Positions 1 through 64,000 of a stretch of DNA of 64,000 nt are shown one piece after another. Numbering within the stretch: position 1 is the stretch's first letter; each line of letters begins with the position of its first letter. The notes under the pieces are model-generated. The model did no database searches. It was not told the DNA's origin and was given only the letters and a program-made list of their open reading frames with translations. The stretch lies in contig OZ038379.1 of NCBI GenBank assembly GCA_964036045.1, forward strand, positions 76,012,001-76,076,000, written 5' to 3'. The translations under genes were made by a program, and so were the position numbers. Source of the DNA: Eutreptiella sp. 'Long Island Sound 2002'. Taxonomy: Eukaryota > Protista > Euglenida.

Positions 1-3000
1 AGGTTATAGGTAATTCTAAAATGGGTGTTCAAACAATGGTGAGGCCAAGAAAAATACGCTTTTTTCCTTAAAATGCAACAATGGAGGCCACCACATCACA
101 AGGAGAGAGTAAGAAAAAGTGTATTTCCATGCCTAGGGGTAGGCTTTGGTTGTTTTAGAGATGCCTACAGGCATACTACATTTTTATCTTAGTATTGGCC
201 TTACCAAAAAGGGTTGACAAAGCATTCTGACCTATAAAACCAAGCACTAGATTCAGGATATTGTGTGGACCCCTGACCGCTAAACTGACGTCACATAAAC
301 ACCATTTTCCTGAGTGACTGAGGCGTTGCTTTGAGTCTAGAGCCTTTACATTTTTCTATATTTTCTCATGAATGCTTAGCTCTCCTAGTGGTCTGCACCC
401 TAGGCGGCAGGGGCACCTCTTTTTGAGAGGTCCTAGGTTCAATACCCAGTCAGCCTAGCTAAGTAGGAAGTTCCCATGTGACATCGCAGTGACCTCAGTG
501 CTACATGCCATGCTACCTCAGCACCTATGGGACCCAAAACAAAGAGTGCACATCTCTAGATGGTACTAGAAAAGGAGAGAGTGCCCATGTGGGCACTTTT
601 CCAATTATCTTTTCTAAATCTGTGGTCTTTGTGAAGTTCCTTTGTGTAAATACACTGTCTATCGTTTCTCCATTCACTGCAGCCGTTCATGTTGTGGATT
701 TGATCCTGAATTTCATCCTTTTGCACTGTGGGAACTTGGGAGCCTTTGGACCATTCTTTTATTTCACCAAAAACATTGGCAAGTGGAAAGCAAGGCATCA
801 ACAAGAAGCAGCAGAAGCAAGCAGGAGCAGAATACAAAACAAACACATCAAAAACTTCATCACTGAAAGTTGTTCAAACTTCCTTCCTATGTACATAGAG
901 CGGCTGTCCTTCGATGAACTTCGGCTCGTCACAAACGTCAGGCCGCTCATTTAGTTAAATTTGCTGTGTTCAAAAAAAAAAAAGAACTCCCTCTATCCGT
1001 CACGGCCCTAGGCATGGTCGGTGGCAACAAGTGTTTGGGAACACAAAGTAAGGATCGTTTGCACCTTTGGAAAGGTTTCTATATTGATGCCCCTTTCCAT
1101 AACAAGGAAAGGTATCAAACAAAAATGGTGACCAAGTAAGGTTGGCACTCATTGAAAGTCGTTGGTGTAGCTTGGAGTGGCCACTTTTTGAGGTGGTTTG
1201 TTGCTCCTAAAGTGTGCCACTCCAAGACCTCCAAGGAGTTTTGTGTCGGCCTTAGTGTGAGCCTCCCTTGGTCACCGGTGCCTTTTGGTGCTACAAAGAC
1301 CTCTTGAACACAACCAGAACACCCCATATCACACCTTACCACAAGAGTACATCTTACCACAAGGGTGAGGGGGTAGAAAAGTGGCACCCTAGAGTCCCAA
1401 CTTCAGAGTGCTATATCCTACAATAAAAAGTGTTTGGGTGCATAAGGAAAGGATAGGTTGGAAAGCTTGTAGGTTGATGTTAAAGCCTCCTGAGATATTA
1501 TGCAGAGATATTGAACTGCAACAGTAACCAAAAAAGGTTGACACTAACTTGTACTCTGTGAGGTCGTGGTGTGACACCCGTAAAGCTCGTTTGTAGCACC
1601 CCACCAACCGCCGCATAGTGTGCCATCCAAGCACTGAAGCACCACAAGTGCTGTGAGACCACTCTACAACGTATATCAACAAATCATGTGTATTCTATCC
1701 GCTTCTAGTGGTTTTGCAACAAAAGTTGGAGCAAAAGTTGGTCACTACAACATTGTACCACACCAATTTGCCACCCTTGATGACCGGCAACCAACAAATG
1801 CTACAATTACAACACATCACCAAGCCAGCCTTGTGTTGTAAACGTCAAAGGCACTTGGAATCGTGTTGAAATACCATGACTTACCTTGTGCAGGCAAATG
1901 CAAGCCACATTTTGATGGCAAAGGCAAACAATCTTCACAATTGCAGATCTCCCTTCCAACCAACATGTGCTGAATTGGTGCAAACACCCCAACGGCCGAA
2001 CAACGAACTTGTGACCTATGGAAAGGGACCCTAACCGCGAGTTAAACGCATAAAACTTATATCACCCTGTGGCCAAACACCCAAAAAAGAACTTGTAAAC
2101 TCGAAACATGGGACATGTCAAGATCCAACCCGTCATGTCTCAAGGACATGGCATGTCCAGAGCACATGACCAATGACCAAAGTTTCACTTTAAGGGAACA
2201 AACGTGCAACAAGCACAACACAGGACCAACCAAAAGACAACTCAAACCACGGTTTCAACATGACTAAACAGCTGCAAGCTGTCCAATGCATAACACACCA
2301 CTTCGAACACAAACCGTGGCACAAAGTTATTCAAATGCGTCTACATACAACTCAGTCCAAGTTAGTGGGGTTGGGGTAAAAAGTGGTCCTCTAAATGTCT
2401 GAAAGTTTGGCCAAATTACGGTGCGAAATCGACGACTCGACGACATTACAAATAGCTCACCAGGTAAACAGACACCTGAAGAAGACATTTCCGGCGTCTC
2501 AACCTTTCATCTTCCCACAATTTCGAGAAAATCTCAAAACTCTGCGCGTCGCGCTTCAGTCCAAGTTGTGCGCACATCCAACGCCCCAACGCGGCACTGT
2601 GATGGTTGCGAAAAGACAATCATTTGGCATGATCCCCAACTCTGATTATCAAGCTTCGAAGTTTTGTTTTTTTTTGCTACTTGTTGTCTTTTGCATGCCT
2701 GAACTCCTGCTGACCCAATACTTGACGACGATTTTGCAGCCACGATGGTCTCTTTCATGTCAGTGAGCACCACCTTGCACCACAGTGCAAGCTGGGGCCA
2801 TCCGGGAATCCTCCCAATTGCACCTCTCTGCCACATGTAGCTGCCACAAGTGTGAACATGAGTGCCCTGAGGCTTCCAAAGCGCACCGGTAACTATCTCC
2901 CCTGTAGTTGTGTGTCCCTCCATTGGCTTAGTGAAAAGGGCTTCGACCCGAGCACGGACAAACTTCTCGAAAGAAAGGTAGCTATTTGGCAAGGAAGATT

Positions 3001-3126
3001 TCATATTGAAAAGAAATCTGGTGATAAAATATCCAAGTTGTGTGAACATTTTTGCATGCGTGCAGGATCTCGACACGGTTCTGAAGAGAAAACCTAGTGT
3101 TCTGCTAGACAAAAAAATTTCGGGTT

Positions 3127-3243
3127 ATGCAGTTATTATCTTGGTCACGAGACCTTGAGATAACAAAAAAACAACGTATGTTTGATGTGCGGTTACTATC
3201 TTTGTCACGAGACCTTGATATAACCAAAAACAACGCATGTTTG
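3127..3243. repeat. Tandem duplication, unit about 60 bp
   Basis: TGC(A/G)GTTA(T/C)TATCTT(G/T)GTCACGAGACCTTGA...AAAAACAACG(T/C)ATGTTTG occurs twice. Confidence 0.85.
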
Positions 3244-4822
3244 TGAGGGCACAGTCCAGGCTACAACAATTTTGTCTCCTGTGATGAAGGCACTGTAGAA
3301 GGCCAGATGACTTGAAGCGAAACTTGCGCACCGCCGTTATTGTACTGCGCCCGGTTGCTGAAGCAACGTGCGGTGTGGAATTGAAGAGGTTAATTTGACT
3401 AGGCAAGTTGCAGTCTTCTCAAGTCTCGAGTTCGGAGTCCCTTTATATTCTTCTTCTGTTCTCTTATCTCGCTTTCCGCAATTTGCGCAACTCCGTGCCC
3501 CAGCTTTGACGAGCGCACTCGCGTTCTCTGTGCGGGTGTTCTGGTAATGAGGGAGGGGGGGGAACGTTGAGGGATGCGACGGCGGTGGTTCGCACACCTG
3601 GGAAAGCAACCTCGGACCGTTATGCTTTGTCACGAAAGCTAGGGCCGCGTAGGTCGTCTACCACCAATCATTTCTCGATCCAGGTGGAATTTTACGAAAA
3701 GACCGAACTGCAACAAGACATTGACATCCTGGCATCGTGTGTGTTTTAGTTACTATAGATGGGGAAACTGTGAAACTTCACCGGTAACATTGGGGTTGGT
3801 AACAACTTTTGTTGGTGCATTCCATAGTTCGCTCCGAAGGGGTGTCCACCAGTCTTATTTGCTCTTGTTAAGTGGCCTTTGCAACAACCAACTTGCTATT
3901 GCTATTAATTTATAGTTCAAGCTCGCAATTTCGTGCCCAACCGTTGGGTCTCTTGATTATTGTGGAAACTTTCATCTTCTCTTTCGAAGACACGTGACTT
4001 GCAGCATGAAGTATCCCAAGGGTCGCTTCGTGTCTTGTGAGCAAAATTGAACACCCGTCATACAACACAACCAACAACAACAACCAACTACAAGAGACCC
4101 TTTTGTCCAACAACTGATGATATGAGCTTTTATTTTGGGCCGACAACATTTTTTGGGCACAACAATTTGATTTCTTTTGACATCTTTTGTGTGATTTTCT
4201 TATTAGTATTACTTGCTCGAAGGGTCATTGCAAGAGGTCGTTCCACGGGGTACAAGACAGCTGTTAGCACATTTTGAAACCGTGTAGCCCGTTCCACCTC
4301 GCACGGTGCAAGTGGGAGAGGCTGCAATCCCCACACCCAAAGCAAAGCATGGCTATCATCCGTCGATCACTTGCGGCACAATGAGCATGATAGGGAGGGT
4401 TTTGATGAAATGCCCCCCCCAAAAGAAACTCGCTTGTGACGTCAAACAAAACACAAGTACATGGTGAAGGAGTGCGTTTCGATAGTCTTCTTTTTCCGCG
4501 GACAGCTTTGCACAAGCAGCAAACAGACGTCTTGAACCGTAATACTTGACGATTTATTTGTTGTCCATTGAAGCACAATGACCGCATAATGTACTATGGA
4601 ATTCACGTTGTGCATACGCTAAAATGTAAATGTGCTCTTATTCTTCGTGTTCCCGCGTGCAACACCCTCGTCTGCCACCCCGTGAGATTCCAAACCACCC
4701 AATCTCAGCCCACATTTCCAAAGTTTCTATTTTTTTTTCTGATATCCCAAATCCCACGGATGGCTTGAGATTTGGGCTTTGGGCCCACACTCCACGTTGT
4801 GAGCTCCTACAACCTCACTGCC

Positions 4823-6310
4823 ATGGAGCACCCACCGCCCGTGGGGATCGATCCTCGCTGGGCAACTGCTCCACGTGGATGGCGCCATGCTCACCCCACT
4901 CGAACGTTGACACCAAGTATGGCATATTTCAATAGCTGTGGAGGCCATCCGCACCAGCAACCAATATTCATCTCAGACACCCCTAAGCCTGTGCATGGTC
5001 TTCACCAACATCCAATCATGATTTCGGATGCAGACACTTTGTCGGGTTTCGCTCCCCCACCAGCATACTGCCCTGACGGTTCCGTGCAAATCGGGATGCA
5101 CCAGCCCATTTATTGTCCACAAAGCCCAATTTTTAGTGGCCGATGTGATCAGGCAGTGCGCTCACGCTCATCACCTTCCCGACAGCATGGCTCTCCCCAC
5201 GTCGCCACTCAATATTGGTCTGCAACCCCGGTCACTCAATTTTTGCAACAACCCGGGTCAGCGACCGCCGCTCCCCGATCCAAGAGGAGTTTGTGCAGCA
5301 CCGGTCGAAGTTTCAGCCAACTACAACAAAGAGGAAGGCCAAACCTTGCAGGCAGAGAAACGAGGTCTTGGGTTGAGAGCAGATTAATTGAGGTCTCCGC
5401 CGAGGACACACTTCCCTGTATTGTGGAATCGCGCATTGTTGAAGTCCCATACCCTGTCAATTGCATTCTGGAAATCCCTTTGATCGAAGAGATTTATGTG
5501 GATGAGGTGGCCGGAGAAAACAACACAAAGAACATGCCGGTTATTGTGGAACGAACCGTGGTTGTTTCTGAAGAAGAAGCTGTCTCGCCTCGTGCAAGAA
5601 GTAGGATTGAGGGGCGGGCTGAGTTTGAGCAGGTGCCGGTATTCACTGCAACAAACGAGGAACGTGCACCATCCTCCCCTTTGGATGTGGAGGCGATCAG
5701 GTCAGAGCAAGCCCCAGCCACTGGTAAACGTATGCGCATCCTTGGCGTGGAGCGTATGCCAGGGGAGCCTGTTCGAGCAGCCTGTGGTCAAATGCTGGGG
5801 CTTCGGACCGCAGAGTTAGGAGCGCTGCCTGTTCGGCTGTCACCCGTCAGGAATGCTCCATCCATCGCCTTTCAGTCAGCCCAAGGGGCGGAGATGCAAG
5901 TTTTAAACATAGCGCCAGCTCCCCCTCAGTATGTGTTCGGGGTGCCGCCAGCGGACATCTTTGCTGATGTTCCAGTTGCAGAGCTACCGAAAGGATTTGC
6001 TCCGGGTGGCGTCCAATTTCAGAAGAAGCAACTTCCGGACCGAGTGAGCACCACATTGGTGCCAGTTGAGACAGTGGTGGAGGTTCCTGTTGAGAAACTT
6101 GTGGAGAAGGTTCGCTATGAGGAGGTGCAGGGCATCACTGTGACCCAGACCAAGGAAATCCCAACGATCAACATCATCGAGAAACCTGTGGAGCGCATCA
6201 AGGAGGTTACTCGAGAAGTGCCTGTCCCCGTGTACAATGACACCGAAGTCCCAGTGATCAAACTCAAGGACGCCTATGTGTGCAAGCGCGTGGAGAAGGT
6301 GGTGGAGAAG
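4823..6310 (+). CDS. Giant gene exon 1: Pro/His/Gln-rich N-terminus followed by articulin/epiplasmin-like VPV/VEK repeats
   Basis: In ORF 4772..6328; first ATG at 4823 (start not certain). Contains VEVPYPV, VPVETVVEVPVEKLVEKV, IIEKPVERIKEVTREVPVPV and RVEKVVEK. Donor AAG|GTCTGC at 6311, phase 0; the repeat continues seamlessly in exon 2. Confidence 0.85.
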
Positions 6311-7570
6311 GTCTGCACCTGTGCCTGAGCCTGTGCACATGCCTGTACCTGTTTGCCTGTGCTTGTGTTTGCTGATGCGTGTCCGTCTGTGCACATGTCT
6401 GCATGTGACCGTGCATATGCATGTGGCGGGTGCCAAGCAAGACCTATCTAGCAACCCTCTTCAAGGTGATGTATGTGAAGTTTCTGAATTGTTCCAAAGA
6501 ATGCACACATGCAACACAATTTCTGGTTCCTGGGTTCTGACCAGTGGCGCACAGGCACCATGACCACCATGCAGGCAGAACACCCCGCCCTCAGTCCTAA
6601 ATACAATGCACCCTGCCTCAGAAGCGGCGACACTTTTGGACCTCTGGATTGCTGTCTGCATCAAGCGCAGGCGTGCAAGTGCCATGTACCCCCCTTTTTG
6701 GGGGGGGTATTCACATCGCATAGCCCACTGTATAAAATTGGACGTTTAACCCCTTGTAAAATCATCATTTGACCAAGTTATTGTCTAATGAATTTGTATA
6801 CCCCAACCCCTTTTGGGGGGGATTCGCCATACACCAATGTGCAAAATTGGATGTTTAACCCCTTCAAAAATTATATCATTCTGGGACACAAAATCACCCT
6901 TCAATGAATTTTGATTTGGACCCCTCCGCACCCCCCCCCCCCTTTGAGCTGGATAGCACTGAGGACACTTTTTCTGAACACTCCAACGGCGAAGCTGACC
7001 AGCAGCCATAATGGCACAACAAGACCGCGAGGTGCGCTGCCTGCCGCATGAGTTCCTGCTCATGCAACCTGCTGTGCGCGCACGCTGGGCAGCACAGCTG
7101 CCACGAACACGGGCGCTGTTGCAACATACTTATTTTTTGTCTTTCACAGCCCCAACAAATCTGCACTGTCCTGCACCTGAGGTCCCAGACAAACCCAAAA
7201 AAGGAAACAAACCCCAGAGGGAAAGAGTAGTTGCACAGCCATCGACTCCCACAATACCAACAACTGTCCTTGAAGTTCCCTGGGAGGACTGACTAGACAT
7301 TGTCAAAAACATGGTAAAGGTTTCCACAGGGTCACCTCTACAAATCTTCAACACCCACCAGCGCCTCGCCTCACACTTGCTTGATAACAATCAGCATTCC
7401 TCCGTGTTTCCTGTTTGTGTTGCCTGGTGGTGTTTAGGTGAGGGCACAATGTATGGACCCAAAAAGATGAGTTAATTGACAGATCTATATGCTGAATGGG
7501 TCAACATGGTGCATTTTTGCAATTCCTGGTGGATATGATTCATTTCGGCACGGGGGGGGGGGGGCTGCTT

Positions 7571-7862
7571 CCGATGGTCAAAAGTACCGCGCGTTTTGGA
7601 ACCCCTAAAATCGAGTTATGGCCATTTTAGTCACCCGGCTGGCCACGGCCGTTTCAAGCCGAAAAACACCCAAAATGGGAATAAATCGCAATTTCCCGGG
7701 GTTACATGCATTTTCAGCAAATGTTGCGAGAGACAAAAACGAAGAGCAAGAAATTCCGCATCCGATGGTCAAAAGTACCGCGCGTTTTGGAACCCCTAAA
7801 ATCGAGTTGTGGCCATTTTAGTCACCCGGCTGGCCACGGCCGTTTCAAGCCGAAAAACACCC
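7571..7862. repeat. Direct repeat of about 100 bp, period 191 bp
   Basis: CCGATGGTCAAAAGTACCGCGCGTTTTGGAACCCC...GAAAAACACCC at 7571-7671 and 7762-7862, nearly identical. Confidence 0.9.
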
Positions 7863-10800
7863 CCCCTCCCCCCCGCCAAACGGGCATGCGTGCAGCCACA
7901 CAGCAAGGCACGGCATGGACGTGGAGGGACGGAGGTGACTTAAACCCCCATACCCCAGAGGTTCTGGCTCAGGCGAGGCATGACCCGAGCAGGCGCTAGA
8001 CAGGACAGCTGCATGACATGCATGACAGTCTGCATGCTTTTGGAGGCGCCCCAGGCGACCACGGGGGCCTTGGACCCATACGGGCCTCCCTGTATAATAT
8101 TGTTCTTCCCCCGACCTTTCCACACACACACACACAGACCCGCCACCAACACATTTATGCTATTTTTATCTCGGCGTACCGCAGCCGGGAAAATGAAAGC
8201 GGGCGGAACGTAAGGGGCTGCTCCAGTCCAATCGACCTCCCTTCCTGAGGGCCTGAGTGCTCGGTAGACGGTAGGGGGACGTGGTAGTGTATGGATACAA
8301 TTTTTGGAGGGACCATCCTCGCAACTCGATGGGGAGATAGAAGCCATTGCGGATTTGCTTCGTATAGCCCCTTCAGATGTAGAACCGCATGTAATGTGTT
8401 CGTCAACACATGTCACAAACATCCTCTTATTTTTTCTCCCATCTTGGGCGGACAGTGGGTGGACCAGGGTGCTGACGTCCGAAGATTAAATTGCGTGTCA
8501 TGCAGTGCGTCCACCACAAGTGCTCCCACCAACAGGTGACAGTACACTGGCACGCTCGCTCACCCCTAGCCCGATGACCTTAGTGTACCCCTTATTAGCA
8601 TCCCCATCTGCCAGTGATGGATCTAATTTGTGCGCCACTCAGGGGGTGGGGGTGGGGGGGGGGGGGTAGTGAATTGTGACATGTCACAAAAAATACAATA
8701 GGCCATAGTGGGAAAACAGCTTTTCTGAAAATATTGTGACACCCAAAAGGCTCTGCGGTACTTCCTGAGGGCAGTGGTATTTCCTGAGGGCATGTGGGCA
8801 GGTTGCTGAATAGTTGTGTCTGTGCTTCTGACCTTGCTTCTGACCTTGCTGTTTTTTGTGACATGCATCCATCCATTGCATGCACAGCATAGAGATGAGA
8901 CGCGGTGTCAACTGACACTGTGTTCTCTGTAGGCTCTGAAGACTGCCGATTTGTCTGCTGCATCCTTCCGACAGCCTTTGTCACAGTTCTGTCATGGGTC
9001 GAAAGAAAGTGGAATGTCAGTGTGATCCGCCGTGTGTTTCTGCCGCGGCATGTCGACGCACAGTGAAAGAAGAGCTGCGTGAACTGCAGAAAAAACATGG
9101 TCCATATGAGAGGTGGTTGCGTCACAATTTAGTTGTGCGAAAAGAGGTCAAACAGGCTGTTTTGCAGGGCTGGGTGTTGGACAGTAAGGGGGTCGGGGGC
9201 GCTGATGTGACGAAAACAATTTTGTTGACAAAGCTATTGCAACAGCTAGAGGAAAGGTTTCAGAATGAGGCATACTCCCAGCTGCAGGTTGCAGATTTCA
9301 AAGGACAAAGGAAAAGAACGGACCAAGGAACGCGTTCTGCCAGAAACTGCAGAGTATGTTGATAACCTGGGACAGGTTTCAGATTCAGGCAGCTCCCTGT
9401 CCTCTTTTGGAAGCATTTCCACAGATGCTTCCAGCGCAAGCGCCCTCACTGTCAGTGACGAGGAAAGTGGTACTGACAGTGACAGTGACAGTGAATGAGA
9501 ACCCTGCTGCACAGTGACAGTGAATAAGAACCCTGGTGGACTACCCAGAAACAAAAAAAAACTGTTTGTTGTTGCCTGTACCCTGCTGCACACACATGCC
9601 TCTCTGGAAGGGTTGTCCTGCTTGCCTCCTGGTACCCTGCGTGGCTCAATCTGTGACCGGGTTTTTTTGTGACGCGTATTGTGACGCCTCGTCACAACAG
9701 GGGGGGGGGGCGGGGAGGGAGGGACACCCCCCCCCCCCCAATTAGATCCATCACTGCCATCTGCCACCTTCGCCAATATACTCCCCAGTGGCTCGGTCTC
9801 TGTCGCTAGTGTATCCACCGCTGACTCCTAGCCCGCAGTGTGGTACGCCGCTGTGAAGCGGCGCAGGAAAGTTAGGTAGTTATTGTCGTAATTTGCGGCC
9901 ATTGTATGGTTTGTTCGTTGCGGTGTTTCCACTCTTGACCAGGTTTGCTATGGTTCGTTGCGGGGGGCAGATGAGCAATGCGGGAATTGAGCGTGCTATG
10001 TTTCTCCTACGACTCTAATCCGCATCCCAAGCTGTGTGCCAATGTGTTAGTCATCGGCCTGCCAGTGTGGCCTCTTGGACATGGAACTTATGGTTTCGCT
10101 GATGAATGGTAGGATCCTAGGCTTGTTGAACCTCGCAATTTGAGCTTTGACTGAAATCCTTGGGCGTCACACACACATGCACACACATACCACATAGGGA
10201 GTACCTTTTTTTTTGGTACGGGGGGGGGGGTCCAAGAACATATTGAAGAGAGGTTATTAGATCAAGCCCAGGTGCAAACACATTACACCCTCTTTTTGCG
10301 GGGTCGTTCGCATAGCATACCCCAAGGCATGGTTTTGATGTCTAACCCGATGTAAAATGTTTTTCTTGCAGGATAAAAACAGTTCCCCAATGGATTTTTG
10401 ATTTTGAGCCCTTTATCCCCCCCGGAGCTGGATACCATTTTTTAGGAGGTGGGGGGGGGGGGGGGGCAATAGTTTGTGCTTCGAAGGATTTGAACTAGGA
10501 TTGGTAAAGCAACTCATGGGCGAACCAACACTCGCTTAGTCTCCGGTCAAATGTTCTACGACTCCACCATTGATCGTTGGTACTGAAGTGCTGTTCCCCG
10601 CTTCTTGTAGCTGTAGGCTTCCACCAAAAAAAGCCAAACTGTGTGTTTTTGCCTATATGGTGAGCATAACCTGGCATACCAGGAATACCTGGTAGTATAC
10701 GGGTAAAAAAGGGGGTTTTGGGAGAAAGGGGTATGTGGCATGTACAGGTGGCTACTAATGTACAATGCACAATGCATGCATAGGTGGGTTGGGGAATACC

Positions 10801-10863
10801 TCTAGTTTGCCAATTGTGATGATGAATGTTGTGTTTGAAACTACCCCATTTTGGGCTCTTGGG

Positions 10864-10957
10864 GTATACGGCCGTATGCTCAAGGCTCCAATACCTCAGT
10901 ATACGGCCGTATACTCTGGAGTACACGGCCGTATACTTAGAGTGTACGGCCGTATAC
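10864..10957. repeat. Palindrome array 1 (GTATACGGCCGTATAC, 4 copies)
   Basis: Copies at 10864, 10899, 10921 and 10942; one is perfect and three carry a single substitution. Confidence 0.9.
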
Positions 10958-11099
10958 CGGGGGTATTTGTTTGCACCACGTGGTTGTTTCAAGTTGAAAA
11001 ATTCCATTTTTGTGCCTTTTGTGCCCATCTTGTTGCATGCTTTGCCTTTGCCAAACAATTGCACACCACTTGAAACCAATCTAGGCTCATACTTCACTC

Positions 11100-13368
11100 A
11101 TGATACTCATGATTGCAATGTATGTCTCCATATGTGTCCATTTCAATCCATATTATGTTGCTTCTTGCTCTCCTAGGCCCCCTTTTTCTGGCACCATGAC
11201 TGATGTGGGCACTCATGCCTTGCTGAAGAAGTGGGCCGACCACGTAGCTCTCCGCACAGTGCACAGAGGTGTTTACAGCCCCGACAGCACACGCACCGTG
11301 TCTTGGGCTTCTCTTGAGAATTGTGCTTGGTCCACCTTGGACACCCCTGTGGCCCCGGTGAAGGTAACGCAACCCGGCGTTGCCCAACCGCACATCCTCA
11401 CTGACCCTCTGTTGTCGTTGTTTGACAACAACCCGAATCTGCAAGCTATTGTGCTGCAGCTCCATGACACGGATGCCCGCGCTGTCGTGGAGCACGTTAA
11501 AAAAAGCTGTGGGGGACCAAATAGGGGGATGAGTTTGTATTTGAGGGAATGGGAGCTGCCGGATGGCTCTCCGGGGATTCCGGTCTCGGGGGACCTGGCT
11601 GCTGGCTGGTGCAAATGGGAGTGCAAGGCCCAGCAAGTGCAGCGGGGGCATTGGGAGGACACCGCCCCCCTCTGCTCCCTCCACTCCCAGTCGCCATGGT
11701 CGTGGCATGCCGATTTGGAGGGCCACACCCTCCCCACCTGGTACAAGGGTACTGGGATGCACCCCTCCCTTTTCTTCCCCCTCACCACCACCCCCCTTTC
11801 TGGTGTTGAACACCATCGTGTCTCCATCCCCATTGAGGTCGTCGATCATCGTCATGTCGACGACCTCAAGGATTTCAAGCAATGGGGCCATGCTTTCCAA
11901 ACTGGCTTCATTTCTGTCGATTGGATGGACAAGCTTCAGAATGAGTATGGGGAACTTAGGGGGGATGCGGGGGTCAATATTTTTAATGAGGATTGGCCCG
12001 CCGACACTCGTGCAAGGGACAGTGACACGCGCCGCACATTGACTCCACCGGAGGGGGGTGCAATGTACAGCTTTGCAAGGGAGGTCCTTATACCCCACTT
12101 GGAGACTTGGGTTGGAACTGTCCGGTGGTGAATGTTACCACCTTTATTGTGGTGCAGGCCGGTACAGTGGATGTGGAAAAAAAACAGTGTTGGCACCGTG
12201 ACATTAACCTCAGCTATGTTACCGGTCCGGACCAACACCATGTGATTTGCTTGTTCCCGATGTTCTGCCCCACACCCGATGATGGTTGTGCTGGGGATTT
12301 CGTGGTTGCATCACACACGGGCCTCCCGGACCCTTGGGTGGAGGCCCCATTGGCCCCATTGGCCATCGGGGATGTGTGGTTGGGCATTGCACTTACTGTG
12401 CATCGCGGAGGTATTTGCCCTACCACTAACCCCAATCGGCCCCATGTTTTTGGTTTCATTTCAGTTGGTACCTCAAGGTTCGACTACAACAACACTTGCG
12501 CTGTTGTTGTTCCCCCTTGGGCCAGCAAAGCGGCCGCATCCCCCCAAGGGTCTCAAGGCCCTCATGCCACTTGTGGTGCAGTTGGTTGTGAGGTGTTGCT
12601 GGATGTGAGTGATGATACCACAGTTTTTTGTGTCACATGTGGTAACGTGCCATTGTGTGCCACCCACGGCGTGGAGGGGCAATGTGGTGCCTGTCAGGAG
12701 GGCGCTTGGAATCAGGGTGAGACAATGACGCAACACAGTGGTGTTGCATGGGGTCGTTGTCCGTCCCCACTGCAGTTCTACATGCCCGTTGATGGGGCTA
12801 CTTTTTTTGCAACTGATGAAAATTTGACCCCCAGCCCCCTTCGAGTTGGGGTTGAGGGACCCTTCATATGAGGAGTGCCCATTGCGGCAAATGCATGCTA
12901 ACCCCTTGCCTTTTGTGGGCTCGGATGGCACTTTCCTTGCTTGTCCCCCCGGTTCATTGGTGGTTTCGCGGGGTTCGATTGGTGGTGTTGCTTTGGCTTC
13001 CACCGATGCCACAATCGGCGGGGTTTTGCATTGGTTTGCACTTGGCCACAAGCACCACCTCATGGATGTTGCACTGGCGGAGAGCTACGGTTGGGTGAAG
13101 TGGTGGCCATTCAAGACCATCTCAAGGAAGAAGAAGTCCAAGCTGAAGCCCAAGCCAAAGTCAAGGAAGGGCAAGGAGAAGGCCGGGGAAGAAGTTGAGG
13201 ACGTGGAGGAGGAGGAAGAGGAGAAGAATGAGCTGTGGTGCATCTGCAATCAGGTATTTGTTGTGGGCTGTGGGCATGGGGGGAAGTGTGTTGTTGTTAT
13301 TCATTAAGTGTCATGCATGTCAAAAGGCAGGGTCACCGGTGGGTTTTTTTTTTGCCTGTCGTCAGTGC
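11100..13368 (+). pseudogene. Cargo gene A (frameshifted): possible JmjC remnant, PhyH-like 2OG-Fe(II) dioxygenase, Cys cluster, acidic/basic linker, decayed PHD finger
   Basis: Overlapping ORFs 11100..12131, 12107..12871 and 12846..13307. Dioxygenase motifs QCWHRD (12185-12202), GDV...VHRGG (His at 12401) and NRPHVFGF. Cys cluster CxxxxC...CVTC...CATH...CGAC. PHD remnant WCICNQVFVVGCGHGGKCVVVIH*VSC...[frameshift]ACRQC (13239-13368). Confidence 0.7.
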
Positions 13369-13549
13369 CTTGGTTGCGGCTCTTCAGGTTGAATTTTTCT
13401 TTGATCATCAACCTTTTCAACTTCTTCGCAGGATTCTTCAATGGCCTACACACGTTTTTGCATGTTTGAGGGCATTGGGGTTTGAACCAGGGACGTTACC
13501 GTGCAAGTGTAGCATGCATACCTCTCACCCACCCGGTGCCATGGTCTGG

Positions 13550-13763
13550 CAATACGGCCGTATACCTTGTGTATACGGCCGTATACTCCAGGTATACGGC
13601 CGTATACCGCGAGTATACGGCCGTATACCTGCCCACCCATTCCGGGTATACGGCCGTATACTCGGGGGTATACGGCCGTATACTTGTCGTATTTGTTGCC
13701 AATTTCAATCGATTTTGACTAGCTCTTTGTTAGAATTCCACCCTTTCGTATACGGCCGTATAC
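13550..13763. repeat. Palindrome array 2 (7 copies, spacing 21,21,21,33,22,80 bp)
   Basis: Copies start at 13550, 13571, 13592, 13613, 13646, 13668 and 13748. An adjacent segment of about 62 bp is directly repeated (13684-13746 and 13765-13826). Confidence 0.92.
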
Positions 13764-13883
13764 TCGTCGTATTTGTTGCCAATTTCAATCGATTTTGACT
13801 AGCTCTTTGTTAGAATTCCACCCTTTCTTCCCATGTAGGTCCAGTATGATCCCTGGCCACTGCGGAGCATCACTGATTACAAA

Positions 13884-14974
13884 GTGGCCGAGCCCGAGGT
13901 GGAGTTGGTGGCGCCGAAGGCTGCCGCGGGCCAAGTGGTCTCCGGTCGGGAGTACGTGGAACCCATTCCGGTGGATCGGGGGGATGCTGCCAGTGCGCCC
14001 TCCGACCTGGCATACCACTGGCAAAGACACTGGGTACTATTCCCGACTGAATGTCCGTGCCAGTGGTGCACTGTATGATATTCGCCTGCCCATTAGGGTC
14101 ATTGCAAATTTGAAGGAGGGGGTAGTGGAGGCCATTTGGGGGGCTGCAGTGTGGAGCAAGAGCTCCGGGAAGGTGCGGGTTTTTTTGAGCACCACGGGGG
14201 AAAAATGGAGCATTTCGGACTCCATCATGGTGCTCCAAAGTTTTGGGGGAGAGCCTGTCCCCCTGGAGCAATCCCTGGCCCTCCAGGCCGAGTTGGCCGC
14301 GAGGGCGGGAAAACAGCTTGGGGGGAGGGGGCTGAAGCGGGCTCATGATGAGCCCGCTGAGGTGAGCGCCACCCCTGCAGCCCCCCCCCACCCGGAAGGC
14401 CCCCAAGCCTTCCGGGTCAGTTGTTGCTGCTGTTGCTGTGAGCTCAGGGGGGCTTGAGGGGTTTGGGGGGGTGGGGGGGATTGAAGTGGCTGCCCGCCGT
14501 GGCGCATGCGAGGCCCTGGGGGACCTCGTTGTGCCCAGCACCACTCACATTGTCAGTGGTGTTGTGGCGGGCTTGGGGAAGTCCCGGCTGAACATCTCCA
14601 AGGAGATTGGGGAGTTCAGCCGGACTTCCCTGACCTCCTTGAGGGAGGCCAATGCCTCCCTCAAGGAGGAGCTGAAGGCTGCCCATGCTGCGGGTGACGC
14701 CAAGGAGAGGAGGATTGTCGACCTGGAGGCCAAGTTGGCCGAGGCCACCACAAGTGCCCATGACTGGCATCTCAAGGCCAAGGAGTTGGAGACGCAACTC
14801 CAAGCGGCCAAGGCCAATGAGGAGTGGGCGAGGTCCATTGTGGCCCATAGTGTCACACGGACTGCAGCCCCACCCCAAGGGTCTGAGAGTCAGGGCAGTG
14901 GGAGTCAGGGCAGCGGGAGTCAGGGCAGTCAGTCCGCCTCCCCAGCACGTGGCCTGCCCCCAAAGCCGCAATGA
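13884..14974 (+). pseudogene. Cargo gene B: unknown globular region plus coiled coil and SQGSG repeats (frame-disrupted)
   Basis: ORF pieces 13884.., 13795..14457 and 14438..14974. Heptad-like LREANASLKEELKAAHAAGDAKERRIVDLEAKLAEA...LKAKELETQLQAAKANEE. 15-bp repeats near 14888-14932. Confidence 0.55.
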
Positions 14975-15004
14975 CTACCCCCATCCAACCCCGCCCTTGC
15001 AGCT

Positions 15005-15589
15005 TTGTGCCGAGAGTTGGTGTACCGCAAATTGCACATCTTGGGTGTACAAGTGCACAATGTGCAGTTTGGGGCTACAGGGACACGCCGGCAAGGGAAG
15101 GATTGGCGTTGTGCGCGCTTGTGCAGCGGGAATGAAAGGCAAAGGGAGCTAATTTGCCTTTCAAATGCACATGTGCATGCAAATTTTCCAAGGTGGTTCC
15201 ATTGGACCACCATTCAAGTGGTACAATGCAATACTTCACAAAGAATGCCGGGCCATCGCCATATGAAGGATCCTTCTCCGCTTTCCGCCATTTGCGTTGT
15301 CGGGGCGCATAGTGGTGGGGAGGTCTGTGTGGAAACAGGTGGAGTGCTCCATAGTCCCACGCAAGGGACCCCGATGCGGTTGGATGTACATGGAGGTGGT
15401 GTTGTGGATGCGAAGGCCTACAAGGGCTGGCCGGGACTGGTTTTCAACTCCAAAGCCCACCACGGGCCTGCCCCATGGAGGGGGGAGCGCTATGCCATTG
15501 TTTTCTACAATGGGTGCAACACGGATTACCTCCCTGATGAATCTGTTGAAGAGTTATTGGCCTATGGCTTTCGTCCTTGGGGCCACTAG
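15005..15589 (+). CDS. Cargo gene C: TET/JBP-like 2OG-Fe(II) dioxygenase domain, HxD changed to HxH (possibly inactive)
   Basis: FHWTTIQV...GHRHMKD (15251-15271)...SAICVVGAHSGGEVCVE...LVFNSKAHHGPAPWRGERYAIVFY follows the TET/JBP order HxDxxD/N, GG strand, distal His, R-x-small. 5' end uncertain. Confidence 0.72.
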   Translation: MCRELVYRKLHILGVQVHNVQFGATGTRRQGKDWRCARLCSGNERQRELICLSNAHVHANFPRWFHWTTIQVVQCNTSQRMPGHRHMKDPSPLSAICVVGAHSGGEVCVETGGVLHSPTQGTPMRLDVHGGGVVDAKAYKGWPGLVFNSKAHHGPAPWRGERYAIVFYNGCNTDYLPDESVEELLAYGFRPWGH

Positions 15590-15595
15590 TGAGCA

Positions 15596-15661
15596 CCGTA
15601 TACTACTAGTATACGGCCGTATACCCTTGAGTATACGGCCGTATACCCGAAGTATACGGCG
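15596..15661. repeat. Palindrome array 3
   Basis: Full copies at 15609-15624 and 15631-15646, plus half copies at about 15596 and 15652. Confidence 0.88.
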
Positions 15662-16001
15662 AACGGTTTGCGCTGAATCTTGCATGTTGTGCCCTTGTGG
15701 CATGTGCCTGTGCGCACGGTTCCATTGGGCAACTGGCCCACATATGCCTGGAACATTTTTTTGCAGCAATTATTCTAACCACTATGTTTGCGAATGCCCA
15801 TCCGAAGGAGAAGGGGCTCTGTTTGGAGAGTATTCAAGAATTTTGTGAGGGAATCAAACCCGGCAATTGACCCCCTATGCAGTATGTGATCTGCATCCAC
15901 AAACGTCAACGCCACCACATTTTATTTTGTTTCACATCATATGGCCCACCCCGTTTTTTTTACATTAGGATTGCAGGGAAAGAGGACAACGGCAAAGACG
16001 T

Positions 16002-16708
16002 TTGTGGATGCAATCGGTAGCATCAGCATTGCTTGGAGATGATGTACTTTTACGACCCTATGCCCAAGGCCTCATGATTATTTTAAAAGATGGTGAGGTG
16101 GATGCGGCCGACAAGGAGGCAATTAACCTACTCCGATGGATGCGGCGGCACCACCTTTCCATCCGGGCATTGAAGGGTTGCATGAGGACAACATGCACTT
16201 GGGACCATGTGATGGCAATGCGTAAGACCATCACACCTCACCTGTCCAAGGGGAGGGTTTTGGAGGTGGCCACTAAAGGGGGTACGCGGACATGTGGGGT
16301 GGTGGAATTGCATGATATTGTCACCACCATGGTTGCATGTGCCCATGCTGATGACAGCATTCGGAAGTATGAGGAGAATACATATTTGGCTGTTGTAATC
16401 TGTTCTGATGCCACTGTTTTTCATAATGCCAGTGCCACACGCTGTGACGTGTTTGTGGACCTATGGGAGGATAGGGGGGCACACCATGATGGTCAGGCAT
16501 GGGCCTCATGGTGGGTTTTTGATGGGGGGGATGATATGGCCCACCTGCAAAGGATGGATGCCGTGGGGAAATTGAATGACCAAGTCAAAAAACTTGAAGC
16601 CGAGGGTGGCATAGAAATTGGGGGAACTCCCAAAAAATTATTATGTTTTAAAAGTGGGGATGGGAAAGTCATGATGTCGGGTTCGTATGGGAAATGTTGG
16701 AATTGCAA
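16002..16708 (+). pseudogene. RAG1/Transib-type DDE transposase, N-terminal half (interrupted by a LINE)
   Basis: LAVVICSDATV (first Asp), WWVFDGGDD, FKSGDGKVMM (second Asp), GKCWNC (Zn CxxC). First ATG at 16074; an upstream acceptor TAG at 15966-15968 is possible. Confidence 0.8.
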
Positions 16709-18320
16709 CTGCCTTTGCGCGCGGTCAACCGAGATAAGTGGGGTCCATGGCTGTGGGGGACACTGCGATTGCCGGGGTATGGGGCACCCTGGGAAACCGG
16801 GCCGGTGCTGTGCCCACGGTGTGGACAGCGCCATGGCCTTGCAGTGCAGGAGTGCCTCTTGTCATGCCCCTCCGAATCCCGGTTTTGGGACATTTGGACC
16901 GACGCATGGGAGACATGGAAACCGGAGGCAACCAAGTGGCGACGAACGGCGTCCGCAGACGAACTGCGCATGTGCACCCGCTTGCAGTTCCCACACTCCC
17001 TTCAACGATCCTTCCTTCCAGTCCAGGCGCACTGGAGGGTGGTAGTTGCCACATGGCACTTCCACGTATTCCAGCGATTGCAGGCGTGGGTCGTTGACAA
17101 GCTGCAGCACGCCCCAACTTTCGTCAGCAACAAGCGGCCCACGCACATTGTCCCACCTGTTGCTGGGGCCCTGCCGCAGGTAGCTAAACCTACGGCCCGC
17201 AACATTTGGAACCACGTGAGAGGCGTACTGTCGATCCCGCCGCCATCAGAGCCACGTTTCACAGATACTGCGCCCACGGTGGAGGAACTTCGGTGGCAAT
17301 TGACACAAGCGGTCACCACTGCCGAGCGCACGTGGGTCTTGGAGGCCATGGCCCGGCACCACCATGTAGCACCGCCGCGCAAACGGCCCAGAGAACCGTC
17401 GCCGCCACCGGCACAGGCTCCGGTCTCACCGCCGCGCGAGTCTCGTGAAATTCATGCCGGACCCTTCCTGGAACAGGCTAGGCGTCTCATGCTACACGCC
17501 CAAATGCAGGCCGCACGACTCTGCCTGGAAGAGGTGGCGCAGGCACTCGCCCGGCAAGCCGTCACACAGAAGTCCCTCTTCTTGGCACACCACCACGAGC
17601 ACTTGTGCCGGCAAGCGTACTTCCTCTACAAGGAACATACGACGCGGTGGTATGTAGAAGCGCAACAGGCGGTCTACCACTTGTCCTGGATGGCGGGTTC
17701 TCGCCGACTACGCTTCCGCCAGTGGCGAACAGCTGTCCTCCCCGAGGCGCGGTCCACGGTGTCGCGCAAGCTCGCCGTGGCATCCTCGTGTTGGGAGCAG
17801 GCACATGTTTCGCTGTCCACCGGCATCCAAGCGGAAGAAGCATCCGAATGGCGGCATATGTCCCAAGTGCACGCGGTGACCCTTACGGCCTTACGGCGGA
17901 CGACTTTGTCGGACCCCCGACGGGACATCCGGGGGGCCACCGCACAGCGCACGAAGCGCTTGCGGGACGAGATCCCACCCGAGACACACAAGAAACGGAG
18001 GACAGAGGCGCCGGAGGTTCCTAGTGATCTCCAGGATATGGAAATCCCGCTGGAGGACATGGGCGATGTCATAGTCTTGACTGGATTGTAACACCCTGAG
18101 AGGTCCGGGAGGACGCGCATACCCGTGCAAACGGGGCGACAGGGGTGGGGCAAGGCGCAGGACTCGTTCCTCCCGCCACCCCGCCGCAGCCGTCTTGGTG
18201 AGGGTAGGTCATACCAAACCCATACCCAAAGTCGGCCCTGTCACTGACCCATGACCTGCTATGTGTACTCTCAATGGACACTTGGTGGAACTTCGGTCAC
18301 GAGTTAAAAAAGAAAAATAA
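16709..18320 (+). mobile_element. 5'-truncated non-LTR retrotransposon insertion (1,612 bp) with a 17-bp TSD
   Basis: TSD AAATGTTGGAATTGCAA at 16692-16708 and 18321-18337. A-rich tail AAAAAAGAAAAATAA at about 18306-18320. Open frame to 18091 starting with a Zn-knuckle-like CPRCGQRH...ECLLSC. Confidence 0.9.
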
Positions 18321-18337
18321 AAATGTTGGAATTGCAA

Positions 18338-19181
18338 TCTCAAGTATGACCAATTCCAAGCCCATTTATTTGCAATTGCAGATTTTCCAGTGGTTCCTCG
18401 CATTGGGTCCCTTATGTCTTGCATCCCTCCCGTCCGCAATGTTGGAGATGTGGCACATTGTTGTGCAAGGGTGGGGACAGGCACTGGGAAACGTCTCAAG
18501 GACAATGCCCGCACATGGGGCTCACCAGGAGCCCTAAGGGCCGTGTCCCATTTCATTTCTAACCTCCGACAAGAGGCGAAGCACATCCCTGTGGCTGAGA
18601 GAGTGATGCGTGCTCCCTCGAAAGAGAAGGAACACACTCTCGACATTAACGCCTCTCGCCTTTTTTTCGAAACACCTCAGTTGCACGCCAAGTTGGTGCG
18701 CATTGTTGCAATGTATTGTACCCATGTTGTGAGGTGGGAGGGCAACAGGTGGTTCAAAACCAGTGCCGTCCTGCACCTCATGTTGCAGGCCTGTTACTAT
18801 ATGCAAAAGATTTGGCGCCATGTGGGTCCTGTTCCCATGGATCAACGCCAACGTTATGCATGCATGGTTACGGTTTGGGTGCATTGGGTGGTGTGCCACA
18901 GTGGGGCACACCTCCAAAGGTGGGGGAATTTTATTAAGTTTTCCTCCATTCCCACGGAATGGAGGAACAAAAGTTTTAAAATGGACATCCGCCATTGTTT
19001 TCAAGGGTGGAAGCTGAGCGAGCCTTATGTCACCCGATGGGGACTAAGGCATGCTCTGCATCTGGATGCCCTTGAATGGGGCATCCGGTTGTGGTTTGGG
19101 GAAAAGGGCTTGGGTAGAGAGGGGATCAGGTTTGGCATGCAATGCATGCGGAAGAAGCATCGTGCACCAAAGCACATGTAG
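18338..19181 (+). pseudogene. RAG1/Transib-type DDE transposase, C-terminal half
   Basis: In frame with the N-half once the insertion and one TSD copy are removed (KCWNC-NLKYDQF). Motifs GDVAHCCARV, VHWVVCH and GNFIKFSSIPTEWRNKSFK. Confidence 0.82.
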
Positions 19182-19437
19182 GTATATATCATGTGATATG
19201 ATATGATGTGCAATATGCATAAGTATGTATAATAGGTATATATAACATGCGGAAGTGGATCACATTTGACATTTCGGATGGGACATCAAAGAAGGATGCT
19301 TCTTGTGGTCTTCTGCTTTGCTCATATGGTGCTCTTTTGTGTGTACAATGTGTTTGGGGGTTGGAGAGTCATGAGTACTTGCAAGGGGGGGGGGGGTAGT
19401 TGATGAGAATGGTGGCATGGGTGTGAGGCAGAAAGTC

Positions 19438-19482
19438 CCCGTATACTCCGAGTATACGGCCGTATACTCCGAAGTATACGGC
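19438..19482. repeat. Palindrome array 4 (right subterminal)
   Basis: Full copy at 19452-19467 flanked by half copies; ends CCGAAGTATACGGC as array 3 does. Confidence 0.85.
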
Positions 19483-19899
19483 AAGAATACTTCTCCAATA
19501 CTTCGAGTATACTGCCAAATACCTCAAAAAGTGTAGATTGCCACACACAGGTGTGGGTGTATGGAATTGGCTTTGTGGTTTTTTGACCCTCCCCCCCCCC
19601 CATTTTCAGGGTGCTACTCATTTTTTCATATCCCATGGGCACACGGAACGACTAGGTACATGTGACAAAATGGCTGTTTTAGGGGGTATTCTTGGTATGC
19701 CAGGTTATGCTCACCATATGCTTGCCTGCCTGCTTGCCTAACTGACTGATTGGCTGATTGTCAGCCTAACTGGCTGACTCTAGTCTCTCTACCAGGTGCC
19801 TTGCCAAAGGCAATAGAATTTGGTTGGCCTATAGTTGGCACCGTGCATCGATTCAGACCCAGGTTCCAGTATTTTTTTCTTCCGTATGGACCCTTGAAC

Positions 19900-21830
19900 C
19901 GCTGATGGGGGTCCAACTTTCCAAGATGGCTCCCTATGGGATGGGGCCACATCGGTGAGAACTTTATTATTTTTGGGCCACCATGGGTTCGCTGAAAAAT
20001 GGCGTTGAAAAAATTTTGGGTAATATCTGACAACCCTTGGGGACCCTTGGGCTGCTGTTTGGTGATTCTTTGGTGAACAGGGGAGTATGTCTCAACCCAT
20101 GGAGAGCTATGCGGCACCAACTAGGCACTCCTCGCAGTGCTTATTGGCTTCCATAAGTGCCGTTTGTCTTTTGTTTGCACAGTGGTGCTCACAACTTGGT
20201 TGGCCTATAGCTGGTGTTGTGCGGCAATGTGGACCCAGGTCTTGGGGATCTTTTTCTTTTCTACATGGACTCTAACCAATTAAAGGGATCCCTTGGTGCT
20301 ATCTATCCCCCTTTTGTAGCTTCTCATGTGGCCTTGGGATCGGCAACTGCTTACGATCCTCTTCAAAATCCCGCCCCCTCCACGGCTGCACCCTTTTAGC
20401 AATGGGGCTCCAGGCTTGACTTTCACCAAGACAGTTTCTTGAAAGCGGTACCGCGGCGGGCACCTGCCTTTCACATGCCCGATGTCTTTGTTTTTTTTTG
20501 CTCGCTGCTAGTGGGATGACTTCGGAGGGATGCCTTGGGTGCGTTGTTGGAGGTAGTCCGGTTTCCTTGGTTTTTTCCAATTTCCGGCCTCGTCTGCCTC
20601 GTCGGCTTAGTGTGCCAGTGTGCAAGCCTAAGCTTACCGCCTCTGCACCACGCATCCACCTCCATTTTCTTAGTATGGGACAAGCCGATTGTCATCCCGC
20701 GGCTAGCTCCACGCATGAGCCATTCAACCTTCCAAGTGATCCGCAGACTTTCCTTGCGTCGGGCTAGATTCATGATTGTCTGTCCGCAAATTCTCGCAGC
20801 TGCTGGGCGGGTTGGCTGAAAAATGGTGATTTTTGGGCGACCTCTGACAACCCTATGAGACCCTTGGGCTATTGTTGGGTGGTCGTTTGGTGACAGTGAT
20901 AGTACGTATCAACCCACGGGAAACCATGCTACTAATGGATCCCATGGATGCCTACAAAATCAGTCTCTTGGAGGTTCAAGGTTCGGGGCGGTCTCTCTAT
21001 AAGGTGGACTTGCCAAAGGCAATAGAAGGCAACCCTTGACGGACCTCCGGACCCTTGGGGCATTGTTAGGTGATCATTTGTTGACAATGGGAGTAGGTAT
21101 AAACACATGGGGAGCCATGATGCTCAAAAATCTGATGGATGATCGCAAAATCAGCCACTTGGAGGTTCATTGCTCGGGGCGGATTCTCTGCAGGTGGACT
21201 TGCCAAAGGGCCATTGTTGCCCAAGCATTTGGTGACAATGGGAGTAGGCATGAACACATGGGGAGCCATGTAGCACCCACTAGGCCCTCTCAGCCGGGCT
21301 GAATGGCCCTTAAAAGCAGCGTTTTGGGCTTGTGTGCACTGTAGTGTGAAAGTTGGTTGGCCTATAGCCGCCACCGTGTGGTGTCTCAACCTATAGTTCC
21401 ATTCCACCTTTTTCTTCTATATGGACCCCTTATCCAATAACGTGGGACGTGCTTATCTCCAAGCTTTCCAGATCGACCCCCAAATGGGGCCCCACAGGTG
21501 AGAACTTAGCCGTTTTCAAGCTGGCATGGGTTGGCTAACTTCGCTGGGACCCCCAATCGCTACCGGGGACCCTTAGGCTATTGTTGGGTGATCATTTGGC
21601 GACCACGGGAGCATGCCCAAAGCCAAAGGAAGCCACACCGCCGGTGGATGTGATGGATGGTTCTTGCACTTTTCTCCCACTATCGGTGATTACCGACCCA
21701 ACAAGGAAGTGGGTGACCGCCACGGGGTTCTCAAGGCTACCAAGCCGAGCAATCAAGTTGAACAACATGAAGAAAATGACGGCATTTGATTTGGGTATAT
21801 GCCACCTACCGCATGTTAGGCCCATGTAGC
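19900..21830. repeat. Degenerate satellite-like repeat; a related block lies at about 59400-60230
   Basis: Recurrent GGGTGATCATTTG(G/T)TGACAAT...GGGAGCCATG...CACTAGGCCC motifs in both blocks; boundaries approximate. Confidence 0.55.
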
Positions 21831-22379
21831 CAGCCCCCCCCCCCCCCCCGCAAGCCCCGAAATTGTTGTCTAGGTGATTAGTGGTTCAAAATTTTCAACA
21901 ATATGATTTTTTTCCATCAACCTTCAACGGGCTCTAGTATGGGTTTGGGTCATCATGTGGTAACAATTAAGGTACTAGCACCCCATAGGGAGCCACATGT
22001 TGGCTGTTAGGCCCATGTAGCTTGGGCCATGGCCACCCCAAAAGTCCCCAAATTGCTGTTTGTAGGGTGTTTAGTGGCCGTGGACAATTTTAGATTTTTT
22101 TGCCTTTTTCCACAAACCTTTTGATGGCTTTGTGATGGGTTCGGGTCATCATTTGGTAACCATACGGGTACTCTAGCACCCATGGGGACCTAGGTAGTAG
22201 TTGCTAGGACCGTTCCCATTTGGAACCCATTTTGTAGCACAACCTCCTCACACAGGTTTGGCCTCAACATCTTAAAATTCAAAATTCTATTGCCTTTGGC
22301 AAGTCCACCTCGCAAAGAATCTACCCCAAGCAACGCACACACAAAATAGGGAAAAAACGACATAAATACGGCCTAAATA

Positions 22380-22800
22380 CATGCCTTGGATGGTCATTTT
22401 AGGTGATCACGGTATTAGAAAAATAAGTTTCGAAAACTTGCATTTTTGAGCTGCCCAGGGTGAAAAACTGAATCAGTAGGTTGTGTACCCATCCCTTGGG
22501 AGACACCCCCCCCTCCCCCCCGACCTAAAAACCAAACAAGGTGAAAAATAGGTAAATATGGCGTGAAACATGCTTTACATACCTTGGATGGTCATTTTAG
22601 GTGATCACAATATCAAAAAAACAAGTTTCGAAAACTTCGATTTTTGAGCTGCCCGGGGTGAAAAACTGCATAAGCAGGTTCCGTACCAATCCCTTGGGAG
22701 ACCCCCCGCCCCCCCCCCCCCCCCCCGTGCGCCCAATACCCAAATAGGGTGAAAACACATGAGTAGGGCCTAAAACATGCTTTACATAGCTTGGATGGTC
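22380..22800 (-). repeat. About 200-bp tandem unit family (CTTGGATGGTCATTTTAGGTGATCAC...TTCGAAAACTT...GAGCTGCCC); + strand copies at about 48610-49090 and 49865-50200
   Basis: The same motifs can be read in each block, in inverted orientation; a partial copy lies at about 24370-24450. Confidence 0.7.
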
Positions 22801-23302
22801 TGTCACAACATCCCCACTCACACCCCACAAGACTGGGTACCACGGGTCACCGAGGTCGCCAAAACCGCCAACATAGCAAAAATGGCTGAAAAGTGCATAA
22901 ACTGCATAAGCGCTCGTCCCACTCCGCCCCATACAAACCCCATGGAGTCGGGACCCAGAAACACTTTTTCAGCTCAAAATCAAAAAAACCAAACGATTCA
23001 TGATTTTCGACCCAAAAACGGGGGGGGGATTTCTTTCGACATTTTTGCCCCCCCCCCCCCCTCCCTCAAAACCTCCAAAAAAGTGGGTTTCAAGTGGGGG
23101 GGTCTGGGGGGCTCCGGACCAAAAACTCATTGGGGATGTGTTTATTCGACAAAATAATGATTTTACAAGGGGTTAAATTAACAATTCAACACCTTGGGGT
23201 AGGGTACGCGAATAGGCCCAAAAAGGCCCAAAATGGGGGGTATGTGGCGTTTTCCCCTATATACGCCTGCCTGGCTTTGATCTAAGAACCTCTGCGAGGT
23301 GA
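22801..23302 (-). repeat. Dispersed non-coding repeat R1 (about 520 bp), minus copy
   Basis: Reverse complement of 38476-39005 and 49223-49755 (TCACCTCGCAGAGGTT...GGGGATGTTGTGA). Confidence 0.85.
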
Positions 23303-23499
23303 TTTACAAGACTTTTTTCAATATTGTGACCACCCACAGTGATAAAATGTCCCATGTTCTCTTTGTGCAGTTTTCGATTTGTTTGCCTGCTGGTGTGCAA
23401 GGCGGGGGGGAGGGGGTAACTTCACAAGGGCTTGGTGCGCAACTTGCTTAATGCAGAGTCAACAGCTCATTGAACAGCTGAATCAACAGCTAAATTGAA

Positions 23500-23760
23500 A
23501 TCACCTCAAAGAGAGGTTGTTAGATCAAGCGTAGGCGCATACGCCATGTCCCCCCCCCCCTTTTTGGGCATGTTCGCGCAGCATTCCCCAAGGCATGATA
23601 TTGTATGTCTATCCCTTTGTAAAATCAGTTTTTTGCCCGACAAAACAATCCCCCAATGGAATTTTTAATTTTGAGCCCTCTATCCCCCTGAAACTGGATA
23701 CCACGTTTTTTTGGGGGGGGGTCCAAAGTTTGGGCTCAGAAGGATTTGAACCAGGGCCGG
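23500..23760 (+). repeat. Dispersed repeat paralogous to 10240-10500; partial copies at about 6700-6960 and 38170-38340
   Basis: Shared AGAGAGGTT(G/A)TTAGATCAAG, CCCCAAGGCATG, CCCCAATGGA.TTTT.ATTTTGAGCCCT.TATCCCC, CTGGATACC. Confidence 0.65.
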
Positions 23761-23819
23761 GTAAAAACAAAGCTGATACATCGACCAGCAACACGATCGC
23801 CGGCCAAGATTCAAACTGA

Positions 23820-23977
23820 CGCCCGCCAACCGCCAACCGCCAGCGGCGACCAACCACCAACCGCCAACCACCATCAACCACCAATCCCCAACCACCAACC
23901 GCCGCCAACCACCACCAACCTCCACCAACTGCCAGTCGCCAACCGCCAACCGCCAACCGCCAACCGCCAACCGCCAA
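23820..23977. repeat. (CCAACCG)n / (ACC)n-type microsatellite
   Basis: Repeated CCAACCG and CCAACCA heptamers; these generate the spurious WRLAVGG ORFs. Confidence 0.9.
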
Positions 23978-24709
23978 CACATGGTGTGCCCGCGGGCTTT
24001 TTTGGGAAAACTGTGTAAAGGAACACTTTTTTTTTGGTTAAGGACCGCCCTGGCTGTAGACCACCACTGAAAAAGGCAAACTGTGTGCTTTTGCCTGCCT
24101 GTCTGCCTGCCTGCTTGCCCAACTGACTGCTTGCCTGACTGACTGACTGATTGGCTGACTTTCAGCCTCTCTTCGAGGTGCCTTGCAGAAGGCAATCGAA
24201 TTTTCGAAACTGATTTTTTCAATGCTGTAACCATCCATAGTGATCAAACATCTATGCATGTCTTGGGCCCAATTTGTGTGTTTTTCACCGCATTTGGTCA
24301 TGGGATGCTGGGGTGGATGCTGGGGCTGGGGGGAGGGGTGTTCTTCACAGGGGACTGGTGCACGACCTGCTTATGCAGTTTTCAGCCTCTGCAGCTCAAA
24401 ATTGGAAATTTTCGAGACTGATTTTTTTGATCTTATGACCATCCACAATGATCAAATATCCCATATAAAGTATGTTTCAGACTTTCTTTGTGTAATTTTC
24501 ACGTCGTTTGGCCACTGTGGCAGGGCTCGGGGGGCTTCCTAGGTACGTGCCCCCTACCCTCTTCTCGGTGCCTTGGCAAAGGCAAAAGAATTTTTGATAT
24601 CCCAAACTGGGCTCATGCATTGCACCACTTGATACTCTGGTTTGGCTTTTTGCGCTGTGCCTGCATCTATCTTTGTGGGTGCTCCCATCTTGGGTTTGCC
24701 TGTGCAAAG

Positions 24710-25729
24710 GTGGTGGAGATCCCAGTGGAAAAGATGGTCCAAAAAGTCATAACAAAGGAGATTGTGAAGGAGGTGCCAGTGCCCAACATCATAGAGAAAG
24801 TGATCAAAGCATATTTGCTGCGGACTACCGTGGAGAAACTATCCGGGATCACAGTGAGGGGCCTTGCAGAAAGTCACTACTACCAGGTCCGCCTGGAGAT
24901 GGGGAATAACGATGAGAGCACTGCCGCGGTTAGTGCGAAGGTGGCTGACCAGCCATCGTCACCTGCCAGTCAGGGGTTTGTATGGGCCGAGGCTCTTTTC
25001 AATCAGACATGTAATATCCGGGTTCGCACGGATGGCAAGGACCGTTACTTACTCATCACCGTTACGGATCACCACGATGGACAAATCCAGGTCGTGGGCA
25101 CGGGGCGCTTGGATGTGGGCCGTTTGCGCCTGGCCAAGGATGCTTGCACTGCCAATATCATGCTGTTTGGCACCGAGCAGCAGCACGTGGGTGATCTGCA
25201 AGTGACATTTGACGTGGAGCGGGGGCAGATCGAGGAGCACCGCCCCAGCAGCCTTCCTGGAGGCCAGATCATGCGTGGGTTGCGGAAACTGGGTGTCACT
25301 TTGCTTCGCTCCACATTCTCGCTCCCGCCAGGCTGCAAGCTTGTGCAGGTGCGGCTCAGCCTGGGGCATGCCCGCTCCAGCACGTCACCTCACACACTGC
25401 TGTCTGGCATCGTAGACTGGAACCAGACCTTCAGCTTCGATGTAGCCACGCGGCCCTCTATGCGTTTCGGAGGGTCGGTGTTGGCCACCCAAGACCTAAA
25501 CGTGCAGCTTTGTGATGCCAGCGGGCGGAGGACGCTGGCTAGGGGCAGTATTCCCCTGTGTACCCTTGCTCGCAACCAGATCCAAACCATCAACTTGTCG
25601 CTTGGGGACTCCGACTTGTCGCTGATTGTGTGCCCTCAAGACTTCGGGGTGCCCACGCAGCCCTACAAACTCAGCCGAATGAACATTGCGGTTGTGAAGG
25701 CCAGTGTTGCCCCAGGGCTTTTGAGACAG
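24710..25729 (+). CDS. Giant gene exon 2: end of the VPV repeats plus two C2-like domains
   Basis: Acceptor AAAG|GTG at 24709/24710 gives VVEK|VVEIPVEKMVQKVITKEIVKEVPVPNIIEKV. C2-like strand patterns: ITVRGLAESHYYQVRLEMG...LFNQT...LLITVTDH...VVGTGRLDV and VQVRLSLG...VDWNQTFSF...LNVQLCD...LARGSIPL. Donor CAG|GTCTGA at 25730. Confidence 0.88.
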
Positions 25730-26206
25730 GTCTGATTGCCGGTGTATGTGTGCCTCCTATGCTCCATCCAGCAACTACAACACTAGTGAAGACTCTTTGA
25801 GTTGGGCCTCAACTCGGCTGGTGTCATACATTACACGCACTACAGGGATATGCGTTTACACTTGTGATGTTGAGCGATTTGTACGTGGTTGTGTGTGGCA
25901 GGATGCAAGGCCACATGGGTGCGTGATGGGTTACACACGTCAAGGGGGGAGAGTATGCTGGAGGTTTGGAGAAGTGTGCCCAATCCCAGTCCCCTGGAGC
26001 CAGTGTGGTGTAGCTGAAGCCACGTCTGAAAGATACCCCCCGGAGAAACTAGGCCCTGTCCGAGTTGGAGACGTGAGAGTGGTGGCGGCCTATGTTCCAA
26101 GTGAGATCCACGTGGGTGAGAGGCCTGTGGCTGGCTCCTCCCCCTCTCCCTCTGTCTGATGTCAAATTAACAGCCCAGGCCATTTGCTAGCAGGCGGTGT
26201 CACCAT

Positions 26207-26729
26207 CAGGCTATTGCTTAGTGGGCGAAATACCCCCCCCCCCCGGGGGGGGGTGGGTGGGTGTAGAGATGGGTGGGTGGGTTAGCCCCAAATTTCAGCA
26301 TTTTGGGCCACCAGGCACCCCCCCCCCCCCCCCGGGGTGCGGGTGCGCTTTTTTTGGGATTTGGGTTGTGCAGGGCTTTGAGACCTGTCTGCATATTTCA
26401 CACATTTTCACATTTTTTTTCATACTGCGTCAAAGCTCTGAACCCTTTGTTGCGCATTATCAGCAGAACTGGTTGTTAGTTGAGTTGGTTGTGGTACTTG
26501 ACACTAATTTCACGGTTCTGGGTTCAAACCCCAGTGGTGGCAAACTTTTGCTGGTCAGTTTTGCTCTGTTGTTCCACAGATTTTCAAGTGCTTGTATGTG
26601 ACTGCGGGTGGAGGGCATAGACCCCCCCCCCCGGGGGGGGGGGGTTGGGTGGGTGGATGGGTGGCTGAGACCTGGCCGAGGTCCAAACTACCCCCCCCCC
26701 CCCCCCGGGGGTCACTAAGCAATAGCCTG
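26207..26729. mobile_element. hAT-like MITE (523 bp), 17-bp perfect TIR, 8-bp TSD
   Basis: TIR CAGGCTATTGCTTAGTG (26207-26223) / CACTAAGCAATAGCCTG (26713-26729). TSD GTCACCAT at 26199-26206 and 26730-26737. Confidence 0.92.
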
Positions 26730-27357
26730 GTCACCATCCCCAACACGCCCCCCCCTCCCCTCCTCTGCCCCATTGTGCCTGCCATGCATGCCAGCCCCCC
26801 CCCTCTCCGTACCTTGGTAGGTGTCTGTGTTAAGCAGGGTAAATCTACCAAAGGTAACGCGTACATATTCGCTTAGCTCAAATGAGGTTGAAATCCCCCC
26901 CCTCTCTGTGCGCCTTATGGGTGCCAACTCCATGTTACTGTCGACCACTGCAGCAAGTCTGATATGTACGCCACAACCCTGCAGACCTGGGTAGCATTTG
27001 TGAGGAAGAGGAACGTAAGGAGAGGGAAGCCTGTCAGGCCTAGCAGAGACCCTGTACCCAAATCAAGGAGGATAGAGACCAAGAGAACTGTGCAGTGAGT
27101 GCACTAAACTCCGAACCAGATTGAGCTGCAGAGTGATGAAGGTTGCGTGACTGCGCACCTGGACCCCAGTAGCAGGTCCAGCATCTCAAAACTGCTTGGG
27201 TGAACATTGAGTCAACATTTTTCTCCATCAGCAGCTGCTTACCCAAATACACTTTCAGAAGACACACAAGACTCACAAGCACGTCTGCCCGCGAATCCTA
27301 TCAGCAGAGGAAAAGAAACAAGGCTCGATGTACAGCGAGTGGCACTCAGGTGCGGTG

Positions 27358-27623
27358 CATACTTGGCGCTAACACCTGCTGCAATTTTTTATGACACCTG
27401 CCAACACCTGCCAAAACTGCTGGTGACACCTGCCAGCACCTGCCAAAAATTTTAGTGACACCTGTCAACACCTGCCGGAGCTGTGTGTGTGTGTGTGTTT
27501 CCATGTGCCTCCACCAAACTGCCTGACACCTGCCGACACCTGCCAGGAAAAGTTGTGACACCTGCCAAAAAATTTTGTGACACCTGCCCACACCTGCCGT
27601 GGCAGGTGTTAGTGCCAAGTATG
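27358..27623. mobile_element. Non-autonomous TIR element (266 bp), 3-bp TSD, filled with ACACCTGCC repeats (CACTA/CMC-like)
   Basis: TIR CATACTTGGCGCTAACACCTGC / GCAGGTGTTAGTGCCAAGTATG (21/22). TSD GTG at 27355-27357 and 27624-27626. About 10 internal ACACCTG copies. Confidence 0.8.
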
Positions 27624-27815
27624 GTGCTGTGTACGTCATCCATCCGCAGTGCAGAGTGTTGTCCCCATGATCTGGAACATGCGTGATATGGGCAGTAGTA
27701 GCTGGCCTCTTTTCTTAACCTTTATCCCCCCCCCCTGCATGGCCTCTGTGGGGCTGGTATGGTTTCTGTGACTGTCTGCTGGTGGCCATAGCTCCTCATG
27801 TGTGTCAACTCCCAG

Positions 27816-28346
27816 GTGCCCGGCGAACTGACTGTGGTCCTGAGCGTTGGTGGGCGCGTGGCTGAGGTCACGGACCAACCTGAGAATGAGGGGTACTGGG
27901 ACAAGGTGCAGTTAGAAGTGAATACAATGCAGCACTTGGACGTTCAAATGCCCACAGAGACGTTGTTGGTGGAGGCGTACATCCGAGGCAGGAAGCGAGG
28001 CGATACTGTCACTCTTGGCCGCACAGAGATCCCTTTGTCATGCTTTGAGATGGGCGGTGTGCATGAGATGGTACTGTACTTGCCTGATGGGGAGGTTGAG
28101 CTGGCAATCAACCCTATTAATTTCGGGCTGTTGCCAGCACCCACAACCCAGAAGCACAGCCATGCGGCGCCTCACGGAGTGCCCACGTTCGGGACTTGGG
28201 GCCGGCATGTCGTCATCTATTATCCCCAGGATTACGCACGAGCCACCCTGCTGGCTGGCCCCCAGAACGTGATCCCCCCTATCATGGAGTACTGGCCCTT
28301 GTCACTGCTGCGGGCCTCTGCAGTCAATCCAATTGTCCAGACCCAG
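27816..28346 (+). CDS. Giant gene exon 3: third C2-like domain
   Basis: Acceptor CCCAG|GTG, in frame with ORF 27798..28391. LTVVLSVGG...YWDKVQLEV...LLVEAYIRG...LGRTEIPLSCF...VELAINPINFG. Donor CAG|GTCAAC at 28347, phase 0. Confidence 0.85.
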
Positions 28347-30026
28347 GTCAACCCTCCACATGCCTCTACAACCCTCCTGAGCTCCCTGTGACCATCGCAA
28401 ATCTTCACAGTCAAAAACAACTCAACAGGGGTTTGCAAACACTCCCCTTTTTGTGCATCTTGAATCAATCACAAGCCCACCTAACCCAGTTGTTCGTTTG
28501 CAGTTTGTCAGCCAGAGCCGCTGGAGCAGGTGCAAAGCCTGCTTTTTTCCTGTGCTCAGAGATGCACTGCATTTTCTTCTCACTGTGAGGCAGCCCTAAC
28601 ACCAAGCTGGTGGGGGAGGGAATATCAGCTGCAGGGCTGATGCATGTTGAGGGACACGAAGAATGATTCCCGCCGTTTCCCCTCTTATACCGCCCTCAAA
28701 ACCCTTCCTCACTCACTCAAGAGACATGCCCCCCGGCACTCCTTGCGCACCCCTCACCTATCACCCCTCCACCAGCATGCCGCAGACCCTTGCATTGGGC
28801 ATTGGGCTACGTGGCTGAAAACGTGATTTCGAGCGCACCTAATCCACCCGCAACCACCCACCTTTGGTGGTTTCCACCCTTCAAAATTGCCCTAACTGAC
28901 GCCTAGACCCCCATACCCAGGCCCAGTGCGAGCTGCAAGAGGTAGGCCAAAGAGGTGGGTGCCAAAATGGGTCAACAAGGTCCACCGGGTGCAAAAAAAA
29001 AGACTTTTTTCAAAAATGATCCTTGACCACTTGGAAGGCCAAAACAAGTGTTTGTGGTGCGTTTTGAGCTCGTGGTGGCCCGTTTTGGCCCTCCTGAAAT
29101 CCCAAAATGCCTTGAAAATGGGCTGGTTTGGGACAAAAAAAGGGTCAAAAATGGGTCACACATGTGTTTTTCCAAAAATGATTCTACACCATTTGGGGTG
29201 CCTAAACAAATGAAATAAGCCCTTTTTGAGCCCATTGCAAGCCATTTTGGCCACTCCAAAGTCACCAAATGCCTTGAAAAGGGGTTGTTTTGCAACCAAA
29301 AATGGGTCAAAAATGGATCAAAAATGTGTTTTTCCAAAGATAATTTTGGACTATTTGGGGTGCACAAACAAGTGGAATGAGCCCAATCTGAGCCCATGTT
29401 GAGCAATTTTGACCCCTCTCCAAGCCGAACAGGCCCTGAAATTGGGCCAATTTGGGACCACAAATGGCTCAAAAATGGGTCAAAACCATGGTTTTCCAAG
29501 TGAAGGTCATGGGTTCAAACCCACATGAGGTCAATTTGTAGCACTCTAGACTGGATCAGGGACACCATGTGAAAATTTTTGTTTTGGTTTTTTTTTTGCT
29601 TTTTTTGTGCTTTGATTTTGTCCCCTTTGTTGGGGATCCCCAGGAATGCAGGGGTGACGTAGCATTTCCACCCACTTGTGGGCCCCCCAGAAGGCAGGGG
29701 TTAGGCAGCCAATTCTGATCTTGTCCCCCTTGTACCACCTACCATGCCCCCCCCCCCCCCTTGTTGCAAATTTTTTTTGCCAACTTATACATACCGCAAA
29801 AATGTCTAGCGCGATGAGGGGATCATTTTAAGCTATATATGTTGGGGTCCGGGTGCCCCCCTCCCCTTCAGGCGGCCCCAGACCCCCCCCCCCCACCCTG
29901 AAATTGGCTGGAAAGTGGGAGGGAGTCGGCGTATGGCCCGATGGTACGCCCCCCCCCCCCCCCCCTGTGGACCACCTAGTAACCTAGCAAGGAAAAAAAA
30001 TTTTCAATTATACAAAAAAAAAATTT

Positions 30027-30101
30027 GCTAGGTTTTACTACATTTTACTAGGTTTTACTACATTTTACTAGGTTTTACTACGGCACATACTAGGTTTTAC
30101 C
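30027..30101. repeat. Short tandem repeat (CTAGGTTTTACTACATTTTA, about 20 bp)
   Basis: CTAGGTTTTAC occurs four times in a row. Confidence 0.8.
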
Positions 30102-30191
30102 AAATGCCCACTCACAGCACTCCAGCACTCCGCATCTGGAGAAAACCCTCTACACAACCTCCATTTGCCTCCCCAATGCAATTCTCTACAG

Positions 30192-30641
30192 GAGTCTGCA
30201 GTCCAAATGGAGCGCTTCAAGTCGCTGCTGGAACCCAAGGTGCTGCAGGTAACGGTGGTGGCGGTTACAGGGATGGTCTCTGGCTCCTACCCCTACGTGC
30301 AGCTGCGCGTCAGTGACAATACATATAACACGTCGGTGAAGGTCGGCACACAGGGGCTGCAATGGCACGAGAGCATGGGCATCAAGGTGCACTGCCTGTC
30401 CCTGACAGAGGGGTGCATGACCCCTGTGGAGGTCCTCAATATTGAGATCCGTGACCTTGCCAACAAGTCCAGCCAGAAGCTGATGCCCGCGCAGCTGACC
30501 CTTCGCAATCTGCGCAAGGGCATCCCCGAGCTTGTCCATGTCGATACTGGCAACGGCTGCGTGTCATTGCTGCTGGAGGCCGTCAACTTTGGGTTTGGGC
30601 ATGTCGACACTCCACCGCTGTCGGTTGCACGTTCACTGCAG
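30192..30641 (+). CDS. Giant gene exon 4: fourth C2-like domain
   Basis: Acceptor CTACAG|GAG. VLQVTVVAVTGMVSGSYPYVQLRVSDNTYNTSVKVGTQGLQWHE...LNIEIRD...VSLLLEAVNFG. Donor CAG|GTCGAA at 30642; an alternative phase-0 donor at 30672 cannot be excluded. Confidence 0.83.
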
Positions 30642-31369
30642 GTCGAAGCCATCACTTTTGGGGAACAGGGGGTCATGTGATTCGTGTGCTTCCGCACTTT
30701 TTCTGTGTGCTTCTTTATCGTTCTGCAATGATCCCAAAGTGGGGACAAGAACCTGAGAGCATCGCTGCTCTACCATGAAAAGCAAGGCTTGTGCAACTGC
30801 ATGGTTGCACGCACATCAAGTTTGTGTGTTTGTTGGATGGTGTTCCATTGGCTGGTTGGTGCCTGTTGAGGGCGTGGGGGTTGACCCATAGGTGGAGTAG
30901 GTTTGCCGCTTGGTACTTCCGTTTTCACACGCTTGGCTGTGTTTGGCAGAGGCTTTCCGGGGCATGGGACCACTTGTACCCTTGTGCTTTTTGTCACGGC
31001 CCCTTTCTCAACCTTTCACTTCCGCTTGTCCATTTCCTGTCAGTCAGCCAGCCCATTCTCCCATTTTGCCACAGTTGCCCTGAAACCCATAGAAAAAAAG
31101 AAAATTTGCTGAGCTTCCAGTCTCAGCGAAACAAGTATGGGAATGCAGACATGCCCTGACGACGTTCTGGCCCAGCGGTCCATCAGAGGGGGCGCAAAAC
31201 GTGCACGCCGTGGTTCCACATGGACTGGCTGCCAACCGCGCCGCTCTTGTCCAAGTCAGGGGTGCCGTAATATGGGTTCTGCTGGAGCTTTGATTCGGAG
31301 GATAGGGGTGAATACACCGCACCCCAGCGTATCACAGCCTCAGCCATCCAACAATTTCCACCTGTGCAG

Positions 31370-32053
31370 GTCTGGGGGGCCAAGATTGCACTGGACTCGC
31401 GGCACCACGTTGAGGCTCCTCCTAGCCCGGTGCTGAGCCTGCGCGTTGGTGAGCATGTGCTGCGGAAGCTGCAGACGGGCAAGCTCTGCATGATTCCAGT
31501 GCAGACGCTGCCGTACAAGTACATTCCGGAATATGACGTGGGACTGGATGAGCTCACGCTCCACGTCAACGACCGGGATGGGGCGCTCCTGGGAACCGCC
31601 TCATTGCCGCTGGCACTCCTCGTGAAGGGGCTGCAGCATGAGCTGTCCGTGGAGATTCCGCGCATCGGCACCATCACTGTCAGCATGCTGGCAGCCGATT
31701 TTGGGATCCCGCTGACCCACTCCCCTGCGCGCGTGGGTGAGGAGGGTGCACATGGGTCCACCATCGTGACCGTGCATGTGCCACTCACAAATCCGGATTC
31801 ATGCCGCCTGTTTGGAATGCCAGAGATCATCGTGACCGCAGTGGAGTTGGAGCAGGCGTCCATGGCTGCGCAGCACGGCCAGGCCCTCCGCAACCGCCGC
31901 AAGATCCGGGCGAAACCGGTGCGGCCCGACGGCAGTGTGGACGAAACCGAAGTGAAGATCATCCCAACACCCAAGTCCGAGACCAAGCGGCAGGTAGTCA
32001 CAGGCTGTGGCCTGCACATCCTCCAAGACCAATCCCTGAAAATACACCAAGAG
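31370..32053 (+). CDS. Giant gene exon 5: fifth C2-like domain and linker
   Basis: Acceptor GTGCAG|GTC. VWGAKIAL...PVLSLRVGEHV...ELTLHVNDRDGALLGTASLPLALL...ITVSMLAADFG. Donor GAG|GTCATT at 32054, phase 0. Confidence 0.83.
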
Positions 32054-32562
32054 GTCATTTTGGGATTTGCTGCCTCGTGATATCTCCTGTTGCCTGAATG
32101 GCTGAAAGCCCCCCCCCCCCCCTCTTTTCGTCTCATCCTGACATGTGTTTGTTGTTGTGACAGAAACCATGGGTCATGCCGTGTGTATTTGTTTGGCTTT
32201 TCAATGCTGCAAGCTCAAACCATTTCAAAGCACTGCATTACCCATCCCCGGGCAGACTTTGGATGTAGGGGGTCATGTGCATTGGCGGGACCCCATGCCA
32301 CAACAAAGGTCCAATGGACACGGCACACAAAATCCCACCTGGACCAAACCTGCACACATCACCCAACCCGAAATTTGGAAGAAGTGAAAATGGGTGTTTT
32401 TTGAAGCACCGAAGTGGAGCCAAAGGACACCACGGCATGCCATGTCCGGTGAGGCTGTGCAGTTAGCAGCGCATCTGAGCGATGTTTGGCAACCCTGAGT
32501 CACCATCACTCAAGTTGGCGCCCTCACCCGTCATTTGTCCACTGATGCATTCATTTGTTCAG

Positions 32563-35500
32563 GTGGTGGTGGGGTATGACGACATGTTCCGGGATGCAAT
32601 GGGGATGGCCCCAGGCGACGAAGGCTTTACACCCCCTGTGATCGACCCCCACCACCAGGACCTTGCACCGCAGGTGCTGAATGCGGGCTGCTACGACGCT
32701 AATTACGTGGACACCAACGACCGGCGTGCCGGTGAGCGCGGCTTCCAGCCCCCGCTGCATGGTGTCATGCTGCCAGAGCGGCGCACACAGAAGGCTGTGG
32801 GGCTCGCGGAGGGCTATGACGGCGATTACCGGGACCCCTTTGGCCGGACACCAGGGGAGTTGGGCTTCCTGCCTCCGGTGTACAACCGGGATTACATCGA
32901 CGCTGACGGCCGCCATGTAATGGAGGAGGGCTTTATCTCCCCGATCACTGGCCCACAGCGCCCGCTGCCCGCCGGGTGCTACGATGACGGCTACCGCGAT
33001 GCAACTGGAAAGCGGCCCGGTGAGGCCGGGTTCGTGCCCCCGCTCTTGGCTGTGCAGGGGAGAACGGCAGAGGAAATGGAGCAAAGCATGCCACAGGGCT
33101 TCGACTCAAACTACCGAGATCTGGAGGGGCACAAGCCTGGCGACGAGGGTTTCCAGGCCCCCATGCAGCAGCGGACGGTGATCCGCGACGAGCAGACCGG
33201 GATGGTGTATTTCGTGACACCAGCCGACAGGCCGTTCGTGCCACTGGCATACAATTCAGGTTACCAAGATGCATATGGCCGGCGCGCGGGTGACGCCGGG
33301 TTCGAACCACCCGGTAAGGATGGCTTGCATTTGCTGGCAGGTGGCTACGACGACCAGTATCGAGATGCCAATGGCCGGAAGCCTGGCATGCTGGGTTTCA
33401 TCCCTCCAGTTGATGCTGCCAAGGGCAGGACTCCTGAGGAACTGGCCGAAGCGCAGCCGGAAGGTTACGACCAACTGTACCGAGATCCGAATGGCGTCGC
33501 CCCGGGACAGCCCGGCTTCATCTCACCAAAGGGCAGGCTTCCCGAGAACGAGGTGGTGCTGGACGGGACTCATGAGGCGGGCTACGACTCGAACTACCGG
33601 GATGAGGATGGGCTAGCCCCCGGGGATGAGGGGTTCCGGCCGCCACAAAGCACACCAGGGGTGCCCAGCCATGAGATGGACGCTGGGACCTACGACGCGC
33701 ACTATGTGGACTCAGAGGGTCGCCGGCCCGGCAATCGTGGCTTCCTCCCGCCGCTGCGCGGCATCATTGACCCGAAGGTGCGTGCCCACAAAGCAATGGG
33801 GATGCTGCACGGGTATGACGCCGACTACCGCGATGCCCAGGGCCGGCGACCGGGGCAGCAGGGGTTCGTGCCACCCTGTTACACACAGGACTGGCGGGAC
33901 GCAGACAACCGGCGCCCCGGGGACGAGGGCTTCATTCCCCCGACCGGAGATGGGAAGTCACTGGGCTATGGTGCTTACGAATCGGGGTACCGGGACGCCA
34001 ACGGCCGGCGGCCAGGCGAACCAGGGTTTATCCCCCCGCTGGCGGCGCGCGAGGGCAAGACTGCTGCCCACATGAAACAGGAACTACCGCAGGGGTTCAA
34101 TGCAGGATACCGAGATGCCATGGGCTGGGCGCCGGGTAATGAAGATTTCGAAGCCCCGCCCCCCATAATGTCGCATGTCCGTGATCCTGTCACAGGGCGG
34201 GTGTATTTTACCAAATCTGCTGTTCCCGGGGCTGCGCCTGAGCAGCCTTTTGTGCTTCCGGCCTACGATGCCTCCTACACCGATGCCGCTGGGCGCCACC
34301 CCGGCGACGAAGGATTTGTGCCGCCAGCCGCCGTCGGAGTGGCGCTGCCGGTGCATGCCTACAATGACCAGTACCGGGACGCAGCCGGACGGAAGGCGGG
34401 TGACGTCGGGTTCGTCCCTCCGGCAGCCGCAGCGGCAGGCAAGACCCCGGCGGACATGGCGGTGGAGATGCCTGACGGCTACAATGAGAATTACAGGGAC
34501 GCGGCCGGTCGGCAATTCGGGGACCCAGGGTTCGTGCCTCCGCAGCCCTCGGCGACCAGGTCTCCCTCGCAGGGGCTGGTGCCAACGGTGCAGAGCAGTG
34601 TCCGGACAGGGTACGATGCCACGTACCGGGACAGCAATGGCTTGGCACCGGGGGAGGAGGGTTTCATGCCCCCAGCACTGGACCCCAGAGTACCCTCGCG
34701 GCCGCTGCCGGCCGGTGCATACGACATGAATTATGTGGATGCCAACGGCCATCAGGCCGGAGACCGTGGTTTTGTGCCTCCAATCAAAGGGATCACAGAT
34801 CCGGAGCGGCGGGCATTGAAGGCTGCAGGGCTTCCCCTCGGCTATGACAAAGACTACATGGATGCCAACGGTCACTGCATGGGCGAGCCCGGGTTCATCC
34901 CTCCAGTGTACTCGAGGGACTACACAGACGCGCAGGGCCGCCATGTCGGTGACGCAGGGTTTGTGCCCCCAACCTCCTCAACGCCCCTGGGCTCTGGTGC
35001 CTATGACAACAGGTACCGGGACTCGTATGGTCGCCAGCCTGGGGAGCCAGGGTTTGTGCCGCCACTGCGGGACTGCGAGGGTGCGACCCCGGAGGAGATG
35101 GCGAAGATGTTGCCCCAGGGTTTCGACTCCAACTACCAGGACTCTGCAGGGCGCCGGCCTGGTGACGAGGGGTTTGTGGCCCCCAGCAACAGCCGGTTGC
35201 TCATGATTGACCCGCGCGCCGGGATTGTCCATGTCACCACACCGGACTCCTCTTTCAATGAGGGGATTGCAAAGGCGGCTGGGACCACAGCGCTGGGTGA
35301 TGTTCCGGCCGGGCTGCTGCCTGACGGCACGTACAGCGACAACTACCGGGATGTCAACCAGCGGCGGCCTGGTGAGCGGGGCTTCATCACTCCAGCGGGT
35401 GCCGCGGCCGGCAAGAACGCATCGCAGATGTCAAAGGAGCTCCCCGAGGGCTATGACGGGCAGTACCGAGATCGGGCTGGCCGTCGCCTGAAGGATCCCG

Positions 35501-37599
35501 GCTTTCTACCGCCCAGCACTAGCAACGCCAGCAACACTCTCCACGTGCATTTGGGACCCACCAAGGCTTATGGGGACCAGTACCGGGATGCCAATGGACT
35601 GGCTCCGGGAGAGGCAGGGTTCACACCTCCAGCGATTGACCCTGACACGCCGCAGCGGGAGATGGAGGCGGGGGCATATGACGGAAACTACATGGATGTC
35701 AACGGGCGCATGGCGGGAGATCCAGGTTTCATCCCCCCAATTCAGGGGGTCACGGATCCCAGCAAGCGGGCATTCAAGGAGGCGGGGCTGGCACTTGGTT
35801 ACGACGAGGACTACCGTGATCCCCATGGCCTGCGCCCTGGTGACAGGGGTTTTGTACCCCCCGTCTACGGCGCAGGGTACACGGATGAGCAGGGTCGAAG
35901 CCCAGGCGATACAGGCTTCCAGTCCCCGAAGGGGGGCAAGAAGCAGCTCCTGCAGTTTGGCGAGTATGACAGTGCTTACCGCGACGCCTGGGGCCGGCGG
36001 CCAGGACAGCCAGGGTTTGTGCCGCCGCTGCTGGCGCGGGAGGGCAGGAGCCCAGCAGAGATGGAGCGGGAGCTGCCGCAGGGTTTTGACGAGTTCTACC
36101 GGGACGTTAACGGGCGGAGGGTCAACGAGAACCTCTTCATCTCCCCTGCAGAGCTTGAGACCCTCCTCAAAAACCCGCGGACAGGGCTCATCCACAGCAT
36201 CACAGCTTCCTCCACAGCATCGGAGCCTTCAGAGACTGACACCGACATGCACTCCTCAATCCGCAAGTCGTCCACCGGCAGCGGCAGTGCCGGCCCCTGG
36301 GCTCCAGTCGCGATTCACAGCGTGTATCGGATGGGGTACGACCAAAACTACCGTGACCCTGACGGGCTGGCGCCAGGCGACCAAGACTTCGTTCCCCCTG
36401 AGATCGACCCTGATTTCCCCCCGCAGCCCATGATGGCTGGCACATACAACCAGTGGTATGTGGACGAGCATGGGAACCGGCCTGGGGACTTTGGATTTGT
36501 GCCGCCCTTGCGTAGCATTGAGGACCCAGAGGTGATCGCGCGGAAGGAGGGGGGCCTCGTGCAGGGCTACGACGAGGATTACCGAGACCCCTATGGGAAT
36601 GCCCCTGGTGAACCCAATTTCGTGCCCCCGGTATACCGGCAAGACTACCAGGATTCTGTCGGGAACTCGCCCGGTGATGAGGGGTTCTTGTCGCCGGCCT
36701 CCAGCACTGAGCAGGAGTTTGGGTTTGGAGAGTACGATGACGCGTACCGGGACAAGCACGGCCGACGGCCTGGGGATCGCGGCTTTATCCCCCCGCTCCA
36801 GGCAAAGGTTGGCAAGACTGCGGCAGACATGGAGCGCGACCTGCCAGACGGGTATGATGGGCACTACCAGGACCAGCAGGGGCGGCGGCTCGGGGAGGAG
36901 GGGTTCATGCCGCCGTGTAGCAAGCCCCTCATCATGAAGGACCCAGACACTGGCATGGTCTACTTTGTGTCAGAGGCCAAACCTCAGAATGTGCCTGTGT
37001 ACGGTCAGGACTACATCGACCCCCAGGGGCGACGGGTTGGGGACGAGGGCTTCCTGTCACCCGCGGGGAGGGCACTCCCCGAAGGCGCTTACGACGATCA
37101 ATACCGGGATGCCAATGGGCGCCGGCCTGGGCAGACCGGCTTCATCCCGCCGGCAGCAGCGGCCCAGGGGAAGACCGCGACGCTGATGGCCATGGAGCTG
37201 CCGGAGGGGTATGATGAGAACTACCGCGATGCCATGGGCCGGCGGATCGGTGAAGAGGGCTTCATGCCGCCGTTGATGGACCGGCGGCAGACTCTTGAAA
37301 GCAGCATCATTAGCAACATCATCGGCACTGGATACGACATGAACTACAGAGACCCCCAGGGCAAAGCCCCTGGCGATTTTGGTTTCACTCCTCCGCAGGC
37401 GGCGGAGCCCATGGCACCAGGGACGTACGACTCCAACTACGTGGACCCCAATGGTCACCGGCCGGGCGATTTCGGGTTCATCCCGCCGCTGGGCGGTGCT
37501 TTAGGGGTGCCTCTGGTGCAAGGGTATGATGCAGATTACCGTGATGCCAATAACCGAGGGCCGGGGGAGGAGGGGTTCATCCCCCCAACGTACACACAG
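32563..37599 (+). CDS. Giant gene exon 6 (1,679 codons): tandem 22-aa G-Y-D-x-x-Y-x-D-x-x-G-x-x-P-G-[DE]-x-G-F-x-P-P repeats
   Basis: Acceptor TTCAG|GTG inside ORF 32482..37806. I count 44 complete motif copies. Donor CAG|GTATGC at 37600 falls inside copy 45, after PPTYTQ. Confidence 0.92.
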
Positions 37600-38475
37600 G
37601 TATGCCATGAGTGCCAGGCAGCATGGGTACTGTACATTTGCTGTGCACAGCTGCTGCTGCATTGTTTCTCTCTTGTCTTGCTTCCCTTTTCTTGTGTCTC
37701 TATCTGTTCTGTCCATCCTAATTGCGAATGGATGTTAGATGGGGAGGCGCAAGACACTGCACCTGGCCCTAACCTGGAGGCCTCTTGGGGTTATGGAGCT
37801 GTATGACTTTTCTCCACCATGGGGCCCCCTAGAAGGCAGGGGTTATGCAGCCATTTTGATGCCTCCCAGCCTTCCCGCTCTGGGGACTGCTTGCTGGGGT
37901 GCCTTTGCTGGTTCAGTTGTGCATCTGCTGGAAAACCCTACTATTTTCATTTGTGGTAAATGAATGTGGTATATGTATGTGGTATGTGGTATGAATATGG
38001 CAAATGGGAAATGATGATTTTCCCCATTTGTGTATATTCAAAAGCTCAGAATGAAACGGGGAATTGATAAATACCGCAAAAGCAGAAATGTTATTTTTGA
38101 CCCTGCCCCCTCTCTGGACCCTGTGACCACACCTCAAGGGGTCAATTTCAGGGATGCTTCTCTTTGCACAATTTAGTGCCAAATCACCCCAAAGAGGTTT
38201 TGGCATACCCCACGTTATGATATCAGATGTCTCATCCCCTGTAAAATCAACATTTTGGGACACAGAATCATCCCCCAAAGAAGTTTGGCATTTTGACCCC
38301 TCCACCCCCGCCTACCTAGGTGCTACTTTTTAGCTGGGATGCGGGGGGGGGGGGCGTGGGCCAAAACTTGGTTGGTGTATAGCCCCCACTGTGTGTCGTT
38401 GCTCAGGTCCCATTCCCTTTTTCTCATATGTATGGACCCCTGAACCAAGGACAGGGTCCCAGGTGCCATCTCCAA

Positions 38476-39005
38476 TCACCTCGCAGAGGTTCTTAGATCA
38501 AAGCCAGGCATGCCTATCATAGGGGAAAACGCCACATACCCCCCATTTTGGGCCTTTTTGGGCCTATTCGCGTACCCTACCCCAAGGGGTTGAATTGTTA
38601 ATTTAACCCCTTGTAAAATCATTATTTTGTCCAATAAACGCATCCCCCAATGAGTTTTTGGTCCGGAGCCCCCCAGACCCCCCCCCACTTGAAACCCACT
38701 TTTTTGAGGTTTTAAGGGAGGGGGGTGGGGTGGGGGGGGAGGGGGGGGGTCAAAACACGATCCCCCCTTTTTTTTGGGTTGAGAATCATGAATCTTTTGT
38801 TTTTTTTCGATTTTGAGCCGGAAAAGTGTTTCTGGGTCCCGACTCCATGGGGTTTGTATGGTGCGGAGTGGGACGAGCGCCTATGCAGTTTATGCACTTT
38901 TCAGCCATTTTTGCTATGTTGGCGGTTTTGGCGACCTCGGTGACCCCGTGGTACCCAGTCTTGAGGGGTGTGAGTGGGGATGTTGTGAAAGTATATGCCC
39001 ACTAG
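38476..39005 (+). repeat. Repeat R1, plus copy
   Basis: Begins TCACCTCGCAGAGG and ends TATATGCCCACTAGG; very similar to 49223-49755. Confidence 0.85.
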
Positions 39006-42000
39006 GATAGGGGAACAGGTCACCGCCACATCCTACCACGCCCACACGGAATGGCTGTTGGGACCGTGGAGGGATGGCTGCATGGGGCTTCGCCGGTCCG
39101 ACCACTGTTGGCAGGTGGTTGTGGCCGAAGAGTGGGCACGCCAGGGGGCGTGGGCAAAGGACCACTTCCGGTGGGCCTACCAAGCCGATGTGGCGGAGCG
39201 CCATGCCCACCATGGCGGGTGCCCTGTGGTGATTGCCCCGGGCGTGCGCACCCGGCATTGTCACGGCCCCCACCTACTATGAGGGCTGTAGCTGGCGATG
39301 CACCACATGGGCATGCCCATGTCGCTCCCAGGGCAATGGCAGGGGACGTCCCCCATCATCGCACTCGCCCTGACCCCCCCCCCCCCCCAAGCGGGGGCCG
39401 GCCTAGCGCCGACCGCCCTAGTAGCCCCCCCCGGGGGTTATAACGTACAACACGGCATATGCTGCAATTACCCTCATCCACGTACCACCGGCTTTCTTGA
39501 TTGCACCCCTAGAGCTAGGGTACACCTTGGGGACTTCTACACCGGGGAGGGCAAGCTACGCAGCGCCAACGACCTGCGAGTGCGGTTGCCCCAGGGGAAC
39601 ACGATCTGGACGTGGCTCCGGCAGCCCTATGCCGTGTTGCGGCCCCTGGTGGGGGCCTTGGCCCCCCAACGGCAGCAAGCCCCCAAGACGTGGGCGCCAG
39701 GCCCGATACGGCGGGCCACCACTACGGCAGTCATCAGTAGGCCGTAGGCCAAAACCATCCAAGAACGGGTGGTGTACCAGTGCGGCAGAGCCATACAAGT
39801 CAACATGGCCATGGAGGACATCATTGCTATCATGGGATGGTCCGTGGTGTTGCGAGCGGGTGGCTCCTGCACATAGCGGGGCAATGCCACAGCCGGCGTT
39901 CCAAGAAGGCCCAGGGGAAGCAAGCGGCAGCGGCACCGTGCGCTCCCTCCCTGCCCACCAGTCCCCGTGCGTGTGGACTGGCACCGGCACGGGCCAGCGG
40001 AGCCAGGAACATCAAGACAGGTGCCTCTGCCGATCGGGGCATCTACTTGCCCACCCCTTCGCCTCCTCGCAGCCCTACTGGGCGCAGGAGGACATTAAAA
40101 CAGCCCGGAGCAACATCACTCTATGGGGAGTGGGAGGCGTCACGGAGGAGTCCGCTCCCCCGCCCCCCCCAGCAGGCCGGCCCCGGTCGCTCGACCTATG
40201 CCTCAGTGACGCGGTCCGCTGCGCGGGGCTCCCGGCCAGGCGCGGTGCGGGTGGTGGCGGCCACCGGCCGCACCAAGGCGACGTTCCCGCCGGTGTAGCC
40301 CTCTGGGCCCTGCTCCCTTCGACGACGGCGGTGCAGCCGCTCCGCCTCTACCAAGGCGAGTCCCGGGACACGATCCGGGAGTTGGGCGTCGCCCACATCA
40401 CGCCGCGGAGACACCCGGAAGCAGCCCTCCCAAGAGGGGGCTCTATGGTGCGTGGCCTTGGTGGGCTGCACGGTCCACGAGGCCCACCTGGCGGCTGCGG
40501 CCGCCCTCACGGCCCATGACAACGACCAGCGGGTCACGGCGCTGGCCCACGTCCAGGGGGGCAGCAAGGCGGCCCCCTTGGTGGCGGCCCTGCTGCATGC
40601 TCTCCGCCGGTCAAAGACCAGCCTGGCTGTACCGGGCACGGCCCTGCAGGGCGTGGTGTGGACCGAGCGCCAGCCCTGGGAGACGGCCGACCTGGAGGTG
40701 GTGGAGCCCGCGCCGCCGGGGCATATCCTGCAGCTCGTCCGGGAGCGCCTCCCGGAAGATGACGAGCGGGAGGCGGCGGAGCTCCCGGACATAGATCCAG
40801 TGCCGCCGGACCCCCTGCCGTCCACAGTGTGGGTCGTCTACGTTCTAGACCTGGCGGTCCTGGCAGATGTCGACATACGCCGGCTCCACGTGGGGTCCTT
40901 TGGCAAGGACCACGCTTGGCGGCACCTCAAGCCGCTCATGGGGGTGGCCCTGCCCCACCCCCCGCCCATGCAGGCAGCGGTCAAGGGATCGAAGGTCGAG
41001 GTCTCGGCGGGTCTCCCATCGTTGGTGGCCCCACTAGTGATGCGCGCCAGTGGCAAGGACCGGGGAGTCCACTTCCGGCTGTGGATAGTTGCGGGCGCTG
41101 CCTGCCAGCATCCCGCGTTCATGTTGTGGTACAAGCAGCCGCCGGAGCGCCGCGGGCCCTCCCCAGAGGTCTGGAAGACCCTCGCCGAGGACCAGGAGCT
41201 CCATTCGATGTTCGCGGGACTAGTTGACGGGGGTGCCCCCGGCAACGTGGGAGTCCGCATCTGGGGGGCCAAGCCGGCGGACCTCAAAGTGGTGGCGCAC
41301 ATCTCTGGACTGCAGGGCGCTCCGGCCCCGGCGCCGACCACTCTGTACGGGTCTGGGGCTACCCGGCGCAGCTGGGCGTGGCGGTGGACGAGTGTGCGTA
41401 GCTTCGGTGCTACGCCCAGGAGGTATTTGGGCTGGAAGTGCCCATCCACGTCCACCGCTGCACCCGGTTGGCCCACAACACCCTGACCGGCCGGTCTTTG
41501 ACCTTGAGCTTGAGGGGATGCATCAGGATTGGCAGGGTGCCCGGCTGGGCGCGCCCGACACCCGCCTCCCTTACCGTCTCTAGGAGCGGACCACGCGAAG
41601 CTCCCGCCAGGGGCGCTACCAGCCCGTGGGCCTCAGGGCCCGGATGACGCACCCGGAGGGATCCGGGGAGGGCCAGCAGCAGTCGGAGACGGCCCGGGAG
41701 GTCCCGGACCACACTGGGGATCTGGCCATGGCCAATGCGGAGTCGGCCGTGGTGGACGTCGACGAGGAAGACCAAGACATTCTTTAATGATCTTAGCCCT
41801 ACTCCTCCTGACCCTCTGCCTGCATGCGGTGGCCTGCCCACAGTGGCTGACCAGCGCCTGGGTGGTAACCTGTGGCGGGGGGCGGCAACGCGACCGCGCT
41901 CGCTGGCGCCTTACCGGACACGCCAAGTGCCGGTGACGGTGGGAGCGGCATCGGTACCAGCCCCGGCAACCCCCCCCCCCCCCCCCGGGGGGGGAGGCCC

Positions 42001-42460
42001 CAGGGACCGTACCCCCAGCCTGGCAGGAGGGTGTCTATACGCCCACAGCCCACGAGCGCGCGCCAGGACGAGGTGATGGCCCTTGGTCCCCTTCGGGGGA
42101 GGGAACCAGCCCGGGCGGTGGCAAGAGGCCCCACGCTATAGTGGGGGGGTGGCAGCATGGCAGAGGGCACAGCCGCCGCGGCACTGCGGTCGCACCGGGA
42201 GTGACTGGGACGGCGGGCAGCAACCCCCCCCCCCCCCCCCCCACTGGGGAGCGGAGGTGCCTGAGGGGCTCACAGGAAACGTGCACCGCCTAACCTCGGA
42301 GCACGGGGGGCAGGGGACGTAGCAGCTAAAGGCGGCGGCGAGCCTGCGCCCAAGCCTACGGACCCCGGCGCCCAACCCGACAGAGGCGCTGGCCCTGGGG
42401 CGGACGAGCAGCGGTTGCCGCCCAGCCGGGGGGCCATGGGGGGGAAGTGGACACGGGCCG
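39006..42460 (+). mobile_element. Decayed 3' half of a non-LTR retrotransposon with an RNase H-like relic; its terminal part is duplicated at about 43180-43790
   Basis: High-GC broken ORFs 39298..39747 and 40452..41486. FAGLVDGGAPGNVGVRIWG...HISGLQGAP resembles the RNase H DG..GN.G motif. 41990-42300 is directly homologous to 43370-43700. Confidence 0.5.
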
Positions 42461-42714
42461 AGGGCGGCAGCCACGGGGGGTGCTCCTGGTTAGGACCCGA
42501 CCCCAAAGCGGGGGGGGGGGGGGACCCCCCCCTCTACGGACCCCAAAATTGTCGCACGGAACAAGGGACTTTGTCGGCGCCGGAGGCGCCGGAGATTTTG
42601 TTTTAGGCATACGGCAGGGGGAATTTTTCTTGTTCCACCCTATGTGTCTATACTCAAAATACTCAGAATTTTGTGGAGAATTCAAAAATGGCTGAAAAGC
42701 ACAAAAAAGGTTAT

Positions 42715-42986
42715 GTAGCCACCTTGCCCACTTTGTGGACCACTTCTGATTTTGTCCCCCGCTCTGCACCGGTGGGGCTCCCCGATACGGCAGGGGTGAG
42801 GTAGCCAATTTGCCCACTTTGTGGGCCACTTCTGATTTAGTCCCCCGCTCTGCAGCGGTGGGGCTCCCCGATACGGCAGGGGTGAGGTAGCCAATTTGCC
42901 CACTTTGTGGGTCACTTCTGATTTTGCCCCCTGCTCTGCAGCGGTGGGGCTCCCCGATACGGCAGGGGTGAGGTAGCCAATTTGCC
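42715..42986. repeat. 86-bp minisatellite, about 3.2 copies
   Basis: GTAGCCAATTTGCC recurs at 42801, 42887 and 42973, with a variant at 42715. Confidence 0.92.
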
Positions 42987-43799
42987 GCGAAACAATGACC
43001 ATTCACAGTGCATCTTGTTAGCTTTGTGTGTTTGCGCGCTTGGACGGGGCCTGCCGGAAAAGGTGCTGGGTTTGGGTCAACCAAGGGGGGGGGAGGCCCC
43101 CCCCCCCTTCGGAGGGGGGTGGCCCCCCCCCCCCCCCACAGCCCCCCAAACTGTCGAACACCCCTCGGGGTCACACATTGGCTGGCGGTCGCCCCCGTGG
43201 CGGCAGCGGGCCCGAACCCACACCCGCACGTGCCAGCACCCCAACTGACGGAGGCGCCAGCCACAGCACCCCGGACCGACCCCCCCCTCCCCCTTGACTC
43301 CAACCTGGTTGCGCTCAGGGTTGACGCTGGTGGTGGAGGCGACAGCCTTAGCACAGGTGGGTTCCCCCTCGGGATTGGCCCGGAGCCCGGACCCTCCAAG
43401 CGGCAGGAGGGTGTTTATACGGCCATAGCCCACGAGGGTGCCCCGCGATGAGGTGATGGCACTTGGGCCCTCTTGGCGGGTGGGCTTCGCCCTGGCGGTG
43501 GCACGGGGCCCCACTCTGGCGTGGGGCGGTCGCCGGATGGCATGGGACCAAGCCGCCGCGGCGCCGCGGCTGTCCCTCGCGCTAGGCGCAGCCGGGGCCG
43601 TGTCAGGGGACATAGCCCCCCTCCCCCCCCCCCTCCGCCAAAACGGACGGTGACCACAGGCCAAGCCTACAGGGCACGCCGGCTCACTGGGGAATGGCTG
43701 GGATTGGCCCCACGGCGGCACGAGCCCCCCCCCCCCCCCCGAACACAGCCCCGGCCCTCCTGCGACCTGCCCTAGCCCCCCTGACGCTTGCAGCTAGCT

Positions 43800-46700
43800 T
43801 TTTTTGCCTATGGCACATGGACCGAGGGGATGTGGACAAGGACGAGGCCGGGGGCGAGGGCGAGGGCACGCGGCCCGAGCCCCCCCCCCCCCCCGCCCCC
43901 CCCCAACCTGGCACCAGTGGGGGCACCATGGCCTTGCTCTGGTTCGCTGGTGGTACTGCCATGCAGCCTTGGTGTTTCCCGCCCCCCACGAGCAGCAGGG
44001 ATGGGCCAGCACTGTGTGTGCCCTGGCCCCCCTTGTGGGGCTACTCCCCGGGGTCCTGCCCCTCCATGACCTCTTGGCTGGGGCTTGGAACGGGTGGTGG
44101 TACACCGGCCACCAGCGCAGGGCAGCCGGGGCTGGGTGTCCGCCGTCCAACGCCCCGGCGGCCCCGAGTTCGGGACCAAGGGGGCCACTGTGGGCCAAAC
44201 CCTGCAGTGGAGGTACCCCCAGGTCCTCTACGCGCGCGCCCCCCGGCCGGACCCCCGCCCCTACACATCGTGCTGGTACCTGGCGCCCATGTGGCGGGAG
44301 GAGAGGGGCCACCCGCCGTGGCGGCCGACCCGGCACGGCCGGGTGGAGCGCTAGGACGACCCCCCCGCCTGCTGGTTCCTCTGCCCGCTCCGCTGCCTCA
44401 CCCTCTTCAAGGGGGAGATGGCCGTCGGCAGGCCCCACACCGTGGGGGTGGACTTGTGGGGCTGGGTGTGGGACAACGACCCCCCCCCCCCCTACCCTGG
44501 GCCTGAGGCGACGTGGTGGGACGTGGCCTACGCAGTCCATGCCCTCCTCCACGTGGTCACCGACGTGTGGTGGGCTGCCCCGCCGGAGCCAGGGGAGATC
44601 CACACCCCGGCCCGGTGGCCCGACGTCCTCCGCCGTATTGCGCCGGGCCCGACCGGGACCTACTGCATGAGCTCTTCTAGGAAGCTCTCCGCCTCGTTGG
44701 GAAAAGGGAGCAGGGCGGCCTCTCGCGTGCGCTGCCGCCCCCCCTGCCGCTTGCCACTGGCGGGCCACCGCCTCCCCCTAAGCCGCCCCCTCCACCACCC
44801 AGGAGGTGACCGGGCCCGACTGCCTGACCACGGTGCTGCGGGCATGGGGTCGGAGATTAACCTGCAGGCATGCCTTGCTGCCCCTCTGTCCCCATCTCCT
44901 GCGCCCTCTGACCGTTGGCGGTTGAGTGTATGGGTGGGGTGGGTGCTGCCCCTCCCCCCCCCCCTCCCCTGCCGGGCCACCGGAGCTCCACGCCCCCCCC
45001 CCCCAAAGCTGCTGGGTCTTCCCCCCCCTCCTGTTACTGCGTTGCGGGGACATAGAGCCTGGGGCCCATATGCATGGCGCAGGCCAATGTCACGTCCCTG
45101 CGTCTGCACTCGCACACGGTCGCCGACGGGGAGGCGGACGTAGTGCTAATCTCCGGGACCCGCCTCACATCGGTAGCGCAGCAAGTTATGCGCGCCCAAG
45201 CCGGGGCCTCGGGTTGGCAAGCATTCTAAGGGGCGGCCTTGGATTCCCGGGGGGGGGGACTTTCTGGGACCATGCCACACGTTACGTGGCGCGCCAAGGG
45301 ACGGCCCCCAACTGGTGGGGGGGGGACTTCAACTTTGACCTCGACTACCCGCTGCGGGCACCGCCGTCCGTCCTGGCGTCTGCCCTAGGGAGAGACCCCC
45401 TCTGCTCGTACCAAGGCCCGGAGGGCACCCGCCCCTCGCGCATTGACAGGCTGCTAGTGGACACGCAGCTGGCGACGCTACTCCATACGGCGGAGCGGCT
45501 GCCGCGTGGGGCCATTCCAGGACACGCCCCGGTACGCTTCAACCTCCACCTACGGGGGCTGTCACAGCGGGTGAATTTGTTCGTCCGCCCCAAGGTGGTC
45601 GCGCCGGCCCGCATTAGGAGCATGAACGGCTCCTCCTTGTGCAGCGCCTTTTGGACCCGCCGAAGGCCGGGTGGCGGGCGGCCCTATCCACCGGGGACGT
45701 GGATTGGGCCTGGGCTTTCTGGACCATGACCGCGGAGGAAACCCTCCTCGCCGTGGCCTGCCCGGACATCACCCCGGACTCCCTCCTGGCTGGGGCCACG
45801 CTCCCGCTGGCCCCCTCCCACCTCCTCCGCGGTAGGGGTGCCGACCAACTCCTCCGGAAAGTGCGCCTCTGCCCGAAGCAACGTCGGGACACCGGAGGTC
45901 CACTTTTCTGCCCTGTGGCGCGCATCCCGGCGGCTAGCGCGAGGCGCAGGTGCGTTGTCACGCGGGGTACAACAAGCATGGGCGGCTCTCCGACGTTGCC
46001 TCGACACTCCGCGCGGTGGGGCTATGCGGGCTTGGAGCTAGACGGCTCGCATAGCCCGCTGGCCCCGTTGGCGTCGCTCTGCCGCCTCCGCACGACACTA
46101 GCAGGCAAGGTCCGGGCCACGCTCCGGGCGGAGGACAAAGACCGCCTCCACAAGTGGCGCTCCCTGCTAGAGGAGGCTTGGTCCTCTGACCAGGGGTCAG
46201 TATACCGGTGGCTGAAGGATGAATCCTACGCCCCGCCAAGCCCAGAGATGGATGGCGATGGAGATGGATGGCCTCGTGCAGGACGCCTGGCGCCCAATAA
46301 ATCGCAAATATGCGACGGACCCACAGCCGGACCCAGCGGCCTTCCTCGGCCGACATGGGCACCATGTGCGGCGGGTCCCCATGATTGCCTCTCGGCTCGA
46401 CGGCCCCCGCTTACGCAAGGGGCTCTCCCGCATGAAGCCCTCAGCGCTGGGACTGGACGCGTGGAGCTTGGCCGACCTCCACTCCCTCCCTGACAGGCTG
46501 ATGGGCTGGCTGGCGGACCTCCTGCGCGAGGTGGAGCGCCTTGGCATGTGGCCGGCCCGCTTGGCGGAGGGCTACACGGCCCTCATCCCCAAGGAGGGCC
46601 CGCCGGGGCCCCTGAACACCCGCCCGCTCACGGTCCTGTCCATGGTCTACCGGCTGTGGGCGGGTGTGCGCCTTGTGGGCGCCATTGCGTGGCAGGAGTC

Positions 46701-48520
46701 CTGGGCCCACCCGGCGGTCTTTGGATTCCGCCCCGCCAGAAGCGCCCTAGACAGGGCGGCGGTGACGCATGTCCTCCTGGAGTTGTGTCGCCTCCGAGGA
46801 TGGGCTCTCTCGGGGATGAGCATCGACTACGTCAAATGTTTCGATCTCATCCCCCAGGCGAACGTGTTGGCCCTGGTGTTGGAGCTGGCCGTGCCCTCGG
46901 GGCCATGTACAAGCAGCTCTGCCGGGCCGTCAAGATCGCCGGGGCCCTCGGCCTATGGTGGCAGGCCACCAACGGCATCCTCCAGGGGTGCCCCCTGTCG
47001 GTGATCCTCGTGAATGTGCTCACCACGATCTGGAAGTGGGAGGTGGACTCTCTACGCTGGCAGGTGTGCGCACGGACAACCGCCCTCCCCCCTGTTGTGG
47101 ACGAGGATGCAGCGGACGATGTGGAACCGGGAGCCCCACTCCCCCTCAAGCATGCCGGCCCCGGCTACGGGGCGCTGGGGTCGTCGGGCTATGCCGATGA
47201 CACCCAGGCACTGGCCGTGGGCGCGGCCTCCCTCCAGAGGACCGTCCCCGCACCGGAGGAGTGGCTGCAGGTCACGGGACAGGACGTCCGCGTGGACAAT
47301 TGGTGCTCGTGGGTCCAGGGGGAACAAAGCGCCCCGGTGGTGCTGCTCCGGGGGGTCGCCATCCCGCTGGCGGCAACCTTCCGCAAGCTCGGCGTTGACA
47401 TCGCCATTGGGGGCTCCAGGATCACGGGGCCGGTTCTGTCCCGGCGCCTGGAGGCGGGGCGGAGCGCCCTGCGTCGCCTTCCCCACCTCTCGACCCAGGA
47501 CCGGCGACAGCGGGCCATCAGCACGCTGGTCACCCCGCTGGCGCTCCATGGGGTGGCGTAGCGTCGGTGACGGAGCCCCATCTGCGGGGGCTAAAGGCCG
47601 CGGTAGTGCGGGCCCTGTGGGGAGCTACGCGCGTGTCCCGGGCCAAGGAGGTGATCTTCACCGTCCTTTCCAAGGGGCACCGCGTCTCCCCGGTCATGCA
47701 CATGCGGTATGAGCGCCTCCTCTGGCTGGCCCGCGTGGCCCGGCAGCCGGGGGTCACCCAGGTCTTCGCCCATATCATCTGGGAATCGGGGGCCGCCCAC
47801 CCGGGACGGGCCCGGTGGGGCACGCGCTCCGCAGGGCGGCCACCCTGGGCTGGACCCCTCGAGAGGGCTGGTGGTGCTAGGACGTCCCAGGGCAAGAACA
47901 CCCCCTGCACTTGGTGCAGGAGCCGCTCCGCCAGCTCCAACACCGGGTCTGGGACAACCTTCGCTGCTACTCCTCGCGCTAGCTTGAGGCGCGGTGGACG
48001 TTAACCTTCGGTGGGCTGGGCAACGGGGCGGACGGCCCGGCCTACCGCGCGGCGCTGCGGGCGCCCTCCGCGGAGTTGGAGAAGTCGCTGCTGCGCGGCC
48101 TCATGGCGTGGGCCATGTGGACGGCGGCCCGTGTGTCGGGCCACGGCATGCAGACCAACTCTGCGTGCCCCCACTGCGGCGCGCCACCCGAGGACAAAGC
48201 CCACGTCATATGGGAATGCCCGGAGTGGGACGATGCCACGGGGATGTGGCGCCCCCGGCTAAGGGACGCGGCGGAGGCCATCCCCCACCTGGGACCGCCG
48301 GACCCATGGCCATCCTGCCTGCGGAAAGCGGGCCTCTTCCCCCTCCGACTAGCGCAGGGGGTGGACCGGGGCCTCCTCGACGAGTTCTTGTACCGCCTTT
48401 ACGGCATGTATACGGCGGTCCTCGCTGCCCGCATGGCAGCCAGCCACGGAGACCAGCCGGGCCACGGGGACTCCCTCTTCCCGGACCAGCCGCATCCGCG
48501 GCCCCGCAACACCTACGGGG
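43800..48520 (+). mobile_element. Decayed APE-type non-LTR retrotransposon (2A-like motif, partial endonuclease, RT, Zn knuckle)
   Basis: APE remnants GGDFN, PSRIDRLLVD and PGHAPV (ORF 44926..45729). RT motifs RPLTVLSMVYRLW, FGFRP, SIDYVKCFD, GILQGCPLS, GYADD and FRKLGV (ORFs 46219..47004, 46548..47561). CPHCGAPPEDKAHVIWEC (48076..48618). Several frameshifts. Confidence 0.92.
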
Positions 48521-49222
48521 TTGCAGATCCTTTCTCGCCCCCGCGTGCAAGGAGGGACGACGGCCCAAGGCCGGTCCCCGCGCCCGCCTCCACGGGGACC
48601 ACGGGTGCACTTTTTTGATATTGTGATCACCTAACATGACTATCCAAGATACGTGAAGCATGTTTTAGCCCGTATTTATGTCGTTTTTCCCCTATTTTGT
48701 GTGTGCGTTGCTTGGGGTAGATTCTGTGCGAGGTGGAGTTGCCGGAGGCAATAGAATCACCTCGCAGAAGTTGTTAGATCAAAGTCACGTAGGCCTATCA
48801 TAGAGGAAAACGCCACATATCCCCCATTTTGGGCGTTTTTGGGCCTATTGCACACCCTACCCTAAGGGGTTGAATTGTTAGTGATTAGGGATTGGTAGAC
48901 AACCTGCTTATGCAGTTTATCACCGTGGCCAGCTCAAAAATCGAAGTTTTTGAAACTTATTTTTTTTTGATACCGTGATCACCTAAAATGACCATCCAAG
49001 ATATGTAAAGCATGTTTCAGGCCATATTTACGTGTTTTTCACCCTATTTTGTGTGTGTGTTGCTTGGCGTAGATTCTCTGCGAGGTGGACTTGCCGAAGG
49101 CAATAGAATTTTTTTGTTGCCGCTCATTGTGTTGTTGTGTGGGTGACTGTGTTGTGGGGCACTGCAACTGGTATCCCTTGCACTCATGGCAAGACATTTT
49201 GCTCACTTTCATTGAAATGGAG

Positions 49223-49755
49223 TCACCTCGCAGAGGTTGTTAGATCAAAGCCAGGCAGGCGAATCTAGGGGAAAACGCCACGTACCCCCCATTTTGGGCT
49301 TTTTTGGGCCTATTCGCGTACCCTACCCCAAGACTTGAATTGTTAGTTCAACCCGTTGTAAAATCATTATTTTGTCCAATAAACACACCCCCCAATGAGT
49401 TTTTGGTCCGGGACCCCCTGCCCCCCCCCCCCCCCACTTGAAACCCACTTTTTTTGAGGTTTGGAGGGGGAGGGTGGGGTGGGGGGCTGGGGTGGCGTCG
49501 AAGAACGACCCCCCCCCCTTTTTTTGGTCGAAAATCATGAATCTTTTGGTTTTTTTTCGATTTTGAGCCGGAAAACTGTTTCCGGGTCCCGATTCCATGG
49601 CGTTTGTATAGGGCGGAGTGGGACGAACGCTCATGCAGTTTATGCTTTTTTTAGCCATTTTTGCTATGTTGGCGGTTTTGGCGACCTTGGTGACCCCGTG
49701 GTACCCAATCTGAGGGGTGTGAGTGGGGATGTTGTGACAGTATATGCCCGCTAGG
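49223..49755 (+). repeat. Repeat R1, plus copy (partial copy also at 48757-48880)
   Basis: TCACCTCGCAGAGGTTGTTAGATCAAAGCC...TATATGCCCGCTAGG. Confidence 0.85.
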
Positions 49756-50203
49756 AAACGGAAGGACGTTTTTTGCCGTCCCTAGCCCTGCTGAAAGCCG
49801 GTGACAACCCGTGCCAAAGACGCGAAGTGACTGTTTCCACCACTAATGGCGTAGTGAATACGCCGGCGCACAACTTGCTTATGCAGCTTTTCACCCTAGA
49901 CAGCTCAAAAATCGAAGTCTTCGAAACTTGTTTTGATGGTATTGTGTGATCACCCAAAACGACCATCCAAGGTTTGTAAAGCATGTTTTAAGCCGTATTT
50001 ACGTGTTTTTCACCCTATTTGTGTATTGGGCGCACGGGGGGCGTGTCTCCCAAGGGATGGGTACACAACCTGCTTCTGCAGTTTTTCACCCTAGGCAGCT
50101 CAAAAATCCAAGTTTTCGAAGCTTGTTTTTTTGATACCATGATCACCTAAAATGACCATCCAAGCTATATAGAGCATGTTTCACGCCATTTTTACGTGTT
50201 TTT

Positions 50204-50960
50204 CATGCGAGCCGCGAGGACCGCCAAGTACATGCCATATAGGCGGTACGGGAACTCGTCGAGGAGGTCCCGGCCCACCCCCTGTGCCAGCCGGAGGGGG
50301 AAAAGGCCCGCTTTCCGCGGGAAGGAGGGCCACGGGGATCAGCCGGGCCATGGCGACTCCCTGTTCCCGGAGCACATGCGCCCACGGCCCCGCGACCCCT
50401 ACCCGTGGGACGCCTTCGTTGGCCCCCTACCGGGGGACACCGTCCGCCACCAGCAGCGGCTGCTGCCGGGGGTGCCGGCGGACTGGAGGTGGCCCTAGGA
50501 CTTCATCCACGACCTGATCAGGTGGGCCCGGGCGCTACCGTGGATGCCGGAGCCGGCGGAGGTCTCTTGGGCTAAAATGGCCCTGGACAATGAAGCCTTC
50601 GTGGGGCGGGCGCACCCGGCCTCTCTGGACCACCGGCTGCGGGGCACGCGCCTGCCACCGGGGGAGCGAGGCCAAGTGCTGCGCAAGGTGGTGGGTCTGG
50701 CGGAGCGTCACCTGGCGGCGGGCGCACTGCTGGGTGGGGCCGCACTGGGGCGCTGCCGCTCGCTCCTCCCTTTGGGGGCCGCGTATGCGCGGGGCTTTCG
50801 GCTCGCCCGTACTTCGCGGCGTGCCGCGAAGTCATGCTGCACGAGATGCGCTTGGCGGCCACAGCAGAGTGACCACTTCCTCATGAATTATTTCCTCCGC
50901 CCCCTCGAGGGGGGGCCTCCCCTGCTCCCGTATGCCCGGCGGCCGCCGCGGGCACCGGGC
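50204..50960 (+). mobile_element. Second, 5'-truncated copy of the same LINE family with a 5' inversion
   Basis: 50204-50318 is the reverse complement of a diverged homolog of 48321-48435. From about 50327 the + strand continues the homology with 48443 onward (GHGDQPGHGDSLFP). Confidence 0.8.
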
Positions 50961-51879
50961 CCAGCATCCCGCTCGCGGCGCCGCAGCGCAGCCGCCCTCC
51001 CGGAGCGGGTAGCGGCACGCATGACGCGCTCTGCTTGGAGCATGGGGCGCCGTCGTGTCTCCAGTGCAAGAGCTTGGGCTGGGGCATCAGCCGCTGCTGC
51101 CAAGCTGGCCATGACGGCCACGCTGGCCATTTGGGGGGCCCGGGCTGCCCCATAGCCCCGCCCCGGGTCGCGCCGGGTCGCCAGGTGCTCGTCCCCGAGG
51201 CCTGACGCGCGGGGCCGGCCGCGCTGTCCTCGTGGCTTGGACGGGCCCGCCTGGCCTCCAGGCCCTCCCGGACTCAAGCCTTCCGGCCACCCGCCAATGC
51301 ATGGCCCTGCCTAGGGTGGTGGGCACTCGCCCTTCCCCCGCCCTGGGGCCCGACGCCCCCAGGCCCGCGAAGCGGTAGGCGCCTAACCGGGCTAACCGGG
51401 GGGACCCGGGGGGGGATGGGTGGGTCATCGAACGACGGGTTGGGGGGGCAGGAGACCCCCTATCACCCCAGCTAGCGGGGGGGGGGGGGGGCGACAGCCC
51501 GAGGCCGATCTCCTCATCCTCCGCCGCCAGCGCGGAGGCCATAGGGGCGCTAACGGGTGGGGGGGCAGCAGACCCCCTCTCGCCCCAGCCAGCGGGGGGG
51601 GGGGGGGGCGAGGTCTGAGGCCGGTTCCCTCGTCCTCCTCCGCCAGCATGGGGGCTTCGGTGGCGCCGGCGGCGCGGCAGGACCCCCCCCCCCCCAGCAG
51701 AGCGATCCCGCCCATCGCTCCCGGATGTTTCCAGCCGCATCTTAGCGGCCTTGAGCAGCCACGCTCAGCCGCGGCGACGATCCCCCCCACGGGTTCGACG
51801 GCGGCCTCGGGCAAAGGCCACCAGGTCGGTAGCGGACATGCTACGCGCGCCCGCCCTCATGTTTTGGTGTTGAACCATA

Positions 51880-52140
51880 TCCAAGGCACGAATTGGGACA
51901 CTGCTACCTCCGGCAAACATCAGACTAAAAATTCAAAATTTTTAGTACACCAGTAGAGGCCAACAGGGGCAAGAATTGAGACACTGCAACCTATGGCAAG
52001 CATCATACTTAAAATTTGAAATGCCAAGCACGGGAGCGGAGGCCAATAGGGGCCAAAATCGGGACACTCGGACCTACGGCAAGCATCGACTAAGAACCTG
52101 AACTTCTTGGTGCACCAACAAAAATTGGGACACTAGTACT
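51880..52140. repeat. Degenerate tandem repeat, unit about 80 bp, 3 to 4 copies
   Basis: AAT(T/C)G(G/A)GACACT...ACCT..GGCAA(A/G)CATC recurs near 51891, 51972 and 52056, with a partial copy at 52125. Confidence 0.7.
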
Positions 52141-55100
52141 TTTGACACCTATGCAATCTATTAGATTCCATCCATGGAAGAAACGGCACCGAGGCAAAGT
52201 TCAGAAAACGCTAAACAAATGTGTCCAAGCCTTGCAGCACCCATTTAGAGTGCATCAGGAAATATGCGTCGCCGCCAGGGGTCAGGACGACATCCCTCAC
52301 AAGGGTTTGTGACGAGAGGCAAGGGAAACGTCATGTTGGCCACCCATCCGCCCCCCAACCTATCCTCAAATACCAGTGTTGTCACCAAATAATCGCCCAA
52401 ACCCATCTCAGAAACTGTAGCGCAAAAGACTGTGCCAGGGATGGACAAACGGCCAAGCTCGCACCGGCCATGCGCGAACAAGGCCCTGCCCACACATATC
52501 CTACAGACGAACTAGACGCACTCCCATACCAACACCCTAATGCACGGGCTTTCGCAGCACGCAACAGATGTCAGCGGGGCATAGTAACATACGTGTGCAT
52601 AGGTGAGGGAACCCCCTTACCCATACCGCCAATGATCTTGTGCCAGCCTTTATAAGCCTGTAACGACTAGGATTGTGTATAGCGATTTAGTCGGCTATCA
52701 GACACGAGACATTAGACTTTTATGGACCACCATTACCCAACCATGAACCCCCCCTTCCCCAAACCCCTTGATTATGCACTACATCAGACCCCCCCCCCTC
52801 CCCGCCCCTGTCCACATGAAACATCTTCATTGGAAAAAGCCCCCCCCCCCAATGGGGACCCCCCCCCGTGACCCACCGATCCATCCCCTCACTCTTGGGT
52901 GCTTTCAAGCAGCCCCCCCCCCCAAGGAAAAAGTTGTCATGGAAAACACACAACCCCCCCGAAAACAATTGACATGGAAGATATGAACCCCCCCCCTTTT
53001 CTCCATGTGGGCAATCTACTTTAGCACATATTTATGCTCTGTCTATTATTGTTAGGGTTGCCAATTTGGTGGCCATGACCTTTTTAATGCTTCTGAAGTT
53101 CCGTGCTTGCATTCTCAGCTGTGACGGCGTGACTATAGGTGGTGTGTAGGTGTCATGTACTCACCCACTCGCCATTGTTTGCATGTTGTCCTTTTTCCTA
53201 CCCCTTCAGTGATGATGTAATTCATTTGTGCACCCTCACATATTGCACAATTGCACAGCACGGAATCGTTTTTCCCTAGGAGTTCTTAGATCCGTAGATG
53301 CAGTGCTTGGCATGTTGTTTCCGAAATCCTTAGGCCAGTCGGGCGTATTGCTGGGAACATCGCCGTCGAGTGGTCCAGCCGATCTCCCGTCAGCCTGGGC
53401 GTCCCGGAACTGTGCCCGCCGAAATTGGTCGGAAAAACGCTTCCGATGTTGGGGAGCTGCGCTGCTGATGATTGCCTCCGTTTTGGGAAGCAGTGCCTCG
53501 GCTGGCTGGTTGCCATCCTAGCACTGCTTCCAGACTCGGGCCGGGAAAACGCTTCCGATGTTCGGGAGCAGCCCTCCCGATGCTTGCCTCCGTTTTGGGA
53601 AGCAGTGCCTCCGAACATTGCTTCCGATGTTCGCAACCACTGCTTCCGATGGCGGGTTGCCGTCATACTCAGCACTGCTTCCACAATGCTTTGGGCAATG
53701 GCATGGACCAACCAGGACGTCTGCATCCCAAAAACCTGCCTTAATCCGATGGGATTTGACAAAAAGTTGTGAACCGAATGAGGACACTGCCAACCAGATC
53801 AGTGCCCGCAAAATAGGTGAGTTGGTTATTGCAGGACACCATGGCCACAGAAAATGAAGGTACTTTGTTCCGACCGGCATGCCCCGTTTTTCGAAAGCAA
53901 TTGCTCATGCTCGTGCACGGGGGTTTCTATCTCCTGCTTGGGTCCAAATTGAAAACACAGTGAAAACATGATACTGGCGCCCCTCCCCCCCAACCCCCAA
54001 AGGTGGTGACGCACGATGTACTGCCACTTGCTGCATGGCAGCTTTTTTTTCTTTCTTTGGCAGGCCACCGCACTCACCCCCACCCTTTCCCCTGAAATTG
54101 GAATCCGTGGAGTCCCGGCGGTGCCACTAACCCGTGGGATGCCAATGGGGATGAGCGATGCACGGATTCAAGTGGCTTGTCCGGGGCATGGTTGATAGTC
54201 TCGTTTTCGTGGAAAAAAAACGAACTATGTGATCTAATTTCTGGGGGATCTACTATCTTGTGTGTGTTTGTTAGCGGACAGTGCATAATCACGTGAACTA
54301 GTTTGATTGCCGTGAGAACGCCTACACGGCGACCAAGGTACCCATATAACAAGCACATTTTGATGCAATGAGAAAGCCTACATGGCAACAAAGGCACATA
54401 TGGAGCAAGTGAACTCAACGAGTGGACAATGGTGACAAATGGGCACAAATAATAACCAAATAAACTCTTCTTGAACACGAACTTCCACTACCTAAAATGA
54501 CTACGGTAAAGCATGCTTGCAACGTGCAAACACCCATGCAATGGCTACAAAAAAAGTGACTGGGCGTCTAAAAAGTGGCACAAAATGATAGCTAGCAACA
54601 GCATGGTCAAATAAACATTGGTGTTCCCTCATCGGACAAAGTCAACTAGCTTGATTGCCGTGGGGAGGTGTGTGTCCTTCGGCAGCAGACCCCCCCCCCC
54701 CCCCCGACGATCAAGGTTTCATCTCATGAGCAGAGAGAACGGCTGAGAGGGGGGGTGGCAGAGGGCAAAGGGCACGAGAATGCCAAGATCAGCACCCATA
54801 GTTTGGCCCGCACCGGACGCCGTGAGGCCGATGCCAATAGGGGCCGCCAGCACCGGACTCTTGATCTGTGAAAGGAACCCTCAGCTGGCCCTTCCCCCCC
54901 CTTTTCCGCGCTTCACTTGGGCGCGAGCGGAAAAGAACCACGTGCCTTGGTAATGCCTTGGTAACATGGTGGTGGTGGTGAGCGGTGGTCGTGAAACGCA
55001 ACTACAACACGCAGGTCAGCGCACGAGAATGCACCTGCAAGCATGTGTGTTGGGGGGGGGGGCGCAAGAAAATCGCGGTATCACTAGGGGGGGTACGGCC

Positions 55101-57036
55101 CGAAAAAAAAATTCCACCCCTATGTGTAAAAAAGTTTCGCAACCCTACTTTTTTTGATATGAAGAACGCCACACTGACCACCTCTTGGAACCCTGGTGGC
55201 TATTTCATATTGTGTAGGTGTAGGCTACATAATGCTTTGAGGTCTCCAAACATTCCCCATTTCGGTCGTACAAATTTGGTAGCCCTACATATCCCTGTCG
55301 GCCCAAAGTTCGGCCACCACCAGCGAGGGTGCTGGCTATGGGGCCCCAAGAGTTTCGGCTCGGGTAAAATTGGTCAAAATGACCCGGAATAGTAGCAATA
55401 GCACAAATAGCAAACTAGGTGTGGCATAGGTGAGGGTTGGGGAACCCTCCTTTGCATGCCATACTACTTCATACCGTTCCCTTGTTGCGGCTTTTTTTTA
55501 CGACCCCAGCTGAATTGGCAACGTTTCAACTAGTTTTGTGCACAAGCAATGTTGAACCCCAATTTGGGCCTATTGGACATTGGTGGGGTGCAATGTAGTG
55601 GCATTGACAACTTTTTCCCTCAGAAGCAAAACCAATGGTCACCAGTAGAAGCATTATAAGCCTTGTGGTATTCTTGCCCATTGTTGCTAGACCGCACTAT
55701 TTGCGCACAAAAAGCCGAAGAAATACTTGGGGGCATGGGTGCTTGCAACGTAGGTGGCGCAAGTGGTTGTTTTTGCACTACCCCCAGGGTGCGCCACAGT
55801 TCATGCACATGAGAAGGAGTGCGATGATATGTGCAGATTGTAGCATGGGTGTAATCACTGCACAATGTTGAGTAAGCTTCTGGCGGATGTCTTGAACACT
55901 ACCACGGCCAAGTGTGCCCTTGGCAACTGTGCCTAGCAAAATTTTGGCCCTGAGTTTACGTGTCCACACTCGGCACGCTTGGGCTTCATTGGGTGAAGTG
56001 GCAGTTCGTGCCAAACCATCAGGAAGTAGCATAATGTCAACGAGCTCCGCAACAGTGGAAAACTCGGTGTAGAGTGCACAACCACTTGGAGCCCGAGGAG
56101 ATCCTTGTAAATCAACATAAAACCATCGGTCATTCCTGCTCCCCACACCAATCAAGAAACCCTTGTACTCCATCAAAAAGTACAAGCGCGCAGTTGGTGA
56201 AGGAGGGGTGGTTGCAAGGCGGAGGACAGTTTCCTTGGCTTCAATTCTGTGTCTTCAAAGGAGGTGAAATCCAACAACTTGAGGACTTGGAATGACGTAT
56301 AGGTGCAACTAGCACGCAACCCGCCACCGCGTGTGATCCAAGTGGTTTCTGCCCCAATGGCGACACAAATGGCCTCAAGAAGGGTGTACCCCATGACCGG
56401 CATCGATGTTGAGGACAATGCCGTTGTCAATAACGTTGTAGAACTCCTATATGAGGTAGTTGCACCCAGCTAGGCAGTAACACCTTTGAGCAACATTGCA
56501 AGACCAGCCAGCATCACCTGCGCCTCATGCAAGAAAATCGCACCCCTCAACCACGGGAACGCACATTGTTGACTCTTTTTTCCGGCAAAACAATCCAGGG
56601 GGAATCCCGACCTGCAATCTACTCCTACCATGCCAACGGCGACAACCACCCCAATGACCGAGCAATCCGTTGTGCCTGTGGAATTGCCACTCCCACCCCC
56701 ACCACCTTGTCCAAAAGTGCTGCCGTTTGGAATCAAAGATGCAAACCATTTACGGCAGGCATATCCACCACTACGCCACGGACATGAGAAGGCCGCACAA
56801 CGTCTGGTTGATGTGCTTGGAATTGGGAGATCCGCCGTGTACAGGTGAAGGATCCTATGATTCCATGGGGTGCATTGTACCATGTTCCCCATGTGCTAGT
56901 GTGAGGGGAAGTGTCGTGCTGCATCGTTGGATGGTTGAGGCTAGACAAAGGTGTATAGCATTGGAAATTCGGCTTCGAGGCTTTGTGAATCCGGGCCGAT
57001 GGTCACCGCCGTGAAAAGAGGACCGTCGGTCAAAAA

Positions 57037-57940
57037 TTGGCTCGTAGCATTCATCAATGCCAACAGTTGATGATCAGATGTGCACAATCGCAAGCATTGA
57101 TCCTTGCAGTTGCCGACGACGATCAGCCGTTGCTGCAAAGGCGCTTGGCTCGGCTCATTGGTGGTGGACATTCCCCTTCGGCTATTATGGCAGACATGTC
57201 TGAGGCATTCAAAATCAGAATGTATACCGAGAAAGAGAAGGCTATTGCCGGATTAGCCGCTCTTGGTGTGGGGTGTGTGTGAATTTTTGAAAGTTGCCAA
57301 CCGCGGCGGCATCTTACCATCGTATGACACGGCCGTGGTGGACATGAAGTTTGAAAAGCCGTTGCGTGCGGGGATCGCCCTTACAAGGACATTCATTCTA
57401 AAGCGTCTCCCCAACCATCTTCATCCGCTCTTATGGGATCTCTTTGTGGACGAGATTTCTTTGCAACCTCAGATTGGGGTGGTGAAATCGGGCCATGCGA
57501 CCGGTACATGTAGAATGTGCACCCCGAGGGAGCATCGCTTGGTTGACCAAGAAACGGTGGATGAACTGGCTAACTTGCATCAAGACTGTAACACCAATGT
57601 CCATTTCGCTGAGTATGCCACGGCGTGGTCGGTTGCTGCCCACCATGGTTCCCTCTACCGCCCAATCGCGCTTTGGGTAGTTCCCACTTGCAACCGCTTC
57701 ACATCCGACGACATGGCTCAACAACATAGGCAACTTGTGACTACATTTCGTGGAGTATTCAAGTCATCACGCCCACGTGATGCCATGGCGTTGATAGCCA
57801 TTGACGGCGATGGTTGCCGCAGCCGTGCCTTGGATGAGAGCTTGAAACATGGAAGAGGATGCATGCCAGCAACAGGCGTTGCGCCTAGGCGACCAAGACG
57901 CCGAGCAAGCTATGGCAACCCAAGACATAGCAGATACTGA
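57037..57940 (+). pseudogene. Second DDE transposase-like relic (frameshifted near 57270)
   Basis: ORFs 57037..57282 and 57263..57940. WDLFVDEISL (Asp), GTCRMC...H, YRPIALWVVPTC and ALIAIDGDGCRSRAL (Asp) fit the first two catalytic strands of an RNase H-fold transposase. Confidence 0.6.
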
Positions 57941-58245
57941 ATGTGATCCACGCAGCGGATCAGAGCCCTCAAATTTTGATGAAGAGAAAGTGGACAGTAG
58001 TTCGGGTGCCTCTGATGCCTGAAATTTCTACTCCACCAACTCAAACTCCAGCACATCCTCTTCATCTAGCTCCTCATCTAGCTCTAGTGCTGCAACTGTA
58101 CATGCTAGTACCTCAACGAAAAAGTGCACCACAAAGAAGGCCTACTCCGCTAAACGTAAGCTTTCCGTTGAAGATACAGCTCAAAAGAAGACAAAGGCCA
58201 TGTAATTTGGAAGGGATTCCCACTAAACTCTTGTGAGCTAATTTG

Positions 58246-58382
58246 GATCTCCCTTGTGTGAATTGGCTTTGATCTCCGTTGTGTGAACCGGCTTTAGATC
58301 TCCATTGTGTGAACCGGCTTTGATCTCCGTTGTGTGAACCTGCTTTGGATCATCTCCATTGTGTGAACCGGCTTTAATCTCC
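58246..58382. repeat. About 25-bp tandem repeat (GATCTCCRTTGTGTGAACCGGCTTT), 5 copies
   Basis: Head-to-tail copies with no spacers. Confidence 0.9.
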
Positions 58383-60538
58383 AAGGCAGGTCATGGTGGG
58401 GCAGGTGCCATACCTTGGCACCCCGGCTATGGCGTGTCCATGGTTTGATGATGTGAAGTGAAACGGCCGGGTGGAAAGATTGGCGTCATGGGGTCCATAA
58501 CGGACATGGGGCAACCGCTGAACAGCTAGGATGAGCCATCCGAACCACGCGGGGTCCATGAGCTAGCACTGTGGACATGTACACAGTGGCAAGGAAACCA
58601 GAACGGCCGGGTGGGAAGATTGACATTGTGGGGTCCACAGTAGACTTGGGGCACCTACTGAACGGCCATGACGGGCGATTGTACCCACGCAGGGTCCACC
58701 GGTTGCTTGCCCGGGTTCTCGCCCCATGCACTGTGCATGGGGACTCTTACCGCCAACAAGAGGCCAGGGTGGGGTGCTGCGACACAATGCGTAACCGGGA
58801 GTACTCAACAGCCTTTGTGCCCTTAAACATAAATACCACCCGTGTCGGCAATGCACGTTGTTTGCTGGTTCCTGGCATTGTGCTGCAAAGCATGCCATGG
58901 AGAAGGCCACCGACGGCTACATGTCGCAAATGGCATGTTGGACATGGGCTAGTACCCCGAATAGCCAAGCAAAGGAATGCCAACAAGTGCCAAAGGCATG
59001 TTATGCGGTAGGAACACCGCAATTATGTGTGGTACGTGCGACATGGGAAGAAGTTTTTTTTGTAGGACCCTTTTTTTTCACCCCCCCTTAGGGCCCTAGG
59101 GGGGTCAGCCCCGAAAAAAAATATCCCACCTGGTATCAAAAAAATCCCCCCCCCCCCCTTGGCATGTGTGTATCTCGGGTATTCAGCTAAGAACGCCAGA
59201 GCCCGTGTACCACACACACAGTAGGCGGGTTACAGAACACCAAACAGAGGACATCCTAACCAGTGACTCAATAGGGAGACAACCAAGTCACATTTTGGTT
59301 GAATTCCAAGCGATTGTGTGAATGAATCTTGACGGCAAGAAAAATCGCTAGCGGGGGTGATGCGGGGCCTCGTGGCCACCTTGAGCTTGGGCTACAATCA
59401 CTAGCCCATTTGAAGTGATCGCCATCCGGGCCCATATGGGCGCCCTAACCTATTGGTGCAAAGTGCCATTCGGAGATCCCAAGGGGTTATGGTTGGGCCA
59501 GCAGATGGATGTGAGGGATGTATGGTCCCCACGCTGAGGACCATGCTAGCCCAGGCCATGTACCCCCGAAAGCCCCACGATTGCTGTTGTTTTGGCATTT
59601 TTGTGGCTCTTAAGATTTTATGAAGATTCTACTTCTTCCGGCCCTAGGATGGGTTTGGGTGATCATTTGATGACAATACGGCAGGTTGAGCACCCATGGG
59701 GACCCATGGAGTTGCCGCTCGGTCCATGTAGCCCGCGCCATGGGCCCCTCCAAAAGCCCTGAAATGCTATTGTGTGGGTAGTTTAGTGGTACTTGGCCAT
59801 CTTGGAAAATCCGGCGTTTTCCGAAACCCTTTTGTTGGTGCTGGGGTGGGGCTCCATGATCATTTGGTGACAATAATGGGTGCTCGAATACCCATGGGGA
59901 GCCATGTAGTGGCCGCTAGGCCCATGTAGCCCGAGCCATGGGCCTTGCAAAATCCCTGAAATTGCTATTGTGTAAGTAGTATAGTGGCACTTAACAATGT
60001 TCCGCACGTTCGACTTTTCCTGAAACCGTTCTGTTGCCCCTAGGATGGAAGTTTGGGTGATCACTTGGTGACATTACCAGTTTCTGAGCACCCATGGGGA
60101 CCCAAGTAGTGGCCGGTGGGCCCATGTACACTGAGACGTGGGCCCCCCGAAAACCCCGAAATTGCTGGCATTTGAGGCTGACAACTGGCAACTGGTGAAA
60201 ATTCAGCATTTTTTGAAATCCTTACGTCTCCCGTGGGGTGCGTTTGGGTGATACTTTGGTGGCCAGACCCCCCCCCCCTCCCTCCCCAAAGGATGTGGGT
60301 CTACCCCACACTGCCTCCCCCTTCAGCAGGGGGTATGGAGCCACCAACCCCGATGGCCCATGCTTGTGCATACGAATACGAGGGGCAAAAATCACTTGTT
60401 AGAGCATCCCTGTTCGTCCGGGAACAACTTTCAAAAAATTGTTTTCGACCACTTTTTGACCCACCCCTGGTAACCTTCTGTTAGCAGGTGTCAGCACGCC
60501 ACTGTGCGGTGCCGGTAAAGCATTGAAGGGGGTTGGTG

Positions 60539-61013
60539 CAGGGGGGGGGGAATTATGCACGTGCATAATTGTGCATTATTTTGCATAATTCACAATTGGG
60601 CCAAATTGCATAATCGTGCATAATTGTGCATAATTGTGCATAATGGTCTGCTCCACTCTTGTCCAATGCAGTTTGTTGTTGTGTTTATCATGGACAATTT
60701 TGTCCAGCAAAATGCACCTGCACATGCTTCCACTGCTGAAGATGTTTTGCCGGACGATGAAAGTCTTCCACCGTCTGAAAATGAGGGAGAGCAAGGTGAT
60801 TTTCTGACCAAAATAGGCATGAATGGCTGCTGCAGATTTCACTGTGCTGTCTGTTTGTGGGGGATCGCAATCCCAGGTTCCCTCTTGTTTGCAATCCCTG
60901 TGTGTCTTCGTTGCAATGCAGCCTGCATAGTCGTGCATAATTTTGCATAATTGTGCATAATTGTGCATTGCATAATCCAAGGCCCCTGCGTGCATAAAAT
61001 CCCCCCCCCCCTG
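60539..61013. mobile_element. Non-autonomous TIR element (475 bp) with CAG(G)n termini, 7-bp TSD and subterminal TGCATAATTG repeats
   Basis: Left end CAGGGGGGGGGGAATTATGCACG, right end CGTGCATAAAATCCCCCCCCCCCTG. TSD GTTGGTG at 60532-60538 and 61014-61020. Confidence 0.85.
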
Positions 61014-61260
61014 GTTGGTGGTGCGCAAAGGGCCAGGTGCACGCCATAGTGTATTTCATTGGGAGAGACAATGGTACCCTACCCTCATGCCAACAGTTCT
61101 CCAATGATTCGGTTTGGTGGCATGGGGCAAAGGGATTGAGCAACTGGGACTCTTGCCGAAAGGACCGCGCCACGTAAGTGCTCCCACGTACACTGTCTTT
61201 TGCTCCTCTGGTGGCTTTGTGTGTTTTGTGTTCTGTCATGCGACATCTGTCTGCCCACAG

Positions 61261-64000
61261 GACTATGTGGATGCAAAGGGGCGCCGTGTGGGCGACGAGG
61301 GGTTTGTGCCCCCCACAAGCGCAACGAAGCGTGCGCTGCCCGCTGGGTGCTACGACGACGGGTACCGCGACGCCAATGGCCGTCGGCCTGGGGATGTTGG
61401 GTTTGTCCCGCCACTCCTCGCACAGGAGGGCAAGACCGCTGCAGACATGCAGAGGGAGCTCCCGTCGGGATATGACCGCAACTATCGGGATGCGGCAGGT
61501 CGCAAACCTGGTGATAAGGGGTTCGTGGCGCCCACAGGAAAGCCGTTTGTGATGCGTGACTCAGAGACAGGGCTGGTGTCTTTTGTGCGCCCTGTGGCGG
61601 CACAGGCGCCAGATTCCCCACGGCAAAGGCTGCAGCAAGGTCCCCATGGCGCCGATGAAGGGGCGGTGCTGTTGCCGCAGTCGTCACTGCACAGCCAGGC
61701 ATCCCCGCATAGCCTGGGGCAGACCAGCACATGCACCAGCAGCTCGTTCAATTCTCCTCACAGCCCGCAAGGAAGCCCCGGGCAGGCCAGCCATACCCCG
61801 TCAGACTCTGGCACGGAGGTGGTTGCGGAGTTCCCGGTGATTACTGGGTACACTGCTGAGTACGTGGACACCCGGGGGCTGGTGCCGGGGCAGAAGGGGT
61901 TCCAACCTCCTGTGATCAATGACGCCAAGGGGCCCAAGCGGCCACTGCCTGCCGGGGGCTATGATCGGGACTACATTGACGCGCAGGCGCGGCGCCCCGG
62001 TAACAGGGGCTTTGTGCCCCCGCTGCGGGGCATCACCGACCCGGTCGCGCGTGCAGAGAAGGCTGCTGGGCTGGCGCAGGGGTACGACCAGGACTACCGT
62101 GACTCGGAGGGGCGGTGCCTGTCTGACGAGGGGTTTATCCCTCCGGTCTACACACAGGAATATGTGGACCCAGATGGGCACTGTCCAGGGGAGCAGGGCT
62201 TCATGCCACCGGTTGGGGGCGGTGATCCCATGGACTACGGGGCATACAACGCCCATTACCGTGATCGCGAGGGCCGCAAGCCTGGTGAAGAGGGCTTTGA
62301 GCCACCCCTTGCCAGCCGCGGCCAGAGCCCCCGGGAGGGCTACGACGAGTTTTACCGTGATGCCCGGGGGCACAAGGTGGGCAATGCCGGCTTCCTGCCG
62401 CCCACCAAGACACAGCCAGTTGTCATGTATGACAAGCAGAAGGGGATCGTGCACATTGTGCCCAAGGCTCCTTCAACCCCGGCCTCCAGCCCCGATGCCC
62501 TGGAATCCAGGCCCGTAGAGATACCGTTCACCTTTCCGGTGTACACCGATGCCTACGTGGATGACTATGGCCGCAAGGTGGGAGAGACTGGGTTCATGCC
62601 GCCAGGCCACGTTGGGATGCCCCTCCCTGAAGGGGGCTACACCGACCAATACCGGGACCGGGCCGGGCGGAAGCCTGGCGAGCGAGGGTTTGTGCCGCCC
62701 AAGGCCTACATCGAGGGGAAGACCCCGGAGCAAATGGCGCTGGAGCTGCCCCAGGGCTTTGATGAGGGCTACTTCGACTCTGAAGGCCGGCAAATGGGAC
62801 ACCCTGACTTCCGTGCACCAGCGCCGCGCCCAACCGACGGCCTCTTGGGCCTCGAGGAGAGCGGCTTCCAACCAAACTCCTCCATCTATTACCAGCAGAG
62901 CTTCTGCGATGCGTCCGGCCTCATGCCCGGCGATGACGGTTTCATGCCGCCGGGAAAGAAGCGGGCAATGGAGGCGGGCACCTACGATGACCACTACGTG
63001 GACCCCAGTGGCAAAGTTGCGGGGGAGCCAGGGTTCGTGCCACCCGGCAAGACCTTTGGCCTCCTGGAGGGCTATGACGAGTTCTACCGTGACCCGAATG
63101 GCTTTGGCCCCAGCGACCCCAGATTCACCCCACCAAAGGTCAAGATCCCATCCCAAGGGTCGCAGAGGAAGATAGTGCGCCGCCGGTCCACGGCGCCCAC
63201 AATTCGTCGCATCACGGGGCTGCGGTACCATTTGGACTCCGTGAGGCGGCCCATCGGGGTGCTCTTGGACATGTCTGGCAAGCCCATCTACTATACATCC
63301 GCCTGGCCCGCAGTGGTGTGGTCCACCGATGTGGGCGCCCACGTGGCCATCGCAGACACGATGGTAGACGATGTGGCATCTGCCAATCCGGACCTGCTGG
63401 TGGTGGACCGCAGCCCACTCACCAACCTGCACACTGGCCGGCCACTGAGCCTCAAGCGCGCGCGGCGCATTGCGCACTACCTGTGTGACAAGTCTGCGAA
63501 TTTCCACGCCCACTCACTCGACCCAGTCACGGATGTGTACGGGGACACCTGCTTTGACAAGACCGGGCGGCCCATCTTTGTTGTCAAGCCCAAGGAGTGG
63601 GTGAGGGCCCCAGACGGCAGCAAGGTCCTGGATGCGACCGGCCAGCCCATCTCCCAGCACACCGCCCAGCGCTACCTGGGCATTCCCCCGGGAGAGGCCC
63701 ACATGTGGGTGGCGGAGGTGGAGGTCTCCGACAAGGGCCAGGTGCTGTACAACGTTGATGGGAGCCCGCAGCTGCGAGTCGTGAAGTCAAAGAAGACGAA
63801 CATTGTGATCAAGGGGCCCTCTGGCAAGGCCCTACAGAATGTGGACAGCAAGGCCTTCACGCGGGGAGAGCTGCAGACAATGGCGGGGCAAAACAAGGTG
63901 CTGGTGCTCTCCCGCAGACGCCAGGACGCAGTGCCTGCCCGATCAGAGGAGCACCCAATGGCGCTGGTGGTGGATCAGTCGGGCGGGCCAGTGTATGACC
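61261..64000 (+). CDS. Giant gene exon 7 (open at window end): 15 further repeat copies (first is the intron-split copy 45), then a second repeat-like region
   Basis: Absent from the ORF track. Acceptor CCCACAG|GAC gives TYTQ|DYVDAKGRRVGDEGFVPP, which completes the split repeat. I saw no stop in this frame in the stretches I translated (61261-61980, 62521-62580, 63121-63600, 63901-64000); the repeat register is kept in between. Confidence 0.9.

Follow-up and report, generated by a model that had tools for sequence, protein, structure and literature searches.

Gene model and exon structure

The locus carries a gene of at least 15 exons that spans contig positions 76,016,823-76,188,988. The gene model (15 exons, 13,090 codons, about 172 kb, stop codon absent) predicts a product of about 13,090 aa and roughly 1.4 MDa. 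Stops, total length, mass and junction contexts were computed on the joined model, and all searches were run exon by exon. The window, that is, the 64,000-nucleotide stretch analysed, whose positions are used below unless stated otherwise, cuts the gene short, and the size of about 4,000 aa given in a preliminary description of this DNA is an underestimate, the figure being about 13,000 aa. Lying outside the window, the PDZ domain and a large number of bona fide C2 domains escaped that description.

All exons within the window are on the + strand. Exon 1 (4823-6310, 496 codons) encodes a 409-aa low-complexity head followed by 87 aa of an articulin-like segment with many acid-base dyads, and ends at the donor AAG/GTCTGC; because the coding score of the head is weak (+0.065 bits/codon), the true start is uncertain. 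Intron 1 (6311-24709, 18,399 nt) consists mostly of dispersed repeats. Two stretches in it, 8612-9757 and 16710-18320, have copies that are 99-100% identical on many contigs and are young dispersed repeat DNA; the intron also contains arrays of a 16-bp palindrome, and Pfam detected no domain in its ORFs. Exon 2 (24710-25729, 340 codons), which is single copy in the genome, completes the articulin-like segment with its final 35 aa and then encodes two domains, one weakly C2-like and the other (25283-25603, with the closing motif PQDFG) a clear C2 domain; the initial strands of a third domain come last. Exon 3 (27816-28346, 177 codons) supplies the remainder of this divergent C2-like domain, closing with PINFG, and then a linker; its weak match covers profile positions 29-94, so the start of the domain must lie in exon 2. 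Exon 4 (30192-30641, 150 codons) holds one complete C2 domain that closes with AVNFG and matches the gene's C2 profile at E = 7e-20. In exon 5 (31370-32053, 228 codons, or 208 if an alternative donor at 31994 is used) a divergent, weakly matching C2-like domain that closes with AADFG precedes a linker. Exon 6 (32563-37599, 1,679 codons) encodes 44 units of a 22-aa repeat, here named GYD, arranged as five super-repeats of six units plus extras. Intron 6 (37600-61260, 23,661 nt) again holds dispersed repeats: old ones in a block of 70% G+C (about 40,000-48,600 and 50,500-52,000), and more at 53,237-58,500. A Pfam scan of 20 intron ORFs returned a single weak match, to zf-RVT at 47983-48615 in this intron, and no other domain. 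Exon 7 starts at 61261 and reaches contig position 76088050; the first 913 of its 4,930 codons are inside the window, where they encode GYD units together with the beginning of two tandem domains, each of about 230 aa, that form a unique pair. Its frame stays open past the window end, to 76,125 in extended coordinates, and eight exons follow further downstream. Introns throughout the model are full of dispersed repeats and have been lengthened by transposon insertions, as is seen in the two described earlier as 18.4 and 23.7 kb long.

The six junctions from exon 1 to exon 7 are all GT...AG and phase 0, and the earlier claim that seven ORFs splice in frame was recovered down to the codon counts (496, 340, 177, 150, 228, 1,679 and 913). 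Over the whole model, 13 of the 14 junctions are GT-AG and one, joining exons 11 and 12 over a 32-kb intron with a GC donor, is GC-AG; the phase is carried without stops. The codon score is positive in every exon (+0.21 to +0.68 bits/codon), against an intron background of -0.16 +/- 0.10. Repeat units (138/138) and C2 profile matches (25/25) all lie on the + strand, with none in the 30 kb upstream and none between 177 and 253 kb. Across 253 kb, no other + strand open stretch of at least 70 codons carries the codon signature of the gene; the 3' end of the gene model is provisional, and a possible extra exon lies at 187,042-187,962 in extended coordinates.

Motifs had been reported to be completed across both long introns, and they are. 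At intron 6, exon 6 ends in ...GFIPPTYTQ and exon 7 starts with DYVDAKGRRVGDEGFVPP; a profile scan places the beginning of the first exon 7 unit four residues ahead of the exon, and the unit is restored across the intron. At intron 1 (...KRVEKVVEK at the end of exon 1, VVEIPVEKMVQKV at the start of exon 2), a V/I-rich, charged, A/G-poor composition is found at the two flanks and nowhere else among 165,390 35-residue windows in the six-frame translation of 203 kb, which supports the view that an articulin-like V/P/E/K segment is split by the first long intron. Moreover, introns interrupt five C2 domains whose two pieces match the profile in register, among them one cut by intron 7 (profile positions 8-63 and 63-128), one cut by a 20-kb intron (8-64 and 63-132), and others at 9-97 and 97-131 and at 10-78 and 81-120. 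The closing GFG motif is regained across introns 8 and 11, in the latter case as VAK/GFGKK at the join of exons 11 and 12. Each of introns 6, 7, 8, 12, 13 and 14 interrupts a C2 domain or a repeat unit, so the parts on its two sides cannot be independent units. The junctions, the split domains and the codon scores support the single hidden multi-exon gene of the preliminary description, which would be expressed as a single mRNA.

The protein collections searched contain no transcript-derived protein from the locus, which is present there as per-ORF gene calls; their 90% clusters have no other members, and the sole match to exon 2 in a word search is the gene call of the locus itself. The genome holds no intronless paralogue of the exon 1/exon 2 region, both parts of which are single copy. 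ORF-by-ORF gene callers split the locus into unrelated 'proteins' (P0001, P0004, P0006), which shows how easily a giant gene can be overlooked in a protist genome rich in transposons.

Articulin-like, C2 and PDZ parts

The low-complexity head, the articulin-type segment and five divergent C2-like domains come first in the predicted protein, and are followed by long arrays of the 22-aa repeat that alternate with pairs of C2 domains of the extended-synaptotagmin kind. The other parts are one PDZ domain (PDZ_2, 32.7 bits against a cut-off of 27, exon 7 residues 1240-1317), two copies of the unique domain of about 230 aa, and long acidic Ser-rich linkers; the C-terminal tail is Ser/Pro-rich and includes a weak PEGA-like stretch.

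Articulins and epiplastins are distinguished by acid-base dyads, high V+I and low A+G, and the articulin class by more than three VPV triplets (PMC6212826). The 122-aa segment has this composition, with acid-base dyads and five VPV triplets in all: the exon 1 tail is 32% V+I, 34.5% charged and 2.3% A+G (10 dyads, four VPV), and the exon 2 head 43% V+I, 31% charged and 2.9% A+G (one VPV). It resembles in this the 80K and 86K articulins/epiplastins of Euglena, which belongs to the same organism group. The articulin core consists of more than 30 twelve-residue VPVPV--V-- repeats (PMC2289617); no regular 12-residue period was found in our segment, which, unlike articulins, is irregular, about 122 aa long and less than 1% of the protein, and is not a long articulin core. 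The alveolin family IMCp (PF12314) has no match at E <= 1 in exon 1 or exon 2, where the sole Pfam match in this test was a weak DUF7436 (E = 0.049). Cryptophyte epiplastins share the presence of a PDZ domain (PMC6212826), and no epiplastin with C2 domains or the 22-aa repeat is described in the same study.

The gene's own C2 profile is matched by 21 copies, and by three more weakly. Pfam C2 (PF00168, curated cut-off 22 bits) is exceeded in exon 7 (97.8 and 42.9 bits), exon 8 (179.5 bits over seven stretches) and exons 11-14 (33.5-49.2 bits). As to the five early C2-like domains claimed at first, those in exons 2 and 4 fall below this cut-off (18 and 16 bits) but are significant against the gene's own profile (1.8e-18 and 6.9e-20); the other three (exon 3, exon 5 and the first of exon 2) remain weak, at 2.7-9 bits, and are in the correct register. 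The closing motifs PQDFG, PINFG, AVNFG and AADFG reported for them were all found. Among PDB sequences, the best match to the C2 profile is extended synaptotagmin-2 (E-Syt2, 3.9e-20), and synaptotagmin-1 and dysferlin are also matched.

Calcium-dependent C2 domains carry Asp residues in loop 1 (SDPY motif) and loop 3 (DxD...D), which we compared in an alignment with E-Syt2 C2A. The Asp two residues before the conserved loop 1 Tyr is found in none of the 17 aligned copies, and one loop-3 Asp is retained in about half of them. Thus, the C2 domains of the gene are predicted to fall outside the calcium-dependent subclass and to act independently of calcium, and the earlier statement that the canonical Asp residues are mostly missing stands. 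The last C2 domain (exons 14/15), which lies outside the 17-copy alignment, has RDPY and several loop-3 Asp residues by eye and may be an exception.

The GYD repeat family

The GYD repeat (GYDxxYRDxxGRxPGxxGFxPP, 22 aa) occurs in at least 138 units, 136 of them in exons 6-8, where the spacing pattern recurs in super-repeats of roughly 200 aa, each with six units spaced by about 36, 41, 22, 33 and 40 residues. Fourteen super-repeats, when aligned, are 46-53% identical and have 25 invariant columns. Pfam has no family matching exon 6 at E <= 1; a profile search of PDB sequences with the repeat gave a chance match to RPB2 (E = 0.13), and the repeat fold found nothing below E = 5 with Foldseek against the PDB, nothing at Z >= 2 with VIA-align against 48,161 chains, and no usable match in the ESM Atlas. 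The Rhs/YD repeat (Pfam RHS_repeat), considered for the Y-x-D-x-x-G-R in the unit, was rejected, there being no profile, PDB sequence or fold match.

Among 1.84 billion representatives we found 59 relatives of the repeat, and all the named ones are euglenids (Eutreptiella, Entosiphon, Ploeotia and Chasmostoma); in this genome, the repeat is also carried by about five loci besides this one. The array had been called giant and novel: it is large and belongs to no described family, but it is not unique to this gene, being part of a small, undescribed euglenid family that is defined here. Eutreptiella gymnastica A0A7S4FTV3 (2,355 aa) and Entosiphon sulcatum EP01012_P009753 (2,557 aa) have the same 22-aa unit and super-repeat order, with 37-39% identity over 650-850 aa. 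In both, the repeats are joined to long coiled coils, and neither has a C2 domain, a PDZ domain or an articulin-like part; the repeat adjoins coiled coils, not C2 domains, in these relatives, and alone is therefore no pointer to the pellicle. With its confident predicted structure and no solved match, this euglenid-confined family is an attractive candidate for structural work. The unique domain pair of exon 7 has no relatives in a word search and two weak matches in this genome; its AlphaFold model (pLDDT 39.5) is unusable.

Possible roles of the gene product

We propose, with a probability of about 0.7, that the locus is one very large protein-coding gene of a euglenid alga whose product would serve as a cortical scaffold between membrane and skeleton. 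The articulin-like segment would insert into the membrane skeleton (the epiplast), the many C2 domains would pin the protein at many points to a membrane, either the plasma membrane or the ER cisterna beneath each strip, and the PDZ domain would grip the tail of a membrane protein, while the repeat modules could be folded spacers or a periodic binding surface. A role as a membrane-to-pellicle anchor is reasonable on this domain content. The Euglena pellicle is a classic membrane skeleton model; to our knowledge, few of its parts beyond articulins and IP39 have been identified, and none explains the register of membrane, skeleton and cisternae. A 1.4-MDa protein with a skeleton-type segment, more than 20 membrane-binding domains and a PDZ domain is a testable candidate for the link.

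Euglena mRNAs are trans-spliced, so that neighbouring coding units can be separate messages, and at least two genes might stand here in a row, for example one small gene for the articulin-like part (exon 1) and two genes that combine C2 domains with repeats (exons 2-11 and exons 12-15), each with its own spliced leader. The stop five codons past the proposed donor of exon 1, the in-frame Met nine codons into exon 2, the lower GC3 of exon 1 (0.53, against 0.61-0.77 in the other exons) and the GC-AG join over 32 kb would fit such an arrangement, which we nevertheless regard as unlikely: the two flanks of intron 1 are precisely where the articulin-like composition is found, the GC-AG join itself regains the closing motif of a C2 domain, and the repeat units and C2 domains bisected by introns 6, 7, 8, 12, 13 and 14 would be incomplete by themselves. 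Highly improbable is a silent or decaying gene with long open frames as leftovers, for which the missing transcript-derived protein speaks; stop-free frames of 5,006, 3,333 and 1,775 codons, the positive codon signature of all exons, intact splice sites at every junction and recent in-frame tandem duplications that preserved the frame all argue against it.

A single gene could also act outside the pellicle skeleton, as an ER-plasma membrane tether like the extended synaptotagmins, or at the flagellar pocket, in the feeding apparatus or in some other structure of the cytoskeleton. The C2 profile is nearest to E-Syt2, the articulin-like part makes up 122 of 13,090 aa, the repeat's relatives are parts of coiled-coil proteins, and their occurrence in rigid phagotrophic euglenids (Entosiphon, Ploeotia) gives no tie to flexible pellicles. 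Against this, Pfam detected neither an SMP lipid-transfer domain nor a transmembrane anchor, and an articulin-type segment and a PDZ domain are reported for membrane-skeleton proteins (PMC6212826); we hold a non-pellicle role to be possible, if somewhat improbable, beside the cortical scaffold. A further extension of the scaffold proposal is decidedly doubtful: the super-repeat might adopt a new, compact fold that has hardly any helix or sheet, is stabilised by conserved Tyr/Phe and Pro, and builds megadalton filaments in euglenids, this gene providing a giant membrane-epiplast link along the pellicle strips. If so, the cortex of euglenids could owe its elastic or spacing element, for which we know of no molecule, to a giant protein.

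In having tandem C2 domains, the predicted protein is like E-Syt2, ferlins, MCTP and other multi-C2 tethers, and its copies, without the loop-1 Asp, resemble the C2B domain of E-Syt2, which does not bind calcium. It differs from these tethers in number (21-24 C2 domains, against 3-7), in the SMP domain and transmembrane anchor that Pfam did not detect, in the alternation of C2 domains with a repeat unrelated to them, and in the conserved GFG, DFG or NFG that closes each C2 domain. Titin, obscurin and similar scaffold proteins likewise exceed 1 MDa and combine giant exons with disordered linkers and extended series of small folded modules, but the modules here are unrelated to theirs (no Ig/FN3), and the lineage and presumed cell structure are different.

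Exon joins and extent of the gene

The seven open reading frames that the preliminary description had joined in frame are present, and inspection of the splice sites shows that they join as claimed. Exon 1 (4823-6310, plus strand) ends with the donor AAG/GTCTGC (the slash marks the junction) and exon 2 (24710-25729, plus strand) follows the acceptor ...GCAAAG/; exon 6 (32563-37599, plus strand) ends with CAG/GTATGC, and exon 7 starts at 61261 on the same strand, after ...CCCACAG/. The short exons, put at 177, 150 and 228 codons, are recovered at these lengths with phase-0 GT and AG sites, and a second candidate donor in exon 5 would give 208 codons. The two long introns, described as 18.4-kb and 23.7-kb, measure 18,399 and 23,661 nt. 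Motifs are indeed completed across both, a repeat unit at intron 6 and an articulin-like composition at intron 1. The end of exon 6 (...GFIPPTYTQ) and the start of exon 7 (DYVDAKGRRVGDEGFVPP) form a single 22-aa unit, and in a scan with the unit profile the first unit found in exon 7 already begins four residues upstream of the exon start. Moreover, when 203 kb were translated in six frames, a V/I-rich, charged, A/G-poor composition was found in 27 of 165,390 windows, all in two open frames; the matches come from the 87 aa that end exon 1 and the 35 aa that open exon 2, either side of intron 1.

Downstream positions are in extended coordinates, the window numbering carried downstream, with x equal to position 76,012,000 + x of contig C2 in the 2.28-Gb assembly (G000; the window is 76,012,001-76,076,000, plus strand). 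The exon 7 frame is open over 5,006 codons; the exon itself (4,930 codons, plus strand) ends with CAG/GTTATC at 76,050. At this donor a C2 domain breaks off at position 63 of its profile; the open frame that follows (3,333 codons) resumes it behind an AG at 82,233 and covers positions 63-128. Exon 8 (3,278 codons, plus strand) ends ...GVTSQ, and the start of exon 9, GFGKG, 9.4 kb past it, completes the closing motif common to every C2 domain of the gene. Further plus-strand exons at 114.8, 116.6, 149.2, 150.9, 154.1 and 174.5 kb carry split C2 domains, which resume at corresponding profile positions (9-97/97-131, 10-78/81-120, 8-64/63-132). Thus, a hidden multi-exon gene was rightly proposed, but the size given to its product, about 4,000+ aa, was not, because the gene extends far past the window: the complete model comprises 15 exons and 39,270 nt (13,090 codons), with zero stops in the carried phase, 13 GT-AG introns and one GC-AG intron, and a predicted product of ~1.4 MDa.

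The plus strand carries every one of the 138 repeat units and of the 25 C2 profile matches; in the 30 kb upstream, and between 177 and 253 kb, profile scans found neither. With exons 7 and 8 as the training set of a codon model, each remaining exon scores +0.21 to +0.68 bits per codon, and intron stretches, scored as the best of three frames, -0.16 +/- 0.10; across 253 kb, no additional plus-strand open stretch of at least 70 codons has the codon signature of the gene. A Ser/Pro/Tyr-rich frame at 187,042-187,962 may be an extra 3' exon and, therefore, the 3' end of the model is not fixed. The spliced model was compared with databases exon by exon, and was joined only to count stops, to obtain length and mass and to read short junction contexts; protein collections represent the locus only as per-ORF gene calls (P0001, P0004 and P0006). 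We put the probability that this is one real giant gene, of roughly the modelled structure, at about 70%.

Articulin-like, C2 and other domains

The segment described as articulin-like repeats has the composition set out by Goodenough et al. (PMC6212826), but not the length of a true articulin: true articulins have a core of more than 30 repeats (PMC2289617), whereas the articulin-like part of this gene is much shorter. Two of the five early C2-like domains reported are clear, and the other three weak. Exons 7, 8 and 11-14 have C2 domains far over the Pfam threshold, and Pfam also detects a PDZ domain in exon 7. A profile built from 17 C2 copies has its nearest match in the C2 domains of extended synaptotagmin-2 (3.9e-20); synaptotagmin-1 and dysferlin come next. 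In the alignment of these copies the loop-1 aspartate is found in none of the 17 and a single loop-3 aspartate is kept in about half, so that the earlier remark that calcium-binding Asp residues are mostly absent holds. Judged by eye, the last C2 domain (exons 14/15) is nearer the canonical form.

Residues 655-1125 of exon 7 (1963-3375 of its frame, L016) form two tandem domains of ~230 aa, 25% identical (E = 6e-21) and rich in D-x-x-G-x-P turns; a word search found no relatives of the pair, and in this genome it has only two weak matches, on contig C17. Exon 15 (its frame, L021:1538-3988) has a weak PEGA match just past the last C2 domain (20.3 bits; cut-off 20.8), and a Ser/Pro-rich tail of ~600 aa follows.

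GYD repeats and the putative role of the protein

The repeat unit has the consensus GYDxxYRDxxGRxPGxxGFxPP, and six units, spaced by ~36, 41, 22, 33 and 40 residues, make up a super-repeat of ~200 aa, present in at least 14 copies at 46-53% identity; one copy, of 199 aa, lies at 33574-34170 of the window. Among 1.84 billion representative proteins, 59 match at E <= 0.001; the named matches are from Eutreptiella, Entosiphon, Ploeotia and Chasmostoma, all euglenids, and none is from outside this group. The family therefore covers both photosynthetic and deep-branching phagotrophic euglenids. In the Entosiphon and Eutreptiella proteins, the repeats adjoin long coiled coils. Besides the giant gene, this genome has about five loci with the repeat: an inverted pair on C19 (2,546,783-2,552,782, minus strand, and 2,714,790-2,720,825, plus strand; 170 kb between, each with an ORF of ~3,150 codons), and loci at C3:179.85-179.93 Mb, C14:52.518-52.542 Mb and C23:7.176 Mb. 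An AlphaFold2 model of the super-repeat, with the 14 in-gene copies as input, has a mean pLDDT of 90.5 and a pTM of 0.73; it predicts three short helices and otherwise isolated bridges only. Neither sequence profiles, Foldseek nor an exhaustive aligner matched the repeat or the model to the PDB. As a control of sorts, the ~230-aa domain pair of exon 7, for which two sequences were given, produced an unusable model (pLDDT 39.5).

The repeat array is still growing. Within exon 7, a stretch of 1,917 nt is duplicated in tandem and in frame, at ~98% identity (69,680-71,450 against a shift of 1,917 nt). A single 48-nt patch (70,624-70,671) holds 16 of the 20 differing codons; it looks like local conversion or replacement, and it could be an assembly effect. 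A second near-identical, in-frame duplication, in exon 8, has a period of 1,581 nt, and the identity scan recovers a 510-nt core at 99% (88,010-88,520, compared at an offset of 1,581 nt; L017, the exon 8 frame).

Taken together, a skeleton-type segment, 21-24 membrane-binding C2 domains with no predicted need for calcium, a PDZ domain and folded repeat spacers would fit a cortical scaffold, one that may fasten a membrane to the epiplast at numerous sites. A tether at contacts between the endoplasmic reticulum and the plasma membrane, or another cytoskeletal structure, would also fit. Judging from the parts of the predicted protein, we regard a pellicle-scaffold role specifically as possible, at clearly less than even odds.

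Introns and downstream neighbourhood

Four stretches sampled across both long introns are dispersed repeats; the introns thus owe their length to transposons that landed there. Those in intron 1 (8612-9757 and 16710-18320) are 99-100% identical to many other copies, at least 40 of them scored for the second stretch among 2,380 first-look candidates. Those in intron 6 have copies at 69-91% identity on many contigs (44,000-47,000) and at 73-93% (53,237-58,500). Positions 10,864-19,482 of intron 1 form a very young dispersed element, interspersed with arrays of a 16-bp palindrome (GTATACGGCCGTATAC; period 21-22 bp); its seven largest ORFs contain no Pfam domain. In intron 6, a block of 70% G+C (40,000-48,600 and 50,500-52,000), open in many frames, is a member of an older family of dispersed repeats. 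Its sole domain match is a weak zf-RVT (reverse-transcriptase zinc finger; 47983-48615), and the block may be a decayed LINE. Intron 3 has a 162-bp tandem repeat (29,083-29,499; 2.6 copies, 75% identity), which yields a spurious minus-strand ORF. Downstream of the gene, the minus strand at 225,520-252,998 has several long open frames (L026-L028) that are coding-like under the codon model of the gene and, by eye, look like retroelement proteins.

Follow-up and report, generated by a model that had tools for sequence, protein, structure and literature searches.

Structure and integrity of the element

Within the window, that is, the whole 64,000-nucleotide stretch of DNA analysed here, positions 10658-19716 (9,059 bp; 5'-TGGTGAGC...GCTCACCA-3', delimited by comparing three complete copies, namely the one in the window, L008 and L009) hold a decayed copy of a cut-and-paste DNA transposon that is autonomous and present in high copy number. 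Its terminal inverted repeats (TIRs) measure 32 bp: the left one (10658-10689, + strand) begins 5'-TGGTGAGC, is one of two inverted-repeat matches in the window and has an identical end in L008 and L009, and the right one (19685-19716, - strand) ends in GCTCACCA-3', as supported by the inverted-repeat match and the three complete copies. An earlier sequence-only reading had proposed 35-bp TIRs bounding 9,065 bp. The inverted repeat that it described (10655-10689 against 19685-19719) is real, with 34/35 positions identical and no further occurrence within the window, but the 35 bp include the 2-bp target-site duplication and one chance match, which shortens both the repeat and the element. The duplication is TA at both ends (left, 10656-10657; right, 19717-19718) in 3/3 complete copies, with no longer match past TA, and at four further right ends the next 2 bp are TA, TA, CA and CA; across all of these the flanking 2 bp vary and the TG...CA termini stay constant.

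The intact form, seen in other copies, is 7.47 kb long and carries four co-oriented genes, and four coding modules are likewise found on the + strand of the window copy, as had been reported. A full-length copy, L009, aligns collinearly with the window across 7.47 kb (91-96% identity) and shares its TIRs and TA flanks. The decay of the window copy was also correctly recognised: ORF1 and ORF2 are frameshifted, the ORF4 transposase gene is split, and ORF3 is an intact gene.

The split is due to a secondary retroposed insertion of 1.6 kb (16709-18321, + strand), identified by its A-rich 3' tail, by a 16-bp target duplication (16693-16708 = 18322-18337) and by its presence in the window copy only, as it is missing from every other fetched copy, including L001 and L009. 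It carries a 465-aa open reading frame (16694-18091) without a Pfam or PDB match, which was rejected as a gene of the element and assigned to this later insertion. One genuine secondary insertion, together with internally recurring palindrome arrays and the frequent nesting or abutting of copies in this genome, might suggest that the 9-kb unit was assembled from several smaller elements nested in one another, with those arrays as their limits. We regard this as highly improbable, given the end-to-end collinearity of L009, the lack of TIR-like or duplication-like junctions beside the internal arrays, and the behaviour of deletion derivatives (L004 and L008, which retain ends and cargo without the transposase), whose breaks fall at varied internal points away from the arrays.

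Transposase fold and classification

The 528-aa transposase is encoded in two parts, residues 1-234 at 16008-16709 (+ strand; tblastn with P0002, 94% identity) and residues 229-528, containing H430-x4-H435 and E455, at 18321-19181 (+ strand). Its AF2 model (pLDDT 82.5, pTM 0.81) gave a best Foldseek E of 1e-12, with HzTransib (6pqx) at 1e-7, and the best 49 PDB structure matches were all RAG1, BbRAGL or HzTransib. By VIA-align, model residues 32-514 superimpose on RAG1 460-1007 with Z 22.6 and on HzTransib with Z 20.8, a third RAG1/Transib-type match reaches 19.6, and the next fold follows at 12.5. Among 17 transposase sequences of 28-41% identity, D147, D218, C230, C233, H435 and E455 are invariant, and the C230-x2-C233 and H430-x4-H435 zinc-site pairs, located between the second Asp and the Glu, are, together with the D/D/E residues, invariant or nearly so. 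As modelled, ORF4 thus has the RAG1/Transib core fold, and the original description of a DDE transposase with RAG1-like motifs is borne out by both structure and conservation.

Sequence-level methods return none of this: with E up to 1, Pfam assigns a RAG1 domain to none of the 17 members, and the PDB yields no sequence match by single sequence or by profile. An Atlas shape search gave TM 0.69 to clusters bearing PF18759 (Plavaka) and PF02992 (Transposase_21) vs 0.59 to RAG1, and predicted Plavaka and CACTA transposase structures fit it as well as RAG1 does. Because the core fold is combined with zinc-site pairs between the second Asp and the Glu, the predicted structure places the transposase in the EnSpm/Mirage/Chapaev/Transib ('CMCT') clade, where it forms a lineage that goes unrecognised by every profile library. 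The 2-bp duplication lies within the 2-5 bp typical of that clade and the shape search supplies the expected structural similarity to EnSpm and Plavaka transposases, whereas the 5'-TG...CA-3' termini depart from the 5'-CA...TG-3' of most members.

The proposed RAG1/Transib type therefore stands for the core architecture and falls for Transib proper, which is excluded by the 2-bp rather than 5-bp duplication and by TG...CA rather than CAC...GTG ends, and to which the equally good Plavaka and CACTA fits do not point. What is shared with Transib and RAG1 is the whole catalytic core, with its DDE residues, the zinc-site pairs and the 20 residues from the second His to the Glu; what differs is the length of the duplication, the lack of a 5'-CAC TIR start and of heptamer-like CAC...GTG termini, and the lack of sequence-level similarity, including any Pfam RAG1 domain or PDB sequence match. 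Assignment to the RAG-like (RAGL) transposons was also considered and rejected, as no RAG2-like partner (kelch + PHD) accompanies the transposase and Pfam finds no kelch or PHD match in ORF1-3.

Accessory genes

Upstream of the transposase lie three accessory genes, of which the first, ORF1 (11196-13307, + strand), comprises an N-terminal region, a predicted PhyH-type Fe(II)/2-oxoglutarate (2OG) dioxygenase domain, a Cys/His zinc cluster and a basic/acidic tail ending WCICNQ. Frameshifts near 12110 and 12850 interrupt it in the window copy; its C-terminal half is a single 403-aa ORF in L009, and an intact relative, P0200, has 592 aa. The dioxygenase motifs read WHRD ... HRGG. A distant homologue (L007:3195-4781) matches Pfam PhyH (PF05721) at 3.4e-6, with 27.9 bits vs a cutoff of 22, P0200 itself scores under that threshold, and the ORF1 profile A4 matches FtmOx1 and AsqJ with both the WHRD and vHRGG motifs aligned. 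On these homologies ORF1 is assigned as a PhyH-type dioxygenase with a Cys/His cluster, in agreement with the PhyH-like enzyme first suggested. Such enzymes act mostly on small-molecule or protein substrates. The ~270 aa ahead of the dioxygenase domain were assigned no fold, and searches of Pfam and of PDB sequences with residues 1-280 of P0200 brought up no ParB domain. The PHD finger proposed earlier is not supported: Pfam gives no match at E up to 10, a stop codon follows 15 codons past WCICNQ in all copies, and other copies do not keep the Cys residues that lie downstream in the window.

ORF2 (13828-14974, + strand; ~375 aa) carries a C-terminal coiled coil, as anticipated, on the basis of weak Pfam coiled-coil matches, beyond which Pfam returns nothing. 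It is frameshifted in the window copy by a 2-bp deletion and a 1-bp insertion, and each copy has its own private indels; the majority consensus of five copies is one open frame.

ORF3 (15020-15589, + strand; 189 aa) is 93% identical to P0025 and is probably a small Fe(II)/2OG dioxygenase, judging from its Atlas feature score of 0.96 to Fe2OG clusters and from H79, D84 and a distal H ... R-x-A pattern kept across subfamilies. Its metal motif reads H-x-H-x-x-D, followed by a distal H and then R-x-A, and departs from the canonical H-x-D. It has no match in Pfam (E up to 5-10, including Tet_JBP, PF12851), PDB, PHROGs or NCBIfam, and its AlphaFold model (pLDDT 38) did not recover the fold. Of the TET/JBP-like dioxygenase claimed by the sequence-only reading, the probable 2OG enzyme remains; the TET/JBP label, drawn from language-model similarity in which Tet_JBP-bearing clusters score more weakly (0.87 or less), is only a lead. 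A third 2OG oxygenase, raised as a possibility, was not found.

Conservation of the cargo across the family

The family is large, with 107 transposase and 151 ORF1 members in the 90%-identity protein clusters, and the wider transposase lineage falls into 387 clusters at the 50% identity level, none of them named and most of them derived from marine and estuarine metagenomes. Directly upstream of the transposase, ORF3 is present in L003 (46% and 55-58% identity), in three pairs in L002 (9019/9784; 20036/18970, 29% and 28%; 3006/2072, 31-37% and 25%) and in L008 (31%). In metagenome contig L007 an ORF1-like gene adjoins a transposase of 32% identity, and no cargo is recognisable within 1-2 kb of the metagenomic transposase relatives L005, L014 and L015. 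Comparisons between sublineages give dN/dS values of 0.22-0.31 (transposase), 0.44-0.48 (ORF1) and 0.19-0.36 (ORF3); in young copies the ratio is ~0.7-1.0 for ORF1 and the transposase, and the ORF3 pairs have too few substitutions for an estimate.

These data bear on the view that the accessory genes are passively captured host fragments of the Pack-MULE or CACTA style, without a role in the life cycle of the element. EnSpm-type elements are known capturers of host genes, and most copies examined are broken; this explanation is nevertheless largely refuted and retains very little probability, as the order of ORF3 and transposase is kept where the proteins are only 25-55% identical, dN/dS approaches 1 only among young copies, and the ORF2 consensus is open with each copy broken at a different place. 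The persistence of ORF3 upstream of the transposase down to ~25% identity, the dN/dS below 0.5 of ORF1 and ORF3, and the fixed positions of the palindromes described below establish that the cargo is integral to the transposon family; it is constant among the other copies, and a one-off capture, the outcome that would have undone the original proposal, is not what they record. Short, low-depth contigs in estuary metatranscriptomes, in which DNA carry-over is possible, give weak evidence that the element is transcribed.

Palindrome arrays and a proposed anti-silencing function

Allowing up to 1 mismatch, the window contains 13 occurrences of a CpG-containing 16-bp palindrome, GTATACGGCCGTATAC, where 0 are expected; they form four clusters, none of them outside the element, in both subterminal regions and two intergenic ones. 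Array 1, left subterminal, has four units with a period of 21-22 bp (10864-10957), and array 2, between ORF1 and ORF2, has six exact units (13552-13763), so that ORF1 is flanked by the two; an 80-bp tandem duplication at 13668-13827 is private to the window copy, the other copies aligning with one 80-bp unit. Array 3 separates ORF3 from the transposase gene (15596-15660), and array 4 is right subterminal (19439-19482), with an equivalent at L003 3224-3259. Subfamily B has the same palindrome at the same positions, including that of array 3 (L003 889-989 and L002 9298-9363), though the remaining DNA is barely alignable, and in subfamilies C and D the equivalent positions are occupied by another motif, CGCGATAAC(TAGTTATCGCG).

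The three conserved accessory genes and the palindromes lead us to favour, with a probability of roughly 0.55, the reading that this decayed CMCT-clade transposon uses its dioxygenases to counter silencing of its own DNA or chromatin. The palindromes would serve as binding sites of a dimeric element-encoded protein, for which the transposase N-terminus, the ORF1 zinc cluster and the ORF2 coiled-coil dimer are candidates; searches recovered no DNA-binding domain from any of the ORFs. Binding would mark the DNA of the element itself, for end recognition and promoter control, and dioxygenases recruited to its DNA or chromatin could oxidise a base modification or a histone mark that imposes silencing, so that the element stays transcribed and mobile.

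A more specific and rather doubtful version holds that the family-specific array is an address co-evolving with the binder of the element, and that both dioxygenases are brought there and oxidise silencing marks on its own DNA or nucleosomes. The oxidised mark could be 5-methylcytosine or, in the case of a euglenozoan host, the enzymes could hydroxylate thymine en route to base J. A comparably tentative alternative treats the arrays as ordinary subterminal and internal transposase-binding repeats, like those of En/Spm TnpA, that serve synapsis and promoter autoregulation only, with the dioxygenases working away from the DNA of the element, their targets being proteins of host chromatin, RNA or a metabolite. 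The arrays do adjoin both TIRs and lie upstream of ORF2 and the transposase gene, the motif changes in step with the transposase subfamily, and the PhyH relatives with solved structures (FtmOx1, AsqJ) use small molecules. Yet both motifs, as CpG-rich palindromes, are naturally open to cytosine methylation, purifying selection maintains two different oxygenases within only 7.5 kb, and analogous elements combine a 2OG domain with repeat arrays (10.1101/2025.02.11.637652).

Significance and relation to known systems

RAG1 is the enzyme that assembles antibody genes, and the element adds a large transposase lineage with a predicted RAG1/Transib core fold, widening the known range of forms around the V(D)J recombinase ancestor. 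The association of transposons with 2OG dioxygenases, described in fungi and red algae, reaches a further protist group, in a compact, conserved architecture of two putative oxygenases, a coiled-coil protein and family-specific CpG palindromes that, at 7.5 kb, is small enough for testing whether a transposon edits its own chromatin to evade silencing. Should self-addressed editing prove true, it would be the first case of its kind connected with a lineage of RAG1-fold transposases, one found widely among marine protists and missed by current profile libraries.

In En/Spm (CACTA), through TnpA, and in VANDAL elements, through VANC, an element-encoded factor recognises short, clustered subterminal or promoter repeats and counteracts methylation of the element. 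To our knowledge, neither system has a base-oxidation enzyme of its own; here, there are several candidates for the binder, and two 2OG dioxygenases are the putative effectors.

TET/JBP-carrying transposons of the CMCT clade, including ESTA (Kojima 2025), occur in fungi and have been read as anti-silencing devices (PMC12730594). The present family resembles ESTA in its TA target duplication, in a 2OG dioxygenase gene inside the TIRs, in a RAG1 similarity visible only to profile or structure methods, and in the proposed escape from methylation-based silencing (PMC12730594), a likeness drawn from duplication, fold and cargo description. It differs in its occurrence in an algal/protist genome and in estuary and marine metagenomes rather than in rust fungi and mushrooms, in having two different dioxygenases, one of PhyH type, and a coiled-coil gene, in a small oxygenase that falls below the Pfam Tet_JBP model, and in palindrome arrays without a counterpart in that report (PMC12730594).

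Also close are the giant Plavaka elements of red algae, which carry PAG1-3, PAG3 combining a ParB-like domain with a PHYHD1-like 2OG domain and adjoining inverted-repeat arrays (10.1101/2025.02.11.637652). Common to both are an EnSpm/Plavaka-clade transposase, an accessory protein with a PhyH-like 2OG domain (the best HHpred match of PAG3 being 2OPW), inverted-repeat tandem arrays beside the PhyH-like gene, here ORF1 between arrays 1 and 2, and the idea of an element that binds and modifies its own DNA. In contrast, the element described here is 7.5 kb rather than 17-19 kb long, lacks an N6-adenine methylase/SET gene (PAG2) and, in searches of Pfam and PDB sequences, a ParB-like domain in ORF1, and has a second, small probable dioxygenase, a 2-bp duplication and TG...CA ends. 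The combination, initially described as unrecognised, is accordingly less unprecedented than it appeared, same-clade carriers of TET/JBP or PhyH-like genes being known (PMC12730594; 10.1101/2025.02.11.637652), and the variant found here is new.

Element boundaries and related copies

The 9-kb unit is a cut-and-paste transposon that combines a RAG1-fold DDE enzyme, a 2-bp target duplication, three conserved accessory genes and conserved palindrome arrays; its reading as a composite of nested elements was rejected. An inverted repeat pair at 10655-10689 and 19685-19719, matching at 34/35 positions and lacking a third match within the window, had been described as a 35-bp TIR. All three complete copies (in the window and at loci L008 and L009, fetched around relatives) end in TA-TGGTGAGC...GCTCACCA-TA, and the 2 bp that follow four further right ends are TA, TA, CA and CA. 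Taken together, these ends place the element proper at 10658-19716, with a 2-bp target duplication, and while the inverted repeat is upheld, the true TIR is 32 bp long and flanked by TA. In this small sample of ends TA predominates as the duplication, and in the window, L008 and L009 copies the repeat extends no further than these 2 bp.

A word-based protein search returned 24 relatives of the window transposase, none named and all in ENA assemblies. One of them, P0002 (528 aa), falls in a 90%-identity cluster of 107 members, and an intact 592-aa relative of ORF1 (P0200) belongs to a cluster of 151. At locus L009 the element is full-length at 7.47 kb, and its sequence is collinear with that of the window (91-96% identity).

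The element is embedded in repeated sequence, of which 10246-10455 and 19723-19821 have a 78-83% identical copy 4 kb downstream (23509-24203). A paralogous site at 23800-24215 was considered as an empty site and rejected as a duplication reference, since the element sits in a (GCCT/GCTT)n microsatellite, which makes the downstream paralogue unusable. Element copies are often nested inside, or abut, one another, and at locus L004 a piggyBac-type transposase (PF13843) and a chromodomain-containing LTR retrotransposon adjoin them (640-1617 and 15982-21779).

Decay of the window copy and its surroundings

The window copy is decayed, as the sequence-only reading had proposed: its transposase gene is split, ORF1 is frameshifted near 12110 and 12850, and ORF2 is frameshifted by a 2-bp deletion and a 1-bp insertion. 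An 80-bp tandem duplication (13668-13827) is private to this copy. The 1.6 kb that interrupt the transposase gene (16709-18321) are absent from every other copy, end in an A-rich tail and lie between 16-bp direct duplications (16693-16708 = 18322-18337). Tail and duplication are the signature of a retroposed insertion, which may represent either a processed retrocopy or a non-LTR element of unknown type. Because it lies in this insert, a 465-aa ORF (16694-18091) was rejected as an element gene; it has no match in Pfam or PDB sequences and no second copy in the fetched loci. A separate 6.5-kb insertion within ORF2 at locus L001 (2295-8830), missing from the window and L004 copies, contains ORFs of 260, 269, 499 (coiled coil) and 587 aa without a Pfam family.

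Of the sequence words sampled from the element, about half are present in sequencing runs of two organisms and in estuary metagenomes. Estuary metatranscriptomes yield short, low-depth element contigs of 90-97% identity, in which, at this low depth, no splice joints were seen. Elsewhere in the window, a 1,774-aa ORF (32482-37806, + strand, 60-64% G+C) matches no Pfam family at E up to 0.001, nor do five further ORFs of 316-518 aa, and searches of the window for Rfam families, tRNA and a euglenid spliced-leader pattern were negative.

The transposase

Neither single transposase sequences nor their profile matched anything in Pfam, PDB sequences, PHROGs or NCBIfam, RAG1 included in the PDB search. 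An exhaustive HMMER search nevertheless recovered 387 cluster representatives at E up to 1e-3, many of 475-576 aa and 31-42% identity; all ten relative clusters looked up were unnamed and lay on short metagenome contigs. In an alignment of 17 sequences, D147, D218 (in GDGK), C230, C233, H435 and E455 are invariant, while H430 is kept in 16/17 and D134, in the predicted first beta-strand, in 15/16; D134 and D147 are both candidates for the first catalytic Asp.

An AlphaFold2 model built from this alignment (pLDDT 82.5, pTM 0.81) found RAG1, amphioxus RAGL and Helicoverpa Transib as its 49 best Foldseek matches in the PDB, with a best E of 1e-12. VIA-align gave Z scores of 22.6 for RAG1 (model residues 32-514 on RAG1 460-1007), 20.8 for Transib and 19.6 for RAGL, the next fold being the P-element transposase at 12.5. 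Compared by shape with the ESM Atlas, the model reached TM 0.65-0.72 with unnamed eukaryotic clusters, 0.69 with Plavaka and Transposase_21 (CACTA) clusters, and 0.59 with RAG1. To our knowledge, RAG1 and Transib are the only solved structures within the EnSpm/Transib clade, and since Plavaka and CACTA clusters also match, the fold is read as that of the whole clade.

The initial assignment to a RAG1/Transib-type element is therefore retained for the core fold but not for Transib proper, which was rejected because the 2-bp duplication and the TG...CA ends fail two defining Transib features. The element fits the EnSpm/Mirage/Chapaev/Transib (CMCT) clade as Kojima defines it (PMC12730594).

Integration of the cargo genes

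The cargo is integral to the element family. In four further subfamilies of the Eutreptiella genome, whose transposases share 55%, 53%, 28% and 25% identity with P0002, ORF3 is the gene immediately upstream of the transposase and is co-oriented with it. At a fifth locus, L008, an ORF1-like gene is followed by an ORF3-like gene and then by the transposase, at about 31-37% identity. Copies with the same TIRs and no cargo would have pointed to a one-off capture; the opposite was found, as the deletion derivatives seen (L008 and L004) keep ends and cargo and have lost the transposase.

Between the window sublineage and that of L001, L004, L008 and L009 (dS about 0.10), dN/dS was 0.22-0.31 for the transposase, and the cargo genes gave 0.44-0.48 (ORF1) and 0.19-0.36 (ORF3). 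Young copies of ORF1 and the transposase gave about 0.7-1.0, as expected for decay after insertion; their ORF3 pairs had too few substitutions to judge. Around the metagenomic transposase relatives at L005, L006, L014 and L015, no cargo was seen in the very short flanks; a related-locus search with the transposase returned contigs of 1-2 kb or none.

Accessory proteins

The earlier identification of a PhyH-like dioxygenase holds for ORF1. Its WHRD- and vHRGG-type residues recur in a 26%-identical homologue on metagenome contig L007, which adjoins a transposase of 32% identity and exceeds the Pfam PhyH threshold (3.4e-6, 27.9 bits vs 22); in a four-sequence ORF1 profile, both motifs align to the PhyH-type enzymes FtmOx1 and AsqJ. 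Downstream of these motifs lies a conserved cluster of 7 Cys and 1 His, and residues 1-270 returned no match. A PHD finger, also suggested previously, was rejected as unsupported: a stop lies 15 codons past WCICNQ in all copies, and the downstream Cys of the window are Ser or absent elsewhere.

A Pfam search of all window ORFs and intact relatives assigned no family to the transposase, ORF2 or ORF3. ORF2 is broken at differing places in every copy, and its majority consensus is open for ~375 codons with a coiled coil at its end. Within this frame (window 13828-14974 and equivalents) no ATG precedes codon ~140, the sole Met being internal, and translation may start upstream, at a non-ATG codon or via splicing or trans-splicing.

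ORF3 (189 aa) is probably a 2OG dioxygenase: it matches Atlas clusters named Fe2OG dioxygenase (score 0.96, 209 shared features) and conserves H-x-H-x-x-D, a distal His and R-x-A. Searches of Pfam, PHROGs and NCBIfam, and of the PDB with an ORF3 profile, were all negative, hhalign found no relation to ORF1, no ORF3-related loci were found in metagenome or viral contigs, and an AlphaFold model from a 10-sequence alignment gave no usable fold (pLDDT 38). Of the proposed TET/JBP-like oxygenase, the probable dioxygenase thus survives; the TET/JBP label, with every profile search negative and Tet_JBP-bearing Atlas clusters among the weaker matches, is kept as a lead.

Palindrome arrays

With one mismatch allowed, the window contains 13 occurrences of the 16-bp palindrome GTATACGGCCGTATAC, where 0 are expected; they have a period of 21-22 bp and form clusters that all lie within the element (10864-10957, 13571-13763, 15609-15646 and 19452-19467). 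Subfamily B (copies at L003 and L002), whose DNA can be aligned to the window in two short coding stretches only, has the same palindrome and period both in the gap separating ORF3 from the transposase and downstream of the latter. The more distant subfamilies C and D carry another motif, CGCGATAAC, at equivalent positions, in places as the perfect 20-bp palindrome CGCGATAACTAGTTATCGCG; both motifs contain CpG. Conserved position combined with family-specific sequence indicates that the arrays are candidate cis sites, read by a dimeric element-encoded protein.

In a subfamily-C element at L008, 14 repeats of a 42-bp unit (15635-16233, 93% matches) separate the small oxygenase from the transposase, so that the array found there is greatly expanded in that copy. 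At L003, a different palindrome, CGAATTCGCTGCGAATTCG, forms an array (4281-4411) next to, but not within, the subfamily-B element; this array probably belongs to another transposon family.

Proposed mechanism and comparison with known systems

With moderate confidence, and by analogy, the arrays would guide an element-encoded protein to the transposon's ends and promoters, where both oxygenases would remove a silencing mark. This proposal follows published readings of TET-carrying fungal transposons (PMC12730594) and of red-algal Plavaka elements (10.1101/2025.02.11.637652). In the former, the oxygenase is read as acting against silencing; in the latter, the accessory protein PAG3, with ParB-like and 2OG domains and the PhyH-type structure 2OPW as its best HHpred match, adjoins inverted-repeat arrays.

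The transposase lineage, the pairing of a PhyH-type with a small oxygenase, and the family-specific palindromes were not found in the literature searched. The principle of CMCT-clade transposons carrying 2OG oxygenases together with repeat arrays is already published. The ESTA lineage of rust fungi, placed within CMCT, has a TA duplication and a similarity to RAG1 detected by HHpred only (PMC12730594), and thus has in common with the present element both the TA duplication and a RAG1 similarity that lies beyond sequence searches.
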